DNA from: a phage
Length of the DNA stretch: 64,000 nt
Strand: one strand, 5' to 3'
Assembly (NCBI GenBank): GCA_036252695.1
Contig: GCA_036252695.1_4122.1
The translations under genes were made by a program, and so were the position numbers. Shown here one piece after another: positions 1-64,000 of this stretch (within the stretch, counting starts at the first letter, position 1; every line of letters begins with the position of its first letter). The notes below the pieces were generated by a model that had not been told where the DNA came from, made no database searches, and saw only the letters and a list, made by a program, of their open reading frames with translations.

Positions 1-8500: not shown

Positions 8501-9631
8501 TTAATTATTTTTATAATTAATTTCCACATAGTTACGCTGTGATCCAGTATATCCAGGAACATTACCAGTATTACCATTACCTGCACCAAACAGACGTTCC
8601 CCAACTGCAAAATATGTCCCATAGAAACATCCATCGAAAACAGGAACATTATTATAATCAGATATGTATCTATCCATAGAATCCATTCTTGTGAATGTTG
8701 TCAGAGTTACATTCGTACCTATACCATATGCACCATAAGGGTTAGTACCAGCAACATAATACCCAGTGGGTGTACATATTATTGGTGTATTTGACCCTGC
8801 CCTTGTGTTGATAAAACGAAATGTACCTTCAGGTACTGGTGCTTCTTTACTGAATAATGTTGTAGCTACTACTGGGTAATCAATACCATAACTATTACCA
8901 CTCAACCACGTTTTACCATCACTATCTTTGAATAATGAAGTAACTTGTGAGTGTCCGAACAGATCCAAATTGGTTACGTTTGGAAATTTACTAATTTGTG
9001 TATATACCAGAAGTGTGGTTGCAGTAGAACTACCAAGTTGTCCACGACCATTATCACCCGCACTGTACATGTACCCATCGGTCTTTAATATTATACTAGC
9101 GTTTCCTAAAATATCAAAATCAACAACATCCGTTTGTGTTAATGTAGCTATAGGATAACGAAAATTCACTGCCTCACCAGTACCAAATTGACAATTGGTG
9201 TTTACCCCACATCCATATAAGTTGCCGTTTTGCATTAATATAAACAAACCTGTTGTCATTTTAATTTTCTTAATATTAAGAATATCTATATCTTGGAATA
9301 TGTGTGTTACATTTACAAATGTGGTTGAGTTAACAGCACTTGAACCATAATAAGAACCGTCCCCGCTGCCAAAGAATTCATCGCCTTTTCTGTACATTGC
9401 ACATAGACTACCACCCCATACATCATCAACTCCAGTGTCAATTTGAATAACTGAAGTAACACTAGTTGTTGCACCAGTGCCAAGTTCACCACCTGAATTG
9501 AATCCAAAACCATACAAATCTCCACTTTCGGTGAGCACCAAAACACTGTTATTGGTTGTACATGAAATCTTTTTGATATTATTAGATGGTCTTTTATTTC
9601 CGTACTTAACCATTCTTGCAAAAGGTAACAT
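8501..9631 (-). CDS. Fam-P beta-propeller paralog (RCC1-like), N-term MLPFARMVKYGN
   Basis: 376-aa ORF with conserved N-terminus; GGELGTG / NCQFGTG / GRGQLG motifs. Confidence 0.85.
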   Translation of the reverse strand: MLPFARMVKYGNKRPSNNIKKISCTTNNSVLVLTESGDLYGFGFNSGGELGTGATTSVTSVIQIDTGVDDVWGGSLCAMYRKGDEFFGSGDGSYYGSSAVNSTTFVNVTHIFQDIDILNIKKIKMTTGLFILMQNGNLYGCGVNTNCQFGTGEAVNFRYPIATLTQTDVVDFDILGNASIILKTDGYMYSAGDNGRGQLGSSTATTLLVYTQISKFPNVTNLDLFGHSQVTSLFKDSDGKTWLSGNSYGIDYPVVATTLFSKEAPVPEGTFRFINTRAGSNTPIICTPTGYYVAGTNPYGAYGIGTNVTLTTFTRMDSMDRYISDYNNVPVFDGCFYGTYFAVGERLFGAGNGNTGNVPGYTGSQRNYVEINYKNN

Positions 9632-9710
9632 ATTTTCCTCCTTTATTCATTATACTATATTTAATACAAAAAGAAATGCCAGCATCAAGTACTGGCATAG
9701 TTTTATAGTA
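9632..9710 (-). promoter_or_regulatory. Fam-P intergenic promoter/terminator module
   Basis: Same conserved sequence as 8424..8500 with variant hairpin atgccag..actggcat. Confidence 0.6.
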
Positions 9711-10820
9711 TCATTTCGGCATTGTAATTGCAGACCATGAGTTCGTGGTAATAGAACCTGGCACATACAAAAAAGAACCACAAGCATAAATTTGATTATT
9801 ACCATCAAATACTATACTAAAATGTGCACATGTGTATAATGCTGATTTTTCTGGGTTGTAATTATCTAAAGTTAGTGTATTGGTGAATCTACTCAAACTA
9901 CCACCAGAACCATTTCTACCAAATTCACCAGTACTATATATCTTTCCTTCGGTTGTTGCGTACATATTAACACGTGAAGTTGTACTTGATTTTGATATTT
10001 TATGTATCTTACTATCAATAGTAGTGGAGTTAAATGCAAATGGATATACTAGTGTGTTCGTTGTAATACCGTTACCAAGTTGACCAACATACTGCCAACC
10101 TGCGTTGTATATATTGCTGGCTGAATAAGCAAGAGTACCAGTACTGTTACCACCAAACAGTTTAACACTGGTTAACCTACTTACTAGTGTAGTATACTGT
10201 CCTGAACTTACGCCAAGTGAACCATACTCACTACTCCCACAACCGAGAAGTTCACCATTTGATGTTAATATTAATGTGTTATTCTGTGTACCCAATATAT
10301 CAAGGACTGTATTAGCTCCGGTATTAATAACTGAAACAAAAGTACTCTGAGCCGTGGAATACCCACCACCGAGTGAATAGTTACCATTCATGCCTCTACC
10401 ATAAACAATCGAACCACTAGCATCAACGTAGTGCATTGTATCTGCACCAATTGATATCATTTTAATATTAGATATATGTGGAAATGAAGAAGTAACATTC
10501 AAACCACCCAACGGAATCATAGTATTTCCTGTGCCTAATTGTGTGGTAACTCCATGCATTATGAATTCTTCACCCTTGATATAAAGAATATTGTACGCCC
10601 CAGCCCATGCATCAGTAACACCTTCTGAAATTAATATCCAAGTATTTCTTGTTGCTGTATTTGTAACGTTTAACTGAAAATACGAATTAACCCCACAACC
10701 ATAAAGTGAGCCATCGCCATAGAGGACGTACAAATTATCAAGACCGCACAGTACTTTCTTTATCTTTGGAGCTTCAGGTGCAATATTCCCGTAATCAAAC
10801 ATTCTAACAAATGGTAACAT
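9711..10820 (-). CDS. Fam-P beta-propeller paralog (RCC1-like), N-term MLPFVRMFDYGN
   Basis: 369-aa ORF; immediately downstream of 10830..11720 with SD in the 9-nt gap (bicistronic pair). Confidence 0.85.
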   Translation of the reverse strand: MLPFVRMFDYGNIAPEAPKIKKVLCGLDNLYVLYGDGSLYGCGVNSYFQLNVTNTATRNTWILISEGVTDAWAGAYNILYIKGEEFIMHGVTTQLGTGNTMIPLGGLNVTSSFPHISNIKMISIGADTMHYVDASGSIVYGRGMNGNYSLGGGYSTAQSTFVSVINTGANTVLDILGTQNNTLILTSNGELLGCGSSEYGSLGVSSGQYTTLVSRLTSVKLFGGNSTGTLAYSASNIYNAGWQYVGQLGNGITTNTLVYPFAFNSTTIDSKIHKISKSSTTSRVNMYATTEGKIYSTGEFGRNGSGGSLSRFTNTLTLDNYNPEKSALYTCAHFSIVFDGNNQIYACGSFLYVPGSITTNSWSAITMPK

Positions 10821-10829
10821 AATTTCTCC

Positions 10830-11720
10830 TTAATATGTCTTATGAACTGCATTGCCCTTTGCGTTAATAGTTCCACCAAAAAATGTATACACCGTAGATG
10901 TTTTACCATCACTAATCACTTCTATTCCTATCGCAAATGATACCGAAGGAACACTCACAGTACTGATCATAACCCATGAATTAGTGTTAGTATCATAATA
11001 TCCAACATTACCACCCCTGAATAAATAAATCCTTTCATTAAAATAACACAAATACGGATTGGATGATCCTGTCGTTGATACCGGCACTGAACCAGCGTAC
11101 TTAGTAAAGATTTCAGTACTTACATTGTATATGTATAAGTCATTACCATAAACAATACTAATAGAATTTGTTTTTTCATTATACGCAACACATCCACAAT
11201 ACATTACCCAAGAATAACCACTCGGCATAGTCTTCGTAAGTATTACTTTCGTATCTAAGTCAATTATATAAAATTTATTTACATTACCACCAAATACATA
11301 CATCTTAGACCCAACTAAACATGATGCAATATTGTATACACTGCTAACCGTACTAGAACCCCATGAGTACCTCGTTCCGTCGGTTCCATATACACTCATT
11401 AATTCACTCGGTCCAGAACCACCAAATATATACATCCTACCATTATAGTACTCCATTGTTCCTGCGTTGTGCGTGGAATCTATGGTAACTAGTGTACTAA
11501 AATCATTCAGTACTGGATTATACCTGTAAATCATTAAACCATCAATATTTCCATCAGTGGTAGTACCTCGTGTACAGTATATGTAAGTTTGATCTGTACA
11601 CGTCAACGGATAACGCATAGGTGATGGTATTGTGCCAGTAGGTTCTAATAGTTCATATATCCCACTAAATCCATTATTGATTGTATTCCCATAACTCAAC
11701 ATCCTTCCAAATGGTAACAT
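10830..11720 (-). CDS. Fam-P paralog with Kelch-like propeller body, N-term MLPFGRMLSYGN
   Basis: 296-aa ORF; hydrophobic-GG blades (MYIFGGSG, MYVFGGNV, TFFGGT) instead of RCC1 motifs. Confidence 0.8.
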   Translation of the reverse strand: MLPFGRMLSYGNTINNGFSGIYELLEPTGTIPSPMRYPLTCTDQTYIYCTRGTTTDGNIDGLMIYRYNPVLNDFSTLVTIDSTHNAGTMEYYNGRMYIFGGSGPSELMSVYGTDGTRYSWGSSTVSSVYNIASCLVGSKMYVFGGNVNKFYIIDLDTKVILTKTMPSGYSWVMYCGCVAYNEKTNSISIVYGNDLYIYNVSTEIFTKYAGSVPVSTTGSSNPYLCYFNERIYLFRGGNVGYYDTNTNSWVMISTVSVPSVSFAIGIEVISDGKTSTVYTFFGGTINAKGNAVHKTY

Positions 11721-11793
11721 CTCTCTCTCCTAAAAAGAATTATAATGTATTTAATCAAAAAAGCCCAGCACTTATTCAGTACTGAGCAGATTA

Positions 11794-12741
11794 TTATGTG
11801 AACTTATACATAACAGTGCTTCTATCGTTCGCACCACCACCACCAAAAAATGAATACGCTTCACGTTTTCCAGCAATATAACCGTACCATGTGTAGTAGG
11901 CAGAAGAAGTGTTAGTTCTTATACGTGTCCATGTCCCATTAGGTTCACGTTTAGTGACAAATGTACCCAAAATATAATATAATGTTCCATCGACAATTAT
12001 GAATCCTGCACCAGACGAAGTAATAGGAGAAAAAGATGGAATTACTTGCGTGAACGCATTTGTTGACGGATCATAATTATACATTGTACTACCTATTACT
12101 AGATATACTAACCCTTCATAAAAAATAACACTAGGGGATTCAACGTTTAGTGTTGGGGTAGTTATTCCAGATCTAACAGTTCTCCATACTTTGGTAATAT
12201 AATTATATGCAACAATAACTTCCTTTACACTACTAGACTGACCACCAAAATAAAAAATTTCATTCCCAATACATACTCCTGCATGGTTATACCTCGCAGG
12301 TGGTCTTCCACTATCATTTGAAATAATTTCTATTGAATTAGTACCAACCTTGTGACGAAAGAATTGAGAAGATGCGTTATTGCTTGAGTTCGCCCCACCA
12401 AAACCATATATATATCCATCAGGTGTATAAACCAATGGGGTAGATCTTAAATTTCTCAAATTACTAGAAGGAATCTGATAAAACGTATTATCTGACGCAT
12501 TATAATAAAAGAAATCATTTAAGTAAGTAGATCCAGTTCCAGTTATACCTCCTCCAGTTCCAGTTATACCTCCATAAAAATATACATATGGAAACTCTTC
12601 TACATTTGTTGAACATGATGACGTATAATTCCTTCCGGGTGGATTATACCCTGTACTATTGAATGTTATCTGTTCTGATATTCCCAAAAATACGCTAGGA
12701 GCAATATTTCCATACTCCAACATCCTTACAAATGGTAACAT
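11794..12741 (-). CDS. Fam-P paralog with Kelch-like propeller body, N-term MLPFVRMLEYGN
   Basis: 315-aa ORF; YFYGG / YGFGG / FYFGG / SFFGG repeats. Confidence 0.8.
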   Translation of the reverse strand: MLPFVRMLEYGNIAPSVFLGISEQITFNSTGYNPPGRNYTSSCSTNVEEFPYVYFYGGITGTGGGITGTGSTYLNDFFYYNASDNTFYQIPSSNLRNLRSTPLVYTPDGYIYGFGGANSSNNASSQFFRHKVGTNSIEIISNDSGRPPARYNHAGVCIGNEIFYFGGQSSSVKEVIVAYNYITKVWRTVRSGITTPTLNVESPSVIFYEGLVYLVIGSTMYNYDPSTNAFTQVIPSFSPITSSGAGFIIVDGTLYYILGTFVTKREPNGTWTRIRTNTSSAYYTWYGYIAGKREAYSFFGGGGANDRSTVMYKFT

Positions 12742-12751
12742 ATCTCTCTCC

Positions 12752-13939
12752 TTAATACCACGGCATATTTGCCATTAATTTTAATGTACTGGTAACATAT
12801 GATCCATCAGGTAATGATTGACCATTTGAATTATATCCACCACATGCATATAATTTATAATCTTTTGTTAATATCATTGATGATCTAATATCTTTGGATA
12901 TTGTCAATACATCATCATATGTACCAATAATACTAATATTCATATCTATCCATGATCGTTCGAACGGTGTTATTGTACCCAACCCTAGTTGACCAAGATC
13001 ATTTATTCCACCATTTCTAATTCGTGATGAATATGAAGCAATTGGTGCTCCCACATAGCCCGTTGATAAACTACTAGGAGATTTCAATGTCGGGAGATCA
13101 ATTGTACCAGAAAGTACAGTATTCTTAACAGCTAACAACGTATACCCACTAGTAACACTATTATTACCAGCCTGACCCATATTATTCAGACCACACCAAT
13201 ATATATCACCATTTTCAAAAAACCACCAAGTCGTATTGTAATTAGTACTAATGTGTTTTACGTTACGTGCAGTTAATGTATGTGCAGCTACAATAGAATC
13301 ATTAGCAGTTCCAGTACCACTAGTACCATTTGTATTTTCTCCAACAAAATATGATTCGTTTCTGGAGTTAATATAATGCGTACCATATGTCGAACAATAC
13401 ATACTCTTTACATCAGTACCAAATTGTGGTACAAATTGTAAAGTATTAATTGCTCCAGTAACACCCGTACCACATTCAGCATAAGCATTGTTACCACAAC
13501 ACATAACTCGACCATCATTTAATAATACTCTAGTACTCGCACCTATATATACACTCTTAATATCATCACCAACTACACCTAAAGCGTCAAAGTACTCAGT
13601 TACATCTTTCCACCCATCGGTGTTAGATGCGGTAGTCGCTTGTGGGAACGCAATTCTACTACCACAGTAGTATATTTTGTTCGAAAGACTTACCATCAAT
13701 GTACCAAACACACCAGTCCAATATTTTTTACAATCAGTACTCAGTACCATAAATTCAGTAGGTACAATTAATAAACTAAGCTGTTTGTTACTGTTTAATC
13801 CGTACCCATATAATGTATTAGTGGGTTTATGCAAATATAGTGTATTGTAATATTGTTGCTGTAAAACTTCATCAAACTCTTCAGGTTCAGGTACAGGCTT
13901 AATATTCCCATAATCAAACATTCTTCCGAAAGGTAACAT
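12752..13939 (-). CDS. Fam-P beta-propeller paralog (RCC1-like), N-term MLPFGRMFDYGN
   Basis: 395-aa ORF; 10-nt coupled gap to downstream 11794..12741; RCC1-like motifs. Confidence 0.85.
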   Translation of the reverse strand: MLPFGRMFDYGNIKPVPEPEEFDEVLQQQYYNTLYLHKPTNTLYGYGLNSNKQLSLLIVPTEFMVLSTDCKKYWTGVFGTLMVSLSNKIYYCGSRIAFPQATTASNTDGWKDVTEYFDALGVVGDDIKSVYIGASTRVLLNDGRVMCCGNNAYAECGTGVTGAINTLQFVPQFGTDVKSMYCSTYGTHYINSRNESYFVGENTNGTSGTGTANDSIVAAHTLTARNVKHISTNYNTTWWFFENGDIYWCGLNNMGQAGNNSVTSGYTLLAVKNTVLSGTIDLPTLKSPSSLSTGYVGAPIASYSSRIRNGGINDLGQLGLGTITPFERSWIDMNISIIGTYDDVLTISKDIRSSMILTKDYKLYACGGYNSNGQSLPDGSYVTSTLKLMANMPWY

Positions 13940-14023
13940 AATTTTACTCCCCTTTATTCATTATACTATATTTAATATAAATAAGAAAAGCCAGTACAGA
14001 GTACATGCATTGTATTTCACATT

Positions 14024-15199
14024 TTATTCTGGTAAAATCATTTTCTTCATTTTAACTTGTTGTGTACCTGGACTCTGTTCCTGAAACATAGACCCGTTAC
14101 CACACCAGTACACCTCATTAGTCCCCACTAACGCGTATAACACACCAGAACCACCTTGAACTGAAAATGCATTAACATCTGGTGCAACATCCATATCCTC
14201 ATATTGTACCTGGTGGTAATAAGATCTTTCTGATGCAGTAGTAACAGGCCAACCAAGAGGAACACCACTACCACATGTATAAAGTTTACCATTCTGTGTC
14301 ATTGCCATTATAAAATAATTCAAACTGTGATTGTTCATCGACCCAGCATCTGGTATAATACCACTAATTGCGGGAGTGGCACTAAATGGACTCATGATAA
14401 TAGTAGTGTCGCCATACCCTATTCCTAAACAATAATCAGTGTTTTTTCCAGCCGTATATACATTAATATTATTTCTATTAGATGTAAGTACTGAAGTCGT
14501 TAATGTAGTACATGAAATACCAATAACTGTTCCCGATATATCAGTACTTACCGTAAATGTCGAAAGTTTAGAAGAACCTGACCCTAAGTTGTAACTTGCG
14601 TTATTCCCACATCTGTAGTATTGATTATTTTTAACATAATGGAAAGCATCCCCAGCCGTTGTTCCCGCAATTATAGTAACCCCAGTAGCAATCTGAATTG
14701 GCGTTGTTTTTCTACCAGTAACACCCAATGCACCTCCTGTATTACGCCCAATCCCATATAAGTCCCCATTACTTAACAAAATCAATAACGCACCATTTGA
14801 TACAGTAGTTTCAGTAGCAGCTATATCTACTACTGTAGTAAGTGCTGGTATTGTAGACAATAAAGATGTGATATTAGTCCATCCAGGAACTGGTGATGCA
14901 GATACACCGACATAACCCATTTGACCAGCTAAGTAAAATTCTCCGTCAGTCGTAAGTATAATTGTTGCTGCAAAGAAGCACCAAACATTAGAAACTTTAT
15001 ATGGACACTGTACCCACCCATTTTGCACATACGCAGTGCTATTATTTCCTAGCATATAGTTTGCACCATTTCCACGTAGATATAAGTTACCACTATCAAA
15101 TAACATACCCATATGTGATGGAGATGTACTTATCTTCATAACACCTGAAGGTGCTGGAACTCTGTTTCCGTACTTAACCATTCTTGCAAAAGGTAACAT
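14024..15199 (-). CDS. Fam-P beta-propeller paralog, N-term MLPFARMVKYGN
   Basis: Start at conserved MLPF Met (track ORF starts 6 codons earlier inside SD region). Confidence 0.85.
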   Translation of the reverse strand: MLPFARMVKYGNRVPAPSGVMKISTSPSHMGMLFDSGNLYLRGNGANYMLGNNSTAYVQNGWVQCPYKVSNVWCFFAATIILTTDGEFYLAGQMGYVGVSASPVPGWTNITSLLSTIPALTTVVDIAATETTVSNGALLILLSNGDLYGIGRNTGGALGVTGRKTTPIQIATGVTIIAGTTAGDAFHYVKNNQYYRCGNNASYNLGSGSSKLSTFTVSTDISGTVIGISCTTLTTSVLTSNRNNINVYTAGKNTDYCLGIGYGDTTIIMSPFSATPAISGIIPDAGSMNNHSLNYFIMAMTQNGKLYTCGSGVPLGWPVTTASERSYYHQVQYEDMDVAPDVNAFSVQGGSGVLYALVGTNEVYWCGNGSMFQEQSPGTQQVKMKKMILPE

Positions 15200-15270
15200 A
15201 TTTCCTCCTTTATTCATTATACTATATTTAATACAAAAAGAAAAGCCAGTATCAAGTACTGGCCTATATT

Positions 15271-16008
15271 TTAGACTGAATTGTTAGGATAATATCTCCC
15301 ACGTCCCCATATTATTCGCACAGCTCCACCACCAGCCGCCGTATAAGAAGAATTATCCCATATACTACCACCACCACCATACCTCTTACCAGCACCACCA
15401 CTACCAGCACCACCATTATATGAACCATCGTAGCTACCACCAATACCATTAGCACCTTGAACAATGATACCAGTACCACCACCCGTACCAATGAACGAGG
15501 TATTATAGAATGCACCACCACCACCGCCGCCGCCAGCACCATTTTCACCAGTGATTGCATTTCCGTTACCACCTTTACCAGTGTAGCCACCAGCACCACC
15601 ACCAATGACTGCACCACCACTTAAACCAGTGTTGCCACCATTACCACCACCATCATTAATAGCGTTAGCAGCTTTTCCACCTAGTCCACCAACCGTATAT
15701 GCACCAGTGAAGCTAACACATAGTTTTTCAGTTCCACGATATAAACCGTTTTCAACTGCTGTAGTAGTGTTGGGATGTGTAAGAGAAACACTTAAGTACT
15801 CACCACCAGAAACCGGAATATTATTACGCCACGATAAGCCGCCGCCAGCACCACGTTGACCACCCGGCGAAATAACACATACTGATATTTCGGTAACGCC
15901 AGCAGGAACTGTAAATTGTGTTGTTCCTATTGTCGTGATTAATTGTTCACCATGTGGCTTATATTCAATTTTATTCCCGTACTTAACCATTCTTGCAAAA
16001 GGTAACAT
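15271..16008 (-). CDS. Fam-P paralog with Gly-rich body, N-term MLPFARMVKYGN
   Basis: 245-aa ORF; same N-terminal tag and promoter module but body is low-complexity Gly-rich (GGGNGGNTG..GAGGGGGGG). Confidence 0.8.
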   Translation of the reverse strand: MLPFARMVKYGNKIEYKPHGEQLITTIGTTQFTVPAGVTEISVCVISPGGQRGAGGGLSWRNNIPVSGGEYLSVSLTHPNTTTAVENGLYRGTEKLCVSFTGAYTVGGLGGKAANAINDGGGNGGNTGLSGGAVIGGGAGGYTGKGGNGNAITGENGAGGGGGGGAFYNTSFIGTGGGTGIIVQGANGIGGSYDGSYNGGAGSGGAGKRYGGGGSIWDNSSYTAAGGGAVRIIWGRGRYYPNNSV

Positions 16009-16079
16009 AATTCCCTCCTTTATTCATTATACTATATTTAACCAAAAAGAAAAGCCAGTACTCTGTACTGGCTTTTACA

Positions 16080-17270
16080 TTACAATTGTCTAGGTGTATC
16101 CAGTACATATCTATTTGTACTAGGACCACCATCATCATACGTTCCGGTTGAATATATATTTTTCATATCCGCAGTTAGGAAAGTACGCAACGAACCGCGA
16201 TATATTTTTATTTTATCATACATAGAATATGTTATTTCTGACGGCAATGGACATGCAGTAAATTTACCAATGGTAGCATCATAACCAACACCCAATGTGC
16301 CAGCATAACTACTCGCATTTAAACCAGTTGCATATACACCTGCACTCGTAACTAGTATACTAGATTGTGCTGGGTATCCAGTATGAATTGAATACAAAGT
16401 ACCGGGTGGTAATGTAGCACTATTATTTCCTAAAACTCCATTAACAGTGCTAGATGTAGTTTTATTTCCCCATGCTCCATTATTAGCTAATCCACCAACT
16501 AGAAACTGACGTGCTCCTGTACTTGGATTCTCTACTAAAGCACTGACAGCACCAAATGAACAAACAGTATATTGTAATGTTTTTGTATATGTGGTACTTG
16601 GCTGATATAAAGTATATTCATTAAATGGTGTCCATGTGGTACTAGTACTTATGCCAGATGTACTACCACCAATATATAAATTATTTTGTTTATCAAACAA
16701 CATTACACAGTTATATGTTGACATTATTTGTGCAATATCAACATCTGGTGTTACCGCTTTAACAAATGAACCATCTGATATTTGATAAGTAGTTCCTGTA
16801 CCATCTGCGAATTGTCTAGCACTATTCCACCCTGTACTCCATATTGTATTATTATCCATTAAGAAAGTAAACCACGTAGTACCTGCATACATCTGTTTAA
16901 TTGAAGTACTTGAACTTTGTGTGTACAAATTTTCAATATATTGGTTATAACTTAAAAACGTAGTAGTACTAGTTGGTAAACCAATATGACTACCATATCC
17001 ACAATAAAAATAATTTAAGTCATTATCTTGTACTAACAAAGTTCCTTGTGTCATCCAGCAATCTTTGACATTTTCTCTAATTAATGTCCACGACCTTACT
17101 GCATTATTATTTCCTCTACCAAACTTCCCATAACTATTACTGCCTCGTGCGTATAGTTGACCGTCGGTATAAAGTACAACAACCTCAGTATCAGTTGGTA
17201 TTATTTTCTTAATTTGAAGAGGTTCAGGTGTGATATTCCCATAATCAAACATTCTAACAAAAGGTAACAT
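16080..17270 (-). CDS. Fam-P beta-propeller paralog, N-term MLPFVRMFDYGN
   Basis: 396-aa ORF with conserved start module. Confidence 0.85.
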   Translation of the reverse strand: MLPFVRMFDYGNITPEPLQIKKIIPTDTEVVVLYTDGQLYARGSNSYGKFGRGNNNAVRSWTLIRENVKDCWMTQGTLLVQDNDLNYFYCGYGSHIGLPTSTTTFLSYNQYIENLYTQSSSTSIKQMYAGTTWFTFLMDNNTIWSTGWNSARQFADGTGTTYQISDGSFVKAVTPDVDIAQIMSTYNCVMLFDKQNNLYIGGSTSGISTSTTWTPFNEYTLYQPSTTYTKTLQYTVCSFGAVSALVENPSTGARQFLVGGLANNGAWGNKTTSSTVNGVLGNNSATLPPGTLYSIHTGYPAQSSILVTSAGVYATGLNASSYAGTLGVGYDATIGKFTACPLPSEITYSMYDKIKIYRGSLRTFLTADMKNIYSTGTYDDGGPSTNRYVLDTPRQL

Positions 17271-17341
17271 AATTCCCTCCTTTATTCATTATACTATATT
17301 TAATACAAAAAGAAAAGCCAGTACAGAGTACTGGCGTAATG

Positions 17342-18484
17342 TCAATAAGTATCCCAAGGTAATGGTGTCTTCCTAAATCCATACCTGGTTGTGCTCGCAC
17401 CATCACCAGCAATGTATCTACCTATACCACATTGGTATAACTCAGTACTACTACATATAGCACCACCTATAGTACCACTACTCCACTGAATTATATTAGA
17501 ATATGTTATTGGTAAATCACTACATTTAGTATATACAGCAACGGTAGAAGCACCACTAATACCACCAAACATACTTCGGTTAGCACCAGTGTAATATATA
17601 CCATCTGGACTCATAAATGCAGAGGTGTAAGTTGTACTGCAATCCACTGGACTTCTTATTGTATTAAGATCGCCTGGGTATGTCCTGACACCAAAGGTGT
17701 ATACATTACCATCAGTTGTAATACCATTACCTAACTGCCCACTGCTTTGTCCACCACATGTAAGCAACAATGCAGAACCAGAAACAATTGCAGTAGCATT
17801 ATACGAAGTACCCATTGCAATAGAAGCACCAGACAATAGTTTTGGAGTAACAATAGCTGTTGTATTACCCTGGCCTAATTCACCATTGATATTTCGTCCC
17901 CATGCGTATATAGAAGTCGTATCCAATCGACATAGTACTGAACCATAACTAAACGTATATCGCATGTCAATTACCGCATTAGGCAAATTAACCTTAGTTG
18001 CAACACTAATAACACCACCAGTAACACCACTGTTTGCGTTCATGTTACGACCATATGCATATAAAGAACCATCTGAAGTTTTAATATGCATCATACCATC
18101 TGTACAATATAATGCATCGATGCTATCCACTGCAACCGGACCCATACTGGCAGTTATATCGGTCCACCCAAGAGTAGTAGTACTAGAAATTAAGTTATTT
18201 CCTGCGTATAGTATTCTATTATTATTAGTAACTACCACTGTATATCTAGCAGTAACTCCAATTAATCGAACATCAGTATATATCTTAGACCACGCACCTA
18301 GTGAATTGGTATTTGCATCCAAAAAACCCAACTGACCATCTGTATTGTATCCAATCCCCCATACATCACCTGCACTGTCCAATAATACTTCATGTGAAAA
18401 GCCGATCTTAAAATCTTTTATTGTAGGAACTACAGGAACTGGTGCAATATTCCCGTACTTAACCATTCTTGCAAAAGGTAACAT
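17342..18484 (-). CDS. Fam-P beta-propeller paralog (RCC1-like), N-term MLPFARMVKYGN
   Basis: 380-aa ORF; NTDGQLG / NGELGQG / SGQLGNG motifs. Confidence 0.85.
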   Translation of the reverse strand: MLPFARMVKYGNIAPVPVVPTIKDFKIGFSHEVLLDSAGDVWGIGYNTDGQLGFLDANTNSLGAWSKIYTDVRLIGVTARYTVVVTNNNRILYAGNNLISSTTTLGWTDITASMGPVAVDSIDALYCTDGMMHIKTSDGSLYAYGRNMNANSGVTGGVISVATKVNLPNAVIDMRYTFSYGSVLCRLDTTSIYAWGRNINGELGQGNTTAIVTPKLLSGASIAMGTSYNATAIVSGSALLLTCGGQSSGQLGNGITTDGNVYTFGVRTYPGDLNTIRSPVDCSTTYTSAFMSPDGIYYTGANRSMFGGISGASTVAVYTKCSDLPITYSNIIQWSSGTIGGAICSSTELYQCGIGRYIAGDGASTTRYGFRKTPLPWDTY

Positions 18485-18558
18485 AATTCCCTCCTTTATT
18501 CATTATACTATATTTAATACAAATAAGAAAGCCAGTACACAGTACTGGCTTTTTAATT

Positions 18559-19713
18559 TTAACTCGGTGTAACTATTTTTTTAAATAATCCTGTATTTCC
18601 GGCATTTTCTTCTTCATACGGAATTGTACCCATACCAGCAGTTCTACCACCATTCCCTGAACCATATAATTCACCGTTTTTTAACATGAATGTTATCATA
18701 TAACCATGTGTCATTTTATCATATGGAACTGGTTCAGTTATATTAGTACATGCACGCCATGTTTTAATAACATTAGAGTTCGTTATTCCATCTCCAGAAG
18801 CGTTTCCACGCCCAGCGAAATACCATATACCACCTGCTCTAACGTGTGCTTCAAAATTAGAACCACCTATGTAATCAATAGCAGTACTAGGAATACTAGA
18901 AGCTGGTATCTTTGTGATTGTTCTAAGACTGTTAATAGTGCCATCAGTGCCATCACCCAACTGTCCATCTATTTGTGAACCGAATACATATAGCCCATCA
19001 CTCTTTAATACGTAATTAGCACTATATGCATTTTCCGAATTTATCTGTAATACTCCAGTAGTAACAGTAGTCAATGTGGGAGTTGTACTAGTCGTACCAG
19101 TCGAACCAATACTAGATTTATTCCCACTGTACTTTAATGTTCCATCATTGTATAATACAAATGAAGCATTATTCGCGGTTACACCAATATCTTTAACATT
19201 AACTTCTGGTGTCAATGTCAGTACTGATACTCTTTGACCAACAGCCCCAGTAAAAACTTCACCGTTGTTATTGTCACCCATCTTATATAATTTATTATCT
19301 ATTGTTAATAATAATGTAACGCCGCTTCCTATAACTATTTTACTATATGTGTCATTCACATCATTAAAAATACCAAGTATTTCTGTCCATACACGATAAG
19401 TAGTATTAACACCACGATAGATTTGAGTACCAGTACTCCACCATGTGCCATCATTTTTACGTACTAATATTCCTTGTGTATCACCAGTAGTCCAAAATTC
19501 CTTTACATCAGTTAAACATAAAACCCACTCTTCAACTATAGTAGGAGAACTACTACCAGTACCTAATTGATAGTAAAAATTATGCCCTCTGCCATATAAC
19601 CTTCCGTCTTCTAATAAAATAAACACATTATTCTGTAAAACTTTTACCATCTTTATACCAACTGGCACAGGTGCTTCATTCCCATAATCAAACATTCTAA
19701 CAAAAGGTAACAT
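18559..19713 (-). CDS. Fam-P beta-propeller paralog, N-term MLPFVRMFDYGN
   Basis: Start at conserved MLPF Met; track extension is translated promoter region. Confidence 0.85.
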   Translation of the reverse strand: MLPFVRMFDYGNEAPVPVGIKMVKVLQNNVFILLEDGRLYGRGHNFYYQLGTGSSSPTIVEEWVLCLTDVKEFWTTGDTQGILVRKNDGTWWSTGTQIYRGVNTTYRVWTEILGIFNDVNDTYSKIVIGSGVTLLLTIDNKLYKMGDNNNGEVFTGAVGQRVSVLTLTPEVNVKDIGVTANNASFVLYNDGTLKYSGNKSSIGSTGTTSTTPTLTTVTTGVLQINSENAYSANYVLKSDGLYVFGSQIDGQLGDGTDGTINSLRTITKIPASSIPSTAIDYIGGSNFEAHVRAGGIWYFAGRGNASGDGITNSNVIKTWRACTNITEPVPYDKMTHGYMITFMLKNGELYGSGNGGRTAGMGTIPYEEENAGNTGLFKKIVTPS

Positions 19714-19788
19714 ATATTTTCCTCCTTTATTCATTATACTATATTTAACACAAAAAGAAAAGCCAGTATCAAGTACTGGCATATTAAC

Positions 19789-20937
19789 TTACTGCAAAAA
19801 TGACATATCGACTGCGGTATATTGGGCAGTGTACTGACCAGAACTTCCACCCATTACTAGATTCGAAAAACCAGTATAAAATAACTTACCTTCATCTGTT
19901 AGAATCAAAGTGCCGATGTTGTTCAGTACTAAACTGTAAGAACTATTAAAATTTGCATAGGACTGGGTATAATAGAACTGATTTGTAAGATTACCAACAC
20001 CCAATTGTCCTCCATTGTTAACCCCAGTTGCAAATATTGTAGTACCAAATCTGAGAATATGTGAAGCCATATTGCCGACGCAACAATGTACCTTCTGAAC
20101 ATCCGAATTCAATAAAGTAGCTGTTTTGTATTGTTTAAGTGTTGTACCAGTACCAAATTCATTACCATACGATGTACCATACTGTGTACCACAACCGTAC
20201 AATTTATTATTAGTTTTAATAAAAAACGTACTCTGATAACTTACATCTACATCTATAACATCTGGTGCTACTCTCACAACTCCAGAAGGCGAAGTTTGAT
20301 TATCTTTCCCTAACTGGTAGTAAGAGTTTGCACCACATCCCCATAATGTATTATCTTCTTTCAGGTATATATTACCAACTGCTTTTTTTACAGATGATAT
20401 GGTTTCAATCTTAACAAAGGTGTTATATGAATTTGTATTTGTACCATTACCAAAAGATGATCTGGATGATGTGTTATTTAATCCACAGCAATATAAAGTA
20501 CCATCTGTTGTTATCAAATTCACTTTAAGATCACTATAACTACTCATGTATTTTATATCAGAAACATTAATACCACTTGATGTTATCCACGTAGTACAGT
20601 CCGTCCATAACGTCTTTCTATCAGTTACACCAGTGAATGCCTTCGTGTTACCAGTGATAAAAACTTTTCCAGTACCGTCTTCTTCATATAATTGACAATC
20701 ACTACTGTTATTTTCCAAAAGAACTCTTTTAACATTCACCGCACTAAGAATAAATTTACTCGACGAACCACCTGTTCCAGTACCATGACTTACCGGTGAC
20801 GATGCATACAATTTTTTAGTGTGTGTATCATGAAAATACATAGCACTACCACCGGAATATATTTTATAACGTGTACTAGGAACAGGTGGAATAGGTGCTT
20901 CATTCCCATAATCAAACAATCTAACAAAAGGTAACAT
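19789..20937 (-). CDS. Fam-P beta-propeller paralog, N-term MLPFVRLFDYGN
   Basis: 382-aa ORF; close paralog of 26990..28138 (long identical stretches). Confidence 0.85.
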   Translation of the reverse strand: MLPFVRLFDYGNEAPIPPVPSTRYKIYSGGSAMYFHDTHTKKLYASSPVSHGTGTGGSSSKFILSAVNVKRVLLENNSSDCQLYEEDGTGKVFITGNTKAFTGVTDRKTLWTDCTTWITSSGINVSDIKYMSSYSDLKVNLITTDGTLYCCGLNNTSSRSSFGNGTNTNSYNTFVKIETISSVKKAVGNIYLKEDNTLWGCGANSYYQLGKDNQTSPSGVVRVAPDVIDVDVSYQSTFFIKTNNKLYGCGTQYGTSYGNEFGTGTTLKQYKTATLLNSDVQKVHCCVGNMASHILRFGTTIFATGVNNGGQLGVGNLTNQFYYTQSYANFNSSYSLVLNNIGTLILTDEGKLFYTGFSNLVMGGSSGQYTAQYTAVDMSFLQ

Positions 20938-21008
20938 AATTCCCTCCTTTATTCATTATACTATATTTAATACAATAAGAAAAGCCAGTACAGAGTACTG
21001 GCATTATG

Positions 21009-22118
21009 TTATTTTGGTAAATCAATTTTAGTAAAGACTGCAACATCCTCGCTTGCCCCTGGGATGGCGTAATAAGAACCAGTACTATATACATCTCCGT
21101 CTTTTGTTAATATTGAAGTTAAACCATCACTAAAAACAATGTCTTTAATCGAACTCAACGGAACTTTCAAATCCAAATTAACTGCTGTATTTTCCACACC
21201 TCTCTGGTCGCCACCTACTCCTAAACCACGAACCCCACCTACACCTTTCTGGTAGGATGGAGTTATTATCATCATAGCAGCAGAGCTAGAATTCATTGTA
21301 TTAGTCATGTATAAAGGAGCAATATTAGGTAGAGTCGCATCAGGAATACCCGTCATTAATTGTACAGTAGAACCATAGAAATTAGGGGCATATCCACAGG
21401 TATTATAACGCGTACCATTGTAATACATTATATTAGTACCACCTACCGTAGCATCAATAACCCCACTCGCTCTAGCCGCCCATGTATTAACCTGAACTCG
21501 GTTGTTTGTTCCATGTTGACCATTATCATTCCAGCCAGAACTATATAACCTATTATCAGTACTAATATATATGCTATCATTTCCCGTTGTCATTACTTTA
21601 CGTACGTTAGTAGCACATTGAGTTAATGTATAAATCGATGATGAACCAATACCTAATGCACCACGGTATCCATTATATCCTGCACCATATAGTACTGAAC
21701 TAGAACTAAGTACAAATATTACACCATTTGAACATACAATATTAGCAATTTCACTTACTGGTATTGCATTTGTGAACCAACTGGTTCTATCAACTAATGT
21801 AGTACTGTAAGAAGTAGTTGTAGAAGATGTGAACCAGTACGTTTGACCTGATGTCCATATCGTATTATCATTTTTAATAATAACAAGTGCACGATCACCC
21901 ACGAAAAAATTAGAAACATCTGCACTTACTAATATCCATGAAGATACCGTGTTGGTATTACCATTTCCAGATTCACCACCTTGATTTCTACCTATGTAAT
22001 ATAAATCATGTGAATCTGTCAATAAGAATTGACCCTGTGTAGAAGCACCAACTTTAATTATATTTTTAGGACCAGGTGCAACATTCCCATACTCCAACAT
22101 CCTTACAAAAGGTAACAT
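21009..22118 (-). CDS. Fam-P beta-propeller paralog, N-term MLPFVRMLEYGN
   Basis: 369-aa ORF with conserved N-terminus. Confidence 0.85.
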   Translation of the reverse strand: MLPFVRMLEYGNVAPGPKNIIKVGASTQGQFLLTDSHDLYYIGRNQGGESGNGNTNTVSSWILVSADVSNFFVGDRALVIIKNDNTIWTSGQTYWFTSSTTTSYSTTLVDRTSWFTNAIPVSEIANIVCSNGVIFVLSSSSVLYGAGYNGYRGALGIGSSSIYTLTQCATNVRKVMTTGNDSIYISTDNRLYSSGWNDNGQHGTNNRVQVNTWAARASGVIDATVGGTNIMYYNGTRYNTCGYAPNFYGSTVQLMTGIPDATLPNIAPLYMTNTMNSSSAAMMIITPSYQKGVGGVRGLGVGGDQRGVENTAVNLDLKVPLSSIKDIVFSDGLTSILTKDGDVYSTGSYYAIPGASEDVAVFTKIDLPK

Positions 22119-22128
22119 ATTTCTCTCC

Positions 22129-23259
22129 TTAATTTAATAATGCCCCTGGCAAATCCACTTTGACGAATTGTGCATATGCTGAGGAATTTTGATCAAAGTT
22201 TGGTCCCAATCCATAAAATGAGCTAATGCCGTCTTCATTTGTGTATATGATATAAACGTTCTTTACATCATTTCCGCATATAAATCGAATGTCTTTCGTT
22301 TGTGTTCCCGCTGGAACATTACGAAGGTTCACAACGCCATTACTTGCATTGTTATCAGCCGACGCAATTGGTAATTGATTTTGACCATATTGACCACGCA
22401 TATTTTTTGCATCTAAACCAAACACAGTATCTGATACTGCACCAACTTTCAAAAATGAACCAAAACTATTATTGAATGACTTTGGAAATGTACCACTATA
22501 AACACTTCTCCCATCTGATAATACCGCTGAACTGAATTTCCCGCTATTCGATATGGCAAATTCATTGTAAGGAAGTGTACCCATTTTGGTATATACAGAA
22601 TATGAATTAGTGGAAGTATTATCAATAATCTTATTACCATTATATCCAATACCATACTGGTATCCGTCTGCATCTTGAACTATACACAAAGGACCACTTG
22701 GGGTTTGTGTCAACGAAACAACACGTTCAACTTGTATATCACCAAATGTATTTCTTCGCCATGTTCTATCTATTATAGTACTAGTATTACCCAAAGATAA
22801 TGCCACACTATATAATAGATTGTTTTCAGTAAAAATGGCAACATAATATGCGTGGTTAATAACTTGCTTCATCCCAGCATCAATAACTTCCTGTGGAATA
22901 TGATCAGTAACATCCAACCAATCAAGGTTAGATGATGCAATATCTGGAGTACTGAATTTGTCAAATCTAGTTGAGCCACAAACTAGCACTCTATCATCAT
23001 TTGTCAAAGCCACTGTGCTAGTCTGCATATTAGAACTGAATGATTTAACATTACTAATGTTAGACTTGTACCAACCCTTATCAGCAGCACCCACCGTGAA
23101 TCCGGTTCCCATTGATCCACTTGTACTTGTACCATAAGCCCACATCTCACCACTATATGTTAGTGCCATACAGTGGCTTCCATTTGCTTGGAAATCCTTT
23201 ATACCAGTGGGAGCAACCACTGTATTCCCATAATCAAACATTCTAACAAAAGGTAACAT
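22129..23259 (-). CDS. Fam-P paralog, N-term MLPFVRMFDYGN
   Basis: Start at MLPF Met; 10-nt coupled gap to downstream 21009..22118. Confidence 0.8.
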   Translation of the reverse strand: MLPFVRMFDYGNTVVAPTGIKDFQANGSHCMALTYSGEMWAYGTSTSGSMGTGFTVGAADKGWYKSNISNVKSFSSNMQTSTVALTNDDRVLVCGSTRFDKFSTPDIASSNLDWLDVTDHIPQEVIDAGMKQVINHAYYVAIFTENNLLYSVALSLGNTSTIIDRTWRRNTFGDIQVERVVSLTQTPSGPLCIVQDADGYQYGIGYNGNKIIDNTSTNSYSVYTKMGTLPYNEFAISNSGKFSSAVLSDGRSVYSGTFPKSFNNSFGSFLKVGAVSDTVFGLDAKNMRGQYGQNQLPIASADNNASNGVVNLRNVPAGTQTKDIRFICGNDVKNVYIIYTNEDGISSFYGLGPNFDQNSSAYAQFVKVDLPGALLN

Positions 23260-23334
23260 AACTAAAATCTCCATATAATAATTATAATGTATTTACAAAA
23301 AAATACCAGTACGTATTTCAGTACTGGTATAATG

Positions 23335-24507
23335 TTATGGTAAAATAATAGCTTGTAACGAACTCATACCCAATGTTGGGACACTCGCCTGTGGTGCTGG
23401 TGAATTCACTTTTGGTGATGAAACCGCATAAGTCATTCCTGTACCCAAATCTGGATCAAAAACTACAGCACAATAATTCCCACTATATATAAGTCCATTC
23501 TTGTATCCTTGTGCACTTTGAATGCATTTCGTGAACGTACCAATATCTGTAGTGGCATTTATTAAGTTCCTCCCACGATAACCGCAGGTGTATATGAAAT
23601 TATCATCGCCTATGTACATACTAGAATCCCCAGAAGAACTACATAGATACGACATATAAGCACGCATGTTTTTAGGAGCAACTGACAATGTACCTGCATA
23701 GAATTTATTATTCGAACCCGTAATATCACCATCACCCAATGCACCAAAACTTCCCCAGCCAGTACCGTAATATCTCTTATCACTCAAAAATATAATACAG
23801 TTGTTATTACACATCTTGATTTGATATATCAATGAAGGATCAACCCCAGGGAATGATTCAGTGAATGTTAGAACAGCCGGATCAGTACTAGCATTGCATT
23901 GATGATATGTATTAGTACCAGCGGACAAGATTGTACCATTAGCTAACAGAATTCTCGCAGTGCCAGTACCAACAGTACAAGCAACTGCACTTCCTGTGTA
24001 TATTTGTCTGAAAGTAAAGAAACCAACAGTCTTACTCCCTTGTCCACTCCAACCAGTATTATCAACACCACACGCCCATACTGAACCATCTTCCATGATC
24101 ATCATTACACCAAAGCGTTCTATTGAAATATAAACAATCTTTTTAGTATCAACTGCACGAAATCTAGAAGTTATATCCGTCCAAACCTTTACACTTACCG
24201 AAGTCGCACTGGAAGTAGGATCTTCACCTGCTATCATTATCCTACCATTGTTAGTCAGATACATTGTCTGACTATAACCAGTACTACAAAACTTAACACT
24301 ATCAGTCTCTGGAACTTTTAACCACTCGTTGTAACGTGTTACGTTAGTGTTATTACCTAACTGATAATAGTTATTCATCCCAGATACATATAACACACCA
24401 TCCTTTATTAAACTATAAGTCGCACTATAGTCACTACAGGTATAACGTGTACCCACAGGTCGCTCAACGACGTTCCCATAATCAAACATTCTAACAAAAG
24501 GTAACAT
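23335..24507 (-). CDS. Fam-P paralog, N-term MLPFVRMFDYGN
   Basis: 390-aa ORF; variant upstream module. Confidence 0.8.
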   Translation of the reverse strand: MLPFVRMFDYGNVVERPVGTRYTCSDYSATYSLIKDGVLYVSGMNNYYQLGNNTNVTRYNEWLKVPETDSVKFCSTGYSQTMYLTNNGRIMIAGEDPTSSATSVSVKVWTDITSRFRAVDTKKIVYISIERFGVMMIMEDGSVWACGVDNTGWSGQGSKTVGFFTFRQIYTGSAVACTVGTGTARILLANGTILSAGTNTYHQCNASTDPAVLTFTESFPGVDPSLIYQIKMCNNNCIIFLSDKRYYGTGWGSFGALGDGDITGSNNKFYAGTLSVAPKNMRAYMSYLCSSSGDSSMYIGDDNFIYTCGYRGRNLINATTDIGTFTKCIQSAQGYKNGLIYSGNYCAVVFDPDLGTGMTYAVSSPKVNSPAPQASVPTLGMSSLQAIILP

Positions 24508-24516
24508 TATTTTCTC

Positions 24517-25710
24517 CTATGATTGCCATAACTGCGTTGGCATTAATGTTAATGTTTTAATAGCATAAGTACCATCTGGTAAGTTACCACCTGCACCATT
24601 ATATCCTCCACACGCATATAATTTATAATCTTTAGTTATAATTATTGTTCTGGACCAGTCTTTGGATGCCATAAGAACATTGTCATATCCACCCTGTATC
24701 GCACTTAAGGAAAACGCCCTCCACGAAGTAATTACTGTTGTATTTCCCGTCCCTTCTTGACCATATGTATTGACGCCTGCACTCCTGACATATGATGGGT
24801 ATTGAGCCATAGGTGCACCAATTGTTATGTTACCCATATTACTAGGACACAGGAAACCATTACTAATATTCACTATAACCTGTGAATTCTGAACTGTAGT
24901 TAATTGGTTTGTAGTTGAAGTAGTACCATTCCCAGCTTGTCCAGAATTGTTTCTACCACTCCAGTACACCCTACCGGCAGTGAACCACCAGGTAACATCA
25001 TAAGTAGCACTTATATAATCGACGTTGGTTCGTATTAATTTATTAGTAAAAACGTATGAGCTAGTCCCACCACCACTTTCACCAAAGTTATCCTTACCAC
25101 AAAACCATGCTTCTTTATTTGTTTTGAGATAGTGCGTACCCTGTAATGAACACGCCAATTGAGAAACTTCACCCATACCAGTAACAACTGTTAGTACTGG
25201 TATGGAATTTCGGTTACCTGTTCCACATTCGGCATTTGCATTTTTACCACAAACAACTACTCTTCCATCGTGTAGTAATATTCTAGTACTTTCCCCTATA
25301 TGTACACTCTTGATTAAATTAGCGTGTACATTTATTTTGTCAAATGCGGCAGTAACATCAGTCCATGTTCTAAAATAACCATTAACTGGAGTTGCATCTC
25401 CATAATCGGGGAATGCTACTGGATTCCCTGTGAAATATATTCTATTATCCAAGTCAATCATCAATGATCCATGAACGCCTAACCAAAAGGCTGCACAGTG
25501 CGTTGCCAGTACTGTAAAAGTTGAAACTGCCGATTGATTCCCTAGACCTAATTGGCTCAAGTTATTACCACCATAACCGTATAGTGTATTCGTGGGCTGA
25601 TGTAGATACATACAGTTTGTGTAATGTTGTTGTAGAACTTCAGAGAACTCCACTGGACTTGGCCCAGGTGCAATATTCCCATACTTAACCATTCGTGCAA
25701 AAGGTAACAT
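24517..25710 (-). CDS. Fam-P beta-propeller paralog (RCC1-like), N-term MLPFARMVKYGN
   Basis: Close paralog of 12752..13939; 9-nt coupled gap to 23335..24507. Confidence 0.85.
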   Translation of the reverse strand: MLPFARMVKYGNIAPGPSPVEFSEVLQQHYTNCMYLHQPTNTLYGYGGNNLSQLGLGNQSAVSTFTVLATHCAAFWLGVHGSLMIDLDNRIYFTGNPVAFPDYGDATPVNGYFRTWTDVTAAFDKINVHANLIKSVHIGESTRILLHDGRVVVCGKNANAECGTGNRNSIPVLTVVTGMGEVSQLACSLQGTHYLKTNKEAWFCGKDNFGESGGGTSSYVFTNKLIRTNVDYISATYDVTWWFTAGRVYWSGRNNSGQAGNGTTSTTNQLTTVQNSQVIVNISNGFLCPSNMGNITIGAPMAQYPSYVRSAGVNTYGQEGTGNTTVITSWRAFSLSAIQGGYDNVLMASKDWSRTIIITKDYKLYACGGYNGAGGNLPDGTYAIKTLTLMPTQLWQS

Positions 25711-25780
25711 ATTTCCTCCTTTATCCATTATACTATATTTAATACAAAAAGAAATGCCAGTATCAAGTACTGGCCTGTAT

Positions 25781-26917
25781 TTAAATTATTGTTGGTAATG
25801 GTAATGGTATAAATTCATCACTCGATGGCAAACCATATAACGTAGTTGCATTTCCAGAATAATACCATCCCGTTGAATCTTGCACTATAGATAGATAGGC
25901 TAACGATGCCGCCTTTGTTATATCATTAAACCCGTGTGGTACTTCTTTAAATGTAGATGAATATTCAACACCAGGGTCACCAGAAGATAGTGTAGTGTTA
26001 GTACCAGCATAATATAAAGTATTGCCATCTGTGCTTATAGCAAAAGAAAGAACAGAGTTATTCATATCACTCCACAAATCCCTAAACCTGCCTCTATATC
26101 CGGTTAATTCTGTATACGAATATACGTTTGTGGTATTTGAAGAAGAATTACCTAGTTGATAATTTCTATTTTGACCTGCTATAACATATCTAGTGCTACC
26201 ATTAGTATCATAATATAATATACCAGAGTTTAATGTTGACATACCAACTGCACATTCGGATGCAAATTCGGGAGCAGAGTACAAATTATAAGAAGTTAAA
26301 TTTGTGCTAGTACCCAATGCTCCAGTATTGCTTATACCACAGCGGTAGTAACCACCAGTAGTACTAGAATATATAGTACCAGGTAGAGAAGTGTAGAATT
26401 TTGAAACATTTGACGCAACTAATACAGCATTAACTTTGCTTGTTGAACCACCAAATGTTTGGTTATTATCATATCCTTTAGCATATAATCTATTATCATT
26501 TGTAAGTAATCCTACACAATAATAAGTCATTTTCATTTCACGTACTGTGCTTAGATTCACTGCACTAAATTGTGTCGTAACATCTTTCCATGTAACAACT
26601 TTAGAACTTGTCGAACCACCAGATTCAAACCATTCATCACCACAGTAGAAAATTTTATTATCTACAGTTAATACAACGCATACTAAATTACTAGCACAAG
26701 CAAACTTAACATCATCTCTAACTTTAGTCCACTCGGTTACATTCACTATAGTATCAGTTCCTATACCTAATTTGCCATACGCATTATTACCACGCACCCA
26801 TAATTCATTATCCTCGGTTATTAGTAATAATGAATTAGTACCTGCAACAATATCACGAACTTTTAGTTTTTCTGGTGCTACGTTCCCATAATTTAACATT
26901 CTAACAAAAGGTAACAT
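25781..26917 (-). CDS. Fam-P beta-propeller paralog, N-term MLPFVRMLNYGN
   Basis: Start at MLPF Met with aaggagg SD. Confidence 0.85.
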   Translation of the reverse strand: MLPFVRMLNYGNVAPEKLKVRDIVAGTNSLLLITEDNELWVRGNNAYGKLGIGTDTIVNVTEWTKVRDDVKFACASNLVCVVLTVDNKIFYCGDEWFESGGSTSSKVVTWKDVTTQFSAVNLSTVREMKMTYYCVGLLTNDNRLYAKGYDNNQTFGGSTSKVNAVLVASNVSKFYTSLPGTIYSSTTGGYYRCGISNTGALGTSTNLTSYNLYSAPEFASECAVGMSTLNSGILYYDTNGSTRYVIAGQNRNYQLGNSSSNTTNVYSYTELTGYRGRFRDLWSDMNNSVLSFAISTDGNTLYYAGTNTTLSSGDPGVEYSSTFKEVPHGFNDITKAASLAYLSIVQDSTGWYYSGNATTLYGLPSSDEFIPLPLPTII

Positions 26918-26989
26918 ATTCCCTCCTTTATTCATTATACTTTATTTAATACAAATAAGAATGCCTGTATCGAGTACTGGCATATTAAT

Positions 26990-28138
26990 TCATTGTATAA
27001 ATGACATATCTACTTCTGTATAATTAAGAACGTTCTGTCCAGAAATACCACCCATTACTACTATTGCAAGGCCACAATAATATAATTTTCCAGTATCCGT
27101 AAGTATAAGTGATCCAGATGGACTGCGTACCAAATCACACGAACTATTAAAAGAAGTATAAGAAGGAGTATAGGAGTACTGATTATTATTATTACCAACA
27201 CCTAATTGCCCAAACCCATTCGTTCCAGAAGCATATAGAACTTCATCTGCTTTGACAATATGTGATGCCATGTTACCAACACAAGTATATAGAGTATAAA
27301 CTCCTGAACTCAATAATGTCGGAGTTTTATATTGTATATCTGTAGATGTAGAAGTACCACCTGTACCAAATTCGTTCCCATATTGTGCACCGAACTGTTT
27401 ACCACAAGCGTACAAATTATTATCCGATTTGATAAAAAATGTACTCTGATAACTTACATTAAAATCTATAACATCCGAAGAAATCATCGTCACCCCAGTA
27501 ATAGAAGTTTGATTACCCGTGCCCAACTGATAGTAATAGTTAAAACCACAACCCCATAAAGTATTATCTTCTTTTAGGTATATGTTACCAACTGCCTTTT
27601 TAACCGAAGTTATAGTATCTATCCTTTTGAATGTGTTAAAAGAATTAATGTTTGTACCATCACCAAATGATGATAGGTTCGAGTTATTGTTCGCTCCACA
27701 ACAATACAATGTACCATCGTTTGTTATCAAATTTACCTTCATATCATAAAAACTACTCATGTACTTTATATCAGAAACATTAATACCACCTGATGTTATC
27801 CACGTGGTACAGTCCGTCCACAAAGTTTTTCTATCAGTTACACCAGTGAATGCCTTCGTGTTACCAGTGATAAAAACTTTTCCAGTACCTTTCTCTTCAT
27901 ACAATTGACAATCACTACTGTTATCTTCCAATAGAACTCGTTTAACATTCTCCGCACAAAGAATAAATTTACTCGATGCTACACCTGTACCAGTACCCCA
28001 ATTCGTCGCAGAAGATGCATACAACTTATCAGTATAAGTATCATGAAGATACATAGAATCACTGGAATATATTTTAAAACGCCCTTCTTTCTCAGGTATA
28101 ATATTCCCATAATCAAACATTCTAACAAAAGGTAACAT
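26990..28138 (-). CDS. Fam-P beta-propeller paralog, N-term MLPFVRMFDYGN
   Basis: First (most upstream) gene of the minus-strand array; paralog of 19789..20937. Confidence 0.85.
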   Translation of the reverse strand: MLPFVRMFDYGNIIPEKEGRFKIYSSDSMYLHDTYTDKLYASSATNWGTGTGVASSKFILCAENVKRVLLEDNSSDCQLYEEKGTGKVFITGNTKAFTGVTDRKTLWTDCTTWITSGGINVSDIKYMSSFYDMKVNLITNDGTLYCCGANNNSNLSSFGDGTNINSFNTFKRIDTITSVKKAVGNIYLKEDNTLWGCGFNYYYQLGTGNQTSITGVTMISSDVIDFNVSYQSTFFIKSDNNLYACGKQFGAQYGNEFGTGGTSTSTDIQYKTPTLLSSGVYTLYTCVGNMASHIVKADEVLYASGTNGFGQLGVGNNNNQYSYTPSYTSFNSSCDLVRSPSGSLILTDTGKLYYCGLAIVVMGGISGQNVLNYTEVDMSFIQ

Positions 28139-28186
28139 ATTCCCTCCTTTATTCATTATATCATATTTACCCCAAAAAGAAAACCC

Positions 28187-28215
28187 TTGACAACCTTCCA
28201 GTACTGTTGTACAAT
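28187..28215 (+). promoter_or_regulatory. sigma70-type promoter for the plus-strand small-gene array
   Basis: TTGACA (28187..28192), 17-nt spacer, TACAAT (28210..28215), then SD aaggag and ATG 28241. Confidence 0.6.
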
Positions 28216-28240
28216 AGAAGGAATATAAGGAGAACTACAC

Positions 28241-28468
28241 ATGACAAATACTCTTAAGTACTACCTCAATACTCTAAATGAACTAGAGTACGCGAAGTTT
28301 CTCGCGGATAGTTCGTGGCTAATTGAGCTAAAAACACATAACAGTACTGGATGTAACCTTATGCTGAACAATGCACTTGATACCCTTGTAGTGAGCATTT
28401 TACACAACAACATCTGCGGGGATAGAAACAAACAATTATCAAAAATCTTAGTACTGGTAGCTCTATGA
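28241..28468 (+). CDS. EYY-family A small protein
   Basis: 75-aa ORF with SD; first of tandem array. Confidence 0.55.
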   Translation: MTNTLKYYLNTLNELEYAKFLADSSWLIELKTHNSTGCNLMLNNALDTLVVSILHNNICGDRNKQLSKILVLVAL

Positions 28469-28677
28469 ACACTATGAACATTGAACAGTACTACATTGAT
28501 GCACTACCAACAAAAGGTCTACGAGAAAGCCTACTGTATACACAAAATAATTATATAAACCTCAAACATTGTCCTAAACTCTTGAACTCGTACAGGAATA
28601 ATAAAATAAGAAATGCTGTACAAGGGGTAGAAAGTATGCAATACTATTACATCCTAACCCTTTTAATCGAGCACTAA
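28465..28677 (+). CDS. EYY-family A small protein
   Basis: N-term MNTMNIEQYYIDALP; ATGA-coupled. Confidence 0.6.
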   Translation: MNTMNIEQYYIDALPTKGLRESLLYTQNNYINLKHCPKLLNSYRNNKIRNAVQGVESMQYYYILTLLIEH

Positions 28678-28678
28678 T

Positions 28679-28864
28679 ATGTATAAAGAATTCTACTGTA
28701 GTAAGCTGCACAAACAATACAGAGATTCATTTCCCAATGAACCTATGGATATGAATAGTCCCTTTTATAAATTTGACTTCAGACTGGAGACACGTTATGC
28801 AATAGAACATCAATTTCCTGAAACTAAGTACTTATCTATCATGAACCTCATCTTTAAGTTCTAA
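28679..28864 (+). CDS. EYY-family A small protein
   Basis: N-term MYKEFY; tandem. Confidence 0.55.
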   Translation: MYKEFYCSKLHKQYRDSFPNEPMDMNSPFYKFDFRLETRYAIEHQFPETKYLSIMNLIFKF

Positions 28865-28875
28865 AAGAGTACTAT

Positions 28876-29088
28876 ATGAAAACAATGAACATACACCAGT
28901 ACTACTTAGATATTCTCCCTAAAGATGTACAGTTCATCCTTAAACAAGAATACAGTACTTTAAAAAACCTTAAAAGAACCGCACCGAATGCATTAATCCT
29001 GCACCAAAAAAATGTAGTTGATAATATTCTACAAGGTGTACCAGGGACCGAGTACTTTAACATAATAAGGCTAATTACATTACCATGA
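28876..29088 (+). CDS. EYY-family A small protein
   Basis: N-term MKTMNIHQYYLDILP, paralog of 28465. Confidence 0.6.
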   Translation: MKTMNIHQYYLDILPKDVQFILKQEYSTLKNLKRTAPNALILHQKNVVDNILQGVPGTEYFNIIRLITLP

Positions 29089-29270
29089 ATCATATATTAT
29101 ACTATTACCAAAATCTATCCGACAGGGACAAGTACACCCACAACTCCAATGTATGGTACTACAAACGCGGTAGTATAAGAGACAAACAACATTACTTCTG
29201 TATTGCTATAAAAGAAGCACTAACAACTAAGTACACGTACAGAGCAGTACTGAAACTTATTGATATGTAA
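29085..29270 (+). CDS. EYY-family A small protein
   Basis: C-term YTYRAVLKLIDM; coupled. Confidence 0.55.
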   Translation: MNHILYYYQNLSDRDKYTHNSNVWYYKRGSIRDKQHYFCIAIKEALTTKYTYRAVLKLIDM

Positions 29271-29280
29271 AGAGAATACT

Positions 29281-29463
29281 ATGAGCATTGAATTGTACTT
29301 AAGTAAATTACAGCCTGGCGATAGATTCATCTACAATCAGTTCTGTATCAACTACAAGAACGGGAGCAACAAATATCGTCGAGGATACCTATATACAAGC
29401 ACAAGAGATGCACAAAACGAAAAGTACACATACAGAGAAGTACTTAAACTAATCTCTATTTGA
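29281..29463 (+). CDS. EYY-family A small protein
   Basis: Start set at internal Met with SD; C-term YTYREVLKLISI. Confidence 0.55.
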   Translation: MSIELYLSKLQPGDRFIYNQFCINYKNGSNKYRRGYLYTSTRDAQNEKYTYREVLKLISI

Positions 29464-29471
29464 GGTAATAT

Positions 29472-29657
29472 ATGAATACATTTGAGTACTATACAAATAA
29501 ACTATCTATGCCTGAAAGATCTCATCTCTATGTGTGGAGAAATGCGTATAAAAGCGGCAATAAACTTATACAAAGAAATTCCCTTACAGTGTGTACAAAT
29601 TTAATTAAAGCAGAGTACCGCACATATATTGAAGTACTGAAACTGATAGCAATCTAA
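29472..29657 (+). CDS. EYY-family A small protein
   Basis: N-term MNTFEYY; C-term YIEVLKLIAI. Confidence 0.6.
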   Translation: MNTFEYYTNKLSMPERSHLYVWRNAYKSGNKLIQRNSLTVCTNLIKAEYRTYIEVLKLIAI

Positions 29658-29665
29658 GGTACTCT

Positions 29666-29845
29666 ATGCAAGAATTCTATATCTATAAACTCCAGCACAA
29701 AGATAGATACAACTATAATAAATTCCAAAGGTACTACACAGTCGGGAACAAAAGAGATAAAAAACGTTATCTACTCTCGTGTACAGTAGAAGCACAAAAC
29801 GAAAAGTACACGTACAGAGAAGTACTTAAACTAATCTCAATCTAA
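29666..29845 (+). CDS. EYY-family A small protein (59 aa, below ORF-track cutoff)
   Basis: Hand-translated MQEFYIYKL...YTYREVLKLISI. Confidence 0.5.
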   Translation: MQEFYIYKLQHKDRYNYNKFQRYYTVGNKRDKKRYLLSCTVEAQNEKYTYREVLKLISI

Positions 29846-29852
29846 GGTAGAC

Positions 29853-30041
29853 ATGAACACTTTTGAGTACTACTTCAATAAACTAAACCACATAGAACAA
29901 AGTATGCACCACACATTTATTCAGAACCATCAATCATCTGCACCTGGAATTAAAAACATATCGATTGAGATTATAACTAACAATGTACTGTCATCTGAAC
30001 GTTATATGTATATTGATGTACTGAAACTCATCTCTATGTAA
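29853..30041 (+). CDS. EYY-family A small protein
   Basis: N-term MNTFEYYFNKL; C-term YIDVLKLISM. Confidence 0.6.
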   Translation: MNTFEYYFNKLNHIEQSMHHTFIQNHQSSAPGIKNISIEIITNNVLSSERYMYIDVLKLISM

Positions 30042-30049
30042 GGAATAAT

Positions 30050-30229
30050 ATGCAAGAATACTATATAGAACACATAAGCATTAAAGACCGTTTCATGTAC
30101 GACACCTTCGTGAAGTACTACAACTTGGCAACTAACAGTACTAAAAATATTAATCTCAATAGCTGCATTCATCACGCACTAACAAAAGATAATCCCTTCA
30201 GGGAAATCCTCGCACTAGCATCTGTATAA
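30050..30229 (+). CDS. EYY-family A small protein (59 aa, below ORF-track cutoff)
   Basis: Hand-translated MQEYYIEHISIKDRF... Confidence 0.45.
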   Translation: MQEYYIEHISIKDRFMYDTFVKYYNLATNSTKNINLNSCIHHALTKDNPFREILALASV

Positions 30230-30240
30230 AGGAAAACCAA

Positions 30241-30900
30241 ATGAAACTTAATGCACACAGCAAACAATACCTTAAGCACTTTAAGTACCTCAACAGTATT
30301 CAAGCAGAATCTATTACATCTGCATATACGTATCACCCAAATGTACTAAAGAAACGAAATAAAAAGAAAAAATCCAGAAATGTTCTCGTATCTAAGAACC
30401 TCAAATCGTACTTGAAGAAAAATAATATAGCTCTTGCTTTTATTAATATCTATAATACTGATTTAAAAGTATTGAGTACTAATACCAGCACAAAAGCACT
30501 AAAGAATGCATCTATCTATATACACATGGATAATATCCCGTGCACTATAATTCTATCTTTCGGGAATGTATACTTCTTCGGGAATTGTAATAGCACCCAT
30601 GATATCAGTACTGCACAATTCCAAATCGGAGATATGTACTGCATGGGTTCAGAAAAAATACACGATAACATGCACTTCTTCCAAAAGCAACGTACTAACG
30701 AAACTGATACAGTACTGCAATTCCTCAAAGAACTAGAACACAAAGAATTATCCGACGAAGAAGAATTCATGTACAGTACTGTAATCGATAATCCAGGACT
30801 CTATAAAAACGCGTACAAACTAACAAAACATGTACAGGAACTTATCAGTACTGATAAGAAATTTCATCACCTCATTACGTATATTACAAACTATGTATAA
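30241..30900 (+). CDS. Fam-F hypothetical protein (219 aa; EEEFMYSTVIDNPG motif)
   Basis: ORF with SD aaggaaaa; motif related to other Fam-F members. Confidence 0.6.
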   Translation: MKLNAHSKQYLKHFKYLNSIQAESITSAYTYHPNVLKKRNKKKKSRNVLVSKNLKSYLKKNNIALAFINIYNTDLKVLSTNTSTKALKNASIYIHMDNIPCTIILSFGNVYFFGNCNSTHDISTAQFQIGDMYCMGSEKIHDNMHFFQKQRTNETDTVLQFLKELEHKELSDEEEFMYSTVIDNPGLYKNAYKLTKHVQELISTDKKFHHLITYITNYV

Positions 30901-31078
30901 AGAATACTACATAGATAAACTCCCAATGCATCTACAATACCTTGTACCAACAGAACCATTGGGTATAGAAAAAGACTACGAAAAAGACTACTTCGTTAAG
31001 TGCACTAAATCCTCGATAGATATTGACGACTATAATCGAGTACTGTATCACATCATTTTACTAATATATAAGTACTAA
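30893..31078 (+). CDS. EYY-family B small protein
   Basis: Start at internal Met MYKEYYIDKLPMHLQ, overlapping previous stop; family N-term. Confidence 0.6.
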   Translation: MYKEYYIDKLPMHLQYLVPTEPLGIEKDYEKDYFVKCTKSSIDIDDYNRVLYHIILLIYKY

Positions 31079-31079
31079 T

Positions 31080-31259
31080 ATGCACAAACATAAAGAATTC
31101 TACTTGTCGTACCTTAATTCCGATATAGTAACATCCAATACCTTCAGTACTAAAATTATCTATAATGAATTAATGAAAGAATGTATTAAAGGTGCTATTA
31201 ACCCTAAAGATACGTATGACTTGTACTATGCAGTACTAACCCTTGTTTTCACGAAATAA
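31080..31259 (+). CDS. EYY-family B small protein (59 aa, below cutoff)
   Basis: Hand-translated MHKHKEFYLSYL... Confidence 0.5.
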   Translation: MHKHKEFYLSYLNSDIVTSNTFSTKIIYNELMKECIKGAINPKDTYDLYYAVLTLVFTK

Positions 31260-31267
31260 CACATAAT

Positions 31268-31456
31268 ATGAATAACCACAAAGAATACTACATAGATAAA
31301 CTCCCAATGTATCTACAGAGCCATATACCAAACGTTGCATTGGGAATAAAAGATGACGCAAAAACAATGTTCCAAGAATGTACTAAGTACACCCTAATGT
31401 TCGAGGATAGAACATATAAACTGTACTACATCCTCGCCCTAATATTCAAGTACTAA
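31268..31456 (+). CDS. EYY-family B small protein
   Basis: MNNHKEYYIDKLPMYLQ. Confidence 0.6.
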   Translation: MNNHKEYYIDKLPMYLQSHIPNVALGIKDDAKTMFQECTKYTLMFEDRTYKLYYILALIFKY

Positions 31457-31466
31457 AGAGAACAAT

Positions 31467-31649
31467 ATGCATAAAGAATACTACACACAATTTCTCCCCA
31501 GTATATTTGAACACTACGCCAGATATAAAGTCCCCCTGGATAACGATTTGGCAGTACTGGGATTCAATAACTGCATAGAACGAAGTATAGAAAATAGTAG
31601 TAGTTATGACCAGCTATATAACACTATCCTACTTATATTCAGGTACTAA
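31467..31649 (+). CDS. EYY-family B small protein
   Basis: MHKEYYTQFLP. Confidence 0.6.
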   Translation: MHKEYYTQFLPSIFEHYARYKVPLDNDLAVLGFNNCIERSIENSSSYDQLYNTILLIFRY

Positions 31650-31839
31650 TGTGTATAAAGAATACTACATAAAAGATTTACCACCGCACCTTCAAGGTAA
31701 TCTGTTAGAAGATGAACCTCGCGGTATAGAAATAAACTACGAAAAAGACTACTTTATTACGTGCACTAAATGCGTGATAAATTATTACAACTACAATCAA
31801 GTACTGTATCATACCCTGTACTTAGCATTAGTATTCTAA
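31650..31839 (+). CDS. EYY-family B small protein (probable GTG start)
   Basis: Family N-terminus VYKEYYIKDLPPHLQ begins at GTG right after previous stop; track ORF 31606 is an upstream extension. Confidence 0.45.
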
Positions 31840-31848
31840 GAGAACAAT

Positions 31849-32037
31849 ATGCACAAAGAATACTACACAAAATATTTCCCAATGTACCTCAGAACTAATC
31901 TATTAGATAAACCTCGCGGTATCAATGCACAAAACGATAAAGTGTACTTTACTATGTGCACTAAAGCATGTATACTAGATTTTGATAGCTACCATCGAGT
32001 ACTGTATCATGTACTGTACCTAGCTTTCGTGTACTAA
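31849..32037 (+). CDS. EYY-family B small protein
   Basis: MHKEYYTKYFPMYL. Confidence 0.6.
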   Translation: MHKEYYTKYFPMYLRTNLLDKPRGINAQNDKVYFTMCTKACILDFDSYHRVLYHVLYLAFVY

Positions 32038-32046
32038 GAGAACAAT

Positions 32047-32232
32047 ATGCATAAAGAATTCTACTTAAGCCATCTGGAACTAAACTCCCAAATGCTTATA
32101 CCACTAAAACCAATAGATATCAAGGATAAGAAAAATACCAAACAATTCCACTACCACACACTATGTGCTATCAACCCAGATTATAATACATATAAACTGT
32201 ACTACATTCTCGCCCTAATATATAGGTACTGA
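32047..32232 (+). CDS. EYY-family B small protein
   Basis: MHKEFYLSHL. Confidence 0.6.
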   Translation: MHKEFYLSHLELNSQMLIPLKPIDIKDKKNTKQFHYHTLCAINPDYNTYKLYYILALIYRY

Positions 32233-32233
32233 T

Positions 32234-32419
32234 ATGCATAGAGAATACTATATACAATTTGTTAAAGGGAACTACAAACACGCCGTCCCCGTAAACCCCT
32301 TAAATTCTAATGACCCAAGTACTATATTCTTGTTCCATGACGCAATACGTACAGTACTCAATACTAAAGATGAACAGGTGCAGTACGTATTCTTACTATT
32401 ACTTATATACAGACACTAA
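32234..32419 (+). CDS. EYY-family B small protein
   Basis: MHREYYIQFV. Confidence 0.6.
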   Translation: MHREYYIQFVKGNYKHAVPVNPLNSNDPSTIFLFHDAIRTVLNTKDEQVQYVFLLLLIYRH

Positions 32420-32424
32420 CTAAT

Positions 32425-32634
32425 ATGAATAAAGAACATAAAGAATTCTACTCCAAACACCTCAGCCCCTCAGAACAAATGTTTCTAAGGACTACAGCAC
32501 CTTTAAGTACTGATACATATTTCGGCAGAGTATGCTACAATAATTGTATTCAAATGACTTTAAACGCAAACGCCAATAATAACAGTACTAATATGTACTC
32601 CGGCATCATAGGTATACTATTTCTATATGAATAA
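32425..32634 (+). CDS. EYY-family B small protein
   Basis: MNKEHKEFYSKHL. Confidence 0.6.
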   Translation: MNKEHKEFYSKHLSPSEQMFLRTTAPLSTDTYFGRVCYNNCIQMTLNANANNNSTNMYSGIIGILFLYE

Positions 32635-32809
32635 AGAACATAAAGACTTCTACATAAGAAAACTAACATTCGTCCCCGTAAAAATATATAAAGAATGCGA
32701 CCCAAGATTATACCTATGGCACTTCAATGAGTGCATAAAAGATTCTATATACCCTAAGAACTATAAAGAACAATTGTGCTCAGTACTAACACTAGTACTA
32801 TCATATTAA
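32627..32809 (+). CDS. EYY-family B small protein
   Basis: MNKEHKDFYIRKL; 8-nt overlap. Confidence 0.6.
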   Translation: MNKEHKDFYIRKLTFVPVKIYKECDPRLYLWHFNECIKDSIYPKNYKEQLCSVLTLVLSY

Positions 32810-32822
32810 TAGAGATAATACT

Positions 32823-33014
32823 ATGCATAAAGACTATAAAGAGTACTATATAAGTAAACTAAAAGAAAACGAACAAGCATGGATTAACAATTTAATCCCC
32901 CTGGCAATGACTCAATACGAATTTAATATGTGTACAAAGATTGTTTTAACTAGTAATGATATCTCTAATACGTACTACTTCCTATTAAGAGTACTATATG
33001 GTACTTTGAAATAA
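32823..33014 (+). CDS. EYY-family B small protein
   Basis: MHKDYKEYYISKL. Confidence 0.6.
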   Translation: MHKDYKEYYISKLKENEQAWINNLIPLAMTQYEFNMCTKIVLTSNDISNTYYFLLRVLYGTLK

Positions 33015-33025
33015 TAAGGTATACT

Positions 33026-33232
33026 ATGCAGAACATAAAAAACTATAAAGAGTACTATATAAGTAAACTACCACCGACTGACCAAGCATGGATTAGATCT
33101 ATAATAGTACTGGCATTTAATAGATATGCATTTAACAGATGCACAGAGATTGCTATAGACCCTTGTCCTATTAAAGAGAAGGCACAGTACAATCAGTACT
33201 ACTATATGTTAATGCTTATATATAGGAAGTAA
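33026..33232 (+). CDS. EYY-family B small protein
   Basis: MQNIKNYKEYYISKLPP. Confidence 0.6.
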   Translation: MQNIKNYKEYYISKLPPTDQAWIRSIIVLAFNRYAFNRCTEIAIDPCPIKEKAQYNQYYYMLMLIYRK

Positions 33233-33239
33233 TTCAACA

Positions 33240-35200
33240 TATAGACAGGGGAAGCTCCGTAGGGAAAGCATTGGACAGGCTTTAACATATGTTATATATG
33301 TTAAAATTCAGCCTGCTCGACGTCTGAATTGTTAAAATTCAGCCTGGACAAATGCGATCACTAGGATTCTCCCCAGGCTAAACCCCGTAATCATATGTAG
33401 TCATAAGTAATCATATATAAACATTTATATTAGCACCGTAGAATCACAGAATGATTATATATGATTCAGTACTGATTAGTATAGACAAGATTGCTCAAGA
33501 TTGCTCAAGAATGCTAGGGAAGGATTCAGTACTGCCCCAAAAGTATTCAGTACTGAAGGTGTCGATATCCCACTAAGTAGGCAGAGGAAGTCTGCCGTAC
33601 TTTGTAGTTTCCAAGCTCCTTTTCCATTTTGCAAATTACATCAAATGTAATCAAAAGTAATCACGCAATGATTAGTACTGAATTATTACTTTCACCTTAA
33701 TTACAATTACCCTTTTACCAGTCGGGGTAAAATTCAATTACCCCTTGAGGCTCCAGCAAAAAGTTGGTTAGTACTCCATCCTAAATCTCGATCCTAAAAA
33801 TTTTGGAGTACCTATGAAATAAAAGTTGGATCTTCGAAAGTTGAAATTTACGTTGGGACGTTTATGATTTGTGGGATATAATGATGTTTGTAGTCGGGTA
33901 GTTCTCAAGAATATCAGTACTGAAAGATGAAAGAAAGTTATTGACTTTATGATTCAGTACTGTATAATGTTCTACATAGCTTCAAGGGGTGATGAGTTGC
34001 TGCGAACAATTCATTTACTCTACCTACTGTCGTGAGACAGTACAGAAAAGATAGTTCCTCCTATTGGTGGTACATCTTTTTGAACCTCATATGAAAATCG
34101 TAATAACAGTACTGATATTAACAGAATGGTATCAGTACTGATTTTAATCTAAAGCATTATGCCACCAGCACAAGCTGGTGGATTCCCTCTAACAGTATTC
34201 AGTACTACATGATAGTCTTCATCCTCCTAGGGTAACATAGTGAGGGCTATGATGGCAGTACTGAATACTCCCTTTCAAAAGATAGATCTATGGTATAGTA
34301 CTGACGGATTTTGGGTGTAGTTACCCTGGGTGGATTTTGGACGTAGATATGTCTAGCCCTCCAGAAGTCTGGAAGTAAAGATGGCTATCCATCTAGACGG
34401 CTAAACGGCTAGATTTCTGGATGGCTAGACGTTTGGACGGCTAAACGGCTAGATGGTTACACGTCTGGAAGTATAGACGGCTAAATCAAAATTTTATTTT
34501 GTTTTTTCCAATAGTTCCCCTACCGCGTGGGGATAGTTTCCCCGCAGTATCTGGAGTTAGATTTTTCTGAATCTGGAATCATTATCTTATAAACTGGGGG
34601 CAATGTCAACGGCCTGGACGGATATTTTTAAAAATTTTTTTCAGTACTGAATTTTGGGCGTAACTATGCACCCGGTGGGCTTGAGTCTTTCTCGACTTGA
34701 TGGAACTATTATACAGTACTGAAAAAAATAAAGCAATACCCTGGAAGCAAAAAAGTTTTAATTAATTTGCTTGCTATCCTGGGCCGGACTATGGTACTAT
34801 ATTTCAGTACTGAGAAAGTGCGTTTACCTGCTAGGGTGCGGGAGTGTATCCTTTTTTTATATCTTGAATTTTGGGCGTAATTCCGCACCCTCTGGGGTTT
34901 CCGCTTTCTCGCGTCTATGTAGTAATTATACGCTTTTTCAGGATCAAGTCAATACCTAAAAACAAAATAATTGAAAATAATTTAACGCGTTTAAACGGCC
35001 CGTAAAGCCCTGGAATGATTGGAATGGTGCAAATGTATAGCTTAGGTGTATTAATGCGTTAGAATGCGTCTGAGGCCGTTTTATGGGGTGTAGTAGTGAT
35101 TTGGTTGATTCAGTACTGAATGATAGTACTGAATAATAGTTCCCCTATATAGAAAGAAAACTATTTTAAAAGTACATGTAGAAAGTACTTGCAAACTATG
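33240..35200. repeat. ORF-free repeat-rich region (candidate origin, packaging site or regulatory hub)
   Basis: About 2 kb without a credible ORF; dense (T)CAGTACTGA palindromes (about 17 AGTACT by my read), short direct repeats (gattgctcaag x2, gttaaaattcagcct x2, gtaatca-type), and two ~60-bp related copies at ~34648..34715 and ~34865..34925. Confidence 0.6.
34380..34500. repeat. iteron-like direct repeats
   Basis: GACGGCTAAACGGCTAGAT at 34396..34414 and 34436..34454 plus partial copies (ggatggctagacg, gacggctaaatc) and TCTGGAAGTA twice. Confidence 0.6.
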
Positions 35201-35248
35201 TTTAAAGGCGTATAATGTTTTACATCGAGAGCGGGAACACTTCCCGCT
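35189..35248 (+). promoter_or_regulatory. early-type promoter (TTGCAA..TATAAT 35211..35216) plus 5' leader hairpin (35230..35248)
   Basis: aaagtacTTGCAAactatgtttaaaggcgTATAATgttttacatc then agcgggaa-cac-ttcccgct. Confidence 0.65.
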
Positions 35249-35271
35249 ACACTTTAAAAGAGATTAATACG

Positions 35272-35634
35272 ATGGCGACCCAAATCAATAAAATTATTGC
35301 TAACCTGGTCAACTTCCGTGAAGAGATGAAAGGTCTTCCGGCTGAAACGGTAAAAATTCACATTTCAGCTTATCGGGAACTTATTACAATGTTGCCGCTT
35401 AAGCGTGAACAATACGCCGCTACCGTGATGCTTGATGCGATGATCCATAAGATGATCGCCAGTGATTTAACGATGGTTTATCAGTATATGGGCGAAAATT
35501 TCGCGGTGTATAGTAAACCAGTACCAGGAATGGAAAGTACAGAAGTATTACACGGTTTAAATTTAAAACAAGATGCATGGGATAATATGCCTCGTTTCCT
35601 GGTATGGGCTGACAGTGGCAAAATTTACGAATAA
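35272..35634 (+). CDS. hypothetical early protein
   Basis: Start moved to Met downstream of promoter and leader hairpin (track ORF starts inside -10 box). Confidence 0.55.
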   Translation: MATQINKIIANLVNFREEMKGLPAETVKIHISAYRELITMLPLKREQYAATVMLDAMIHKMIASDLTMVYQYMGENFAVYSKPVPGMESTEVLHGLNLKQDAWDNMPRFLVWADSGKIYE

Positions 35635-35648
35635 GTTTAATAAAGTAC

Positions 35649-35707
35649 TTGCAAACTAAGTTTAAAAGCGTATAATGTTTTACATCAGGTGGGGAATAGT
35701 TCCCCAC
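35649..35707 (+). promoter_or_regulatory. early-type promoter plus leader hairpin
   Basis: TTGCAA 35649..35654, TATAAT 35671..35676, hairpin gtggggaa-tag-ttccccac 35689..35707. Confidence 0.65.
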
Positions 35708-35727
35708 TATATAAGAGGATTAAAAAA

Positions 35728-35967
35728 ATGGCTAAATCAAAAATGTTCTTAGGTCACAAAAACAAAACTCATTGGAATGTAAGCCTTTGGATTAATAACG
35801 ATGAGGCATTGTATCGGCTGGCCCAGGACTTTATTGCCGCCAATACTAATCGTAATGATGCGGCCCGTCATATGATGCTATTTTTAGAACAGACTGGGCA
35901 AGATAAAACTCCAGACGGCTTTAAGTATAGCACTACTGCGATCCGTGCGGCGATGGTTGGAATGTAA
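35728..35967 (+). CDS. hypothetical early protein (paralog of 37770..38009)
   Basis: SD aagagga; shares GHKNKTHWNVSLWINN...TPDGFKYSTTAIRAAMVGM with 37770 gene. Confidence 0.65.
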   Translation: MAKSKMFLGHKNKTHWNVSLWINNDEALYRLAQDFIAANTNRNDAARHMMLFLEQTGQDKTPDGFKYSTTAIRAAMVGM

Positions 35968-36055
35968 TAGAATAGAATTTATTTAAAGTACTATTGCACG
36001 GTGATAGTACTTTATAATAGTGTTTTATTCATACACCAACGATAAGGGCAACAGC

Positions 36056-36322
36056 ATGAATATTAAGTATTTTGCGACGCGTGAACAAGCTCGGATCGCC
36101 GCACGCCAGGACGGGGCAACGTTTAAAGATATGGGCGTACAATCGGAACGTGGTAAACGTTGGGCCATTGTAAAGCGTAGTACCGCCAGATCATTACAGT
36201 ACTGGTTAGCGGCCTTAAAAAGTCCCGATAGTGTATCGCGACGAGTGGTAGAAATAAAGCTCGACCGAAAGGGCAACCGCGTGACCGTGTACCGTACTAA
36301 AAAGATTGCAGTACTTGAATAA
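36056..36322 (+). CDS. hypothetical early protein (paralog of 49098..49493)
   Basis: Shares FATREQARIAAR..TFKDMG..RWA..RKGNRVTVY with 49098 gene. Confidence 0.6.
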   Translation: MNIKYFATREQARIAARQDGATFKDMGVQSERGKRWAIVKRSTARSLQYWLAALKSPDSVSRRVVEIKLDRKGNRVTVYRTKKIAVLE

Positions 36323-36329
36323 AAAGTAC

Positions 36330-36389
36330 TTGCAAACTATGTTTAATGGCGTATAATGTTTTACATCGAGAGCGGGAACACTTCCCGCC
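36330..36389 (+). promoter_or_regulatory. early-type promoter plus leader hairpin
   Basis: TTGCAA 36330..36335, TATAAT 36352..36357, hairpin agcgggaacacttcccgc 36371..36389. Confidence 0.65.
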
Positions 36390-36409
36390 TATAACCTGGA
36401 GTAATAAAA

Positions 36410-36640
36410 ATGACTAATATGTATATGACTGAAGTTAAAACTGTAAAAGATACTACCACGAATAAAACTACTTACTTACAGCGGATCTGCGGTGTATGGC
36501 AACGTATCAGCAAATCAAAGTACTATAAATTAACATCATATGCAAACCGTTCGGATTCATTCAGTACTGAAATAAAAGGTAATAAAGTACACCAATACGG
36601 CACTTATTATTATTATAGCCTGGACGCGATTGCAGTATAA
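36410..36640 (+). CDS. hypothetical early protein
   Basis: 76-aa ORF with SD ggag. Confidence 0.55.
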   Translation: MTNMYMTEVKTVKDTTTNKTTYLQRICGVWQRISKSKYYKLTSYANRSDSFSTEIKGNKVHQYGTYYYYSLDAIAV

Positions 36641-36887
36641 GCAGTTTACAAATCTTTACAATTGCCGGTATTGACTTATTTTGTCAGTACTGGCATAATG
36701 TATTCATTGGCAGATAAGCCGTAGCCCATAGGGTGCGGGAGTGTATCTATAGAAAAAGTAGTTTAGTATAGTTACAATTGTGCACCCGGTGGGTTAGCTG
36801 TTGTCATGGGGTATATTATGCCAGTACTTGATAATGCTGTCAATACTTTTTTAATATTCAGTACTGAAAACTATTTTTAAAAAGTAC

Positions 36888-36915
36888 TTGCAAACTATGT
36901 TTAAAGGCGTATAAT
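36888..36915 (+). promoter_or_regulatory. early-type promoter (upstream of structured element)
   Basis: TTGCAA 36888..36893, TATAAT 36910..36915. Confidence 0.6.
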
Positions 36916-36924
36916 GTTTTACAT

Positions 36925-37004
36925 CAGGACGGGGAACGAAATAAGTAACTTCCCGTTAAGTAGCCCAGGAGTAAGGCACACGAAAAACTCCCCTGATAAA
37001 ATAG
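36925..37004 (+). ncRNA. candidate structured RNA element / long leader (copy 1)
   Basis: ~80 nt between two tandem promoters; near-identical copy at 47900..47979 (3 substitutions) while flanks diverge; internal complementary arms (cgggga..tcccg; cagg..ctcccctg). Confidence 0.4.
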
Positions 37005-37005
37005 T

Positions 37006-37035
37006 TTGACAAATGTTTTTTTAAAAGCGTATAAT
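37006..37035 (+). promoter_or_regulatory. sigma70-type promoter
   Basis: TTGACA 37006..37011, 18-nt spacer, TATAAT 37030..37035. Confidence 0.6.
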
Positions 37036-37067
37036 ACTTACATCAACTACTGAATGAGGGTTACAAA

Positions 37068-37679
37068 ATGAAAACTATCACTACTACTACTTATGTTATG
37101 GATTTTTCTGAATTGAACGCAGAACAAAAAACGTCAGCTATCGAACTGGTTCGGGATCGTGAGCGTTCATGCGGTGATTATTTCTTTTCTGAGGGCGTAT
37201 ACGAATACTATAAAGAAACAATTTTGCCGGAGTATGGCATTGATGACGCTGATTTGCAATTCAGTGGTTTTTGGTCGCAAGGTGACGGTGCATCAATTAG
37301 TACTGACCACGTTGACGCAGTGAAGTTTTTACGTAAGGTAAGAGCATTAACTAAGTATCGCTCAATCCGGCACCTGCTGAATGAAGATGATTTGGCGATG
37401 AGTGTAAAGCGTTATCACTACCACTACTCGCATGAGAATACTGTAAGCGGGTACATTGAATCGGCTTACACTGATTTAACCGCAAAACAAGAAACGTTAG
37501 TTAATGAGCTTGAGGAACTACTCACTGACACTATTCGTGAATTGTCCCGCAAGTTGTACCGTGATTTAGAGAATGCATATGAGGATCAATTCACTACTGA
37601 AAACATTACGGCACTGATTGAGGGTAACGAATATCAATTCAATGTTATTGATGGCGTAGTAGAATCAATCGAATATTAA
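37068..37679 (+). CDS. hypothetical protein (203 aa)
   Basis: ORF with SD gaggg; E. coli-like codons. Confidence 0.7.
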   Translation: MKTITTTTYVMDFSELNAEQKTSAIELVRDRERSCGDYFFSEGVYEYYKETILPEYGIDDADLQFSGFWSQGDGASISTDHVDAVKFLRKVRALTKYRSIRHLLNEDDLAMSVKRYHYHYSHENTVSGYIESAYTDLTAKQETLVNELEELLTDTIRELSRKLYRDLENAYEDQFTTENITALIEGNEYQFNVIDGVVESIEY

Positions 37680-37769
37680 TTTAAAAAGTACTTGCAAACT
37701 AAGTTTAAAAGCGTATAATACTTTATATCGAGGCGGGGAGTGGTTCCCCGCTCAAACGAGGATTTAAAA

Positions 37770-38009
37770 ATGGCTAGTACTAAAACTTACAACGGACACA
37801 AAAACAAAACTCATTGGAATGTAAGCCTTTGGATTAATAACGGTGAGTCATTGTATCGGCTTGCTCAAAGTTGCATCGCACAAAGTAGAACTAAAGATAT
37901 TGCAGCGGAATGTATGTACCGCAGATTAAAAGCCAACGGTACTACTACAACGCCGGACGGCTTTAAGTATAGCACTACTGCGATCCGTGCTGCAATGGTT
38001 GGAATGTAA
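37770..38009 (+). CDS. hypothetical early protein (paralog of 35728..35967)
   Basis: Promoter TTGCAA/TATAAT (37714..37719) and hairpin 37734..37751 upstream. Confidence 0.65.
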   Translation: MASTKTYNGHKNKTHWNVSLWINNGESLYRLAQSCIAQSRTKDIAAECMYRRLKANGTTTTPDGFKYSTTAIRAAMVGM

Positions 38010-38067
38010 TATTCAGTACTGTAACAATGGCGGGGAATGGTTCCCGCCTTTATTGAGGGTTTATCTA

Positions 38068-38328
38068 ATGAGTAAAGTAATTAACTATACAGTACTAAGC
38101 AAGTCATTATCTATCAGTCATTGCACCGATGGTTATTGGCTATTTGATGAAACGCGTGGCATGAATTTAGCTATGCGTGCAAAAACTGCTGAGGCGGCGT
38201 ATATTCAAGCACTGGAATACTACCAGGAACGTTTAAAGGAAGTAGAAGAAGATTATAAAAGCCTCAAAGCGAAAGTAGATCATTTCGTCGGTCAATTCAT
38301 CGAGGAAGACGACGACAAACAATATTGA
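38068..38328 (+). CDS. hypothetical early protein
   Basis: Start after hairpin ggcggggaatggttcccgcc (38029..38048) and SD gaggg. Confidence 0.55.
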   Translation: MSKVINYTVLSKSLSISHCTDGYWLFDETRGMNLAMRAKTAEAAYIQALEYYQERLKEVEEDYKSLKAKVDHFVGQFIEEDDDKQY

Positions 38329-38336
38329 AAAAGTAC

Positions 38337-38396
38337 TTGCAATTAGTTTCAAGTACTGTATAATGGTTTACATCAAAGGGGGAAATGGTTCTCCCT
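38337..38396 (+). promoter_or_regulatory. early-type promoter plus leader hairpin
   Basis: TTGCAA 38337..38342, TATAAT 38359..38364, hairpin agggggaaatggttctccct 38377..38396. Confidence 0.6.
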
Positions 38397-38414
38397 GGTA
38401 ATGAGGAAAATAAA

Positions 38415-38636
38415 ATGGCTAATATCACTACTCTTTCCCAACTGGAAGCACTGGTTAAATCTATGCGGGAACATGCCGACAAAATCGGCGTACAAGATCC
38501 AGCCGTTTGCTTCTGCGACGAATTGAATGATGATACACTGGTAATAGCAGAAGTCCAGGACGTTTCTAACTATTCCTCGCGTTACACTGGCGGCGTAGCA
38601 AATAAAGGTGACTTCTGTTTATACCTTACAAAATAA
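38415..38636 (+). CDS. hypothetical early protein
   Basis: Start at Met after leader hairpin; SD gagga. Confidence 0.55.
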   Translation: MANITTLSQLEALVKSMREHADKIGVQDPAVCFCDELNDDTLVIAEVQDVSNYSSRYTGGVANKGDFCLYLTK

Positions 38637-38640
38637 CAAC

Positions 38641-38671
38641 GCGGGGAGATAATAACTCCCCGTTACTTTTT
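38641..38671 (+). terminator. intrinsic terminator
   Basis: cggggag-ataataa-ctccccg followed by T run. Confidence 0.55.
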
Positions 38672-38804
38672 CAGTACTGAATCATTTAATAGACGGATCT
38701 ATGCACCCGGTGGGTTAGTGACTGTTTCGTCTTGATGTAGTAATTATGCCAGTACTGGATGCACTTGTCAACAATTATTTTTCAAATACTTTTTATTAAA
38801 ATAC

Positions 38805-38858
38805 TTGCAATTAGTTTTTAAACGCGTATAATGTTTTGCATAGGGGGAGCGGTTCCCC
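38805..38858 (+). promoter_or_regulatory. early-type promoter plus leader hairpin
   Basis: TTGCAA 38805..38810, TATAAT 38827..38832, hairpin gggggagcggttcccc 38843..38858. Confidence 0.6.
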
Positions 38859-38879
38859 TGGTAACTAAGGAATAATAAA

Positions 38880-39137
38880 ATGCTTGAACAAATCAAATCA
38901 ACGTCTGCGAATGTAACGGGAACGGTAGCACACTTTACTAGTGATGAATCGCGGGGCGTTCCCTATTGTGCTGTACATGTAAACACTGAGGGTAACTACT
39001 GGTTTACGGTTTACGGATCATATTCATTTGGACGGCCAGGGCATCAAAAAATTCTGGATAAAGTACAACCAACGGGTAAAAATATCACTGCCGAAATGTT
39101 TTATAAAAATCATAAAGTACTTGATAATAGTTTTTAG
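38880..39137 (+). CDS. hypothetical early protein
   Basis: 85-aa ORF, SD aagga. Confidence 0.6.
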   Translation: MLEQIKSTSANVTGTVAHFTSDESRGVPYCAVHVNTEGNYWFTVYGSYSFGRPGHQKILDKVQPTGKNITAEMFYKNHKVLDNSF

Positions 39138-39199
39138 TACTGTATAATATTTTACATCGCAAGGGGGAGCGGTTCCCCCTGGTAACTAAGGATAATCAA

Positions 39200-39499
39200 A
39201 TGAAAATTGCAATCATCGCCCTGGCTTTATCTGTTTCCTCTTTCGCTGTTAATGCGTCATTAGATGTAAGTAGTGAAAAATTCATTCAGTGCACTGTTGC
39301 AATGACCGATGAAAGAACTGGCGAGATTGTATTAAAGGATTTAGAGATCCAGCCAGAAGCATTTAAAAACGGGCCGTTCCATGAAGAAGACGAAAAAGGT
39401 AGCACGACAATTTATTACGATGCAAGTACTAAACGCGGTTCGGTCACTGTTATGGATACTGAGAAAGTAACTCATACTGGCGTTATTAATTGCCGTTGA
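39200..39499 (+). CDS. small secreted/periplasmic protein (predicted signal peptide)
   Basis: N-term MKIAIIALALSVSSFAVNA-S fits signal peptidase I pattern; promoter and hairpin upstream. Confidence 0.6.
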   Translation: MKIAIIALALSVSSFAVNASLDVSSEKFIQCTVAMTDERTGEIVLKDLEIQPEAFKNGPFHEEDEKGSTTIYYDASTKRGSVTVMDTEKVTHTGVINCR

Positions 39500-39520
39500 T
39501 AGATACTACGGGGTAACATC

Positions 39521-39751
39521 ATGACTAAGCGAATTGTTTTACTTAACGAAAGCAGTACTACACAACTACTTAACGCCGTGCATTATGATATTGAAACGAG
39601 CGTTAATCTTATCAGTACTGTAGTACTATTGGACACTGGAAAGGTCGCCAATGATAAAGCGATTGCAGGTATATTAACGGATCTTGAGCCTGGTAGCAGT
39701 GCACCAATAACGTTAAATGGTAAAGTGTTTAATATTTTACTCACTGATTAA
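39521..39751 (+). CDS. hypothetical protein
   Basis: 76-aa ORF; followed by terminator. Confidence 0.5.
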   Translation: MTKRIVLLNESSTTQLLNAVHYDIETSVNLISTVVLLDTGKVANDKAIAGILTDLEPGSSAPITLNGKVFNILLTD

Positions 39752-39756
39752 GTACA

Positions 39757-39780
39757 TAGCCCACCTGGTGGGCTTTTTTG
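39757..39780 (+). terminator. intrinsic terminator
   Basis: agcccacc..ggtgggct stem then TTTTTT. Confidence 0.7.
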
Positions 39781-39984
39781 TTTTTGTAGTATCGTAGTAC
39801 TGAGATACTTTAAAAATAGTTTTAAAAAAGTAGTTGACATTACCACAAAAAGGCGTAGAATGTATTACATCAAGACGGGGAGCACTAAGTAGACCGCCAG
39901 TAAGTCGAACGAAAAACTGGACACGTCGAGAAAACTTTGATACACTAATAAACGTAAACTAAACTTTAATTGAGGATTTATAAA

Positions 39985-40467
39985 ATGGCTAATGTAAAAT
40001 CATTCATCAAAGCACTGGTAGCAAATGAAACTAACGTAGCGGCAGAGATCCTGGCTGAACTGGATAACGATACCATGAAAGCGGTACGCAATAATTTTAA
40101 CATCGCTTACAGTACTGCGAAAGAACTACAAGCAAATAAAGCGGCAGAAATTGAAGCGGCAAAGGCGGCCCGTGAAGCAGAACTACAAGCAACAATTGAA
40201 AGTATCCAGGCGGCAGTAGTTGGATTGGATCTGGAAGTAGTTACAGAGATGGCACAAAAAGCCCTGGCGGTTAAGTATGGGGAAGACAAGCCAGAAGTAA
40301 AAGCCAAAAAATGGATTCAGGAACGCGTAGCGGTAGTACTGGACAACGGGGAAGAATATCTGATTCCGGTGCGTGGTAACTGCATTGCGGTAGTACTGGA
40401 TGCGATTAACTCCAGTGGTATGACTCGCGAGGAATGGATCGAAGCTCATCGCAAAGTGGAAGCATAA
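39985..40467 (+). CDS. hypothetical protein (Ala/Glu-rich, predicted helical)
   Basis: Start MANVKSF after SD gagga; long structured leader from promoter at ~39836. Confidence 0.6.
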   Translation: MANVKSFIKALVANETNVAAEILAELDNDTMKAVRNNFNIAYSTAKELQANKAAEIEAAKAAREAELQATIESIQAAVVGLDLEVVTEMAQKALAVKYGEDKPEVKAKKWIQERVAVVLDNGEEYLIPVRGNCIAVVLDAINSSGMTREEWIEAHRKVEA

Positions 40468-40488
40468 CAATTAAAGTACTGAATCACT

Positions 40489-40515
40489 AGCCCACTGCAT
40501 AAGTGGGCTTTTTTG
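40489..40515 (+). terminator. intrinsic terminator
   Basis: gcccact-gcataa-gtgggc then TTTTTTG. Confidence 0.7.
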
Positions 40516-40751
40516 TGTTTATCGTTTACCAGGCCACCAGCACCGCCTAGAATCGATTCTAACGCATTAAACTGATTATCTGATGCATCGCCCTAGCTGG
40601 TGGCGTTAAGGTCGTTAGAATGCGATTGAGAGCGTTTAAAGTATTTTGCAAAAAGTAATAAAAAGTACTTGCACGATTAAGAGATTAGCGTATAATGTTT
40701 TACATCGAGAGGGGGAAACGGTTCTCCTTCCAAATCAAAGGAATTAAAACA

Positions 40752-40979
40752 ATGGCTATCGTAATCACTCGCGTAACTGGTACTACTGGCAATTCTTCTA
40801 CTGTTGCTGTAATTACTAATAAGAAAGGTGCGGAACTACATTTTGCAATGTATAACTGGTCAGTTGATGAGTTTGGTCAGTACGCTAGTGTAGAATACAT
40901 TGAAACCTATCAAGTGCCGTCGATTAGTTTAACTGATTTGGGCGTTGAGCGTATCCTTTGCCTGGATGAATTAAATTAA
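40752..40979 (+). CDS. hypothetical early protein
   Basis: Start MAIVITRV after promoter and hairpin gggggaaacggttctcc. Confidence 0.55.
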   Translation: MAIVITRVTGTTGNSSTVAVITNKKGAELHFAMYNWSVDEFGQYASVEYIETYQVPSISLTDLGVERILCLDELN

Positions 40980-41065
40980 AAAAGTACTTGCAAAGTAAAT
41001 CGAATAAAGTATAATACATTACATCAAGGGGAGAAATGGTTCTCCCTGATAATGAGGAAACTAAT

Positions 41066-41209
41066 ATGAAAACTTGTCAATGTGGTAAAAAATCTATTAC
41101 TGGTTTAAAGCGGGGCGTTGCTCTTTGTCAGTACCATTATAATTTACAAGTATGGGGTAAAGAATGGGCCGACCAGGTGGAAGCAGCAAAGAAAGCAAAA
41201 AGTAAGTAA
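41066..41209 (+). CDS. small Cys-containing protein (47 aa; CQCG..CQYH)
   Basis: Hand-translated ORF behind promoter and hairpin with SD gagga; below track cutoff. Confidence 0.4.
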   Translation: MKTCQCGKKSITGLKRGVALCQYHYNLQVWGKEWADQVEAAKKAKSK

Positions 41210-41228
41210 AAATATTATCACAGTACTA

Positions 41229-41257
41229 TTGACATAGTTTGATAGTACTGACATAAT
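41229..41257 (+). promoter_or_regulatory. class-2 promoter (AGTACT-flanked TTGACA..CATAAT)
   Basis: cagtactaTTGACAtagtttgatagtactgaCATAAT; same motif at ~41510, ~44590, ~52315. Confidence 0.55.
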
Positions 41258-41288
41258 AGATTTTATCAAGACAACTGAGGAAAATAAA

Positions 41289-41501
41289 ATGGCTATCATC
41301 ACTAAAATCAAAGTAAGTAAAACCCTGGTTAAACTTGAACAAGTGAAAGCAGGTTATAAAGTATCTTGGTGCGGTATGTATCGGATGTTCGCAGATATTG
41401 ATGAAGCAATCAATTATTACAGCGACACGGTTAAAAACTTTGTTCGTGCTGATGTGGTTATGGCAGTGGCAACGCACAAAGCAGCGAAAGAAAGTAAGTA
41501 A
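41289..41501 (+). CDS. hypothetical early protein (paralog of 44663..44842)
   Basis: MAIITKIKV..; similar N-term and length to 44663 gene. Confidence 0.55.
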   Translation: MAIITKIKVSKTLVKLEQVKAGYKVSWCGMYRMFADIDEAINYYSDTVKNFVRADVVMAVATHKAAKESK

Positions 41502-41590
41502 AAATATTATCACAGTACTATTGACATAGTTTGATAGTACTGGCATAATAGATTTTATCAAGACAACATATTAATTTAAGGAATACAAAA

Positions 41591-41914
41591 ATGGCTAAAA
41601 CTATCATTAACACCGTTTCCCTGGCTGCAATCCGTGCAATCAATGTTGACGGTAAACGTTGGACTGATTCATATGGCAATACTTATCATTCTTGTCATGT
41701 AAGCGTCGAACTGGATAACGGTTTGAATGATCTGGCGGTTGAATCATTTACTTATGGCTATGAAGATGCATATCAACAAACGGCGTTAGATCTATTAAAG
41801 GAATCAGTAGACGGGCTTAATACTGATGAAACCTCCCTTACTCGTTTGTGCAATGATCTTAATATCCCGTTGCATTGTACTGTACAGAATGTTAAACGCA
41901 AAAAAGATCTTTAA
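41591..41914 (+). CDS. hypothetical protein (paralog of 48675..48998)
   Basis: Shares RWTDSxGNTYHSCxVS and C-terminal VKRKKD with 48675 gene. Confidence 0.65.
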   Translation: MAKTIINTVSLAAIRAINVDGKRWTDSYGNTYHSCHVSVELDNGLNDLAVESFTYGYEDAYQQTALDLLKESVDGLNTDETSLTRLCNDLNIPLHCTVQNVKRKKDL

Positions 41915-41994
41915 TTAGCTTTACTTTATGCAGATACTTTGATATAGTGTCTGCATAGGGGAAAGAAATTAAATTAACTTAAGAGGAACGTATA

Positions 41995-42264
41995 ATGAAA
42001 AATATCAGTACTTTAATCGATGCAGGTACTCATGTTCGTCGGTCTATGGTTGCAACCAGTACTACAAAACAAGTAGCGAGCGGTTATCTTGTATTTGTGC
42101 ACGATGGTAAACTCCTGGAACGTTCAATCAATTTTGATGTTAAAAACAATTGCCGTTTTATTATCTTTAAGCGTGAACAATATAAAATTGATTTACCAGC
42201 GAAGCCCATAAGCGGGGCGTACAACGTGCAATCATTGTTTGAACGTCAACCATACACCTATTAA
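41995..42264 (+). CDS. hypothetical protein
   Basis: 89-aa ORF with SD gagga. Confidence 0.55.
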   Translation: MKNISTLIDAGTHVRRSMVATSTTKQVASGYLVFVHDGKLLERSINFDVKNNCRFIIFKREQYKIDLPAKPISGAYNVQSLFERQPYTY

Positions 42265-42315
42265 TCAAAACATCGTTAGCGGTCGATTTAGGCCGCTTGT
42301 ATTGGGGATTATACC

Positions 42316-42486
42316 ATGAACGTTAATCAAGTACTGAATGAGATCGAAAGCATCATTAAACCAATGAAACGCATTGATGCTATGTTAACACCGGAAGAAT
42401 GCCGCCTTTATGAGCGTTACAGTGTGGAACAAGCCCAGGAAATGGCCCGTATCCGTCCGGTTGCCAGTACTGATAAGGCGGCGTAA
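42316..42486 (+). CDS. hypothetical small protein (56 aa)
   Basis: Hand-translated; coupled to next gene (TAATATG). Confidence 0.35.
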   Translation: MNVNQVLNEIESIIKPMKRIDAMLTPEECRLYERYSVEQAQEMARIRPVASTDKAA

Positions 42487-42487
42487 T

Positions 42488-42697
42488 ATGCTTACTGTAC
42501 AGGATAAGATCGACATCTTAAAGGTTAATATGTATGTGATTGATGCCGTACCTGGTAAAGTATTTGCATACGATGATTCTAATCGCAGTCCGTTTTATTG
42601 CAGTCATGTAGTTGGATACGTGCCGTTGGCGTATGTTATAGAAAGAGTGGTTGATGCAGCATACAAACATTTTTTAGAAAATAATACTTGCAATTAG
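42488..42697 (+). CDS. hypothetical protein
   Basis: Start at internal Met MLTVQDK right after upstream stop. Confidence 0.45.
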   Translation: MLTVQDKIDILKVNMYVIDAVPGKVFAYDDSNRSPFYCSHVVGYVPLAYVIERVVDAAYKHFLENNTCN

Positions 42698-42767
42698 TTT
42701 TCAGTACTGTATAATGATTTACATCGAGAGCGGGAATAGTTCCCGCCTCACTTTTAAGGAATATGAA

Positions 42768-42914
42768 ATGAAAGCATCAAAAAAGAGTAATACTAAGAAA
42801 GCATGTTCACCTTTCGCTGGGGTATTCCCTTTACGTTTTGTTGATGAAGTAGTTTCCTACCCGCCGGGCCTTACTCCTGAGATGGTAGAAAGTTTGCGTA
42901 AATCTAAAAAATAG
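42768..42914 (+). CDS. hypothetical small basic protein (48 aa)
   Basis: Promoter, leader hairpin agcgggaatagttcccgc and SD aagga upstream. Confidence 0.45.
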   Translation: MKASKKSNTKKACSPFAGVFPLRFVDEVVSYPPGLTPEMVESLRKSKK

Positions 42915-42996
42915 TACTTGCAATTAGTTTTTAGTACTGTATAATAGTTTACATGAAGGGGAAAACGTTCCCCTTACACCTAACGAGGAAAGTATA

Positions 42997-43248
42997 ATGG
43001 AAACAATTTTAATCAAAGACACTGCTACTACTGTAACTTATGATAATGATTGCATTATCCCAGGGACTGAGTACGGCGAACGTGTACCCGTTCAAGTAGA
43101 GATTGATACCACATACATCGACAAGGCTGACCAGTGTATCACTATTGTAATTGGTGAATATCGTTTTCTACCAGAAGAGATCCAAAAATGGCAGAATATG
43201 ATTGACCGTGCGAAATTAGTCGCACAAAGTTTAAAATACAAAGTTTAA
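42997..43248 (+). CDS. hypothetical early protein
   Basis: Promoter, hairpin ggggaaaacgttcccc, SD gagga. Confidence 0.55.
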   Translation: METILIKDTATTVTYDNDCIIPGTEYGERVPVQVEIDTTYIDKADQCITIVIGEYRFLPEEIQKWQNMIDRAKLVAQSLKYKV

Positions 43249-43334
43249 AATAATACTTGCAATTAGTTTTTAAACGCGTATAATGTTTTACATGAAGGGG
43301 AGAAATGATTCTCCCCAATAACAGGAGAAACAAA

Positions 43335-43487
43335 ATGAAACAATACAACGCTCGGTTTGATGTTACTATCGGTAACGGCAAAGGTCAATTCTCTTTCAGT
43401 ACTCGCAAAAGTTATACAGAAAACTTCCTGCGTAATTGTGCACTGACCGCCGCACAAATTAAACATTACTTTCAGGCTAAAAAATGA
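43335..43487 (+). CDS. hypothetical small protein (50 aa)
   Basis: Promoter and hairpin ggggagaaatgattctcccc upstream; SD aggaga. Confidence 0.45.
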   Translation: MKQYNARFDVTIGNGKGQFSFSTRKSYTENFLRNCALTAAQIKHYFQAKK

Positions 43488-43573
43488 AATCATTAGCTTA
43501 TTACAGTTCGGCCCTGGTCGGTGCATTGATCGCGGCGTTGTTAGTAACCTATCTATTCTTTATGGTGATTTAA
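43484..43573 (+). CDS. putative 29-aa single-TM peptide
   Basis: Hand-translated MKSLAYYSSALVGALIAALLVTYLFFMVI; ATGA-coupled; speculative. Confidence 0.25.
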   Translation: MKSLAYYSSALVGALIAALLVTYLFFMVI

Positions 43574-43717
43574 ATGAATCCAACAGGTTTAAACTATAAA
43601 AGTTGTTCGGCGTTTACGAAAGCAAATAAAGCGAATGCACGTAAAGCGAAAGTAAAGGAGTACATCAAGCAAGGCATGACGCGAAAGGCGGCGATTCTAA
43701 AAGCTAAAAATAAATGA
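43574..43717 (+). CDS. putative small basic protein (47 aa)
   Basis: Hand-translated Lys-rich ORF directly after previous stop; speculative. Confidence 0.25.
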   Translation: MNPTGLNYKSCSAFTKANKANARKAKVKEYIKQGMTRKAAILKAKNK

Positions 43718-43860
43718 AAAAAGTGGTTGACTCCGGTCAGCCATTTTGCTATTATATATTCATTGAGAGATAGCTCACTAGCCCACAGGGTGCATAAGTG
43801 TATCTATTATATAAGTATTGAGTACTGAAAACTATTTTAAAAAAGTACTTGCAAACTATC
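43715..43860 (+). repeat. composite intergenic repeat unit (terminator with embedded TTGACT + TATTAT box + ~65-nt conserved segment)
   Basis: ggttgactccggtcagcc hairpin, gctattatata, then ..tagcccacagggtgcataagtgtatctat..cagtactgaaaactatttt; related copies near 47720, 51005, 52940; hairpin/-10 part also at 386..418 and 2014..2046. Confidence 0.55.
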
Positions 43861-43927
43861 TCAATAAGCGTATAATGTTTTACATCGAAAGGGGAAACGG
43901 TTTCCCCTGGTAATAAGGAAACAAATC

Positions 43928-44269
43928 ATGACTATCTCAATTGCTCAATCTAACTTTGAAAACGAAATCATCGCCCAGGCACTGCGTTTAAATGATGGTC
44001 GGGCCGAAATTAATTACGGTTTCAATTCAGGCGGTTGTGAAAAATATCAGTACTTTGTAACGGCTGATGGCGGTGTCCTGGGTATCAATACAGTTATTGT
44101 AAACATCCAAAAAATTAATTTCAATGATCCAGACGATAGCCAGTTTTACATCACTGGCGTAGACGTGAACTATGAGGATGACTCACTAACTGATGATCAC
44201 ACTGGCGAGCGGTTAGAAAGTGCATACGGTGAAGATGATTATCAGTCCGGTCCAGAAGATTTCGAATAA
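43928..44269 (+). CDS. hypothetical acidic protein
   Basis: 113-aa ORF behind promoter, hairpin ggggaaacggtttcccc and SD aagga. Confidence 0.6.
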   Translation: MTISIAQSNFENEIIAQALRLNDGRAEINYGFNSGGCEKYQYFVTADGGVLGINTVIVNIQKINFNDPDDSQFYITGVDVNYEDDSLTDDHTGERLESAYGEDDYQSGPEDFE

Positions 44270-44366
44270 TATAAAAAAAATAGTTTGACAATAGATTATA
44301 GTACTGTATAATAGTTTACATCAAGGGGAGAAAAACTTCTCCCCACTAACAGAGAGAGAAAACAAA

Positions 44367-44579
44367 ATGGCTAATATCCGGTCGAAATTAAAAAATGCAA
44401 AACAAGTTTTATTTTCAGATCATGAATACTTTAATAAAGATATTACAGGAGTTACAAGTATCAAGGAAGTAAAAGAAAAAACCGGCGTTTTGTGTGATGT
44501 GCGATTAGTTGGGACATTTGGGAATAACGTGCTATATCGCTGCGGTGATTACAATTTTACACTGACTATCATTAACTAA
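44367..44579 (+). CDS. hypothetical early protein
   Basis: Promoter TTGACA..TATAAT, hairpin ggggagaaaaacttctcccc, SD. Confidence 0.55.
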   Translation: MANIRSKLKNAKQVLFSDHEYFNKDITGVTSIKEVKEKTGVLCDVRLVGTFGNNVLYRCGDYNFTLTIIN

Positions 44580-44662
44580 AAATATTATCACAGTACTATT
44601 GACATAGTTTGATAGTACTGACATAATAACTTTTATCAACTACACTACTAAGGAATTAAAAA

Positions 44663-44842
44663 ATGGCTATCATCGCAAAAACTGAAATCGTTGGTCTGGA
44701 TTCTATCATCATGACGTTTGAAGATCAAAAAGGTATGTATGTAGTTTCCTATGGTGATTATGTTCGGGAGTATGAAACGGTAGACGAAGCCTTTGAAAGT
44801 TATATTCGCCAGGTGAATAAAGCATACGACGACTACCGCTAA
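44663..44842 (+). CDS. hypothetical early protein (59 aa; paralog of 41289..41501)
   Basis: Hand-translated MAIIAKTEIVG...; class-2 promoter upstream. Confidence 0.45.
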   Translation: MAIIAKTEIVGLDSIIMTFEDQKGMYVVSYGDYVREYETVDEAFESYIRQVNKAYDDYR

Positions 44843-44941
44843 AATATATTACCAGTACTATTAAATCTATTGACAACGTTTGATAGTACTGTATAATAAG
44901 TTTTATAAACAGTAGTTAACTTAACCTAAGAGAGAAATAAA

Positions 44942-45085
44942 ATGATCGCACTGGATTCATTCATCGACGCAGTACTGGCAAAAACTGGCGAGGATCTGAC
45001 CGCAGAACAATACGCGATGATCGAGCAATGTCAGCAAAACGGTAAATCGGTGAAAGATACTGTTAAGATTATCCGCAAGATGTAA
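44942..45085 (+). CDS. hypothetical small protein (47 aa)
   Basis: Hand-translated; promoter TTGACA..TATAAT upstream; hairpin terminator downstream. Confidence 0.4.
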   Translation: MIALDSFIDAVLAKTGEDLTAEQYAMIEQCQQNGKSVKDTVKIIRKM

Positions 45086-45091
45086 GATTAT

Positions 45092-45120
45092 AGCCCACTG
45101 GTTAACGCTGGTGGGCTTTA
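45092..45120 (+). terminator. probable intrinsic terminator
   Basis: agcccac..gtgggct stem with 12-nt loop; weak T tract. Confidence 0.45.
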
Positions 45121-45190
45121 ATCATTTACCCTATACAATGCCAGTACTAAACCGTTTATCTCGTTAGAATGCGTTACAGGACGTTTAACA

Positions 45191-45388
45191 ATGATTAGCA
45201 TGAAATCAGTACAAAAACAAATAGAAACATTATCAAAAATTAAACGTAAACAATACTCCTTAGAATATACAATCAATGGTAACTATCATCTAATGAAAGA
45301 AAATAATTTTATAGTCATTGATGAATCATTGCAAATTATTAGTATAGTACTGAAAGCATTAATCAATGACAGAAAAAAATTAAAATAA
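45191..45388 (+). CDS. hypothetical protein
   Basis: 65-aa ORF; AT-rich codons unlike neighbours. Confidence 0.4.
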   Translation: MISMKSVQKQIETLSKIKRKQYSLEYTINGNYHLMKENNFIVIDESLQIISIVLKALINDRKKLK

Positions 45389-45469
45389 TCTATTGACAAT
45401 ATCCTCCAGTACTGGCATAATACTTACATCAAGACGAGAACGTCACTAACCCATAGGGTGCACAAATGT

Positions 45470-45570
45470 AACTATATAATATCGATCAATAAATGATCAA
45501 AAAAGTACTGGATCAATTTAGCATAAGGAGTATAATTCTGATCAATTCTTGATCAAAGGCAATAAACGCA
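45470..45570. repeat. cluster of TGATCAA/TTGATCA motifs
   Basis: Five GATCAA-containing sites within ~90 bp in an intergenic region. Confidence 0.5.
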
Positions 45571-45717
45571 GTTGAATTTATATAGACAATACGAAGGCGT
45601 TACTATCCGTGGTAATGCTGGTGGATATGTAGTATCATGTGGTTTGAATAAGATTAGCACTAGTAGTATTATTGTAGCATTACAGTACTATAGTATTTTT
45701 ATAATGAGGTTAAAATA

Positions 45718-45975
45718 ATGGCTGTAGGATTTGCGAAGGACGGGGCCGAACAAGACGAGATTAACGCAGTGATTCAGGCCGCCGTAAACCACGCTAGAAA
45801 GCAAATTAACGCACAAATAGAATCACTGATACATTGCCTCGACTGTGGCGATAAAATCCCTGAGAATCGCCGCCAGGCTGTTAAGGGATGTAAGTACTGC
45901 ATAACTTGCCAGGAGGATCATGATAGTACTTTTAAAAGAGATCCGCGTAATTGTTGGCATAGATCTATGAGATAA
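45718..45975 (+). CDS. TraR/DksA-family C4 zinc-finger protein
   Basis: CLDCGDKIPENRRQAVKGCKYCITCQ gives the C-x2-C-x17-C-x2-C spacing with conserved IPxxRRQA core; SD aatgagg. Confidence 0.75.
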   Translation: MAVGFAKDGAEQDEINAVIQAAVNHARKQINAQIESLIHCLDCGDKIPENRRQAVKGCKYCITCQEDHDSTFKRDPRNCWHRSMR

Positions 45976-46038
45976 AAAGTATTGACAGTACTGAAAGATA
46001 GTGTATAATATTTTATATCTTAACTGAGGATAGTAATC

Positions 46039-46395
46039 ATGGGAATACAACATATCACGCGTACTACTGACAATGGTGAGATCACTGGCTATCAAGTACA
46101 GGGCAAAGTAGCACAATTGCAGTACTGGTTTGAAAAACGTGGAATCATTGCACCGGATCTTGATTATGACCGTGTAGCGTTTATTGATTCTCTTTATGTT
46201 GATCCTGATAGTCGGGGCAATGGTGAAGGTAACGAATTAATGAATGCCTTTATCGATGCCGCCGATGATTCAGATTGTATCATCTTAGAATGCGATACGG
46301 GAGAAGATAACGCCTTTAATCTTAAAGAATGGTACGAAGGTTTTGGATTCGAGGTACTGATCGATAGTGAATATCCTATCATGATTTTATCATAG
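46039..46395 (+). CDS. GNAT-family acetyltransferase-like protein
   Basis: LYVDPDSRGNGEGNELMNAFIDAA resembles GNAT acetyl-CoA-binding motif A; C-terminal YEGFGFE motif-B-like. Confidence 0.55.
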   Translation: MGIQHITRTTDNGEITGYQVQGKVAQLQYWFEKRGIIAPDLDYDRVAFIDSLYVDPDSRGNGEGNELMNAFIDAADDSDCIILECDTGEDNAFNLKEWYEGFGFEVLIDSEYPIMILS

Positions 46396-46467
46396 TACTT
46401 GCATTTAGTTTTCAGTACTGTTATAGTACTTACATCAAGGGGAAACGTCTTCCCCTACTAAGAGGAA

Positions 46468-46662
46468 ATGAAAATGGAAAACTTATCAAGTATTTTAGTA
46501 CAAGATGATTTCGGTAATCCTGGAAGTGCTATCATAGTTCGGGGCAATAAAGCAACGTTTGTTCTTGCTGGTGGGCCAGTACAGCGTAGCATTAAAAATA
46601 ATGCTGTTACCATTAATAATGTACGCTATCGCTTAGATAAAGAATTAATTAAAAATATGTAA
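46468..46662 (+). CDS. hypothetical early protein
   Basis: Promoter, hairpin ggggaaacgtcttcccc, SD gagga. Confidence 0.55.
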   Translation: MKMENLSSILVQDDFGNPGSAIIVRGNKATFVLAGGPVQRSIKNNAVTINNVRYRLDKELIKNM

Positions 46663-46687
46663 TATTAACTCAATAGGAAAACGATAA

Positions 46688-47011
46688 ATGTATATTCACA
46701 CTACTATCACAAAAGAAGTCCGTTGTCAATTCGAAAGTATCCCAGGTGTATGTTTCATTACAGGCACTTTCTCACCTGGTGACCGTGATAATCCAGTACT
46801 GTTACAATTACGCCATCCATCATGGGATAAAGCATTTGATCTACCGTTGAATGAATTCGCAACTACTGCTGAAAAGTACATTAAAAATATTCGCGAGAAT
46901 GATCGACTATTCATTAATGCTTTCAGTGATTCCGCGTTAAGCGAGATTCATGCGGTACTAGTTGCAATCATGGAATCAATGCAGAAAACTAAATTCAAAC
47001 AAGGTGAATAA
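46688..47011 (+). CDS. hypothetical protein
   Basis: 107-aa ORF with SD-like aggaaaa. Confidence 0.55.
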   Translation: MYIHTTITKEVRCQFESIPGVCFITGTFSPGDRDNPVLLQLRHPSWDKAFDLPLNEFATTAEKYIKNIRENDRLFINAFSDSALSEIHAVLVAIMESMQKTKFKQGE

Positions 47012-47095
47012 AAACTATTGACAATGCAATCCAGTACTGTATAATAAGTTACATGAAGGGGAGAAATGATTCTCCCCAGTACTGAGGAAAGAAAA

Positions 47096-47308
47096 ATGCA
47101 AGGTCAACTAATCGTTCGTAAATGGTCTGATACTAACGCTAAACCGTGGGATGTACAATACATCGCCCCCAATGGTGAATCCAGATATCAACCAGGTGTA
47201 ACGCATAGTACTGAGCAATTTGCCGCCGCTCACCGTGAACGACTGTTACAATCCATGCAGCAAGGCTTCGGTGAAAAATTCATTCAGGATCATTGGCTGA
47301 AAGATTAA
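47096..47308 (+). CDS. hypothetical early protein
   Basis: Promoter TTGACA..TATAAT, hairpin ggggagaaatgattctcccc, SD gagga. Confidence 0.55.
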   Translation: MQGQLIVRKWSDTNAKPWDVQYIAPNGESRYQPGVTHSTEQFAAAHRERLLQSMQQGFGEKFIQDHWLKD

Positions 47309-47394
47309 AAAGTACTTGCACAGTACTGAATAAAGTGTATAATGTTTTATATCGAGAGGGGAACTATTCCCCTCCTAACAAAAAGGAAAGTATA

Positions 47395-47568
47395 ATGATC
47401 CAAGTAGAATTATCAGTACTGAAAGATCTATTTTATCGGTTAGGTACTAATGGCGAGTATCCTAAAAGTGATACCGCAAAACTTTTTGTATCACTCGACT
47501 TATGGCAACGCGAACAATTAGTAATGTCGTGGCGTAAAGGTAAAGCAGATCGCGAGGTGAAAGCATGA
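47395..47568 (+). CDS. hypothetical small protein (57 aa)
   Basis: Start after promoter, hairpin gaggggaactattcccctc and SD aagga. Confidence 0.45.
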   Translation: MIQVELSVLKDLFYRLGTNGEYPKSDTAKLFVSLDLWQREQLVMSWRKGKADREVKA

Positions 47569-47714
47569 AAGAATTCTTATTCGAAGTAGTGTTTCAAGGT
47601 GTCGGTAGTAACCAACTGATTCGCTCAAGTGGTTATAATGTTAACCAGGCATGGAATAACATTAAACAAATGTACCCGAACGCTATCACATATCGCAACC
47701 CGAAAGAAGTTTAA
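47565..47714 (+). CDS. hypothetical small protein (49 aa)
   Basis: Hand-translated; ATGA-coupled. Confidence 0.35.
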   Translation: MKEFLFEVVFQGVGSNQLIRSSGYNVNQAWNNIKQMYPNAITYRNPKEV

Positions 47715-47899
47715 AAATAATTGAAAAAGGGATTGACTCCGGTCAATCCCTTTGCTATTATATACGCATAGAAACAAATTAGCCCACCGGGTGCATAAAT
47801 GTATCTATTGTTTGCTGGTGGCTAGTACTATCAAGTACTGAAAACTATTTTTAAAAAAGTACTTGCATTGTACTTAGAATCAAGTATAATGTTTTACAT

Positions 47900-47979
47900 C
47901 AGGACGGGGAACGAAATAAGTAACTTCCCGTTAAGTAGTCCAGGAGTAAGACATACGAAAAACTCCCCTGATAAAATAG
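47900..47979 (+). ncRNA. candidate structured RNA element / long leader (copy 2)
   Basis: Near-identical to 36925..37004; again sits between two tandem promoters. Confidence 0.4.
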
Positions 47980-48040
47980 TTTGACAATAGAAATTAAACG
48001 AGTATAATACTTACATCAACCACTGATAAGGAAACATAAA

Positions 48041-48316
48041 ATGCGGATTCTACTGACAGCTAACGAAATCGAACAAGTACTGACTACTAACCTGGAAGAC
48101 TGGAAACGTGAAGCAGATATCCAGTCGGTTCAATGGCTTAACGATAAGTTAACGCCGGATGACTTAAGCAAGATTGTAGATCCTCAATTCTACGAAGATA
48201 TCCACGACACCGCGTTAAGCGTCGAGGATGTACTAGATAAGCACTTTATTGATACAGATTTGCAGGTTTACGGTCGTAAAAACTTTATCACTATTCACGA
48301 CATTTACAATACTTAA
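48041..48316 (+). CDS. hypothetical protein
   Basis: 91-aa ORF with SD aagga behind second tandem promoter. Confidence 0.6.
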   Translation: MRILLTANEIEQVLTTNLEDWKREADIQSVQWLNDKLTPDDLSKIVDPQFYEDIHDTALSVEDVLDKHFIDTDLQVYGRKNFITIHDIYNT

Positions 48317-48319
48317 GTA

Positions 48320-48382
48320 TTGACAAAGTATCTTAGTACTGTATAATAGTTTACATCAAGTGAGGGGAAACGGTTCCCCTCC
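48320..48382 (+). promoter_or_regulatory. class-3 promoter plus leader hairpin
   Basis: TTGACA 48320..48325, TATAAT 48342..48347, hairpin gaggggaaacggttcccctc 48363..48382; near-identical copy ~48593..48650. Confidence 0.6.
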
Positions 48383-48404
48383 TAACAAAGAGAGAGAAAT
48401 AAAA

Positions 48405-48587
48405 ATGGCTAAGTGCACTATCTGCAAGAAAGAAATAGTATTAGTTCCAAGTGCCCGTGAACGTGCCGCTCGGTTTGGTGGCAAAGCGTCAGACTATACA
48501 AAAATGTTTACTGCCCATACAGCTTGCCAGGTAGCAAAACGTTCACAAGAAAGCGTAGAATTAATGCGTAAACTTTCCAAAAAATAA
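48405..48587 (+). CDS. small putative zinc-ribbon protein
   Basis: MAKCTICKKE...HTACQ (CxxC ... HxxC); SD gagaga. Confidence 0.5.
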   Translation: MAKCTICKKEIVLVPSARERAARFGGKASDYTKMFTAHTACQVAKRSQESVELMRKLSKK

Positions 48588-48674
48588 GTATTGACAAAGT
48601 ATCTTAGTACTGTATAATAGTTTACATCAAGTGAGGGGAATGGTTCCCCTCCTAACAAAAAGAGAGAAATTAAA

Positions 48675-48998
48675 ATGACTATGATCCTTACCCAGAAAGT
48701 AGAAATGAAAATTGTAACTTCCTTTGACATTAAAGTTAATCGGTGGACTGATAGCCACGGCAATACTTACCACTCATGCTACGTGTCTGCATTGATTGGT
48801 GACCGCTGGGAAGACCTGGGACATGAAACCTTTACTTACGGTTACGGTACACAAGGCGAATACACGGGCTTGGAGATCATTAAAGAAACCGTTATAGGTT
48901 TCAACCCGAAAGAAAAAGTTATTCACCGCATCGAGGAAGAGATCAACAAAGAAATTACAGTTCGTTACTACGATGTAAAACGTAAGAAAGACATGTAA
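48675..48998 (+). CDS. hypothetical protein (paralog of 41591..41914)
   Basis: Shares RWTDSHGNTYHSCYVS motif. Confidence 0.65.
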   Translation: MTMILTQKVEMKIVTSFDIKVNRWTDSHGNTYHSCYVSALIGDRWEDLGHETFTYGYGTQGEYTGLEIIKETVIGFNPKEKVIHRIEEEINKEITVRYYDVKRKKDM

Positions 48999-49097
48999 TA
49001 GAATCCATTTAAAGTACTATTTGACATTGCCCAGATAGTACTTTATAATAGACTCTAACTTGTAGTACTAATTAACTTAACTAATAGGATGTACACC

Positions 49098-49493
49098 ATG
49101 ATTACTAAATTCTTCGCTACCCGTGAACAAGCTCGCATCGTTGCCCGTGAAGAAGGTGAAACATTTAAAGACATGGGCAAAGATGCACCGAAAGGACAAC
49201 GCTGGGCGGTACAGTTCAAAGAGATCTCTGATATTGTGAATTCACCTGAACCAGTACTTACTGAAGCAGAACTGAAGAAAGCTCAAGAACTGGCTGAAGT
49301 ACTGAACGCTCAAGATGACTTCTTGAAAGGTTCTGATATTCAAGTACAAGTGAATAGTAATGCATGGACTCACGCGGATCACCTGGCAAACCTTAAGCGT
49401 CCAAGTGAACTGATTCGTAACCAGAAAGAGATTCGTCATGACCGTAAAGGAAACCGTGTAACAGTATACAGTAAACGCCGCCAGGTTATCTAA
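49098..49493 (+). CDS. hypothetical protein (paralog of 36056..36322)
   Basis: MITKFFATREQARIVAR..TFKDMG..RKGNRVTVY. Confidence 0.65.
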   Translation: MITKFFATREQARIVAREEGETFKDMGKDAPKGQRWAVQFKEISDIVNSPEPVLTEAELKKAQELAEVLNAQDDFLKGSDIQVQVNSNAWTHADHLANLKRPSELIRNQKEIRHDRKGNRVTVYSKRRQVI

Positions 49494-49555
49494 TAACTTT
49501 GCAGTACTAACAACACGGCGGGAACTATTCCCGCCTTTTTTATAGGATAAACAAA

Positions 49556-49810
49556 ATGATTAAGGTTCAACTATCAAACGATAATGTATTACGGGTACAC
49601 TATAAAGCCCCACAGAGAATCATCACAAAGGCCGTACAGCTTGCTAATGAGTTTATTAATGGTAGTCTATTGCCTAGGAAGTTAAGCAACGGGAAACTAC
49701 GTGTTATCGATGTAGACACTAACAATAGAATAGTGATCGAGAGTACTGGAAAAATTAATCTATATGAACACCAACAATACAATAAAAAAATAAAACTAAT
49801 ATCACGTTGA
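49556..49810 (+). CDS. hypothetical protein
   Basis: 84-aa ORF after hairpin ggcgggaactattcccgcc plus T run. Confidence 0.5.
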   Translation: MIKVQLSNDNVLRVHYKAPQRIITKAVQLANEFINGSLLPRKLSNGKLRVIDVDTNNRIVIESTGKINLYEHQQYNKKIKLISR

Positions 49811-49868
49811 CAGTACTCAAATGTTTTAGTATTATGTATCTATACCAACACAGAGAGAGAGAAACAAA

Positions 49869-50087
49869 ATGAAATTATCTAAAATCGAAAAGAAAACTAT
49901 TGATGAAGCAGTGAAGCACGGTTATACCTTTCGTAATGATTCACACTTCACTAGTTTTCAACAGGGAAACCGTACCATCAAAAAACTCATTGATAAAGGT
50001 TTACTCACTAAGGTTGATAACGGGAACGGTGTAGAATATCAACCGACAGAAGACGCATTATCACTAAAGAAATATTCTATTATCTAA
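49869..50087 (+). CDS. hypothetical protein
   Basis: 72-aa ORF with SD gagaga. Confidence 0.55.
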   Translation: MKLSKIEKKTIDEAVKHGYTFRNDSHFTSFQQGNRTIKKLIDKGLLTKVDNGNGVEYQPTEDALSLKKYSII

Positions 50088-50144
50088 TTGACAGTACTCA
50101 AATGTTTTAGTACTATGTACGCATACCAACACGGGGAAAACAAA

Positions 50145-50387
50145 ATGATTACTTTAGAAAAACGTATCAAAGAGACTACAACGCTGGTGGAACTGTTAAC
50201 CGTTCTTAAATGCCGGGTAACTCCATTCAGTACACCGGACTTTATCAACATGGTGGACGTTAACGGTCGATATCGTATTGCGGTCGAACAAGGTACGGCA
50301 AAAGTATTCAGTACTAAAAATACGCGTGAAGTATTCCACGCAGTTCAAGTAAAAAAAGTAGTTGCCATTGATAGTAAAGTACTGTAA
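50145..50387 (+). CDS. hypothetical protein
   Basis: Start MITLEKR after SD gggga; upstream ~35 nt nearly identical to the region before 49869. Confidence 0.5.
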   Translation: MITLEKRIKETTTLVELLTVLKCRVTPFSTPDFINMVDVNGRYRIAVEQGTAKVFSTKNTREVFHAVQVKKVVAIDSKVL

Positions 50388-50418
50388 TATAGTTTCATTA
50401 ACTCAAGGAGTCAACACA

Positions 50419-51003
50419 ATGCGTAACTATACTAAATTCATCCGTTCACTTCATGCAATGGAAACCAACAAAGAGATCCTTTCAGCTTGTCGGTTAGCTG
50501 GACTGGAGATCGTCGGTGCGGGTTCTTCCCGTATTGTATTCGCTTTAAATGATCGGTTAGTGATTAAGGTCGCGAATTGTGATGCGGGTGTAGAACAAAA
50601 TGAAACTGAATGTAAGGTATGGAATTTTTTAGATTATGACCGTCCGCACCTTAAACAGTACTTTGCTAAAGTGCATATGCATTTATGCGATCCTGATAAT
50701 CTGTTTATTGTTATGGATCGTTTGAGTACTGCAAGCAAAGGCAGTGTAAAGCATGTAAACGCGTGCAATGAGTTAAAGTACAATATTAAACGTAATACGG
50801 TAGAACGCCATCACCATTTCGCTGATGCTCTCAATCACGTTGATGATACATTATCCACACTAACGATAAGAGATATCAGAAAACAGAATATCGGCCAGGA
50901 TCGCAACGGCTTGATTAAAGTACTTGATTACGGTTTAACCCGCAATATCTGGAATCAGTACTATAAAAAACGTGATGTTAACGCGATAACTATAACACGA
51001 TAA
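50419..51003 (+). CDS. protein-kinase-like protein (putative Ser/Thr kinase)
   Basis: Gly-rich loop VGAGSSRIV, VAIK-like VIKVA, catalytic-loop-like IRDIRKQN, DFG-like VLDYG, in the canonical order; strong SD aaggag. Confidence 0.6.
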   Translation: MRNYTKFIRSLHAMETNKEILSACRLAGLEIVGAGSSRIVFALNDRLVIKVANCDAGVEQNETECKVWNFLDYDRPHLKQYFAKVHMHLCDPDNLFIVMDRLSTASKGSVKHVNACNELKYNIKRNTVERHHHFADALNHVDDTLSTLTIRDIRKQNIGQDRNGLIKVLDYGLTRNIWNQYYKKRDVNAITITR

Positions 51004-51227
51004 AAAAGATTAAAAAAGGGATTGACTCCAGTCAGTCCCTTTGCTATTATATATTCATTGAGAGATAACTCACTGACCCATAGGGTGCGGAAGTGTATCT
51101 ATTATATAAGTATTCAGTACTGAAAACTATTTTATAAAAAGTACTTGCAAACTATCTCAATGAGCGTATAATGTTTTATATCGAGAGGGGGAAATGGTTC
51201 TCCCTGGTACTAAAAGGAATCAAGACG

Positions 51228-51449
51228 ATGACTACTATGACATGCGTTCACGCTTCAAATCTTCTGAATGATGCAGCATTTAAAGCAGGTGAAGAATATC
51301 AATGCTATCGGGATGAAAATAAAAAAGTTTTCGTCGTTGATGCTAACGGTTTCCATATTGAATTACAATCCGGCTTCACTGGTGTTGATGGTAAATCAGT
51401 ATGGGGCGTACAGGATGATAACGGTACATATCATTTTAAACGTAATTAA
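51228..51449 (+). CDS. hypothetical early protein
   Basis: Promoter, hairpin gagggggaaatggttctccct, SD aagga. Confidence 0.55.
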   Translation: MTTMTCVHASNLLNDAAFKAGEEYQCYRDENKKVFVVDANGFHIELQSGFTGVDGKSVWGVQDDNGTYHFKRN

Positions 51450-51533
51450 GTATTGACAAAGTATATCAGTACTGTATAATAGTTTACATCAAGGGGAGAA
51501 TAGCTCTCCCCACCAATAAAAGGAAACAAAATT

Positions 51534-51806
51534 ATGTCCAGCTACTCCGCTACTATGATTATTAAAGATATGAACGGTAATCCTACTTCTGCTGGTGGAT
51601 CATTTGGTAACATTAATTTAGATGGGCGGTTATCAATTGAATCAGCCATCAATGCAGCGAAAGAAGTTTTTAAGAATGAATGTACTGTAAGCAAACTGGA
51701 TTATATGGGCTTCGCTATCGAGAAAACTAATCGTTTTGTGGACTACAAAAAACCACTGATGATTGATACTAACCTGAAAGCAAACGAAGTGGAATACTTA
51801 TTATGA
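51534..51806 (+). CDS. hypothetical early protein
   Basis: Class-3 promoter, hairpin ggggagaatagctctcccc, SD aagga. Confidence 0.6.
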   Translation: MSSYSATMIIKDMNGNPTSAGGSFGNINLDGRLSIESAINAAKEVFKNECTVSKLDYMGFAIEKTNRFVDYKKPLMIDTNLKANEVEYLL

Positions 51807-51994
51807 CAGTAGAAGAAGTTAAAAAAGTACTGGCAGTACTACGCTATCATAATCATTGTAAGGTGAAGAATGATCCTGATTATCTTGATTCATCGCTGGA
51901 AGAGGATACACTACAAGCAATAAGCCATATGCAAAAAATGCTTAAGCGTATGACCGAAAAGAACAGGCCGGACTATATCGGAAATAAAATTTAA
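51803..51994 (+). CDS. hypothetical protein
   Basis: ATGA-coupled 63-aa ORF. Confidence 0.5.
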   Translation: MTVEEVKKVLAVLRYHNHCKVKNDPDYLDSSLEEDTLQAISHMQKMLKRMTEKNRPDYIGNKI

Positions 51995-52077
51995 AAAGTA
52001 CTTGCATTGTAAGTAAAACAAAGTATAATGTTTTACATAGGGGGAGATATCCTCCCCCACTAATAAGGAGTACTAAA

Positions 52078-52302
52078 ATGGCTAACTTTGATGAACTGAT
52101 GCGGGAAGTAGCTACCCTGGCAGAAGAGAAGAAATCATTTGATTCTATCTATAACACCGCTTACAGTGATTCAGTACTGGCATGTACTCAGGATCAAAAA
52201 GATGAACTGATCGCCACCTATCATGAAGCATGGAAGTATTACCGCCAATGGGAGAAAGAAGAAAGCGAGTCTACCATCAACGGCATCAATAATCTAATCT
52301 AA
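52078..52302 (+). CDS. hypothetical early protein
   Basis: Promoter, hairpin gggggagatatcctccccc, SD aaggag. Confidence 0.6.
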   Translation: MANFDELMREVATLAEEKKSFDSIYNTAYSDSVLACTQDQKDELIATYHEAWKYYRQWEKEESESTINGINNLI

Positions 52303-52377
52303 AGTTTTATTTCAGTACTATTGACAATGCGTGATAGTACTGATGTAATAACTTTACTAACTACAAGGGGAAACATA

Positions 52378-52635
52378 ATGGAACAGTTCACACAATATCG
52401 GGTAAATCCTCAAGCTATGGCCTACGTAGAAGACCATAAAACATTACCAGTACAGACACCAATCAAAGGCCGTATCTATCGTGCTATGCAGTGGAATAAC
52501 GCCTATAATGGCTATAAAGCGGTAGCGGCTGCAATGTACTTAGGGGATGGCGAATGGTTTGATCCAAATAATCCTGGTGCACTAGATAGTACTGAACAAA
52601 TGACATGGGCCGACTATATCGAAGATATTTCATAA
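52378..52635 (+). CDS. hypothetical protein
   Basis: Start MEQFTQYR after class-2 promoter and SD ggggaaa. Confidence 0.55.
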   Translation: MEQFTQYRVNPQAMAYVEDHKTLPVQTPIKGRIYRAMQWNNAYNGYKAVAAAMYLGDGEWFDPNNPGALDSTEQMTWADYIEDIS

Positions 52636-52723
52636 AAACTATTTGACAGTACTACAAGATAATGTATAATGTTTTACATAGAGCGGGGGAATAGTTCTCC
52701 CGCACCTTTAGGAGTAAAACATT

Positions 52724-52924
52724 ATGTCAATCGCTAACGAATTGGTTGCAGTACTGAATGAAGCAAAAGCCAACTGCATCGATGTACAGATCAAAGAGCT
52801 TGGCAATGGCTTGATCGGCTGTACTTGTACAGTGCAAACGGCTACCGATTATCGGGAAGTGGAATCACTCGAATCACTGGTACGGTATATTAAAATCCTG
52901 GTAGAAGATTGGAGAATCATCTAA
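52724..52924 (+). CDS. hypothetical early protein
   Basis: Promoter, hairpin gcgggggaatagttctcccgc, SD aggag. Confidence 0.55.
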   Translation: MSIANELVAVLNEAKANCIDVQIKELGNGLIGCTCTVQTATDYREVESLESLVRYIKILVEDWRII

Positions 52925-53182
52925 CAAAAAAGAATAAAAAAAAGGGATTGACTCCGGTCAGTCCCTTTGCTATTATATACGCATAGACAAAAACTAGCCC
53001 ACAGGGTGCAGAGAAGTATCTATAAGATAGTTAATAACGGTGAGTAACTATCTGCTGGTGGATGTAATGCCAGTACTCAAAACTATTTCAAAAAAAGTAT
53101 TGACAAAGTATATCAGTACTGAGATAATGTATCTCGTAGGGCGGCAATAGTGCAGCCCACCTCCAAAAGAGCGAGATATAAA

Positions 53183-53398
53183 ATGGCGTTAACCAAACAA
53201 GAAATTATCGACCGTATCAAAGAGTCAACTGGCTGGTATGTTGGGGACCGTTTAATTGTTAAAGTTCTCGATTATTCAAATAATCCTCTTGCACCGGAAC
53301 CAGTGGCATACAAATTATCCTGGATATCTGCGTTTAGCGGTAAGCGTGAAAGATGTGTGTACTATCCGAACACAGTCGGGCTACAGTTCTGTAAATAA
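53183..53398 (+). CDS. hypothetical protein
   Basis: Start MALTKQE after class-3 promoter and hairpin gggcggcaatagtgcagccc. Confidence 0.5.
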   Translation: MALTKQEIIDRIKESTGWYVGDRLIVKVLDYSNNPLAPEPVAYKLSWISAFSGKRERCVYYPNTVGLQFCK

Positions 53399-53498
53399 AT
53401 TTTAATAGAAAAAGTATTGACAAAGTATATCAGTACTGCAATAATGTATCTCGTAGGGCGGCAATGGTGCGACGGCCCACAAAGTTAGGAGATTCACC

Positions 53499-53825
53499 AT
53501 GAGTACTTCAATCGCTATCGTTAAAGCTTTCATCCGTACCAATTTCGACCGCATTACTGTTGATGGTAATGATCGGGAAGTAGAATACTCTTTCATTGTT
53601 GCACAAACCGCAAACGGTGCACGCTATATCTTAAACGATAGTGAAGCTAACCACTACTTCTATAATAAAGGATTACACTACATCCCTAGCGAAGTAGTCT
53701 ACAGTAAGATGAATAAGCTGGTAGACAAGATTAACGCTAAAGGTACTATCGATTTACAGTACTGGACCGAAACCGATCCAGAATACGGATCACATCGTTA
53801 CCTGAATCCAGGAATTAAAATGTAA
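53499..53825 (+). CDS. hypothetical protein
   Basis: 108-aa ORF, SD aggaga, class-3 promoter upstream. Confidence 0.6.
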   Translation: MSTSIAIVKAFIRTNFDRITVDGNDREVEYSFIVAQTANGARYILNDSEANHYFYNKGLHYIPSEVVYSKMNKLVDKINAKGTIDLQYWTETDPEYGSHRYLNPGIKM

Positions 53826-53914
53826 AAAGTACTTGCATTGTACTTAGAATCAAGTATAATGTTTTACATAGAGAGGGGGAAATGGTTCTCCCTCCTAAAT
53901 TAAGGAGTTTTATC

Positions 53915-54316
53915 ATGACCTTCTCAATCACTTCCTTCGCTGACGTTTTAGTACTGGCTCGGACTTTTGGTAAAGATGCACTGGAGTACGCTGTAAGTAA
54001 TGGCACTCTCCAACCGGAACAATGCCGCATCATTGGAAACTGCAAACGTTGGGCGGTATCCAATACTATTGCACTAGAAAACTTCAACGATGGTAACAAT
54101 GAGTATTCAGTTGATGCAGTATTCGAAGCCGTTGATCTTGGCGGTATCTATAACACTAACCTAAATGATGTGCGTATCGTTCGCACGGGGTTCGGTGCTT
54201 ATGATGTATCTATCCGTGAAGCTATGAACACCGGATACATTAGTAAGGACTTACTTGCTCACATCATGCAGCTATGGACGGAACGTAACGAAGCACGCAC
54301 TATCTTAGGGCTGTAA
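53915..54316 (+). CDS. hypothetical protein (133 aa)
   Basis: Promoter, hairpin gagagggggaaatggttctccctc, SD aaggag. Confidence 0.65.
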   Translation: MTFSITSFADVLVLARTFGKDALEYAVSNGTLQPEQCRIIGNCKRWAVSNTIALENFNDGNNEYSVDAVFEAVDLGGIYNTNLNDVRIVRTGFGAYDVSIREAMNTGYISKDLLAHIMQLWTERNEARTILGL

Positions 54317-54384
54317 GCATTACACATCACCAAACATCATAGGCCGCTCTCTAGCGGCCTTAACTATATCAGGAGGGCATACAT

Positions 54385-54594
54385 ATGTTCTATACAGTAT
54401 ACAGCGTTCTAGGTACTATTGCTGGCGTACATGATAACGTCAGTGATGCTATGCGTACAGTACTGCAACAGGTTCCACTAAAGCCTAAGACTGTTAAGCA
54501 GATGACAGCACGACTAACCAGGGCGACGGATGGCGTGGAAGTATGGCAGGACTACGGGGATACACAGATAATCGTTAGCGTAACGAAGGATTAA
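54385..54594 (+). CDS. hypothetical protein
   Basis: 69-aa ORF with SD aggagg; preceded by hairpin ggccgctctctagcggcc. Confidence 0.55.
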   Translation: MFYTVYSVLGTIAGVHDNVSDAMRTVLQQVPLKPKTVKQMTARLTRATDGVEVWQDYGDTQIIVSVTKD

Positions 54595-54785
54595 TGCGTA
54601 AAGGGATCTAGTACTGATTCAGAAAAAAGTCAAGGCGTTTTTAAAATAATGCGTTAAAAAAATGCATAGGTAATCCCTTGACTTTTTTAAAATAAAAGGG
54701 ATTGGACTATGGCAAAATGCGTAGGGGGCTAAAGGGCGGGTAACCTTAGCGACTTCGATAAAGGGGTATTACGAATAAAATGTTA

Positions 54786-54813
54786 TTGACTTTTTATACA
54801 ATTCATATATTAT
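54786..54813 (+). promoter_or_regulatory. promoter of the Fam-L array
   Basis: TTGACT 54786..54791, ~16-nt spacer, TATTAT; follows intergenic repeats aaagggat / atcccttgac. Confidence 0.5.
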
Positions 54814-54843
54814 ATGATTGATATTATTTTCAAGGGAGTCCCT

Positions 54844-55041
54844 ATGCGTATTTTAACTCAAGCAGAACACCACGAAAGACTTATCAATAACATGGCTATG
54901 ATAATGTATAAGTCACATGACCGTGGTATTGCCTATAAGCGTGAATTAATTATGGCACTATTCATTGGGACTAACTATCAGGAAAGGTATGTCAAGGATT
55001 GGATTTGGTATTTAATTGAAGATGTAACGAGTAAACTATGA
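54844..55041 (+). CDS. Fam-L (LGTNYQ) small protein
   Basis: Start at Met after SD aggga; FIGTNYQERYV motif. Confidence 0.6.
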   Translation: MRILTQAEHHERLINNMAMIMYKSHDRGIAYKRELIMALFIGTNYQERYVKDWIWYLIEDVTSKL

Positions 55042-55238
55042 AAATGCGTAAATTAACCGAAAAAGAATATCAAGCACTGTTACGTAAAAACTTCACAAAG
55101 ATTTATAATACAGACTCACACGTAGAACGAATGGAGTTATACCTTTTGATTACATTGGGAACTAACTATCAGGATGCATGGGTAACGAAATATGTGGATA
55201 CATTGAAAAATGAAATTTTGTCCACGAGGAAACAATGA
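55038..55238 (+). CDS. Fam-L small protein
   Basis: ATGA-coupled; LGTNYQDAWV. Confidence 0.65.
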   Translation: MKMRKLTEKEYQALLRKNFTKIYNTDSHVERMELYLLITLGTNYQDAWVTKYVDTLKNEILSTRKQ

Positions 55239-55444
55239 AAACTATAACACGAACCCAATCATACGGTCTTATCTTGAAATACATGGACTTAATGGTGGAT
55301 ATCAGCAAAGACCTTCCTAAAACTGAAATTGAAGTTGCAAGAGCAGAGATCCGTATGTTGGCTGTACTGAACACAAACCATCAGGAAGAGTATGTTCAAG
55401 ATTGGATTCGATTTTTAATAGAAGATATTAAGAGTAAACTATGA
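55235..55444 (+). CDS. Fam-L small protein
   Basis: coupled; LNTNHQEEYV. Confidence 0.65.
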   Translation: MKTITRTQSYGLILKYMDLMVDISKDLPKTEIEVARAEIRMLAVLNTNHQEEYVQDWIRFLIEDIKSKL

Positions 55445-55653
55445 TTATATTAACACCTGAAGAATATAAGAAACGTTTTAAATCTGTCCAGGCTGAAATA
55501 TTACTTATATACCTTTCAAATGCAGATCTTAACTTATCAAGGGTAATGGAGAAGGATTTACTTATGGGTGCATTTTTGGATACAGACTTTCAGGAGTATT
55601 ATGTAGGAGAATACTTTATTGCACTTCAGAACCACATTAAGAGTAAACTATGA
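55441..55653 (+). CDS. Fam-L small protein
   Basis: coupled; FLDTDFQEYYV. Confidence 0.65.
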   Translation: MIILTPEEYKKRFKSVQAEILLIYLSNADLNLSRVMEKDLLMGAFLDTDFQEYYVGEYFIALQNHIKSKL

Positions 55654-55865
55654 TTATTCTAGAAAAATCATATCAATATACTGAACGCATCGCTGCCAGA
55701 CAACTTGAAATCCTCATAATATACGAAGAGACTTCTGATTTAAACTTAGCCGAGGTATTGGAAAATGAAATACTTTTGGGTGCATTCTTGGGAACAGACT
55801 ATCAGGAGTATTATGAGGAAAAGTATTTGTCATCTCTTGAGAAATACGTCAGGAGCAAACTATGA
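55650..55865 (+). CDS. Fam-L small protein
   Basis: coupled; FLGTDYQEYY. Confidence 0.65.
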   Translation: MIILEKSYQYTERIAARQLEILIIYEETSDLNLAEVLENEILLGAFLGTDYQEYYEEKYLSSLEKYVRSKL

Positions 55866-56089
55866 AACATTTAAGTAATATAGAGAAGAATAAAATTATC
55901 ATTGCTGTAATAAACAAATATTTTACACTTCCACAAAAAGAATGTTTATCTATAAGGGAACACAGGATAAACACCACCGAGATTCGCATGTTGGCTGTAC
56001 TGGGGACTAACTTCCAAGAAGGCTATGTTCATGAGCACATCGTTGCACTCACTAATTACATAATGGACAAATGTAATGAACATCATTAA
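55862..56089 (+). CDS. Fam-L small protein
   Basis: coupled; LGTNFQEGYV. Confidence 0.65.
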   Translation: MKHLSNIEKNKIIIAVINKYFTLPQKECLSIREHRINTTEIRMLAVLGTNFQEGYVHEHIVALTNYIMDKCNEHH

Positions 56090-56300
56090 TAACTTTGAAT
56101 ACGAGGCCCGTGCTAAGAGTGCCAGAAAAAAAGAGAACACCATTTACTTCACTATGATGTACTTACAATGGACTGAAATTGAAGAAAAGGTTGCTGAAGT
56201 ATGGATGTTGGAATTCATGGGGACGCAGTATCAGAATAGGTTTGCGGGTGAGTATATCAATGTTCTTATGAAACAAATAGAAAGAAAGGAAAAGAACTAA
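56076..56300 (+). CDS. Fam-L small protein
   Basis: overlapping start; MGTQYQNRF. Confidence 0.6.
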   Translation: MNIINNFEYEARAKSARKKENTIYFTMMYLQWTEIEEKVAEVWMLEFMGTQYQNRFAGEYINVLMKQIERKEKN

Positions 56301-56458
56301 TGGTTTTCATTAACATATCTGACCAACTCGATACTAAACTAAAAGTCGAGCAGAGTGAGGGATGGATGCTGTACTTTCTTGGAACTTCTCATCAGAATTT
56401 TTATGTCCATGAACACATAGTTGCACTCACAAATCTAATAAGGGATAAATGTAAATGA
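56300..56458 (+). CDS. Fam-L small protein (52 aa, below cutoff)
   Basis: Hand-translated MVFINISDQ..FLGTSHQNFYV; TAATG-coupled. Confidence 0.5.
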   Translation: MVFINISDQLDTKLKVEQSEGWMLYFLGTSHQNFYVHEHIVALTNLIRDKCK

Positions 56459-56712
56459 AACACTTGACGAACGATGAATATTCACTTAGAATTCGAAAGC
56501 TCACCCCAGAAGCAAGACTAATCTACGATGACGGTGAACTTTCATGGAACGAGATGAAAGTTAAAGTTCATGAGCTATGGTTGCTGTACTTTGTGGGAAC
56601 CCAATATCAAGAGAAATATTGTACCGATTATCTTGAACAACTAATGGATCTTATACAGATAAAACTAAATGAACGAATTGTGGAAAAATATGAAGACTTT
56701 ATCAAGCACTGA
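56455..56712 (+). CDS. Fam-L small protein
   Basis: coupled; VGTQYQEKY. Confidence 0.65.
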   Translation: MKHLTNDEYSLRIRKLTPEARLIYDDGELSWNEMKVKVHELWLLYFVGTQYQEKYCTDYLEQLMDLIQIKLNERIVEKYEDFIKH

Positions 56713-56941
56713 GTATCAGACTGCCCTCTTCTCTCTTCTTAACACCCTTAGAAAAAACTATGCATTACATGGTGCACCTGAATTGGATGTTATCAACGGT
56801 GATGTTTATCTTATGAAATTCATTGGAACAAACTATCAAGAACTGTTCACTCAACGATATATCTCTGCACTGAGAAACGAAATATCAGATAAAACCCGCC
56901 AAGCCCAAAGAGAATGGAAGAGACAATGCAACAAAGACTAA
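56690..56941 (+). CDS. Fam-L small protein
   Basis: Start at family-like MKTLSSTEYQ (alternative 56669); IGTNYQELF. Confidence 0.55.
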   Translation: MKTLSSTEYQTALFSLLNTLRKNYALHGAPELDVINGDVYLMKFIGTNYQELFTQRYISALRNEISDKTRQAQREWKRQCNKD

Positions 56942-57177
56942 ATCACAAAATGTATTTTAAACTATTACAGAATCTAGGACAAAAACACTATGATACAGTA
57001 TCTGAAATATTACCCTATGATATCATGCGTTTAATTCATAGTGAGGCAGAGATGCTTGTACTGATGACAGGCACTGATAAAACAGCAATTACCAAATCTA
57101 TAGATATGTTCATCGATGCACACTGCCAACACATTAGAACCGAGATATGGAGACGTGAGAATGAAAATCCTGACTGA
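56926..57177 (+). CDS. Fam-L-like small protein (divergent, MTGTDKT)
   Basis: Start uncertain (56914, 56926 or 56950). Confidence 0.5.
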   Translation: MQQRLNHKMYFKLLQNLGQKHYDTVSEILPYDIMRLIHSEAEMLVLMTGTDKTAITKSIDMFIDAHCQHIRTEIWRRENENPD

Positions 57178-57376
57178 GCATGAGTATTACAATAGGTTAA
57201 GAACTATACAAGGAAAAGTCTCGTGGACTTTTTTAGATAATTCTATTGCAGAAGCGGACCGATGTGTTATAATAGCTGAAATGAAGCTATTACTCTTCAT
57301 TGGGACAAACTATCAAAGTATCTACATAGACGCATGGTTAAGCAGCTTACGTCTGAAGTCGGTGAGTTTAAAATGA
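57161..57376 (+). CDS. Fam-L small protein
   Basis: Start at MKILTEHEYYNRL with SD ggaga; IGTNYQSIY. Confidence 0.6.
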   Translation: MKILTEHEYYNRLRTIQGKVSWTFLDNSIAEADRCVIIAEMKLLLFIGTNYQSIYIDAWLSSLRLKSVSLK

Positions 57377-57591
57377 GAAAATTAATAGGTTTCGAATATG
57401 TTAAGCTTCTACAAACCTGTGGAATCAGAAGGAGAATGATTCAAAAGGATAAAAGAATTGCCGAAGAACGAAAGTATATAATGATAACTGAACTTTATGT
57501 CTTAACACTCTTAGGCACAAACTATCAACACACTTATGTAGACCTATGGATCGATGCACTACAGAAAGAGGTTAAAAGTAAATGCAAATGA
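57373..57591 (+). CDS. Fam-L small protein
   Basis: ATGA-coupled; LGTNYQHTYV. Confidence 0.65.
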   Translation: MRKLIGFEYVKLLQTCGIRRRMIQKDKRIAEERKYIMITELYVLTLLGTNYQHTYVDLWIDALQKEVKSKCK

Positions 57592-57800
57592 TTAATTTAA
57601 GTAAAGACGAATTTTATGTTATACTGGCGAAAACTTATCCAGCACGTAAGGCCGTTTATGATAGTCACATTATTGAACCCTCAAAGAAGTTGATTTTAGT
57701 AAATGAGATAAAGATGCTTTCAGTCTTAGGAACAAACTATCAAGAGAATGCTGTACTGTTGTTAATTGATGCCCTCAAGAGAGAGATACAAAGTAAATGA
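57582..57800 (+). CDS. Fam-L small protein
   Basis: MQMINLSKDEF; LGTNYQENAV. Confidence 0.65.
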   Translation: MQMINLSKDEFYVILAKTYPARKAVYDSHIIEPSKKLILVNEIKMLSVLGTNYQENAVLLLIDALKREIQSK

Positions 57801-58021
57801 TTAATTTAACTTACCATGAATATCAAAAACGTTTAAATGCATCCAGAGATATAAGGATTCAAATATTCAATAACAAAAGATTGAAGCCTGATATCAGGAA
57901 AATCAAAATCATAGAAGCAGAGTTGTGCAACTTTCTAGGGACGAACTATCAGGCAGGTAAGGTAAAAAACTATCTTAAAGAACTCATGAATAGTATTGAA
58001 AATAAATGTAAGGGTAATTAA
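57797..58021 (+). CDS. Fam-L small protein
   Basis: coupled; LGTNYQAGKV. Confidence 0.65.
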   Translation: MINLTYHEYQKRLNASRDIRIQIFNNKRLKPDIRKIKIIEAELCNFLGTNYQAGKVKNYLKELMNSIENKCKGN

Positions 58022-58022
58022 C

Positions 58023-58289
58023 ATGAAAATGATCAATTTAAGTAAAGATGAATATAACGAGCGACGTGCAAAAATCTCAACTAAACGCACCGAAATCTAT
58101 TACAGCGAAGAAATCAAACACGACAAGAAGATGATTATGATACGTGAGTTGATAATGGGTGCTATGCTAGGAACTAACTATCAAGAACAAGAGGTACAAC
58201 TCGTATTAAATGAATTACTAATGGAAATCAGAGGTAAGCTGTACTTTCATCAAATGACCCGCCCACTAAGGTGTACTAGGAATGATTAA
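58023..58289 (+). CDS. Fam-L small protein
   Basis: Start at MKMINLSKDEY just after previous stop; LGTNYQEQEV. Confidence 0.6.
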   Translation: MKMINLSKDEYNERRAKISTKRTEIYYSEEIKHDKKMIMIRELIMGAMLGTNYQEQEVQLVLNELLMEIRGKLYFHQMTRPLRCTRND

Positions 58290-58497
58290 CATCACATTAC
58301 AAGAAAGGTTCATACGCATCAACTATGCAATTTCCAAATTAGATGCTACAATAGGATTTCAAAGTCTACCATACAAAACCAGATTGTTATTAGAGTGTGA
58401 AGCTAAGTTGGGTGTACTGTTAGGGACGCAACACCAACAACGATATGTGGAAATCTGGATTGACCTTTTAACCCAAAATATATATGAGAGAATGTAA
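58282..58497 (+). CDS. Fam-L small protein
   Basis: LGTQHQQRYV. Confidence 0.65.
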   Translation: MINITLQERFIRINYAISKLDATIGFQSLPYKTRLLLECEAKLGVLLGTQHQQRYVEIWIDLLTQNIYERM

Positions 58498-58728
58498 ATG
58501 CAAAATGAAATGATATACATAACGAATGAAGAATTTCAAGAGAAGATGTTAAAAACAAAAAACATTAATCTTAAGTTCGTTCCAAATCAATCAATATATG
58601 AAGTATCTGCAAATGTATTGTTTCAGAAGTTACCATACGTTCTTGGAACTGATAAACAAGAATTTATGGTTCAAAATATGATTGAACATCTTATGATGAG
58701 TATTAAGGAAAAAGTAAATGCAAAATGA
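58498..58728 (+). CDS. Fam-L small protein
   Basis: MQNEMIYITNEEF; LGTDKQEFMV. Confidence 0.65.
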   Translation: MQNEMIYITNEEFQEKMLKTKNINLKFVPNQSIYEVSANVLFQKLPYVLGTDKQEFMVQNMIEHLMMSIKEKVNAK

Positions 58729-58963
58729 AATGATATACTTAACATATAATGAATACGTCGAGAGATTAGTTAGTGCCAAGAGATATACAAATCAACTTCC
58801 TCACAACCCAAACCAAACCCCAGAGGAAAAGAATGCGGAAGCTCTATTCCAAGCACTACCATACCTTCTTGGAACTGATAGGCAGGAGTATCACGTTGAA
58901 CGTATAATTAAATCTCTTAAAATCACTATTAAGGAAAAGATACATGAAACACTTGACAGATGA
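58718..58963 (+). CDS. Fam-L small protein
   Basis: MQNEMIYLTYNEY (start identical to previous paralog); LGTDRQEYHV. Confidence 0.65.
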   Translation: MQNEMIYLTYNEYVERLVSAKRYTNQLPHNPNQTPEEKNAEALFQALPYLLGTDRQEYHVERIIKSLKITIKEKIHETLDR

Positions 58964-59174
58964 TGAACATGGGCTTATAGTAATGGATGTAATCAACATC
59001 GAATACAAAAAGTTGATACGCTATCGTTGTTATGAAGATAAGCAACTAGTTCTAGCAGAACAGAAGTTGTTTCGACTCTTAAACACAAACTACCAAGCAC
59101 AATACGAAGAATCGTATATGTACCTTTTGGCGAGGAAAGCAAAAAGAGATTATGAAAATTTTAAGCAAAGGTGA
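58944..59174 (+). CDS. Fam-L small protein
   Basis: LNTNYQAQY. Confidence 0.6.
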   Translation: MKHLTDDEHGLIVMDVINIEYKKLIRYRCYEDKQLVLAEQKLFRLLNTNYQAQYEESYMYLLARKAKRDYENFKQR

Positions 59175-59373
59175 TTCAGTAATATTACTTATAGAGAGTT
59201 CAAGTAAATTCTTAAACATAACACTGTCTGATATAGATGAAGATGATAAAGAAGTACTGAGAGCAGATTTAAGAGTACTGTTACATCTCGGAACAAACCT
59301 ACAAGAAGAATATGTAGAGTACTACATTGATGAACTTAAAGAATCAGTACTGAGAAGATGCAAATGCGAATGA
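59152..59373 (+). CDS. Fam-L small protein
   Basis: LGTNLQEEYV. Confidence 0.6.
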   Translation: MKILSKGDSVILLIESSSKFLNITLSDIDEDDKEVLRADLRVLLHLGTNLQEEYVEYYIDELKESVLRRCKCE

Positions 59374-59585
59374 TTACCGACGAAGAATACCTAACAATTA
59401 TAAATGGATTGTTTTTGAAGTTGTTTGTTATTAACACATCAGATATACCAGATATGGATAAAATTATTAAGAGAAATGAAATCTATGTTCAAGCTACACT
59501 AGGGACTAACTATCAAGAATGCAATATTAATGATTATATTAATACACTTAAACGAGCGATTGAACTAAAATGCCAAAACCACTAG
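59358..59585 (+). CDS. Fam-L small protein
   Basis: LGTNYQECNI. Confidence 0.65.
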   Translation: MQMRMITDEEYLTIINGLFLKLFVINTSDIPDMDKIIKRNEIYVQATLGTNYQECNINDYINTLKRAIELKCQNH

Positions 59586-59785
59586 GAACAGCAGAATACA
59601 TTGAACTCATGGGATTACACTTCTCATCCTTTCAGAAACTTATGCGAGAATCAAAGAATGATTTAGAATATACCATCAGAGGTTCAGAATTAAGAATGCT
59701 TCTCACCCTAGACACAGATTCCCAAGAGAGATTTGTCAATGAGCATATTAGAGCACTTTTAATGGAAATTCAAAGTAAACTATGA
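59570..59785 (+). CDS. Fam-L small protein
   Basis: LDTDSQERFV. Confidence 0.6.
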   Translation: MPKPLGTAEYIELMGLHFSSFQKLMRESKNDLEYTIRGSELRMLLTLDTDSQERFVNEHIRALLMEIQSKL

Positions 59786-59997
59786 AGATAATATCAAATC
59801 AAGAGTACTTGGCACTATTCAGGAAGAATAATCACAAATATATGGCACTTGATTCAAGAACTGATATAAGTGAACTTGAAAAAAATCTTTTGCGTTCAGA
59901 GATGATAGTACTGACACTCTTAGGAACACAGCATCAAGAAAGAACTGTTAATTCACACATAGAAATACTTAAGAAGCTTATACAGGAAAAGTTATGA
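59782..59997 (+). CDS. Fam-L small protein
   Basis: LGTQHQERTV. Confidence 0.65.
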   Translation: MKIISNQEYLALFRKNNHKYMALDSRTDISELEKNLLRSEMIVLTLLGTQHQERTVNSHIEILKKLIQEKL

Positions 59998-60215
59998 GAA
60001 TCATAACACAACAAGATATGTTTAAGTTCACAAGGGATTATGCATCTGAATTTGATGCTATATTATCAAAAAGTTACAACAACCCTTATACAGAAGATGT
60101 ACACTACAATGAATTATGGGTGTATATACTTTTAGGTACAGATCATCAAGAGCAAGCCGTACAGAGGTATTTGAGTGCTTTAAGTACTGCTACTGCTAAT
60201 GGAGTATGTGTTTAA
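59994..60215 (+). CDS. Fam-L small protein
   Basis: LGTDHQEQAV. Confidence 0.65.
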   Translation: MRIITQQDMFKFTRDYASEFDAILSKSYNNPYTEDVHYNELWVYILLGTDHQEQAVQRYLSALSTATANGVCV

Positions 60216-60216
60216 T

Positions 60217-60459
60217 ATGAAAGTACTGACAGAATTAGAAATGTATCATAGATTTAATAAGTACTATCATTTACTTAAACCTATACAGAGGATTAAGTGT
60301 CCCTTTGTAGTGAAACAGGTATTAATTTATGAGCATAAGTTATTTGTATCATTAGGTACGAATGAACAAGATTATTATTTGAAGTTGTACTTAATTACTT
60401 TAATTGAATTGATTAATTCCAAAACTCAGAAAGCGAAGAAATATAAAAATGAAAACTAA
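60217..60459 (+). CDS. Fam-L small protein
   Basis: Start at MKVLTELEMY after previous stop; LGTNEQDYYL. Confidence 0.6.
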   Translation: MKVLTELEMYHRFNKYYHLLKPIQRIKCPFVVKQVLIYEHKLFVSLGTNEQDYYLKLYLITLIELINSKTQKAKKYKNEN

Positions 60460-60790
60460 AATTCAACTCAGGGTATACATATCGTATGAAAATATATACG
60501 TTAAAAGTAGTCTATGTAAAGATGTAATGGACTACAAAGGTAAACCATTCACAGTTACTTACAGTTTAACAGGAGGTTTATATATCTCTTTTGCTAATTA
60601 CGAAAATAATATGTACGAACACATTGACATTGAAGATTTAAGTACTTTATCACCAGAGGAATACTTCCAGGAATCATTAGTATGGGATTTAGAGTTCCCT
60701 ATGCCATTAGTACATAAGATGATAGTACTAATGAAAGAATCTAAACAGGAGCCTAATGGTGATTATGAAGAACACATTATTGAGTATTAA
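60449..60790 (+). CDS. Fam-F hypothetical protein (PEEYFQESLVWD motif)
   Basis: 113-aa ORF overlapping previous gene end. Confidence 0.55.
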   Translation: MKTKIQLRVYISYENIYVKSSLCKDVMDYKGKPFTVTYSLTGGLYISFANYENNMYEHIDIEDLSTLSPEEYFQESLVWDLEFPMPLVHKMIVLMKESKQEPNGDYEEHIIEY

Positions 60791-60880
60791 GAGTTCTGAT
60801 AGTACTGAGAGTACAAATGTTCTTGACAGTACTTTTCATTACTGATATAGTGCACCAACGTTAATCATAGGGTACAGATT

Positions 60881-61126
60881 ATGTTGAATTTTTTAAATTT
60901 CCTTATCGTCTTGTGTATTGTTCTTGGGATTGCACCATTTGTATTGTATTTCATGGATTCAGATGAAATGCAGAAGATGAATTGCACAAGGACAGGACAG
61001 AGTAGAGTAGAGACGATTCTTATGCCTGTTACGGTTATTGTTAACAACATGCCAATTACGAACATGGTCCCTACCCTAACGACAACGTACCAGTACTCTT
61101 GTACAGACGGAGTGAGGTGGAGATAA
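60881..61126 (+). CDS. hypothetical protein with N-terminal TM segment
   Basis: TTGACA..TATAGT promoter-like upstream; weak SD. Confidence 0.4.
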   Translation: MLNFLNFLIVLCIVLGIAPFVLYFMDSDEMQKMNCTRTGQSRVETILMPVTVIVNNMPITNMVPTLTTTYQYSCTDGVRWR

Positions 61127-61449
61127 TGCGTAAATTCAATTGTATTGTACGTAAGAATTCATGTTACATTGTAGTAGCTGATTTTAATACGGGTTCTGGG
61201 TTGAAGATATTTGAGTACAGAAAATGTAATAATTCTTTTCATTGGAAATTAGGTGCAAGAAAAACAAATACAATTTCAGTACCGAATTTATGTTCTATCT
61301 CTGAAGAAGAAGAGTTTCAGTACATGTTAGTACACGATGATTCTTTAGGTTTTACATTAGAAGATATGAAGAAAGTGCAACAGCAGATGATTGCACATTG
61401 TCATCTTCCAAAGAATTTTGTTCAACACGTATGTGAATTCCACATATAA
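61126..61449 (+). CDS. Fam-F hypothetical protein (EEEFQYMLVHDD motif)
   Basis: Start at MRKFNCIV (TAATG-coupled); track ORF 61099 is an extension. Confidence 0.55.
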   Translation: MRKFNCIVRKNSCYIVVADFNTGSGLKIFEYRKCNNSFHWKLGARKTNTISVPNLCSISEEEEFQYMLVHDDSLGFTLEDMKKVQQQMIAHCHLPKNFVQHVCEFHI

Positions 61450-61557
61450 GAGAAGAATATGAAATTTAATATTCACAGAATGAAGATCAATGTTGACACT
61501 CCATTTGAATAGTGTTAACATGTTTACCTATTCAATTTTAAGATAAGGTACAATGAT

Positions 61558-62367
61558 ATGAAATTTTTAACAGAATCTGAAGCAACCAATTTGATTATGA
61601 AAAAATTTAGTTCTGGTGATTTAAAGAAATCAGCATCTTACAAAGGTTCAGTTGCCTTGAGTTTATATCTTGGTACAAATTATCAGGAAGCAGCACAAGA
61701 GCAATATATTAATGCATTAAAGGAAGAGATTCGAGAAAAAATTAAAATTAATAAAGATTGCAGTACTGATTTTTCAATTGAAAAGTTATTGAATATGTTT
61801 GTCAATACAACAGAGACACCAAGAAAAGAAGATGTTGGTTTAGGTCATGTAAGTGATTTTATGTACGCAGCATATGAATCTTTAGTACAGACTGGGATTG
61901 CTAAATCTGTAATTGAAGTGCATCGTAAATTTGAAGAAGGTGATGAAATTAGACAATTAGTTAAAGATAAAGAAAATAAGATTGGTCGTTTATTTGTTAT
62001 TAAGGACAATGATAGTTCTTCATATATTTTGATTAATACAGATAAGACATTCAATTATTACAAGGATTTACATTATTATATGATTACCAATTACGGAATA
62101 TCCTATTTAAGAAGTAATTGGGAAGTTGAATATGTATTTTATTTTAACAAACATTCGCATGGTTCAACAAGAACAAAAGATTTATATGAGCAAGCATTAA
62201 TGATTGCTACGCCTAATGAAAATGGCATTTTCAGTAAAGATTACGATAAGGTATTGGAACGTTTAAAACACAGAGCTTCGTGCGGGACAATGCCGTGTGA
62301 TTATAGTATTACACAATACAATAAAAATTATCATTGTGGTGTTTTTAAGGAACAATATAAATCATGA
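61558..62367 (+). CDS. Fam-L domain fused to ~200-aa C-terminal extension
   Basis: N-terminal 70 aa carry LGTNYQEAAQEQYINALKEEI; long unique C-terminal part. Confidence 0.7.
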   Translation: MKFLTESEATNLIMKKFSSGDLKKSASYKGSVALSLYLGTNYQEAAQEQYINALKEEIREKIKINKDCSTDFSIEKLLNMFVNTTETPRKEDVGLGHVSDFMYAAYESLVQTGIAKSVIEVHRKFEEGDEIRQLVKDKENKIGRLFVIKDNDSSSYILINTDKTFNYYKDLHYYMITNYGISYLRSNWEVEYVFYFNKHSHGSTRTKDLYEQALMIATPNENGIFSKDYDKVLERLKHRASCGTMPCDYSITQYNKNYHCGVFKEQYKS

Positions 62368-62684
62368 AATTTAATATAGCAAAAACATCTAATGTATGTA
62401 TATTTGGTTATGCTGATGAGTTAGGTGATCTTGACATTCTATTGTACAAAAAGGATGGTGTTATGCATTTCAAGTACCAGGATGAAGAGGCAGACAATTA
62501 TCCTTTACCTAATTTAGTACAAATGCAGGAAGATGAATTATTCCAGTACAGCTTAGTATATGACATTGATATTTGCACGATGCCAGTACTAATTAATATT
62601 CAAAAAGTGATGCTCGATGTGTTTGATAGGCTAATACAAGGCACACAAGGAAGAACCATATATGTCAATGTACAAGACAATTAA
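62364..62684 (+). CDS. Fam-F hypothetical protein (EDELFQYSLVYD motif)
   Basis: ATGA-coupled 106-aa ORF. Confidence 0.6.
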   Translation: MKFNIAKTSNVCIFGYADELGDLDILLYKKDGVMHFKYQDEEADNYPLPNLVQMQEDELFQYSLVYDIDICTMPVLINIQKVMLDVFDRLIQGTQGRTIYVNVQDN

Positions 62685-62877
62685 TCAAGAATGGAAGACC
62701 CAAAAGTACAGGGAATTCAGTACTAGTTTAACAAAAGATGCATTGAATTTAAAAAGAACAGAGTTTGATATGTTTATTTTTCTTGGAACACGTTCACAGG
62801 AACAATACATTCATTATTATATAAGTTCATTGCGAACGGAGATCGTATGCAAAACACAGGGTATTATAAAAAAGTAA
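62662..62877 (+). CDS. Fam-L-like small protein (LGTRSQEQYI)
   Basis: Divergent family member; start may be 62668. Confidence 0.5.
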   Translation: MSMYKTINQEWKTQKYREFSTSLTKDALNLKRTEFDMFIFLGTRSQEQYIHYYISSLRTEIVCKTQGIIKK

Positions 62878-63113
62878 ACCAATATTTGTACGCTACAAAG
62901 TACAGGGATTTTTGTTTAAAGGGTGGTGATGAAGATTTTTCTTTGCGATTATCAGAATTTAATCTGTTATTTTATCTTGGTACATCGGAACAAGAAGAAA
63001 TGGCACAGAAATTTATCAAGCACCTTGAACAAAAAATTCATATGCAAATTTTGATGCTTAAGGTACATAATGAGATAAACAAATATGAACCCAACAATAG
63101 TACAGGATCTTAA
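62847..63113 (+). CDS. Fam-L-like small protein (LGTSEQEEMA)
   Basis: Divergent family member; start uncertain. Confidence 0.5.
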   Translation: MQNTGYYKKVNQYLYATKYRDFCLKGGDEDFSLRLSEFNLLFYLGTSEQEEMAQKFIKHLEQKIHMQILMLKVHNEINKYEPNNSTGS

Positions 63114-63471
63114 ACAAGTAATATTCCTTTTGAATACAAGAAGTGAAATGTATACAGAGTTTAAAGAGATTAATGCATTTTATCAGAATTTTGTAATTCA
63201 AGAGTTCAGTGATTTAATTACAGATGCATTATTTGAATTATCGGAAAAATACAAAGGATCAGAGTTCAGTGTTAAGAATGTTATTCGTCCAATTACAAGG
63301 AAAATTATATTATCACATTTTACATTTGACAATAAAGATTTATTCAGTCATAATCCAAGTACAGCTTTATATTTTATTCCTGATTCAGACAAAAATCATC
63401 CTATTCATTACGGATGGATTTTGTCGTACATAGTACAAGGAAAGGAGTATCCTATTAAATGGAACGATTAG
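63085..63471 (+). CDS. hypothetical protein (128 aa)
   Basis: ORF in series with the array. Confidence 0.5.
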   Translation: MNPTIVQDLKQVIFLLNTRSEMYTEFKEINAFYQNFVIQEFSDLITDALFELSEKYKGSEFSVKNVIRPITRKIILSHFTFDNKDLFSHNPSTALYFIPDSDKNHPIHYGWILSYIVQGKEYPIKWND

Positions 63472-63619
63472 GGCGATTAGATTATTACACAATTAATACA
63501 AATTATTTGTTGCGTAATATAAAATCCGATTACAAAATATGGATAAAGAACAGAGATAGTATGTGTTATGAATTTTATTTAGATTATGCCATCAAACGCT
63601 TTTTAAGAGAAGAACATTA

Positions 63620-63811
63620 ATGCACACACCGCACAAAGAGCACAAAAATACAAAAACGATAAATGTTTTAAATGATTCTTTATTGGTGAGTATAAATTTA
63701 TATTATAAAATTCATTTAAATGGTGGTATTGAAAATTTTAGTTATTATTTGAGTACAATATCGCAAGAGCATTTAATATACCAAGATCATTTATTGCACC
63801 CGAATCCATAA
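63620..63811 (+). CDS. hypothetical small protein
   Basis: 63-aa ORF; weak signals. Confidence 0.35.
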   Translation: MHTPHKEHKNTKTINVLNDSLLVSINLYYKIHLNGGIENFSYYLSTISQEHLIYQDHLLHPNP

Positions 63812-63819
63812 GGCGAATT

Positions 63820-64000
63820 ATGAATGAGATAGAATTATTAGCACACAAGATTAGTACAATAATGCTTATCCTAAATAACAACCATCCTATATCGCAGATA
63901 GATGGAATCCTGAGTCAGAGGACAGGTGGTAGTTTATATTTGACATTAACAGAGGTTATCGCAAGGAATTACATTGATATTGAAATCGAGAACAGTGATG
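63820..64000 (+). CDS. hypothetical protein, N-terminal fragment (continues beyond window)
   Basis: Open frame from ATG 63820 to window end; SD-like aaggcg. Confidence 0.35.
   Translation, partial: MNEIELLAHKISTIMLILNNNHPISQIDGILSQRTGGSLYLTLTEVIARNYIDIEIENSD

What the first reader, a model, noticed from the sequence alone, without database searches (positions are those of the whole stretch)
10830..16008. The same N-terminal tag is fused to unrelated domains (Kelch-like propellers, Gly-rich domain)
Genes 10830..11720 and 11794..12741 have hydrophobic-GG Kelch-like blades (MYIFGG, YGFGG, FYFGG). Gene 15271..16008 is a low-complexity Gly-rich protein. All keep the MLPF..YGN start and the conserved upstream module. 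A 12-aa peptide retained across unrelated folds behaves like a targeting or attachment signal (compare capsid-targeting sequences of phage internal proteins) rather than part of the fold.
Basis: inference. Interest (0 to 1): 0.75.

Follow-up and report, generated by a model that had tools for sequence, protein, structure and literature searches.

The report
Shared docking tag on jumbo-phage proteins
Nineteen neighbouring genes of an E. coli jumbo phage start with the same 12 amino acids but go on to encode unrelated binding folds, and published data from related phages show such proteins in the virus particle with the tag still attached, so the tag most likely plugs interchangeable "sticky heads" onto one site of the virion.

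Summary

The tag is conserved as protein: third codon positions vary, upstream DNA differs between genera, and four window genes, including Kelch 11794-12741, lack the promoter module. AlphaFold2 leaves residues 1-20 outside both folds tested.

Published virion mass spectrometry detects 9 of 11 tagged CBB proteins and 6 tagged phAPEC6 proteins. CBB peptides cover tag residues 7-12, so the tag is not cleaved as the T4 capsid-targeting sequence is.

Best reading: a retained N-terminal docking peptide displaying interchangeable binding heads on a common virion acceptor, possibly the unexplained "hairs". The tag-coding DNA and its upstream module also mark the breakpoints of cassette shuffling between strains. 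The acceptor, and whether the tag is necessary or sufficient, remain untested.

The parts
5402..28138 (-). Whole array of 19 tagged genes, interrupted only by the + strand ORF 6604-7254. CDS: 5402-6526, 7287-8423, 8501-9631, 9711-10820, 10830-11720, 11794-12741, 12752-13939, 14024-15199, 15271-16008, 16080-17270, 17342-18484, 18559-19713, 19789-20937, 21009-22118, 22129-23259, 23335-24507, 24517-25710, 25781-26917, 26990-28138.
   Evidence: every gene starts MLPF..YGN. (16 RCC1-like, 2 Kelch, 1 without a Pfam match).
10830..11720 (-). Kelch propeller protein 1 (296 aa), starting MLPFGRMLSYGN. It is the first gene of a two-gene unit with 9711-10820.
   Evidence: Pfam Kelch families, phrog_12615. 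An identical protein occurs on a 357,661-bp contig.
11685..11720 (-). Tag-coding codons 1-12 of Kelch protein 1.
11738..11787 (-). Divergent upstream module of Kelch gene 1: terminator-like hairpin 11763-11787 and promoter-like TTAAATACATTATAATT at 11738-11754.
   Evidence: 3 mismatches to the array consensus.
11794..12741 (-). Kelch propeller protein 2 (315 aa), starting MLPFVRMLEYGN. It is the second gene of a two-gene unit with 12752-13939.
   Evidence: Pfam Kelch families pass their cut-offs. All four homologues found by body similarity also carry the tag.
12706..12741 (-). Tag-coding codons 1-12 of Kelch protein 2.
12742..12754 (-). Junction upstream of Kelch gene 2: the stop codon of 12752-13939 overlapping a Shine-Dalgarno site (TAAGGAGAGAGAT). 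There is no terminator or promoter module.
   Evidence: No match here.
15271..16008 (-). Glycine-rich protein (245 aa), starting MLPFARMVKYGN: tag, short linker, then a TNF-like plus glycine-rich adhesin-type head.
15973..16008 (-). Tag-coding codons 1-12 of the glycine-rich protein.
   Evidence: AlphaFold2 residues 1-10 have pLDDT 49.
16013..16076 (-). Full upstream module of the glycine-rich gene: terminator-like hairpin 16050-16076, promoter-like TTAAATATAGTATAATG at 16025-16041, and Shine-Dalgarno AGGAGGG at about 16013-16019.
   Evidence: In this window the motif occurs essentially only upstream of array genes.

Best explanation
MLPFxRMxxYGN is a portable N-terminal docking peptide. It stays on the mature protein, lies outside the folded domain, and is followed by a short, often Pro-rich, linker. 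It attaches whatever domain follows to one common acceptor on the jumbo-phage virion. The domains are an RCC1 or Kelch propeller, a LamG-type lectin, or a TNF-like/glycine-rich adhesin head.

The particle would therefore display a mixed set of carbohydrate- or protein-binding heads, encoded by a rapidly shuffled cassette array. The acceptor is most likely on the outside of the particle. The unexplained hair-like fibres and decoration sites seen on phAPEC6, 121Q and CBB are the leading candidates.

At the DNA level, the tag codons plus the terminator/promoter module act as the homology where cassettes recombine.

Shown: the tag exists on four or more folds, is conserved as protein, is predicted to lie outside the fold, is present in virion proteins of relatives with the tag retained, and coincides with recombination breakpoints.

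Inferred: docking is the tag's function, the acceptor is external, and the heads bind host or environmental glycans.
For: (1) Portability. 19 of 19 array genes carry the tag: 16 RCC1-like, 2 Kelch and 1 Gly-rich. In CBB, GAP32, Serratia BF, Yersinia fHe-Yen9-04 and metagenomic ~350-378 kb contigs it also heads LamG/ConA-like proteins and RCC1+Kelch fusions. Gly-rich homologues in other phages (Seunavirus and many others) lack it and start MLELL/MIELL instead, so the tag was grafted onto a pre-existing domain.

(2) Protein-level selection. Third codon positions vary while the residues do not, and upstream DNA is not conserved between genera. Four window genes lack the promoter module yet keep the tag. 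Kelch homologues retrieved by body similarity alone all carry it.

(3) Position. A profile of the first 30 residues, searched against 1.84 billion representative proteins, gives 65 hits. 62 place the motif at the very N-terminus or just after a mis-called start, and one lies downstream of a read-through of the upstream module.

(4) Outside the fold. AlphaFold2 gives pLDDT 48-49 for residues 1-10 and 67-69 for 11-20, with no secondary structure before residue 20-22, in both the Gly-rich and an RCC1-like model.

(5) Virion association in relatives. CBB_144, 247, 536, 537, 548, 549, 551, 552 and 553 are detected by virion MS (PMC5259590 Table 4 and text). All start MLPF. That is 9 of 11 tagged proteins against 55 of 554 overall, P 2e-8. 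phAPEC6 gp003, 005, 006, 007, 009 and 010 are virion proteins (PMC7247149) and all start MLPF. gp007 is a truncated 269-aa propeller yet is still in the virion.

(6) Tag retained. The CBB MS supplement lists LFEYANVIIPPNYK (CBB_536 residues 7-20) and YANVIVEYATK (CBB_548 residues 10-20), plus peptides starting right after the tag.

(8) Link to the hairs. All six CBB structural proteins absent from GAP32, the set the CBB authors pointed to when looking for hair genes, are tagged.

(9) Shuffling. 30 of 36 ends of >=90%-identity blocks shared with Turkey3, 121Q, phAPEC6 and metagenomic arrays lie within -45 to +100 nt of a tagged start codon, against 12% expected. Orthologous bodies carry different tag variants in different strains.
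Against: No experiment shows that the tag is necessary or sufficient for incorporation. The acceptor is unknown, and no solved structure contains any of these proteins.

The virion MS data come from relatives, not this phage. phAPEC6 coverage is low (1-4 peptides). Two CBB Kelch proteins and about half of the phAPEC6 tagged genes were not detected.

The extreme N-terminal peptide (MLPF...) was not found in the part of the CBB peptide list that is held, so loss of residues 1-6 is not excluded.

Low AlphaFold2 confidence is not proof of disorder, and the Kelch proteins were not modelled.

Within-genome identity of the tag is inflated by gene conversion; for example, nearly all 121Q copies read xRMVK.

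Globular 25-45 kDa heads cannot themselves be the 119-nm hairs. GAP32, which is not reported as hairy, also has tagged proteins.
Confidence: 0.6

Rival explanations
1. Capsid-interior targeting. The tag works like the T4 capsid-targeting sequence, loading diverse proteins into the prohead core so that they are packaged with, and perhaps ejected with, the DNA.
For: The logic matches T4 internal proteins: a diverse set sharing only a short N-terminal CTS (PMC3012670). The proteins are in purified virions. The phAPEC6 authors speculated that RCC1-like proteins could organise the inner body. MS cannot distinguish inside from outside.
Against: Tag residues 7-12 are present in mature CBB virion proteins, whereas, from my own knowledge, the T4 CTS is removed by the prohead protease. 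Position 9 is variable (K, D, E, Q, N, S, V), so there is no conserved Glu-type cleavage site. The bodies are lectin, propeller or adhesin folds typical of external binding, and one matches tail-fibre receptor-binding heads. Strain-to-strain cassette turnover resembles that of receptor-binding proteins.
Confidence: 0.12
2. DNA-level feature only. The 5' end is kept because it belongs to a promoter/RBS/translation-initiation unit, or because it is the homology tract for gene conversion. The peptide itself would have no function.
For: Most window genes carry a near-identical ~110-nt unit of terminator, promoter, Shine-Dalgarno site and tag. Tag variants co-travel with the module and are homogenised within genomes. 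Recombination breakpoints sit in this unit. The Shine-Dalgarno sequence can pair with codons 3-4.
Against: Starts 10820, 12741, 22118 and 24507 lack the module but keep the tag. In CBB and metagenomic relatives the upstream DNA is unrelated, yet the peptide is kept, with synonymous codons varying: CCT/CCA/CCC/CCG, TAT/TAC, GGG/GGA/GGT/GGC, AGA/AGG/CGA/CGT. RNA folds around the start are not significant, with z from -0.7 to +0.9. As an additional role, the crossover function is well supported; as the sole explanation it is not.
Confidence: 0.05
3. Part of the fold. The N-terminal strand closes the beta-propeller ('velcro' closure) and is conserved for structural reasons.
For: From my own knowledge, RCC1 and Kelch propellers often close the ring with a terminal strand. 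18 of the 19 window proteins are propellers.
Against: The same peptide heads non-propeller folds: LamG/ConA-like and TNF-like/Gly-rich. AlphaFold2 gives no secondary structure and low confidence for residues 1-20 in the RCC1-like model, even though the tag is invariant in its alignment. A Pro-rich linker follows the tag. The Kelch proteins themselves were not modelled.
Confidence: 0.03
4. Recognition handle for something other than the virion acceptor, such as a dedicated assembly chaperone, a modifying enzyme or an oligomerisation partner. Virion incorporation would then depend on the bodies or on other contacts.
For: Fibre adhesins of the same fold need dedicated chaperones, for example Pam3 gp25 (PMC9608196). 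A conserved unknown + strand gene (6604-7254) sits inside the array. No acceptor has been identified.
Against: Four unrelated folds are unlikely to share one folding chaperone requirement. A truncated propeller that keeps the tag (phAPEC6 gp007) is still in the virion. Retention of the tag in mature particles is not required by this model, but is compatible with it.
Confidence: 0.12

Closest known systems
T4-type capsid-targeting sequence (CTS) of internal proteins IPI/IPII/IPIII (PMC3012670)
   Same: A short (~10 aa) N-terminal peptide is the only thing shared by a diverse, fast-evolving set of virion-packaged proteins. The peptide is portable to foreign cargo.
   Different: From my own knowledge, the CTS directs proteins to the scaffolding core inside the prohead and is cleaved off. 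Here the tag residues are found in mature virion proteins of CBB, there is no conserved cleavage motif, and the cargo are external-type binding folds. There is no sequence similarity.
Branched receptor-binding complexes with conserved N-terminal anchor domains (CBA120 TSP1-4; RaK2 gp526-534; PMC10253068)
   Same: Many receptor-binding proteins in one phage share a conserved N-terminus that mediates attachment, with variable C-terminal binding or enzymatic heads. RaK2 is a relative of this phage.
   Different: Those anchors are folded domains of ~100 aa or more in trimeric fibres. Here the shared element is 12 residues plus a linker, predicted to be unstructured. The heads are mostly monomer-type propellers and lectins, not beta-helix depolymerases.
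Glycine-rich fibre adhesins (cyanophage Pam3 gp24; S16/T-even gp38) (PMC9608196)
   Different: The helical docking domain is replaced here by the 12-residue MLPF tag. Sequence identity is only 17%, and no adjacent chaperone gene was recognised.
PeSL promoter-terminator cassettes that mediate modular shuffling in T4-like phages (PMC2839356, PMC4122927)
   Same: The upstream module is a composite terminator hairpin plus promoter repeated between variable genes, and recombination breakpoints between related phages fall in it.
   Different: The sequence is different and so is the phage group. The promoter class is untested. The homology tract here extends into the coding region (the tag), so DNA-level and protein-level modules coincide.
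Cohesin-dockerin type docking (conceptual analogue, from my own knowledge)
   Same: One short docking element lets many unrelated domains occupy equivalent sites on a scaffold.
   Different: Dockerins are ~70-aa folded calcium-binding domains. No homology is implied.

Membership tests
Kelch-repeat beta-propeller (genes 10830-11720 and 11794-12741) | Significant matches to Kelch repeat or propeller profiles | tested here: met
   Gene 2: PF24681 59.5 bits (cut-off 50), PF24981 52.6 bits (cut-off 50), and Kelch_6/_2/_1/_4 above their cut-offs. Gene 1: PF24681 E 8e-11 but below its cut-off, and Kelch_2 24.6 bits (cut-off 21.3).
RCC1-like propeller (16 other array genes) | Matches to RCC1 or RCC1-like domain profiles | tested here: met
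   PF25390 matches 16 members, PF13540 matches 14 and PF00415 matches 11. PDB sequence hits to UVR8, HERC2 and RCC1. AlphaFold2 gives an all-beta repeat model with pTM 0.86.
Glycine-rich fibre-adhesin head (PF21722-type; Pam3 gp24-like) | TNF-like sandwich plus stacked glycine-rich loops; structural match to solved fibre adhesins | tested here: met
Glycine-rich fibre-adhesin head (PF21722-type; Pam3 gp24-like) | Trimeric assembly and receptor binding | not testable with these tools
   Only a monomer could be modelled.
T4-type capsid-targeting sequence | Short conserved N-terminal peptide on otherwise unrelated virion proteins | tested here: met
   Virion MS in relatives.
T4-type capsid-targeting sequence | Peptide removed by the prohead protease at a conserved site | tested here: not met
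   CBB virion peptides cover tag residues 7-12 and 10-12. There is no conserved acidic cleavage position.
T4-type capsid-targeting sequence | Cargo located inside the capsid | not testable with these tools
   MS does not give location, and no solved structure exists.
Modular receptor-binding proteins with a conserved N-terminal anchor | Conserved N-terminus with variable C-terminal binding module, in the virion | tested here: met
   MS in relatives.
Modular receptor-binding proteins with a conserved N-terminal anchor | Anchor is a folded domain (tens to hundreds of residues) in a trimeric fibre | tested here: not met
   The conserved part is 12 residues, with AlphaFold2 pLDDT 48-69 and no secondary structure before residue 20-22.
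Modular receptor-binding proteins with a conserved N-terminal anchor | Binds a host receptor and determines host range | not testable with these tools
   Needs adsorption and host-range experiments.
PeSL-like promoter-terminator shuffling cassette | Composite terminator plus promoter repeated between variable genes | tested here: met
   Terminator-like hairpins. Promoter-like motif with 17 matches against 1.8 expected, 15 of them upstream of array genes. Alignment by eye.
PeSL-like promoter-terminator shuffling cassette | Indel and rearrangement breakpoints between related phages fall in the cassette | tested here: met
   30 of 36 block ends lie within -45 to +100 nt of a tagged start, against 12% expected.
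PeSL-like promoter-terminator shuffling cassette | Promoter activity and timing class | not tested
   There is no transcript data. The sigma-70 scan does not pick the motif out.

The most novel reading that the evidence does not exclude
The 12-residue tag is a universal plug for the enigmatic hair-like fibres or decoration sites of these jumbo phages. Any protein that carries it is displayed, so each virion shows a random mixture of about 20 different lectin, propeller or adhesin heads. This would be a built-in, combinatorial 'phage display' used for multivalent, bet-hedging adhesion. The same 36 nt, together with the promoter/terminator cassette, would be the crossover site that lets heads be swapped between phages, so the protein interface and the DNA recombination site would be one and the same module.
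Probability: 0.3. Interest if true: 0.8.

Novelty: new variant of a known kind. Interest (0 to 1): 0.62.

Why it matters
If the tag is a docking peptide, four things follow.

- It gives the first molecular handle on the unexplained hairs and decorations of phAPEC6, 121Q and CBB-type jumbo phages.
- These genes are annotated as 'chromosome condensation', 'HERC1' or 'NS1A-binding' proteins. They would instead be virion-displayed binding heads.
- It gives a mechanism for why jumbo-phage genomes carry large arrays of such paralogues.
- It offers a very small natural tag for loading arbitrary cargo onto a large phage particle, analogous to the biotechnological use of the T4 CTS.

The overlap of a protein docking site with a recombination site is also a neat case of selection at two levels.

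Tried and rejected
- Homologue searches for the two Kelch proteins returned only 2 and 4 proteins, too few for a good AlphaFold2 alignment. The two modelling jobs therefore went to the Gly-rich and an RCC1-like member, and the Kelch proteins were not modelled.
- A 25-aa tag-plus-linker query against PDB sequences found nothing.
- The phAPEC6 paper has no supplement held, so its peptides could not be checked.
- In the CBB peptide list the extreme N-terminal peptide (MLPF...) was not found. This is uninformative, because MLPFPR-type peptides are short and the file may be cut.
- RNA structure around the start is not significant, with z from -0.7 to +0.9.
- The + strand gene 6604-7254 is not a homologue of CBB_547 and has no annotated family.
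- The scarcity of long ORFs at 28-64 kb first suggested recoding. That region in fact holds many small genes in the standard code.
- No paper in the searchable library mentions this N-terminal motif.


Full report
WHAT THE WINDOW IS

Megablast places the region in the E. coli jumbo phages of the 121Q/PBECO4/phAPEC6/G17 group (Asteriusvirus). The best hit is 99.5% identity to phage Turkey3, over only part of the query. The finding lies inside a block of minus-strand genes with strongly negative GC skew.

CHECKING THE OBSERVATION

ORF listing and a regex scan show 19 minus-strand genes between 5402 and 28138 that start M-L-P-F-x-(R/L)-(M/L)-x-x-Y-G-N. A degenerate DNA pattern for the motif matches 16 times, against 0 in 100 shuffles.

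In a 19-protein alignment, M1 L2 P3 F4 Y10 G11 N12 are invariant, although mean column identity is 27% and the three focal proteins are 14-21% identical to the rest.

Pfam members RCC1-like and the two genes 10830-11720 and 11794-12741 Kelch. It gives nothing for 15271-16008. So the core observation is right and understated.

Two details are wrong.
- The Gly-rich protein is not low-complexity filler (see below).
- The upstream module is not universal. It consists of a terminator-like hairpin (GCCAGTAC...GTACTGGC plus a T-run), TTAAATATAGTATAATG and AAAGGAGG. It is present in full upstream of 16008, is divergent upstream of 11720, and is absent upstream of 12741, which starts 10 nt after the preceding stop codon. 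It is also absent upstream of 10820, 22118 and 24507.

THE TAG IS PORTABLE

- Scanning IMG/VR and metagenomes with degenerate DNA patterns found the motif almost only on ~350-378 kb contigs. These include 121Q, GAP32, CBB, Serratia phage BF (and Erwinia relatives) and Yersinia phage fHe-Yen9-04.
- There it heads RCC1-like and Kelch propellers, ~200-260-aa LamG/ConA-like lectin domains, RCC1+Kelch double propellers and Gly-rich proteins.
- In CBB, every gene of the minus-strand cluster CBB_536, 537 and 548-554 starts with the tag, as do the distant genes CBB_144 and CBB_247.
- The Gly-rich domain belongs to a large family (PF21722-like) whose members in other phages start MLELL/MIELL. Only the jumbo-phage members start MLPF. 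The tag has therefore been grafted onto a pre-existing domain.
- A profile of only the first 30 residues, run against 1.84 billion representative proteins, gave 65 hits at E <= 1e-3. 62 have the motif at the N-terminus or just after a mis-called start. One lies downstream of a read-through of the upstream module, and two are repeat artefacts.

PROTEIN OR DNA CONSERVATION?

Over 101 distinct tagged gene starts, the information profile shows codon periodicity. It carries 1.8-2.0 bits at positions 1 and 2 of codons 2, 3, 4 and 12, and 0.7-1.8 bits at third positions. All Pro, Tyr, Gly, Asn and several Arg codons are used. Upstream, only a Shine-Dalgarno signal is conserved.

This set was collected by the motif, so invariance of the residues is partly by construction. 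The unbiased controls agree:
- 19 of 19 array genes carry the tag.
- 9 of 9 genes of the CBB cluster carry it.
- 4 of 4 Kelch homologues found by body similarity carry it.

Genes lacking the promoter module keep the tag. RNA folding around the start is unremarkable.

DNA-level processes are nevertheless real.
- Orthologous bodies carry different tag variants in different strains. For example, 9711-10820 has VRMFD here and TRMVK in 121Q.
- 121Q has homogenised nearly all its copies to xRMVK.
- The order of cassettes differs between this phage and Turkey3.
- 30 of 36 ends of >=90%-identity blocks shared with Turkey3, 121Q, phAPEC6 and metagenomic arrays fall within -45 to +100 nt of a tagged start codon, against 12% expected.

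The tag codons plus the module are thus the crossover site for cassette exchange. This closely parallels the PeSL promoter-terminator cassettes of T4-like phages.

IS THE TAG PART OF THE FOLD?

AlphaFold2 on the Gly-rich protein, with a 49-sequence alignment, gives pLDDT 92.5 and pTM 0.88. Residues 1-10 score 49, residues 11-20 score 67, and the first strand starts at residue 20.

AlphaFold2 on the RCC1-like protein 17342-18484, aligned with its 15 window paralogues, gives pLDDT 84.6 and pTM 0.86. Residues 1-10 score 48, residues 11-20 score 69, and the first strand starts at residue 22. This is despite the tag being invariant in the alignment.

A Pro-rich linker (x-x-P-x-P) commonly follows the tag. 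The Kelch proteins could not be modelled for lack of homologues.

WHAT THE BODIES ARE

[quoted passage not shown] Here the docking domain's place is taken by the 12-residue tag. RCC1, Kelch and LamG domains are generic protein- or glycan-binding modules.

VIRION ASSOCIATION (PUBLISHED DATA, RELATIVES)

- phAPEC6 virion MS lists gp003, 005, 006, 007, 009 and 010 as 'DNA condensation' or hypothetical proteins (PMC7247149). I confirmed that all six start MLPF. gp007 is a truncated 269-aa propeller.
- CBB virion MS lists CBB_144, 536, 537, 548, 549, 551, 552 and 553 in Table 4 and CBB_247 in the text (PMC5259590).
- That is 9 of 11 tagged proteins in CBB, against 55 of 554 ORFs overall (P 2e-8). 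For phAPEC6 it is 6 of 12, against 62 of 551 (P 9e-4).
- The CBB peptide table contains LFEYANVIIPPNYK (CBB_536 residues 7-20), YANVIVEYATK (CBB_548 residues 10-20), VVSNEYEINLDFSR (CBB_553 residues 15-28) and IAPYQILYEMK (CBB_144 residues 14-24). At least residues 7-12 of the tag are therefore present in mature particles.
- This argues against a cleaved T4-type capsid-targeting sequence (for the T4 system).
- The six CBB structural proteins absent from GAP32 are all tagged. This is the set the CBB authors reasoned should include the genes for the tail 'hairs'.
- phAPEC6 and 121Q also have unexplained fibres on capsid hexamers and at three rings on the tail.

MOST LIKELY MECHANISM

The tag is a retained docking peptide. 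It binds a common acceptor on the particle and thereby displays interchangeable binding heads.

- Steps shown: portability, protein-level conservation, a position outside the fold, virion presence with the tag retained (in relatives), and recombination at the tag.
- Steps inferred: docking is the function of the tag, the acceptor is external and perhaps hair-associated, and the heads bind host or environmental ligands.

Rivals are given with their weights in the Rival explanations section: interior targeting without cleavage, a purely DNA-level role, a fold element, and a chaperone or enzyme handle.

COMPARISON WITH KNOWN SYSTEMS AND NOVELTY

The principle of a conserved N-terminus with variable heads is well known from branched receptor-binding complexes, including RaK2, a relative (PMC10253068), and from the T4 CTS. 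This case differs in four ways:
- the shared element is only 12 residues and apparently unstructured;
- it is spread over at least four folds and about 20 paralogues per genome;
- it is retained rather than cleaved;
- its coding DNA doubles as the recombination site.

I found no paper describing the motif and no solved structure of any member. Current annotations such as 'regulator of chromosome condensation', 'E3 ubiquitin ligase HERC1' and 'NS1A-binding protein' are fold labels that mislead as to function.

I rate this a new variant of a known kind, with moderate to high interest. It is limited by the lack of direct evidence for the acceptor and for tag dependence.

Noticed in passing
window 28241-33232 (+): About 25 tandem small genes (59-75 aa) form a second paralogue family. 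They share N-terminal M(H/N)KE(Y/F)Y... and C-terminal ...VLKLI(S/A)I or ...LI(Y/F)(R/K)Y motifs. This explains the lack of long ORFs here; no recoding is needed.
   Followed up: partly
window 2926-5365 (+): Seven consecutive ORFs of 104-123 aa with abutting or overlapping ends. They may correspond to the small 'putative membrane protein' paralogues next to the tagged cluster in CBB (CBB_543-545).
   Followed up: no
window 6604-7254 (+): A 216-aa ORF of unknown function (phrog_34359, no Pfam match) is the only plus-strand gene inside the tagged array and is conserved at the same place in Turkey3. It is a candidate accessory factor, and it is not homologous to CBB_547.
   Followed up: partly
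P0005-P0084 (homologues of window 15271-16008): Glycine-rich family members from other phages share their own short N-terminal motif, M(L/I)E(L/M)(L/M)..., in place of MLPF. This may be an analogous lineage-specific N-terminal module.
   Followed up: no
P0002 (metagenomic homologue of window 15271-16008): This variant has the tag deleted, apparently between two GGGAAT repeats (the Shine-Dalgarno spacer and codons 11-12), so the ORF starts MNKGGNKIEYKP. It also carries an internal deletion. It could be a natural tagless allele or an assembly artefact.
   Followed up: no
L008:6416-8416, L026:11755-13824, L051:1903-3930, L058:140-2158: Proteins of 667-690 aa with a single MLPF tag. L008:6416-8416 was confirmed by Pfam to be an RCC1-like propeller followed by a Kelch propeller; the other three are assumed alike from their size and tag.
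   Followed up: partly
L049 (phAPEC6) 7325-8059; window 15312-15620: In the phAPEC6 GenBank record the glycine-rich tagged gene is not annotated. Instead a spurious out-of-frame ORF (gp004, VVQSLVVV...) is called, the same frame artefact as window ORF 15312-15620. The absence of this protein from the phAPEC6 proteome is therefore uninformative.
   Followed up: partly
L001 (121Q) 3422-3628 and 1530-2339; L021:7106-7213: Truncated array members of 36, 68 and 269 aa keep an intact tag and module, showing ongoing decay and turnover of cassettes. The 269-aa form is the phAPEC6 gp007 orthologue found in virions.
   Followed up: partly
window 16013-16019 versus 15997-16002, and equivalents: The Shine-Dalgarno sequence AGGAGG is complementary to tag codons 3-4 (CCUUUU). 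A small hairpin is predicted, but it is not better than shuffled controls.
   Followed up: yes
L047:4286-5557: Two in-frame MLPF tags lie 41 codons apart at the start of one gene, next to a G10 homopolymer. This may be a tag duplication or a sequencing artefact.
   Followed up: no

What the first reader, a model, noticed from the sequence alone, without database searches (positions are those of the whole stretch)
28241..33232. Second tandem expansion: about 22 small genes of two related EYY subfamilies
Genes of 59-75 aa in head-to-tail series. Subfamily A (28465..30229) starts M(N/K)T(M/F)..(Q/E)YY..L and often ends YTYREVLKLISI-like. Subfamily B (30893..33232) starts M(H/Y)KEYYI.KLP and ends in Y..L.L.(F/Y)(K/R)Y. 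Several are just below the 60-aa track cutoff. The array is interrupted by one 219-aa Fam-F gene.
Basis: seen in the sequence. Interest (0 to 1): 0.7.

Follow-up and report, generated by a model that had tools for sequence, protein, structure and literature searches.

The report
Tandem array of tiny phage genes
A giant E. coli phage carries 22 back-to-back genes for related 7-kDa helical proteins of unknown function, read from one host-type promoter next to the genome's terminal repeat; the genes are real and fast-evolving, but they are one more case of the tandem gene expansions already known in such phages.

Summary
Window 28241-33232 (+) carries 22 head-to-tail ORFs of 59-75 aa plus one 219-aa gene, at 98% coding density; simulated sequence gives about one such ORF. 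The window is an Asteriusvirus-type jumbo coliphage (PBECO4/121Q group), and the array is syntenic in more than 30 relatives.

The genes appear to encode real proteins:
- ortholog dN/dS is about 0.38;
- AlphaFold models reach pLDDT 91-92;
- the g05-g10 type and subfamily B match end to end by profile comparison (91%, E 9e-7), whereas the same-genome LGTNYQ family ("Fam-L") scores 0.3%.

- "subfamily A" is heterogeneous: g02/g04 are a separate, only probably related type, and g03 belongs to B;
- g01 is unproven;
- Fam-L is unrelated.

There is no known fold, Pfam domain or PDB relative, and only 35 cluster representatives exist among 1.84 billion proteins. B is PHROG 11711, function unknown.

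The array has one conserved near-consensus sigma-70 promoter. It ends 344 nt from the terminal-repeat boundary inferred from phage G17. It is a hypervariable island between flanks that are 87-94% identical.

Best reading (inferred, about 0.4): an early operon of diversified small binder proteins for host takeover or counter-defence. It is a new member of a known kind.

The parts
28187..28215 (+). sigma-70-type promoter of the array (TTGACA-17-TACAAT, 11 of 12), with AGTACT in the spacer; the AAGGAG Shine-Dalgarno at 28228-28233 follows
   Evidence: Conserved as TTGACA-17-TAC(A/T)AT plus AAGGAG in JP4, G17, PBECO4, WPEC3, SHEFM2K, phAPEC6 and the divergent JNE01. Consensus match only; activity not shown.
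28241..28468 (+). g01, 75 aa; first gene of the operon; family membership unproven
   Evidence: Its profile against the other groups gives probability 1-5%. Orthologs occupy the same position in all relatives.
28465..28677 (+). g02, 70 aa, 'MNTMNIEQYY' type
   Evidence: Pairs with g04 at 39 bits. The type profile A7 against B gives 57%, E 1e-4, 57 columns; against the g05-g10 type 33%, E 4.5e-4.
28679..28864 (+). g03, 61 aa, a subfamily-B member sitting in the first half of the array
   Evidence: PHROG 11711 at E 2e-15; best blastp hits are g18, g17 and g11.
28876..29088 (+). g04, 70 aa, same type as g02
29085..30229 (+). g05-g10: six genes of 59-62 aa (29085-29270, 29281-29463, 29472-29657, 29666-29845, 29853-30041, 30050-30229), ending in VLKLISI-like sequence
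   Evidence: Mutual blastp scores of 15-59 bits. 34 homolog clusters, all from this phage group. AF2 pLDDT 90.8 with four helices.
30241..30900 (+). 219-aa gene (PHROG 29152, unknown function) that splits the array at the same place in every relative
   Evidence: Unrelated to the small family. No Pfam, PDB, NCBIfam or PADLOC hit. Homologs occur only in this phage group.
30893..33232 (+). g11-g22: twelve subfamily-B genes of 59-69 aa (30893-31078, 31080-31259, 31268-31456, 31467-31649, 31651-31839, 31849-32037, 32047-32232, 32234-32419, 32425-32634, 32627-32809, 32823-33014, 33026-33232)
   Evidence: PHROG 11711 at E 1e-9 to 8e-27 for the members tested. The window HMM gives 60-91 bits for all 13 B members. 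AF2 pLDDT 92.1.
33576..33596 (+). position matching the inner boundary of the about 20.7-kb direct terminal repeat of phage G17, coinciding with a terminator-like hairpin (33577-33596)
   Evidence: G17 record 1-20668 equals 350150-370817. The record end maps to window 33576 and record position 1 to window 54746. Hairpin. G17 termini were inferred from read coverage (PMC6563267).

Best explanation
Shown:
- The region is one tightly packed operon of 22 genes. They encode a lineage-restricted family of about 7-kDa, tyrosine-rich (11% Tyr), all-helical cytoplasmic proteins, plus one conserved 219-aa gene.
- The family has a fixed scaffold: an N-terminal (K)EYY..L helix and a hydrophobic C-terminal helix that ends the protein. 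The central part varies strongly.
- The operon sits behind a single conserved near-consensus sigma-70 promoter and a strong ribosome-binding site.
- It lies 344 nt from the boundary of the terminal repeat, which is full of early-type promoters.
- It is a hypervariable island between well-conserved flanks.

Inferred:
- Host RNA polymerase transcribes the operon early in infection, and the genes are translated in series by coupling.
- Each paralog uses its variable centre to bind a different target, or target variant, in the host cell, for host takeover or neutralising defence proteins.
- The set is maintained and reshuffled by tandem duplication, loss and recombination. It is a phage counterpart of the terminal multigene families of large eukaryotic DNA viruses.
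For: Real, selected proteins:
- ORF packing is far beyond chance.
- Pooled ortholog dN/dS is 0.38.
- AF2 pLDDT is 92 and 91, with all five models agreeing.
- The g05-g10 type and B match by profile at 91%, E 9e-7, against a same-genome negative control of 0.3%.

Scaffold and variable centre: column entropy is low at positions 2-10 and in the last helix and high in between.

Soluble: the longest hydrophobic run is 11 residues.

Early expression:
- The TTGACA-17-TACAAT promoter and AAGGAG site are conserved in 7 phages, including JNE01, whose array DNA is otherwise unalignable.
- No comparably strong internal promoter (next best 10 of 12) and no terminator-like site was found within the array.
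- The array shares the AGTACT-dense signature of the adjacent early-promoter region.
- In the related phage CBB, RpoD-like promoters mark a region of short ORFs that its authors suspect are early host-takeover genes, extending into the terminal repeat (PMC5259590).
- The small proteins are absent from the phAPEC6 virion proteome, whereas the neighbouring RCC1 proteins gp549 and gp551 are present.

Diversification:
- Against JNE01 the small proteins are 17-57% identical (g01 had no hit), while genes just downstream are 80-100% identical.
- DNA identity is 87-94% in the flanks and almost nil in the array.
- Copy number ranges from 15 to 22 across relatives, with the same layout of an A-type block, the 219-aa gene, then a B block.
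- Paralogs are 20-55% identical while most orthologs are 80-100% identical. The copies are therefore old and individually retained.
Against: - There is no direct evidence of transcription timing, translation, or any binding partner.
- The promoter is a consensus match in a region where such matches are no more frequent than in shuffles (31 found against 35 expected).
- About a third of the genes lack a recognisable Shine-Dalgarno sequence.
- dN/dS of 0.38 is only moderate constraint. Three genes exceed 1, on few substitutions and non-independent pairs.
- Hypervariability also fits relaxed constraint or recombinational replacement.
- The terminal-repeat position is transferred from G17, where it rests on read coverage.
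Confidence: 0.4

Rival explanations
1. Genome filler. The array results from repeated tandem duplication that was tolerated because the large capsid packages by the headful. The copies are drifting, dispensable ORFs with no specific role, as in the ratchet model of jumbo-phage genome growth.
For: - Hua et al. proposed tandem duplication as a route of jumbo genome growth and noted an array of more than 30 similar genes in 121Q (PMC5646251).
- This window holds at least three further arrays: 19 RCC1 genes, about 25 LGTNYQ genes and three 120-aa genes.
- Copy number varies among isolates.
- dN/dS is only moderately below 1, and above 1 for g06, g09 and g11.
Against: - Paralogs are ancient (20-55% identity), yet all 22 in this window, and their counterparts in the nine relatives examined, are intact ORFs of the same length; none was seen to be disrupted.
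- Several are 98-100% conserved between phages, for example g14 and g07.
- Pooled dN/dS of 0.38 and confident folds indicate selection on the proteins.
- The promoter and ribosome-binding site are conserved even where the genes have diverged.
Confidence: 0.2
2. Partners of the neighbouring RCC1-repeat virion proteins. Each small protein would act as a chaperone, adaptor or regulator for one of the roughly 19 beta-propeller paralogs encoded divergently upstream.
For: - The two arrays are adjacent and divergent, with similar copy numbers: 19 RCC1 and 22 small genes here, 12 and 17 in G17.
- Both are hypervariable against JNE01, where RCC1 identities are 25-74%.
Against: - The regulation differs. 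Most RCC1 genes are preceded by their own terminator hairpin and an 'ATTAAATATAGTATAAT' box next to a strong Shine-Dalgarno sequence. The small genes share one sigma-70 promoter.
- Two RCC1 proteins are in the phAPEC6 virion but none of the small ones.
- The copy-number comparison rests on two genomes.
- Yersinia Eneladusvirus has an RCC1 array without this small family.
Confidence: 0.1
3. A substrate or precursor array. The small proteins would be modified or processed by the conserved 219-aa protein embedded among them, as with multi-copy RiPP precursors beside their maturation enzyme.
For: - The 219-aa gene is at the same internal position in every relative.
- The small proteins have conserved termini and a variable middle.
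- They are unusually rich in Tyr and nearly all carry one conserved Cys.
Against: - The small proteins are predicted to be compact folded helical domains, not disordered leader-core peptides.
- The 219-aa protein matches no enzyme family in Pfam, PDB, NCBIfam or PADLOC.
- No protease, transporter or other maturation gene lies nearby.
Confidence: 0.05
4. Small DNA-binding regulators. The N-terminal 'YY..KLP...Q' resembles the start of sigma-70 region 4, so the family could be mini helix-turn-helix factors, perhaps recognising the abundant AGTACT palindrome.
For: - There is a visual motif resemblance, which is my own recollection and not a test.
- g05-g08 are basic (pI 9.4-9.6).
- AGTACT is 12-fold over-represented and lies in promoters.
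Against: - No Pfam sigma or HTH hit even at E 1.
- A PDB profile search finds nothing.
- Net charge across the family ranges from -3 to +7.
Confidence: 0.05
5. A DNA-level feature. The conserved pieces would be AGTACT-containing DNA motifs, and the ORFs would be incidental.
For: - AGTACT occurs 41 times in the array against 3.5 expected.
- It falls at recurrent positions: the E-Y-Y codons, the V-L codons and the KY-stop junction.
- DNA conservation between paralogs peaks at the gene junctions.
- The array prefers TAC over TAT, unlike the rest of the window.
Against: - E-Y-Y is conserved where the DNA motif is absent; most B genes use GAATACTAC.
- The motif occurs in all three frames and throughout the window, so it is a genome-wide bias and not specific to the array.
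- dN/dS below 1, intact ORFs and confident folds need protein-level selection.
Confidence: 0.03

Closest known systems
PHROG 11711 (phage orthologous group, function unknown)
   Same: Subfamily B members match it end to end (E 1e-9 to 8e-27 over 62 of 62 positions). This is the same family.
   Different: The PHROG carries no function. At E 0.01 it did not capture g01, g02 or the two g05-g10 members tested (g08, g09). g05-g10 is linked to B here only by profile-profile comparison.
Clusters of small early 'host-takeover' genes in large virulent phages (T4 early-region small ORFs; the SPO1 host-takeover module and T5 pre-early genes in terminal redundancies; the suspected early region of Rak2-like phage CBB)
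   Same: Many short ORFs of unknown function, host-type sigma-70 promoters, and a position in or beside a long terminal repeat. The T4, SPO1 and T5 comparisons rest on general knowledge.
   Different: Those modules are mostly collections of unrelated genes. Here 20-21 of 22 belong to one family. Timing and function have not been measured for this array.
Terminal multigene families of large eukaryotic DNA viruses (ASFV MGF110/360/505; poxvirus gene 'accordions')
   Same: Tandem paralogs next to terminal repeats, copy number varying between isolates, and high divergence between conserved flanks. The comparison is from general knowledge.
   Different: There is no sequence or fold relation. The paralogs here are old and mostly orthologous between isolates, not recent amplifications. 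A role in host range or immune evasion is untested.
Other lineage-specific tandem expansions in jumbo phages (array of more than 30 genes in 121Q and phage G, PMC5646251; about 35 zinc-ribbon copies in phage G, PMC7824862)
   Same: The same phenomenon in the same phage group. The window itself holds the LGTNYQ and RCC1 arrays.
   Different: This is a different protein family: LGTNYQ against EYY gives 0.3% probability. No description of the EYY array was found in the papers searched.

Membership tests
PHROG 11711 | Significant full-length match to the family HMM | tested here: met
   g03, g11, g13, g19 and g22 match at E 2e-15, 8e-27, 2e-20, 2e-9 and 1e-18 over the whole profile. g01, g02, g08 and g09 gave no hit at E 0.01.
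One EYY superfamily uniting the g05-g10 type with B | Profile-profile match over the full length, above a same-genome control | tested here: met
   91.4%, E 9e-7, 52 columns. The control LGTNYQ family gives 0.3-0.45%. Predicted helices coincide: H28-43/H47-60 against H29-44/H46-58.
EYY superfamily: inclusion of g02/g04 | Profile-profile match over the full length | tested here: inconclusive
   57%, E 1e-4 against B and 33%, E 4.5e-4 against the g05-g10 type. Both alignments are co-linear over 57 columns.
EYY superfamily: inclusion of g01 | Profile-profile match | tested here: not met
   Probability 1.3%, 1.8% and 5.2% against B, the g05-g10 type and the g02/g04 type. One search is circular because A6 contains g01.
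Sigma-70 region 4 / helix-turn-helix regulators | HMM match to an HTH or sigma domain, or an HTH fold | tested here: not met
Early host-takeover gene module | Host sigma-70 promoter upstream | tested here: met
   TTGACA-17-TACAAT at 28187-28215, conserved in 7 phages. This is a consensus match only.
Early host-takeover gene module | Transcribed in the first minutes of infection; products act on host targets | not testable with these tools
   No transcriptome or interaction data for any Asteriusvirus were found.
Terminal multigene family (ASFV or poxvirus type) | Tandem paralogs adjacent to the terminal repeat, with copy number varying between isolates | tested here: met
   The array ends 344 nt from the repeat boundary mapped from G17. 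There are 15-22 copies in nine relatives.
Small membrane proteins (holin or superinfection-exclusion type) | A hydrophobic segment long enough to span a membrane, or a signal peptide | tested here: not met
   The longest run of hydrophobic or small residues is 11. GRAVY is negative for 21 of 22.
Virion structural proteins | Detected in purified particles | tested here: not met
   The phAPEC6 virion proteome table lists gp549 and gp551 (RCC1) but none of gp540c-gp548c (PMC7247149). Very small proteins can escape such analyses.
Known anti-phage defence proteins (PADLOC) | HMM match | tested here: not met
   No hit at E 1 for four small proteins and both 'Fam-F' proteins.

The most novel reading that the evidence does not exclude
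The EYY array would be a standing library of mini-binders. One stable three-to-four-helix scaffold carries a hypervariable centre, and each paralog neutralises a different host defence or housekeeping protein (or allelic variant) early in infection. Together with the LGTNYQ array on the other side, the borders of the terminal repeat would then act as hot spots where jumbo phages generate and exchange such libraries, making them a prokaryotic equivalent of the variable terminal multigene families of ASFV and poxviruses.
Probability: 0.25. Interest if true: 0.65.

Novelty: new member of a known kind. Interest (0 to 1): 0.4.

Why it matters
Most of the several hundred genes annotated in these jumbo coliphages, which are being developed for therapy, have no known function (83% in phAPEC6). 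Much of their extra DNA consists of arrays like this one. This work shows that the 22 tiny ORFs are real, selected, folded proteins of one family, many of them missing from older annotations (PBECO4 and phAPEC6 list only some). It also shows that they form one promoter-driven unit at the edge of the terminal repeat and are among the fastest-diverging parts of the genome. That gives a defined and cheap experimental target: delete the operon, express single paralogs, and pull down partners. If they prove to be target-specific inhibitors, they would be a compact source of new host- or defence-blocking proteins and would clarify why jumbo genomes grow by tandem duplication.

Tried and rejected
- Relation to 'Fam-L' (LGTNYQ array, 55441-63113): rejected at 0.3-0.45%.
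- The 219-aa gene as a family member with an insertion: rejected at 0.2%.
- Function of the 219-aa gene: nothing from Pfam, PHROG annotation, a PDB profile, NCBIfam or PADLOC, and its homologs are restricted to the same phages.
- Distant relatives elsewhere. The exhaustive HMMER search of 1.84 billion representatives found 35 proteins of 44-69 aa. The most divergent one traced (P0116) lies in the syntenic array of phage JNE01. BFVD returned only family members. Yersinia Eneladusvirus has an RCC1 array but not this family.
- Rfam scan of 27500-36000: no hit.
- Copy-number covariation with the RCC1 array: only two genomes were compared (19 and 22 here, 12 and 17 in G17), which is too weak, so I dropped it.
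- A local hhalign shuffle control timed out. I replaced it with the tool's hhalign and the LGTNYQ negative control.
- The afdb50 fold library was unavailable.
- (g01 against A6) was discarded as circular.
- Literature: no paper in the held library describes this family or the AGTACT excess.

Full report
**Origin of the window.** The 5-kb region matches 34 records in the phage collection, all jumbo phages of E. coli or Salmonella of the PBECO4/121Q/G17 group (genus Asteriusvirus) at 86-99% identity. The closest is phage Turkey3. The neighbouring RCC1-repeat protein is 100% identical to that of Turkey3.

**The observation.**
- Twenty-two ORFs of 59-75 aa and one of 219 aa lie head to tail on the + strand between 28241 and 33232.
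- Three starts are better placed internally: 29281, 30893 and GTG 31651.
- Intergenic distances run from -8 to +13 nt and coding density is 97.8%.
- The + strand holds 24 ORFs of at least 55 aa covering 97.6% of it. In 500 composition-matched simulations the mean was 1.0 ORF (maximum 5) and 4% coverage. The minus strand has four.
- This is not a by-product of AT-rich sequence.

**Family structure.**
- All-against-all BLASTP gives three clusters: g02+g04; g05-g10; and g03 with g11-g22. g01 stands alone.
- The third cluster is PHROG 11711, function unknown.
- Word-indexed searches of 5.8 billion proteins returned 63 (B) and 34 (g05-g10 type) clusters, all from this phage group or from unnamed metagenome contigs.
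- With these homologs added, the g05-g10 profile matches the B profile end to end: 91.4%, E 9e-7, 52 columns. With window sequences alone it was 84%, E 7e-6.
- For g02/g04, I enlarged the profile with divergent copies from JNE01 and a metagenome contig. It gives co-linear full-length alignments at 57% (E 1e-4) and 33% (E 4.5e-4). This is probable but not proven.
- g01 gives 1-5%.
It scores 0.3-0.45% against both EYY profiles.

**Evidence that these are proteins.**
- Ortholog comparisons with six relatives give pooled pS 0.116, pN 0.046 and dN/dS 0.38. Individual genes range from about 0.05 to above 1, on few and non-independent differences.
- AlphaFold2 models built on the family alignments are confident. 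B (g11) has pLDDT 92.1 and pTM 0.76, with helices at 3-7, 12-15, 28-43 and 47-60. The g05-g10 type (g08) has pLDDT 90.8, with helices at 2-7, 11-26, 29-44 and 46-58.
- The last two helices and the N-terminal turn coincide with the hhalign alignment.
- Column entropy is lowest in the N-terminal (K)EYY..L segment and the C-terminal helix, and highest in the centre.
- The proteins are 11% tyrosine, have no membrane-length hydrophobic run, and range from net charge -3 to +7.

**No known relative.**
- Pfam, NCBIfam and PADLOC give nothing.
- Profile searches of all PDB sequences give nothing.
- Foldseek against viral models finds only two family members.
- An exhaustive HMMER scan of 1.84 billion cluster representatives finds 35 proteins, all of 44-69 aa.
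- The most divergent one traced (P0116) lies in the syntenic array of phage JNE01. A second member traced (P0097) lies in the same syntenic array on two metagenome contigs.
- The family is confined to this phage lineage.

**Locus anatomy and conservation.**
- Every relative has the same layout: RCC1-repeat genes on the opposite strand, a short divergent gap, g01, A-type genes, the roughly 220-aa gene, then B-type genes.
- Small-gene counts are 22 in the window, 21 in JP4 and SHEFM2K, 19 in WPEC3 and one metagenome contig, 18 in phAPEC6, 17 in G17 and PBECO4, and 15 in JNE01.
- Most window genes have an ortholog at 80-100% identity in the same order, while paralogs are 20-55% identical. The copies are therefore old, with gain and loss of individual genes, not a recent amplification.
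- Older annotations miss many of them: PBECO4 lists 5 and phAPEC6 lists 8.

**Expression signals.**
- A near-consensus sigma-70 promoter (TTGACA-17-TACAAT) lies at 28187-28215, followed by AAGGAG and the g01 start.
- Promoter and ribosome-binding site are conserved in seven phages, including JNE01.
- No comparably strong promoter and no terminator-like site lies inside the array. About two-thirds of the genes have a short Shine-Dalgarno-like sequence, and several starts overlap the preceding stop. Together these fit a single polycistronic unit with coupled translation.
- In contrast, most RCC1 genes are preceded by their own terminator hairpin and an 'ATTAAATATAGTATAAT' box. Two RCC1 proteins, but none of the small ones, are in the phAPEC6 virion proteome (PMC7247149).
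- For the related phage CBB, RpoD-like promoters cluster in a region of short hypothetical ORFs that its authors suspect are early host-takeover genes, continuing into the terminal repeat (PMC5259590).
- No transcriptome of any Asteriusvirus was found.

**Position relative to the terminal repeat.**
- The G17 record is linear. Its first 20,668 bp are identical to its last 20,668 bp, and its authors report terminal redundancy of about 20 kb from read coverage (PMC6563267).
- The two boundaries map to window 33576 and 54746.
- The EYY array ends at 33232, 344 nt before one boundary. The LGTNYQ array begins about 100 nt beyond the other. Both read in the same direction as the repeat's genes.
- From about 35.2 kb to at least 40 kb (the stretch examined), most genes inside the repeat are preceded by a roughly 91-nt cassette: AGTACTTGCAA, 17-18 nt, TATAAT, a GC hairpin and a Shine-Dalgarno sequence.

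**Hypervariability.** Against JNE01, the genes just downstream are 80-100% identical at protein level, and the DNA from 33260 to 39492 is 87-94% identical. The promoter is 86% identical. Inside the array only two patches of about 71% align. The small proteins are 17-57% identical (g01 had no hit), the 219-aa protein 40%, and the nearest RCC1 genes 25-74%.

**Interpretation.**
- Shown: a real, selected, lineage-restricted family of small helical proteins in one promoter-led operon at the edge of the terminal repeat, forming a fast-diverging island.
- Inferred: early expression by host RNA polymerase, and action as diversified binders of host or defence proteins (confidence about 0.4).
- Rivals: tolerated duplication without specific function (0.2); partnership with the RCC1 virion proteins (0.1); a substrate array for the 219-aa protein (0.05); HTH-like regulators (0.05); a purely DNA-level feature (0.03).
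- The DNA-level rival arose because AGTACT is 12-fold over-represented in the array and falls on the E-Y-Y, V-L and KY-stop codons. It is largely excluded. The amino-acid motif persists where the DNA motif is absent, the motif excess is window-wide and in all frames, and the proteins are under selection.

**Novelty.** Tandem duplication as a feature of 121Q-type and other jumbo phages is published (PMC5646251; PMC7824862; PMC7247149). Subfamily B already exists as an uncharacterised PHROG. Contributed here:
- the link between the g05-g10 type and B;
- the corrected membership;
- the confident orphan fold;
- the single conserved promoter;
- the placement of both small-gene arrays against the terminal-repeat borders;
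- the contrast between the hypervariable array and its conserved flanks.

I rate it a new member of a known kind, of moderate interest.

Noticed in passing
whole window; densest 28200-54700: AGTACT (a palindrome) is the most frequent hexamer of the window: 265 copies against 22.5 expected (12-fold). CAGTAC and GTACTG are about 10-fold over. 111 copies lie in the 17% of the window that is intergenic, and the rest occur in all three reading frames. It forms part of the early-type promoters (AGTACTTGCAA at -35, AGTACTGTATAAT at -10), of terminator stems (GCCAGTACT..GTACTGGC) and of free 12-14-bp palindromes (ATTCAGTACTGAAT). The dense zone coincides with the EYY array plus the inferred terminal repeat. 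No paper in the held library mentions it.
   Followed up: partly
window 33576-54746: By homology with the ends of the linear G17 record, this stretch is the roughly 21-kb direct terminal repeat. The window therefore comes from an assembly that joins the unique region across one repeat copy. The EYY array abuts one border and the LGTNYQ array the other.
   Followed up: partly
window 33233-35214: About 2 kb with no ORF of 65 aa or more that is nevertheless 95-97% conserved in 28 or more phages, better than the coding array beside it. It straddles the terminal-repeat border, is AGTACT-dense (9 per kb), has promoter-like sites on both strands and repeated 80-nt elements containing 'GCACCCGGTGGG'. 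There is no Rfam match.
   Followed up: partly
window 35177-39199 and onward: A roughly 91-nt cassette (A-tract, AGTACTTGCAA, 17-18 nt, TATAAT, GTTTTACAT, GC-rich hairpin GGGGAA..TTCCCC, Shine-Dalgarno, ATG) precedes many of the genes, with 7-10 copies in 5 kb. This looks like a phage-specific early promoter plus 5'-UTR module.
   Followed up: partly
window 55441-63113 (+): A second, larger tandem array of about 25 genes of 52-97 aa sharing 'LGTNYQE.Y...I..L...I' ('Fam-L'). It is unrelated to the EYY family and probably the array of more than 30 similar genes noted for 121Q by Hua et al. One member (61558-62367, 269 aa) is an LGTNYQ domain fused to a larger C-terminal part.
   Followed up: partly
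window 5402-28156 (-): Nineteen paralogous RCC1-repeat (beta-propeller) genes of 245-407 aa. Most have their own terminator hairpin and an 'ATTAAATATAGTATAATGAATAAAGGAGG' upstream box. G17 has 12. Two orthologs are virion proteins in phAPEC6. Copy content differs strongly between relatives.
   Followed up: partly
window 30241-30900, 6604-7254, 60449-60790, 61099-61449, 62364-62684: A loose 'Fam-F' family. Proteins of 106-219 aa share a short motif, (L/I)S.EE.FQYSL(V/I).D, and are embedded in or beside each of the three arrays. Pairwise E-values run from 4e-9 (62364 against 61099) to 0.02 (219-aa against 216-aa). Function unknown.
   Followed up: partly
window 28241-33232: Codon usage in the array departs from the rest of the window: TAC exceeds TAT (96:56, against 117:331 and 151:222 elsewhere), CTN exceeds TTR (119:44), and the coding strand has C above G with strong A above T skew.
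   Followed up: no
window 4257-5365 (+) and 35689-35967 / 37740-38009 (+): Further small paralog sets. Three consecutive genes of 120-123 aa; G17 has about eight genes of 104-123 aa in series at the corresponding place. Two DUF7249-type genes sit 2 kb apart inside a duplicated segment of 85-92% identity.
   Followed up: no
L010:6564-6752 (metagenome contig ERZ27245996): An extra gene ahead of g01 (MQHEEFYTQHL...YNEVLKLIYIM). It combines the g05-g10-type ending (EVLKLI) with a B-like tail, a possible intermediate or recombinant between the subfamilies.
   Followed up: no

What the first reader, a model, noticed from the sequence alone, without database searches (positions are those of the whole stretch)
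35189..54100. Conserved 5' leader hairpin (GGGGAA-loop-TTCCCC) directly after ~24 early promoters
Nearly every early-type promoter (..AGTACTTGCAA..N..GTATAATGTTTTACATC..) is followed within ~10 nt by a 6-8-bp G/C stem of the form GGGGA(A/G)..loop..TTCCCC. Examples: agcgggaacacttcccgct 35230..35248, gtggggaatagttccccac 35689..35707, gaggggaaacggttcccctc 48363..48382. Stem sequence varies but the pattern persists, so the structure is probably selected. It could be a 5' mRNA stabiliser, a translational operator for a phage RNA-binding protein, or a DNA operator for coordinated shut-off.
Basis: seen in the sequence. Interest (0 to 1): 0.7.

Follow-up and report, generated by a model that had tools for sequence, protein, structure and literature searches.

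The report
Leader hairpins in phage early-gene cassettes
About two dozen strong early promoters of this giant E. coli phage are each followed by a short G/C-rich RNA hairpin, a ribosome-binding site and a small gene. These repeated units resemble the "mobile regulatory cassettes" known from T4-like phages, but here the hairpin lies inside the transcript, and what it does there is still unproven.

Summary
The window is an Asteriusvirus (a PBECO4/G17-like jumbo coliphage).

- **Architecture.** Between 35.2 and 53.9 kb, 23 of 32 consensus sigma70 promoters on the + strand carry the hairpin. It starts 8-14 nt after TATAAT, has a 7-9 bp stem with a G-rich 5' arm and C-rich 3' arm, and a loop of 3-5 nt. 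A further 17-23 nt containing a Shine-Dalgarno sequence then lead to the ATG. The background rate is 0.9% per site (P about 1e-40). Six more copies are degenerate, promoter-less or long-loop variants.
- **Selection.** Pairing is selected in the sense-strand RNA. In 49 distinct hairpins from five genomes, every one of the seven inner pairs shows double-sided changes. Covariation is 0.50 against 0.21 in shuffles. There are 23 G.U cells and no A.C, while loops drift freely.
- **Spread.** The same architecture fills the early region of unrelated phi92-like phages. Indel junctions between close relatives fall in cassettes (8 of 12).

These are PeSL-like mobile early-gene cassettes with the stem-loop in the transcribed leader and without a U-tract. 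The function is inferred only. It is most likely an mRNA-fate element that leaves the ribosome-binding site open, but the predicted 5' tail (1-7 nt) is longer than in classical 5'-terminal stabilisers. The DNA-operator, nut-like and intrinsic-terminator readings are disfavoured. I rate it a new variant of a known kind, of moderate interest.

The parts
35189..35274 (+). Cassette 1: -35/-10 at 35189-35216, leader hairpin 35230-35248 (AGCGGGAA cac TTCCCGCT), ATG 35272 (120-aa ORF)
   Evidence: leader fold z = -3.3
35649..35730 (+). Cassette 2: promoter 35649-35676, hairpin 35688-35708, ATG 35728
   Evidence: indel junction with PBECO4 lies inside it
36330..36412 (+). Cassette 3: promoter 36330-36357, hairpin 36372-36388, ATG 36410
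37692..37772 (+). Cassette 4: promoter 37692-37719, hairpin 37732-37752, ATG 37770
   Evidence: the PBECO4 orthologue has paired indels in both arms
38337..38417 (+). Cassette 5: promoter 38337-38364, hairpin 38377-38396 (interior G.U), ATG 38415
   Evidence: G.U becomes A-U in Turkey3
38805..38882 (+). Cassette 6: promoter 38805-38832, hairpin 38841-38860, ATG 38880
39121..39202 (+). Cassette 7: promoter 39121-39148, hairpin 39162-39180, ATG 39200
40669..40754 (+). Cassette 8: promoter 40669-40696, hairpin 40709-40730 (two G.U), ATG 40752
40988..41068 (+). Cassette 9: promoter 40988-41015, hairpin 41028-41047, ATG 41066
42688..42770 (+). Cassette 10: promoter 42688-42715, hairpin 42730-42746 (stem-loop identical to a phi92 cassette), ATG 42768
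   Evidence: together with cassette 11 it flanks an ORF that PBECO4 lacks
42918..42999 (+). Cassette 11: promoter 42918-42945, hairpin 42956-42975, ATG 42997
43257..43337 (+). Cassette 12: promoter 43257-43284, hairpin 43297-43316, ATG 43335
43849..43930 (+). Cassette 13: promoter 43849-43876, hairpin 43890-43908, ATG 43928
44285..44369 (+). Cassette 14: promoter 44285-44312, hairpin 44325-44344, ATG 44367
46399..46470 (+). Cassette with degenerate promoter (TTGCAT 46399 ... TTATAG 46421), hairpin 46438-46456, ATG 46468
   Evidence: boundary of an indel relative to PBECO4
47018..47098 (+). Cassette 15: promoter 47018-47045, hairpin 47058-47077, ATG 47096
47316..47397 (+). Cassette 16: promoter 47316-47343, hairpin 47356-47374, ATG 47395
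   Evidence: loop is cta here and tag in Turkey3, an inversion
48320..48407 (+). Cassette 17: promoter 48320-48347, hairpin 48362-48381, ATG 48405
48591..48677 (+). Cassette 18: promoter 48591-48618, hairpin 48633-48651, ATG 48675
51145..51230 (+). Cassette 19: promoter 51145-51172, hairpin 51186-51205 (interior G.U), ATG 51228
51453..51536 (+). Cassette 20: promoter 51453-51480, hairpin 51493-51511, ATG 51534
52002..52080 (+). Cassette 21: promoter 52002-52029, hairpin 52040-52058, ATG 52078
   Evidence: Turkey3 and PBECO4 carry an extra gene between two cassettes here, and the aligned blocks overlap at 51993-52048
52643..52726 (+). Cassette 22: promoter 52643-52670, hairpin 52683-52703 (interior G.U), ATG 52724
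53833..53917 (+). Cassette 23: promoter 53833-53860, hairpin 53873-53894 (interior G.U), ATG 53915
38029..38070 (+). Hairpin 38029-38048 plus SD plus ATG 38068, preceded only by a weak promoter-like remnant (TTGGAA-N17-TAACAA)
49517..49558 (+). Hairpin 49517-49535 without a promoter, followed by T6, an SD and ATG 49556
38640..38662 (+). Family hairpin CGCGGGGAG-ataataa-CTCCCCG directly after the stop codon of ORF 38415-38636, followed by ttacTTTTT (terminator-like use)
36888..37070 (+). Long variant: promoter 36888-36915, 75-nt structured leader 36923-36997 (5' AUCAGG pairs with CCUGAU; inner ACGGG..CCCGU stem with a long loop), second promoter 37006-37035 without hairpin, ATG 37068
47863..48043 (+). 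Second copy of the long variant: promoter 47863-47890, structured leader 47898-47972, second promoter 47981-48008, ATG 48041

Best explanation
Each unit is a compact, repeated early-gene expression cassette. It consists of an A-rich upstream stretch, a near-consensus sigma70 promoter (AGTACTTGCAA/TTGACA - N17 - TATAAT), a conserved start region (GTTTTACATC), a 17-22 nt G-rich/C-rich hairpin, 17-23 unstructured nucleotides carrying the Shine-Dalgarno sequence, and the ATG of a small gene of unknown function.

**Shown.**
- The hairpin is real, and its pairing is under selection in the sense-strand RNA.
- It lies between the -10 element and the Shine-Dalgarno sequence at a fixed distance from both.
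- The cassettes are sites of gene gain, loss and exchange between closely related phages.
- The same architecture occurs in unrelated phi92-like coliphages.

**Inferred.**
- Host RNA polymerase starts at the A of ACATC, so the hairpin is the first structure of a roughly 50-nt leader, 1-7 nt from the 5' end.
- It acts on the fate of the mRNA rather than on DNA.
- It folds the G-rich start of the transcript into a closed module. The ribosome-binding site therefore stays open whatever gene is plugged in.
- It protects the transcript ends from exonucleolytic or 5'-end-dependent decay. This would apply to the 5' end of the cassette's own transcript and to the 3' end of read-through transcripts from the gene upstream.

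As roughly 100-bp repeats, the cassettes also serve as homologous recombination sites that shuffle early genes, as proposed for PeSLs in T4-like phages.
For: **Association and geometry.**
- 23 of 32 promoters carry the hairpin against a 0.9% background (P = 2.5e-40).
- The distance from -10 to the hairpin is 8-14 nt, and from the hairpin to the ATG 17-23 nt, in 23 of 23 copies.

**RNA-level selection.**
- In 26 distinct window copies the inner 7 pairs are 100% paired, and 6 of 7 positions show double-sided changes. Covariation is 0.399 against 0.202 in shuffles (0 of 500 reach it) and at most 0.183 when slid.
- In 49 distinct hairpins from five genomes, all 7 inner pairs show double-sided changes (47 cells). 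Covariation is 0.504 against 0.208 (0 of 500).
- There are 23 G.U cells, no U.G, and no A.C in the cores, including with a mismatch finder that gives no credit to G.U.
- The sense-strand RNA is 3-6.5 kcal/mol more stable than the antisense in 7 copies, and never the reverse by more than 1.4.
- Native hairpins average -13.2 kcal/mol against -10.3 for arm-swapped chimeras.
- Orthologous stem changes in Turkey3 and PBECO4 all keep pairing, while loops change freely.

**Open ribosome-binding site.** Six complete leaders fold as a short tail, the hairpin, and a fully unpaired SD/AUG.

**Cassette behaviour.**
- 8 of 12 structural junctions against Turkey3 and PBECO4 have a boundary in a cassette. 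That is 12 of 24 boundaries against 17.8% sequence coverage (P = 3e-4).
- Several junctions show a single cassette in one genome and two cassettes flanking an extra gene in the other.
- The genes driven by the cassettes are small and of unknown function.

**Spread.** phi92 and ESCO32 carry 12-13 cassettes of the same architecture with different stems. One window cassette matches phi92-like and Phapecoctavirus genomes at 76-88% identity from the -10 to the ATG, with no coding homology.

**Precedent.** PeSLs combine early promoters, polyG-loop-polyC stem-loops, an SD and an ATG, sit in variable regions and mediate shuffling (PMC2839356, PMC4122927).
Against: - No transcription start, half-life or expression data exist for these phages in the literature I could search.
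- With the predicted start, the unpaired 5' tail is usually 3-6 nt. Classical 5'-terminal stabilisers tolerate only a few unpaired nucleotides (my recollection of Emory et al. 1992). RppH-type enzymes need only 2-3 unpaired nucleotides (PMC3997798, which gives this figure for the B. subtilis enzyme).
- RNase E scanning readily bypasses a simple stem-loop (PMC9943677).
- Six early promoters in the same region work with short, unstructured leaders, so the hairpin is not essential for early expression.
- The constant polarity (G-rich arm first) and the shared GAA...TTC top of the stem could reflect common descent or recognition by a factor, rather than a generic structural role.
- The enrichment of junctions in cassettes is not corrected for the fact that viable indels must lie between genes.
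Confidence: 0.5

Rival explanations
1. The hairpin is an attenuator or terminator of the PeSL type. It would stop or dampen transcription reading in from the upstream gene, and possibly transcription from its own promoter, so that each small gene is expressed mainly from its own cassette.
For: - In RB49/phi1 a polyG-loop-polyC stem-loop from a PeSL, also without an obvious U-tract, reduced downstream lacZ as strongly as rrnB T1 (PMC2839356; RB49 sequences).
- Most genes here have no other terminator between them.
- Two family copies are used in terminator-like contexts: 38640-38662 followed by T5, and 49517-49535 followed by T6.
Against: - 24 of 26 copies have at most 4 T in the 8 nt after the stem and no U-run.
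- The hairpin lies downstream of its own promoter, so it would attenuate the very transcript it belongs to.
- The phage has separate, canonical terminators (AGCCCAC..GTGGGCT followed by T5 at 39758 and 40489) and terminator-promoter composites (43720, 47726, 51015, 52941) that already do this job.
Confidence: 0.12
2. The hairpin is an RNA tag bound by a trans-acting protein of the phage or the host. The protein could be an N/nut-like antiterminator, a translational repressor that shuts early genes off together, or a factor that shields phage early mRNAs while host mRNAs are destroyed.
For: - The polarity is constant, and the top of the stem (G-A-A ... T-T-C) is well conserved in both Asteriusvirus and phi92-like phages.
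- The position just after the start site resembles nut sites.
- rV5 is reported to encode an Srd homologue (PMC3606486). T4 Srd stimulates RNase E (my recollection of Qi et al. 2015). Early phage mRNAs might therefore need a protective mark.
Against: - Loops are not conserved in length or sequence (3-5 nt; CAC, TAG, TGG, ATGG, ACGG, ATGA, AAAC, ATATC...) and even invert between orthologues.
- There is no boxA (CGCTCTTA) anywhere in the window and no GNRA-like pentaloop.
- The hairpin ends 8-12 nt before the Shine-Dalgarno sequence, so binding would not obviously occlude it.
- No candidate protein was identified.
Confidence: 0.15
3. The element works as DNA. It would be either a palindromic operator for a repressor that shuts early promoters off, or a cruciform or hairpin that serves as a recombination hotspot for cassette shuffling. 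The RNA fold would then be a by-product.
For: - It is a near-perfect inverted repeat at +5 to +28, a classical operator position.
- Crossovers in RB49 PeSL mini-circles mapped to the stem-loop (PMC2839356).
- Loops are inverted between orthologues (cac/gtg, cta/tag), which is a DNA-level flip of a palindrome.
- Indel junctions fall in cassettes.
Against: - The arm-to-arm spacing varies from 3 to 5 nt (and 7 or about 14 in variants), which would rotate the half-sites.
- Every stem position varies with compensation, so there is no fixed half-site.
- Non-Watson-Crick cells are G.T only in the sense-strand reading: 23 against no A.C. A duplex or cruciform would not make that distinction.
- Junctions lie mostly in the promoter part of the cassette rather than in the hairpin.
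Confidence: 0.08
4. The hairpin mainly protects the upstream message. In polycistronic read-through transcripts it would act as an intercistronic 3' barrier to PNPase and RNase II after downstream cleavage, as REP-type stabilisers do.
For: - There are few terminators between genes, so read-through is likely.
- G/C-rich 7-9 bp stems of -11 to -16 kcal/mol are adequate exonuclease barriers.
- Promoter-less copies at 38029 and 49517 still sit between cistrons.
Against: - A 3' protector could lie anywhere after the stop codon. Here it is tied to a fixed place after the -10 element and before the Shine-Dalgarno sequence.
- It sits 60-100 nt beyond the upstream stop codon, on the far side of a promoter.
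Confidence: 0.1

Closest known systems
PeSL (promoter-early stem-loop) mobile regulatory cassettes of T4-type phages RB49/phi1, PST/T4 and nt-1/KVP40 (Arbiol et al. 2010, PMC2839356; Comeau et al. 2014, PMC4122927)
   Same: - Repeated intergenic cassettes of about 100 bp: an AT-rich upstream stretch, a sigma70-like early promoter, a polyG-loop-polyC stem-loop with occasional G-T pairs, an SD and an ATG.
- Dense in a variable region of small genes of unknown function.
- Indels between close relatives are bounded by cassettes.
- The window also holds six cassettes of the classical PeSL layout, with the stem overlapping the -35 (380, 2020, 43720, 47726, 51015, 52941).
   Different: - In RB49 the stem-loop lies mostly in the -35/-10 spacer or over a box. 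In PST and nt-1 it lies just upstream of the promoter. It is read as a terminator of upstream transcription.
- Here it lies after the predicted start site in at least 24 cassettes, inside the cassette's own leader, with no U-tract.
- There is no sequence homology to RB49 PeSLs.
- The host phages (Asteriusvirus jumbo phages and phi92-like Stephanstirmvirinae) are not T4-type phages.
5'-terminal stabilising stem-loops: ompA and papA 5' UTR hairpins, and the phage T7 gene 10 leader hairpin (GGGAGACCACAACGGUUUCCC) used in pET vectors (my own knowledge; references listed in PMC3997798)
   Same: - A short G/C-rich hairpin at the start of an mRNA, followed by an unstructured, strong ribosome-binding site.
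- The T7 example is also a phage leader with a G-rich 5' arm and a ...CGGUUUCCC 3' arm.
   Different: - Those hairpins begin at or within a few nucleotides of +1. Here the predicted unpaired tail is 1-7 nt (median 4-5), and the start site is unmapped.
- No half-life data exist.
Lambdoid nut sites (boxA plus boxB hairpin bound by N) and HK022 put RNAs
   Same: A small hairpin in the leader just downstream of early promoters, on the sense strand.
   Different: - No boxA, and no conserved GNRA-like pentaloop; loop length and sequence are free.
- There is one copy per gene rather than one per operon.
- No N-like factor is known in these phages.
Intrinsic (Rho-independent) terminators and REP-like intercistronic stabilisers
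   Same: G/C-rich stem of 7-9 bp in an intergenic position.
   Different: - No U-tract in 24 of 26 copies.
- The position is fixed relative to a promoter and an SD rather than to the upstream stop codon.

Membership tests
PeSL mobile regulatory cassettes | [quoted passage not shown] | tested here: met
   TTGCAA/TTGACA-N17-TATAAT preceded by A-rich runs in all cassettes
PeSL mobile regulatory cassettes | Stable stem-loop in the cassette, typically polyG-loop-polyC with some G-T pairs | tested here: met
   Stems of 7-9 bp, -11 to -16 kcal/mol, G-rich 5' arm and C-rich 3' arm, with G.T pairs
PeSL mobile regulatory cassettes | Stem-loop placed upstream of, within or overlapping the promoter. [quoted passage not shown] | tested here: inconclusive
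   Here the stem starts 8-14 nt after the -10, at or beyond the predicted +1. That is nearest to the rarest PeSL subclass but extends into the transcript. RB49 itself has the stem mostly in the spacer. Six other cassettes in the window do have the stem over the -35.
PeSL mobile regulatory cassettes | Shine-Dalgarno sequence and start codon at the 3' end of the cassette | tested here: met
   SD and ATG lie 17-23 nt after the hairpin in 23 of 23 cassettes
PeSL mobile regulatory cassettes | Concentrated in variable regions, next to small genes of unknown function | tested here: met
   All copies lie within 35-54 kb. The ORFs are 47-133 aa, and the 10 scanned all fall in PHROG families of unknown function.
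PeSL mobile regulatory cassettes | Insertions, deletions and replacements between close relatives are bounded by cassettes | tested here: met
   8 of 12 junctions and 12 of 24 boundaries lie in cassettes against 17.8% coverage (P = 3e-4). Junctions at 35.7, 42.7-42.9, 46.0-46.4 and 52.0 kb show one cassette in one genome and two in the other. The test is not corrected for the intergenic bias.
PeSL mobile regulatory cassettes | The stem-loop acts as a transcription terminator or attenuator; mini-circles form by recombination between cassettes | not testable with these tools
   Needs reporter assays, in vitro transcription and inverse PCR. The sequence shows no U-tract.
PeSL mobile regulatory cassettes | Sequence homology to the RB49/phi1 elements | tested here: not met
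   blastn-short of 23 cassettes against RB49 108-130 kb gives only a 20-nt A/T-rich match. The cassettes are analogues, as the authors also say of the T4 IP-locus elements.
5'-terminal mRNA-stabilising stem-loop (ompA / T7 gene 10 type) | Hairpin at the extreme 5' end, with no more than a few unpaired nucleotides before it | tested here: inconclusive
   The start site is not mapped. With +1 at the A of ACATC, the tail to the core stem is 1-7 nt (median 5), or 0-6 nt in the minimum-energy folds, which add bulged outer pairs.
5'-terminal mRNA-stabilising stem-loop (ompA / T7 gene 10 type) | Lengthens mRNA half-life in an RNase E / RppH-dependent way | not testable with these tools
   No transcriptome or half-life data were found for Asteriusvirus, phi92 or rV5.
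nut-type antitermination site | boxA consensus upstream of the hairpin, and a boxB with a conserved GNRA-like loop | tested here: not met
   CGCTCTTA and its variants are absent from the window. Loops are 3-5 nt and unconserved.
Intrinsic terminator | G/C-rich hairpin immediately followed by a U-run | tested here: not met
   At most 4 T in the 8 nt after the stem in 24 of 26 copies. Only 38029 (5 T) and 49517 (7 T) exceed that, and 38640 is followed by ttacTTTTT.
Palindromic DNA operator | Fixed half-site sequence and fixed spacing, symmetric on both strands | tested here: not met
   Spacing is 3, 4 or 5 nt (7 and about 14 in variants). All stem positions covary. G.T occurs only in the sense-strand reading.
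Any curated RNA family (Rfam 15) | Match at the gathering threshold | tested here: not met
   No matches in the whole window, and no tRNA or tmRNA.

The most novel reading that the evidence does not exclude
The leader hairpin is a portable 'early-transcript tag' that several unrelated lineages of large coliphages share by horizontal exchange of whole cassettes (Asteriusvirus jumbo phages, phi92-like phages and Phapecoctavirus). A common host or phage factor would read it to set phage early mRNAs apart from host mRNAs. It might spare them from phage-stimulated RNase E decay, or switch them off together at the early-to-middle transition.
Probability: 0.15. Interest if true: 0.7.

Novelty: new variant of a known kind. 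Interest (0 to 1): 0.45.

Why it matters
- **Unannotated structure.** A conserved RNA structure is present about 25 times per genome in a widespread group of therapeutic-candidate coliphages. It goes unannotated: G17's record marks only a few ARNold terminators, and the rV5, CBB and PA5oct papers list promoters only.
- **Extends the PeSL idea.** If the cassettes behave like PeSLs, the 'mobile regulatory cassette' concept reaches beyond T4-type phages to jumbo and phi92-like phages. It also gains a layout in which the stem-loop is part of the mRNA.
- **A natural experiment.** Dozens of copies carry different stems in front of different genes, which allows a direct test of what a 5'-proximal hairpin does to bacterial mRNA fate during infection.
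- **A usable part.** The unit is a ready-made, compact and strong expression cassette (promoter, insulating hairpin, open ribosome-binding site) for phage engineering.

Tried and rejected
- **Rfam and ARAGORN** on the whole window found nothing.
- **Plain MAFFT alignments** of the leaders or of hairpin plus flanks put the gaps at the ends and shifted the arms (A1, A2). I therefore counted pairs on loop-anchored, arms-only alignments (A5, A6).
- **The covariance-model alignment A4** mixes both strands and unrelated hairpins, so I used it only for discovery.
- **CMSTMSU (L005)** shows homopolymer length errors in G and C runs and was left out of the covariation analysis.
- **boxA/nut:** absent.
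- **Homology to RB49 PeSLs:** none.
- **IMG/VR scan** for TATAAT-N8-14-GGGGAA-N3-5-TTCCCC gave 120+ stretches. Only the Asteriusvirus contig carries several cassettes; the rest are single matches at about the number I expected by chance.
- **rV5, 118-138 kb:** only one clear cassette, so the architecture is not general there.
- **Alternative pairing of the C-rich 3' arm with the SD** (a switch): considered and dropped. The hairpin is 7-10 kcal/mol more stable, and all six complete leaders fold with the SD free.
- **Literature searches** for a prior description in Asteriusvirus, RaK2, CBB, PA5oct, rV5, phi92 or PVP-SE1 found none. The library lacks most subscription-journal papers, for example the PVP-SE1 and phi92 genome papers.

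Full report
**What the window is.** The window is 94-96% identical to Escherichia jumbo phages of the genus Asteriusvirus (Turkey3, JNE01, BF17, phAPEC6, PBECO4, G17). One cassette is 100% identical to G17. GC skew changes sign near 33-34 kb: genes run on the - strand before that point and on the + strand after it.

**Checking the observation.**
- A generic sigma70 search finds 32 promoters there.
- Twenty-three of them are followed by a hairpin of 7-9 contiguous pairs with a 3-5 nt loop, starting 8-14 nt after TATAAT.
- The distance from the 3' end of the hairpin to the start codon is 17-23 nt in all 23, with a Shine-Dalgarno sequence in between.
- Comparable hairpins occur in 0.9% of 42-nt windows elsewhere on the strand (binomial P = 2.5e-40). 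Shuffles of the same segments give 0.25 of 32.
- Further family members:
  - one behind a degenerate promoter (46438);
  - two without a good promoter (38029; 49517, which is followed by T6);
  - one directly after a stop codon and followed by T5 (38640);
  - two nearly identical long variants (36923-36997 and 47898-47972), in which the very 5' end AUCAGG pairs with CCUGAU and a second, hairpin-less promoter follows.
- Nine promoters lack the canonical short hairpin. Six have none at all, two carry the long variant, and 39862 is a degraded copy of it.

**Is the structure selected, and at what level?** MAFFT misaligned the arms, so I anchored each copy on its loop and aligned the arms only.
- *Window copies (27 copies, 26 distinct).* The seven inner pairs are standard pairs in every copy, and six of the seven positions show changes on both sides. 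The covariation score is 0.399, against 0.202 +/- 0.021 in shuffles (0 of 500 reach it) and at most 0.183 when the partner column is slid.
- *Five genomes.* In 49 distinct hairpins from the window, Turkey3, PBECO4, phi92 and ESCO32, all seven inner positions show double-sided changes (47 cells). The score is 0.504 against 0.208 (0 of 500), and at most 0.201 when slid.
- *Caveat.* Copies were picked by a stem finder, so '100% paired' is partly built in. The shuffle and slide controls do not share that bias.
- *Arm swaps.* Swapping 3' arms between copies costs about 3 kcal/mol on average.
- *Strand.* The strand can be told from the wobble pairs. There are 23 G.U cells and no U.G in the inner pairs. 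A finder that gives no credit to G.U sees G.T in about 14 distinct cores and A.C in none. Seven window copies are 3-6.5 kcal/mol more stable as sense RNA than as antisense RNA, and none is the reverse by more than 1.4.
- *Orthologues.* Between orthologues, stem changes are C-to-T giving G.U, G.U going to A-U, or paired indels. Loops change freely and twice appear as reverse complements (cac/gtg, cta/tag).
- *Reading.* I take this as selection for pairing in the + strand transcript, with occasional DNA-level flipping of the palindrome.

**Anatomy of the leader.**
- The promoters are near consensus (AGTACTTGCAA or TTGACA, 17-bp spacer, TATAAT), with an A-rich upstream stretch and a T-rich discriminator (GTTTTAC).
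- ACATC, or CACATA in phi92, is conserved whether or not a hairpin follows. By the usual rules (start 7-8 nt after the -10, pyrimidine at -1, purine at +1; my own knowledge) the start is the A of CAT. This is an inference.
- On that basis the tail before the core stem is 1-7 nt, with a median of 5. In the minimum-energy folds, which add bulged outer pairs such as GAG/CUC, it is 0-6 nt.
- Six complete leaders fold as tail, hairpin and a completely open SD/AUG, with z-scores of -1.6 to -3.7.

**The hairpin is one module of a repeated, recombining cassette.**
- Alignment of 33-56 kb with Turkey3 and PBECO4 gives collinear blocks broken at 12 places. Eight of these have a boundary in a cassette: 12 of 24 boundaries against 17.8% coverage, P = 3e-4.
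- At 35.64-35.72, 42.74/42.91, 45.99/46.41 and 51.99-52.05 kb, one genome has a single cassette where the other has two cassettes flanking an extra small gene. That is the pattern expected from homologous exchange between cassettes.
- The test is not corrected for the fact that viable indels are intergenic.
- The cassette-driven ORFs are 47-133 aa, and the ten scanned all belong to PHROG families of unknown function.

**The same architecture in unrelated phages.**
- A single window cassette matches phi92-like (Justusliebigvirus) and Phapecoctavirus genomes at 76-88% identity from the -10 to the ATG and no further.
- phi92 has 12 or more cassettes between 138 and 146.5 kb, and ESCO32 has 13 in 12 kb. 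They follow the pattern TTGACA-N17-TAnnnT, about 10 nt ending in CACATA, a hairpin such as GGCGGGAAA-tgg-TTTCCCGCC, GGGCGGCA-atag-TGCCGCTC or AGGCGGTGG-aatagc-CCACCGCCT, and then 20-23 nt to the ATG.
- One phi92 hairpin is identical to window 42730-42746.
- rV5 has few in the 20 kb I examined.

**Comparison with what is known.**
- *PeSLs.* PeSLs of T4-type phages are the closest described system. They have an AT-rich region, a sigma70-like early promoter, a polyG-loop-polyC stem-loop with G-T pairs, an SD and an ATG. They lie in variable regions next to orphan genes and mediate shuffling and mini-circle formation (PMC2839356, PMC4122927).
  - In RB49 the stem lies mostly in the -35/-10 spacer and the leader is unstructured. 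In PST and nt-1 the stem is just upstream of the promoter. The authors read it as a terminator.
  - Here that placement is the rule, it extends into the transcript, there is no U-tract and there is no sequence homology.
  - The window also holds six cassettes of the classical layout: AAAGGGATTGACTCCGGTCAATCCCTTT followed by GCTATTAT, with a 12-bp stem over the -35 and a U-rich tail. It also has ordinary terminators (39758, 40489). Termination is therefore already provided for.
- *Other candidates.*
  - nut sites are excluded: no boxA, free loops.
  - Intrinsic terminators are excluded: no U-run.
  - A palindromic operator is excluded: variable spacing, covarying half-sites, one-strand wobble.
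  - Curated RNA families give no match.

**Mechanism.**
- *What is shown.* This is a sense-strand RNA hairpin under selection, at a fixed place between the promoter and an open ribosome-binding site, inside a cassette that recombines.
- *What I infer.* It governs mRNA fate. It closes the G-rich start of the leader into an inert module, so the ribosome-binding site stays accessible for whatever gene follows. It also shields the ends of the transcript.
- *The weakest step.* Classical 5'-end protection is doubtful.
  - The predicted tail is usually 3-6 nt.
  - RppH-type enzymes need only 2-3 unpaired nucleotides (PMC3997798, which gives this figure for the B. subtilis enzyme).
  - RNase E scans past simple stem-loops (PMC9943677).
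- For these reasons I give the overall statement 0.5 and keep four rivals open: attenuator 0.12, protein-binding tag 0.15, DNA element 0.08, and 3' barrier for the upstream cistron 0.10.

**Novelty and score.**
- None of the accessible papers on Asteriusvirus, RaK2-like phages, rV5 or phi92 mentions these leader hairpins. G17's record does not annotate them.
- Because the cassette concept is published, I rate this a new variant of a known kind.
- Interest is moderate (0.45). The structure is real, abundant, shared across phage families and directly testable, but its function is unproven and it may turn out to be an ordinary leader stabiliser.

Noticed in passing
whole window, densest 28-56 kb: AGTACT occurs 265 times against 22.5 expected, and CAGTACTG 62 times against 0.9. 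It sits directly 5' of the -35 (AAAGTACTTGCAA) and of the -10 (AGTACTGTATAAT) of many early promoters. It is a candidate protein-binding or modification site, and a better candidate for a DNA operator than the hairpin.
   Followed up: partly
380-411, 2020-2047, 43720-43747, 47726-47753, 51015-51042, 52941-52968 (+): A second cassette family: AAAGGG-TTGACT-CCGG-TCAATCCCTTT followed by GCTATTAT or GCTATAAT. The 12-14 bp stem contains the -35, has a U-rich tail, and is followed by a -10 at the right spacing. This is the classical PeSL layout (terminator fused to promoter). Four of the copies lie about 100 nt upstream of a hairpin-type cassette.
   Followed up: partly
43780-43800, 47780-47800, 51075-51095, 52995-53015 (+); about 34690 and about 34905 (-): An invariant CCCA-N2-GGGTGC motif lies 25-40 nt downstream of six promoters: four of the second cassette family and two divergent - strand promoters. 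It is neither a hairpin nor a palindrome, and its function is unknown.
   Followed up: partly
7262, 8470, 15245, 16050, 17317, 18526, 19762, 20984, 25756 (+ coordinates): Nine GCCAGTAC-nnn-GTACTGGC palindromes lie in the - strand gene block, six of them about 1.2 kb apart (15245-20984). In PBECO4 the corresponding block holds ten paralogous genes annotated 'regulator of chromosome condensation' (RCC1-like). The palindromes are probably intergenic terminators or regulatory sites between these paralogues.
   Followed up: no
about 33300-35190: A stretch of about 1.9 kb without convincing ORFs lies between the divergent gene blocks. It contains promoter 33941-33968 (+), - strand promoters with their -35 elements at 34736 and 34952, a 14-bp-stem hairpin of CAGTACTG repeats at 34107-34140, and a G/C hairpin at 34162-34181. 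In G17 the homologous stretch is likewise free of annotated CDS and carries an ARNold terminator.
   Followed up: no
35238-35240 vs PBECO4 L004:17257; 47364-47366 vs Turkey3 L003:14955: The loops of orthologous hairpins are reverse complements of each other (cac/gtg, cta/tag) while the stems are unchanged. This is the signature of a DNA-level flip of a perfect palindrome.
   Followed up: partly
36888-37070 and 47863-48043 (+); degraded copy 39834-39975: Tandem-promoter units. A hairpin-type promoter drives a 75-nt leader whose first six nucleotides pair with CCUGAU. A second promoter without a hairpin and then the gene follow immediately. The two copies are nearly identical, so covariation cannot be assessed, and the z-scores are not significant. 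This could be a small RNA or a regulatory leader.
   Followed up: partly
35628-35969 and 37670-38011 (+): Two cassette-plus-gene units are paralogues. They are about 75% identical in DNA, and both ORFs fall in phrog_871. Whole cassette-gene modules therefore duplicate within the region.
   Followed up: no
L002/L006 (phi92, 138-146.5 kb), L007 (ESCO32): Unrelated phi92-like phages carry 12-13 promoter-hairpin-SD cassettes of the same architecture. One hairpin is identical to window 42730-42746, although the adjoining genes are not homologous. This suggests horizontal exchange of the regulatory cassette itself.
   Followed up: partly
L005 (CMSTMSU, MH494197.1): The G and C runs of the hairpins are one or two bases shorter than in all relatives, and the genes are fragmented. 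This looks like homopolymer sequencing error in that record, which is flagged UNVERIFIED_ORG.
   Followed up: no
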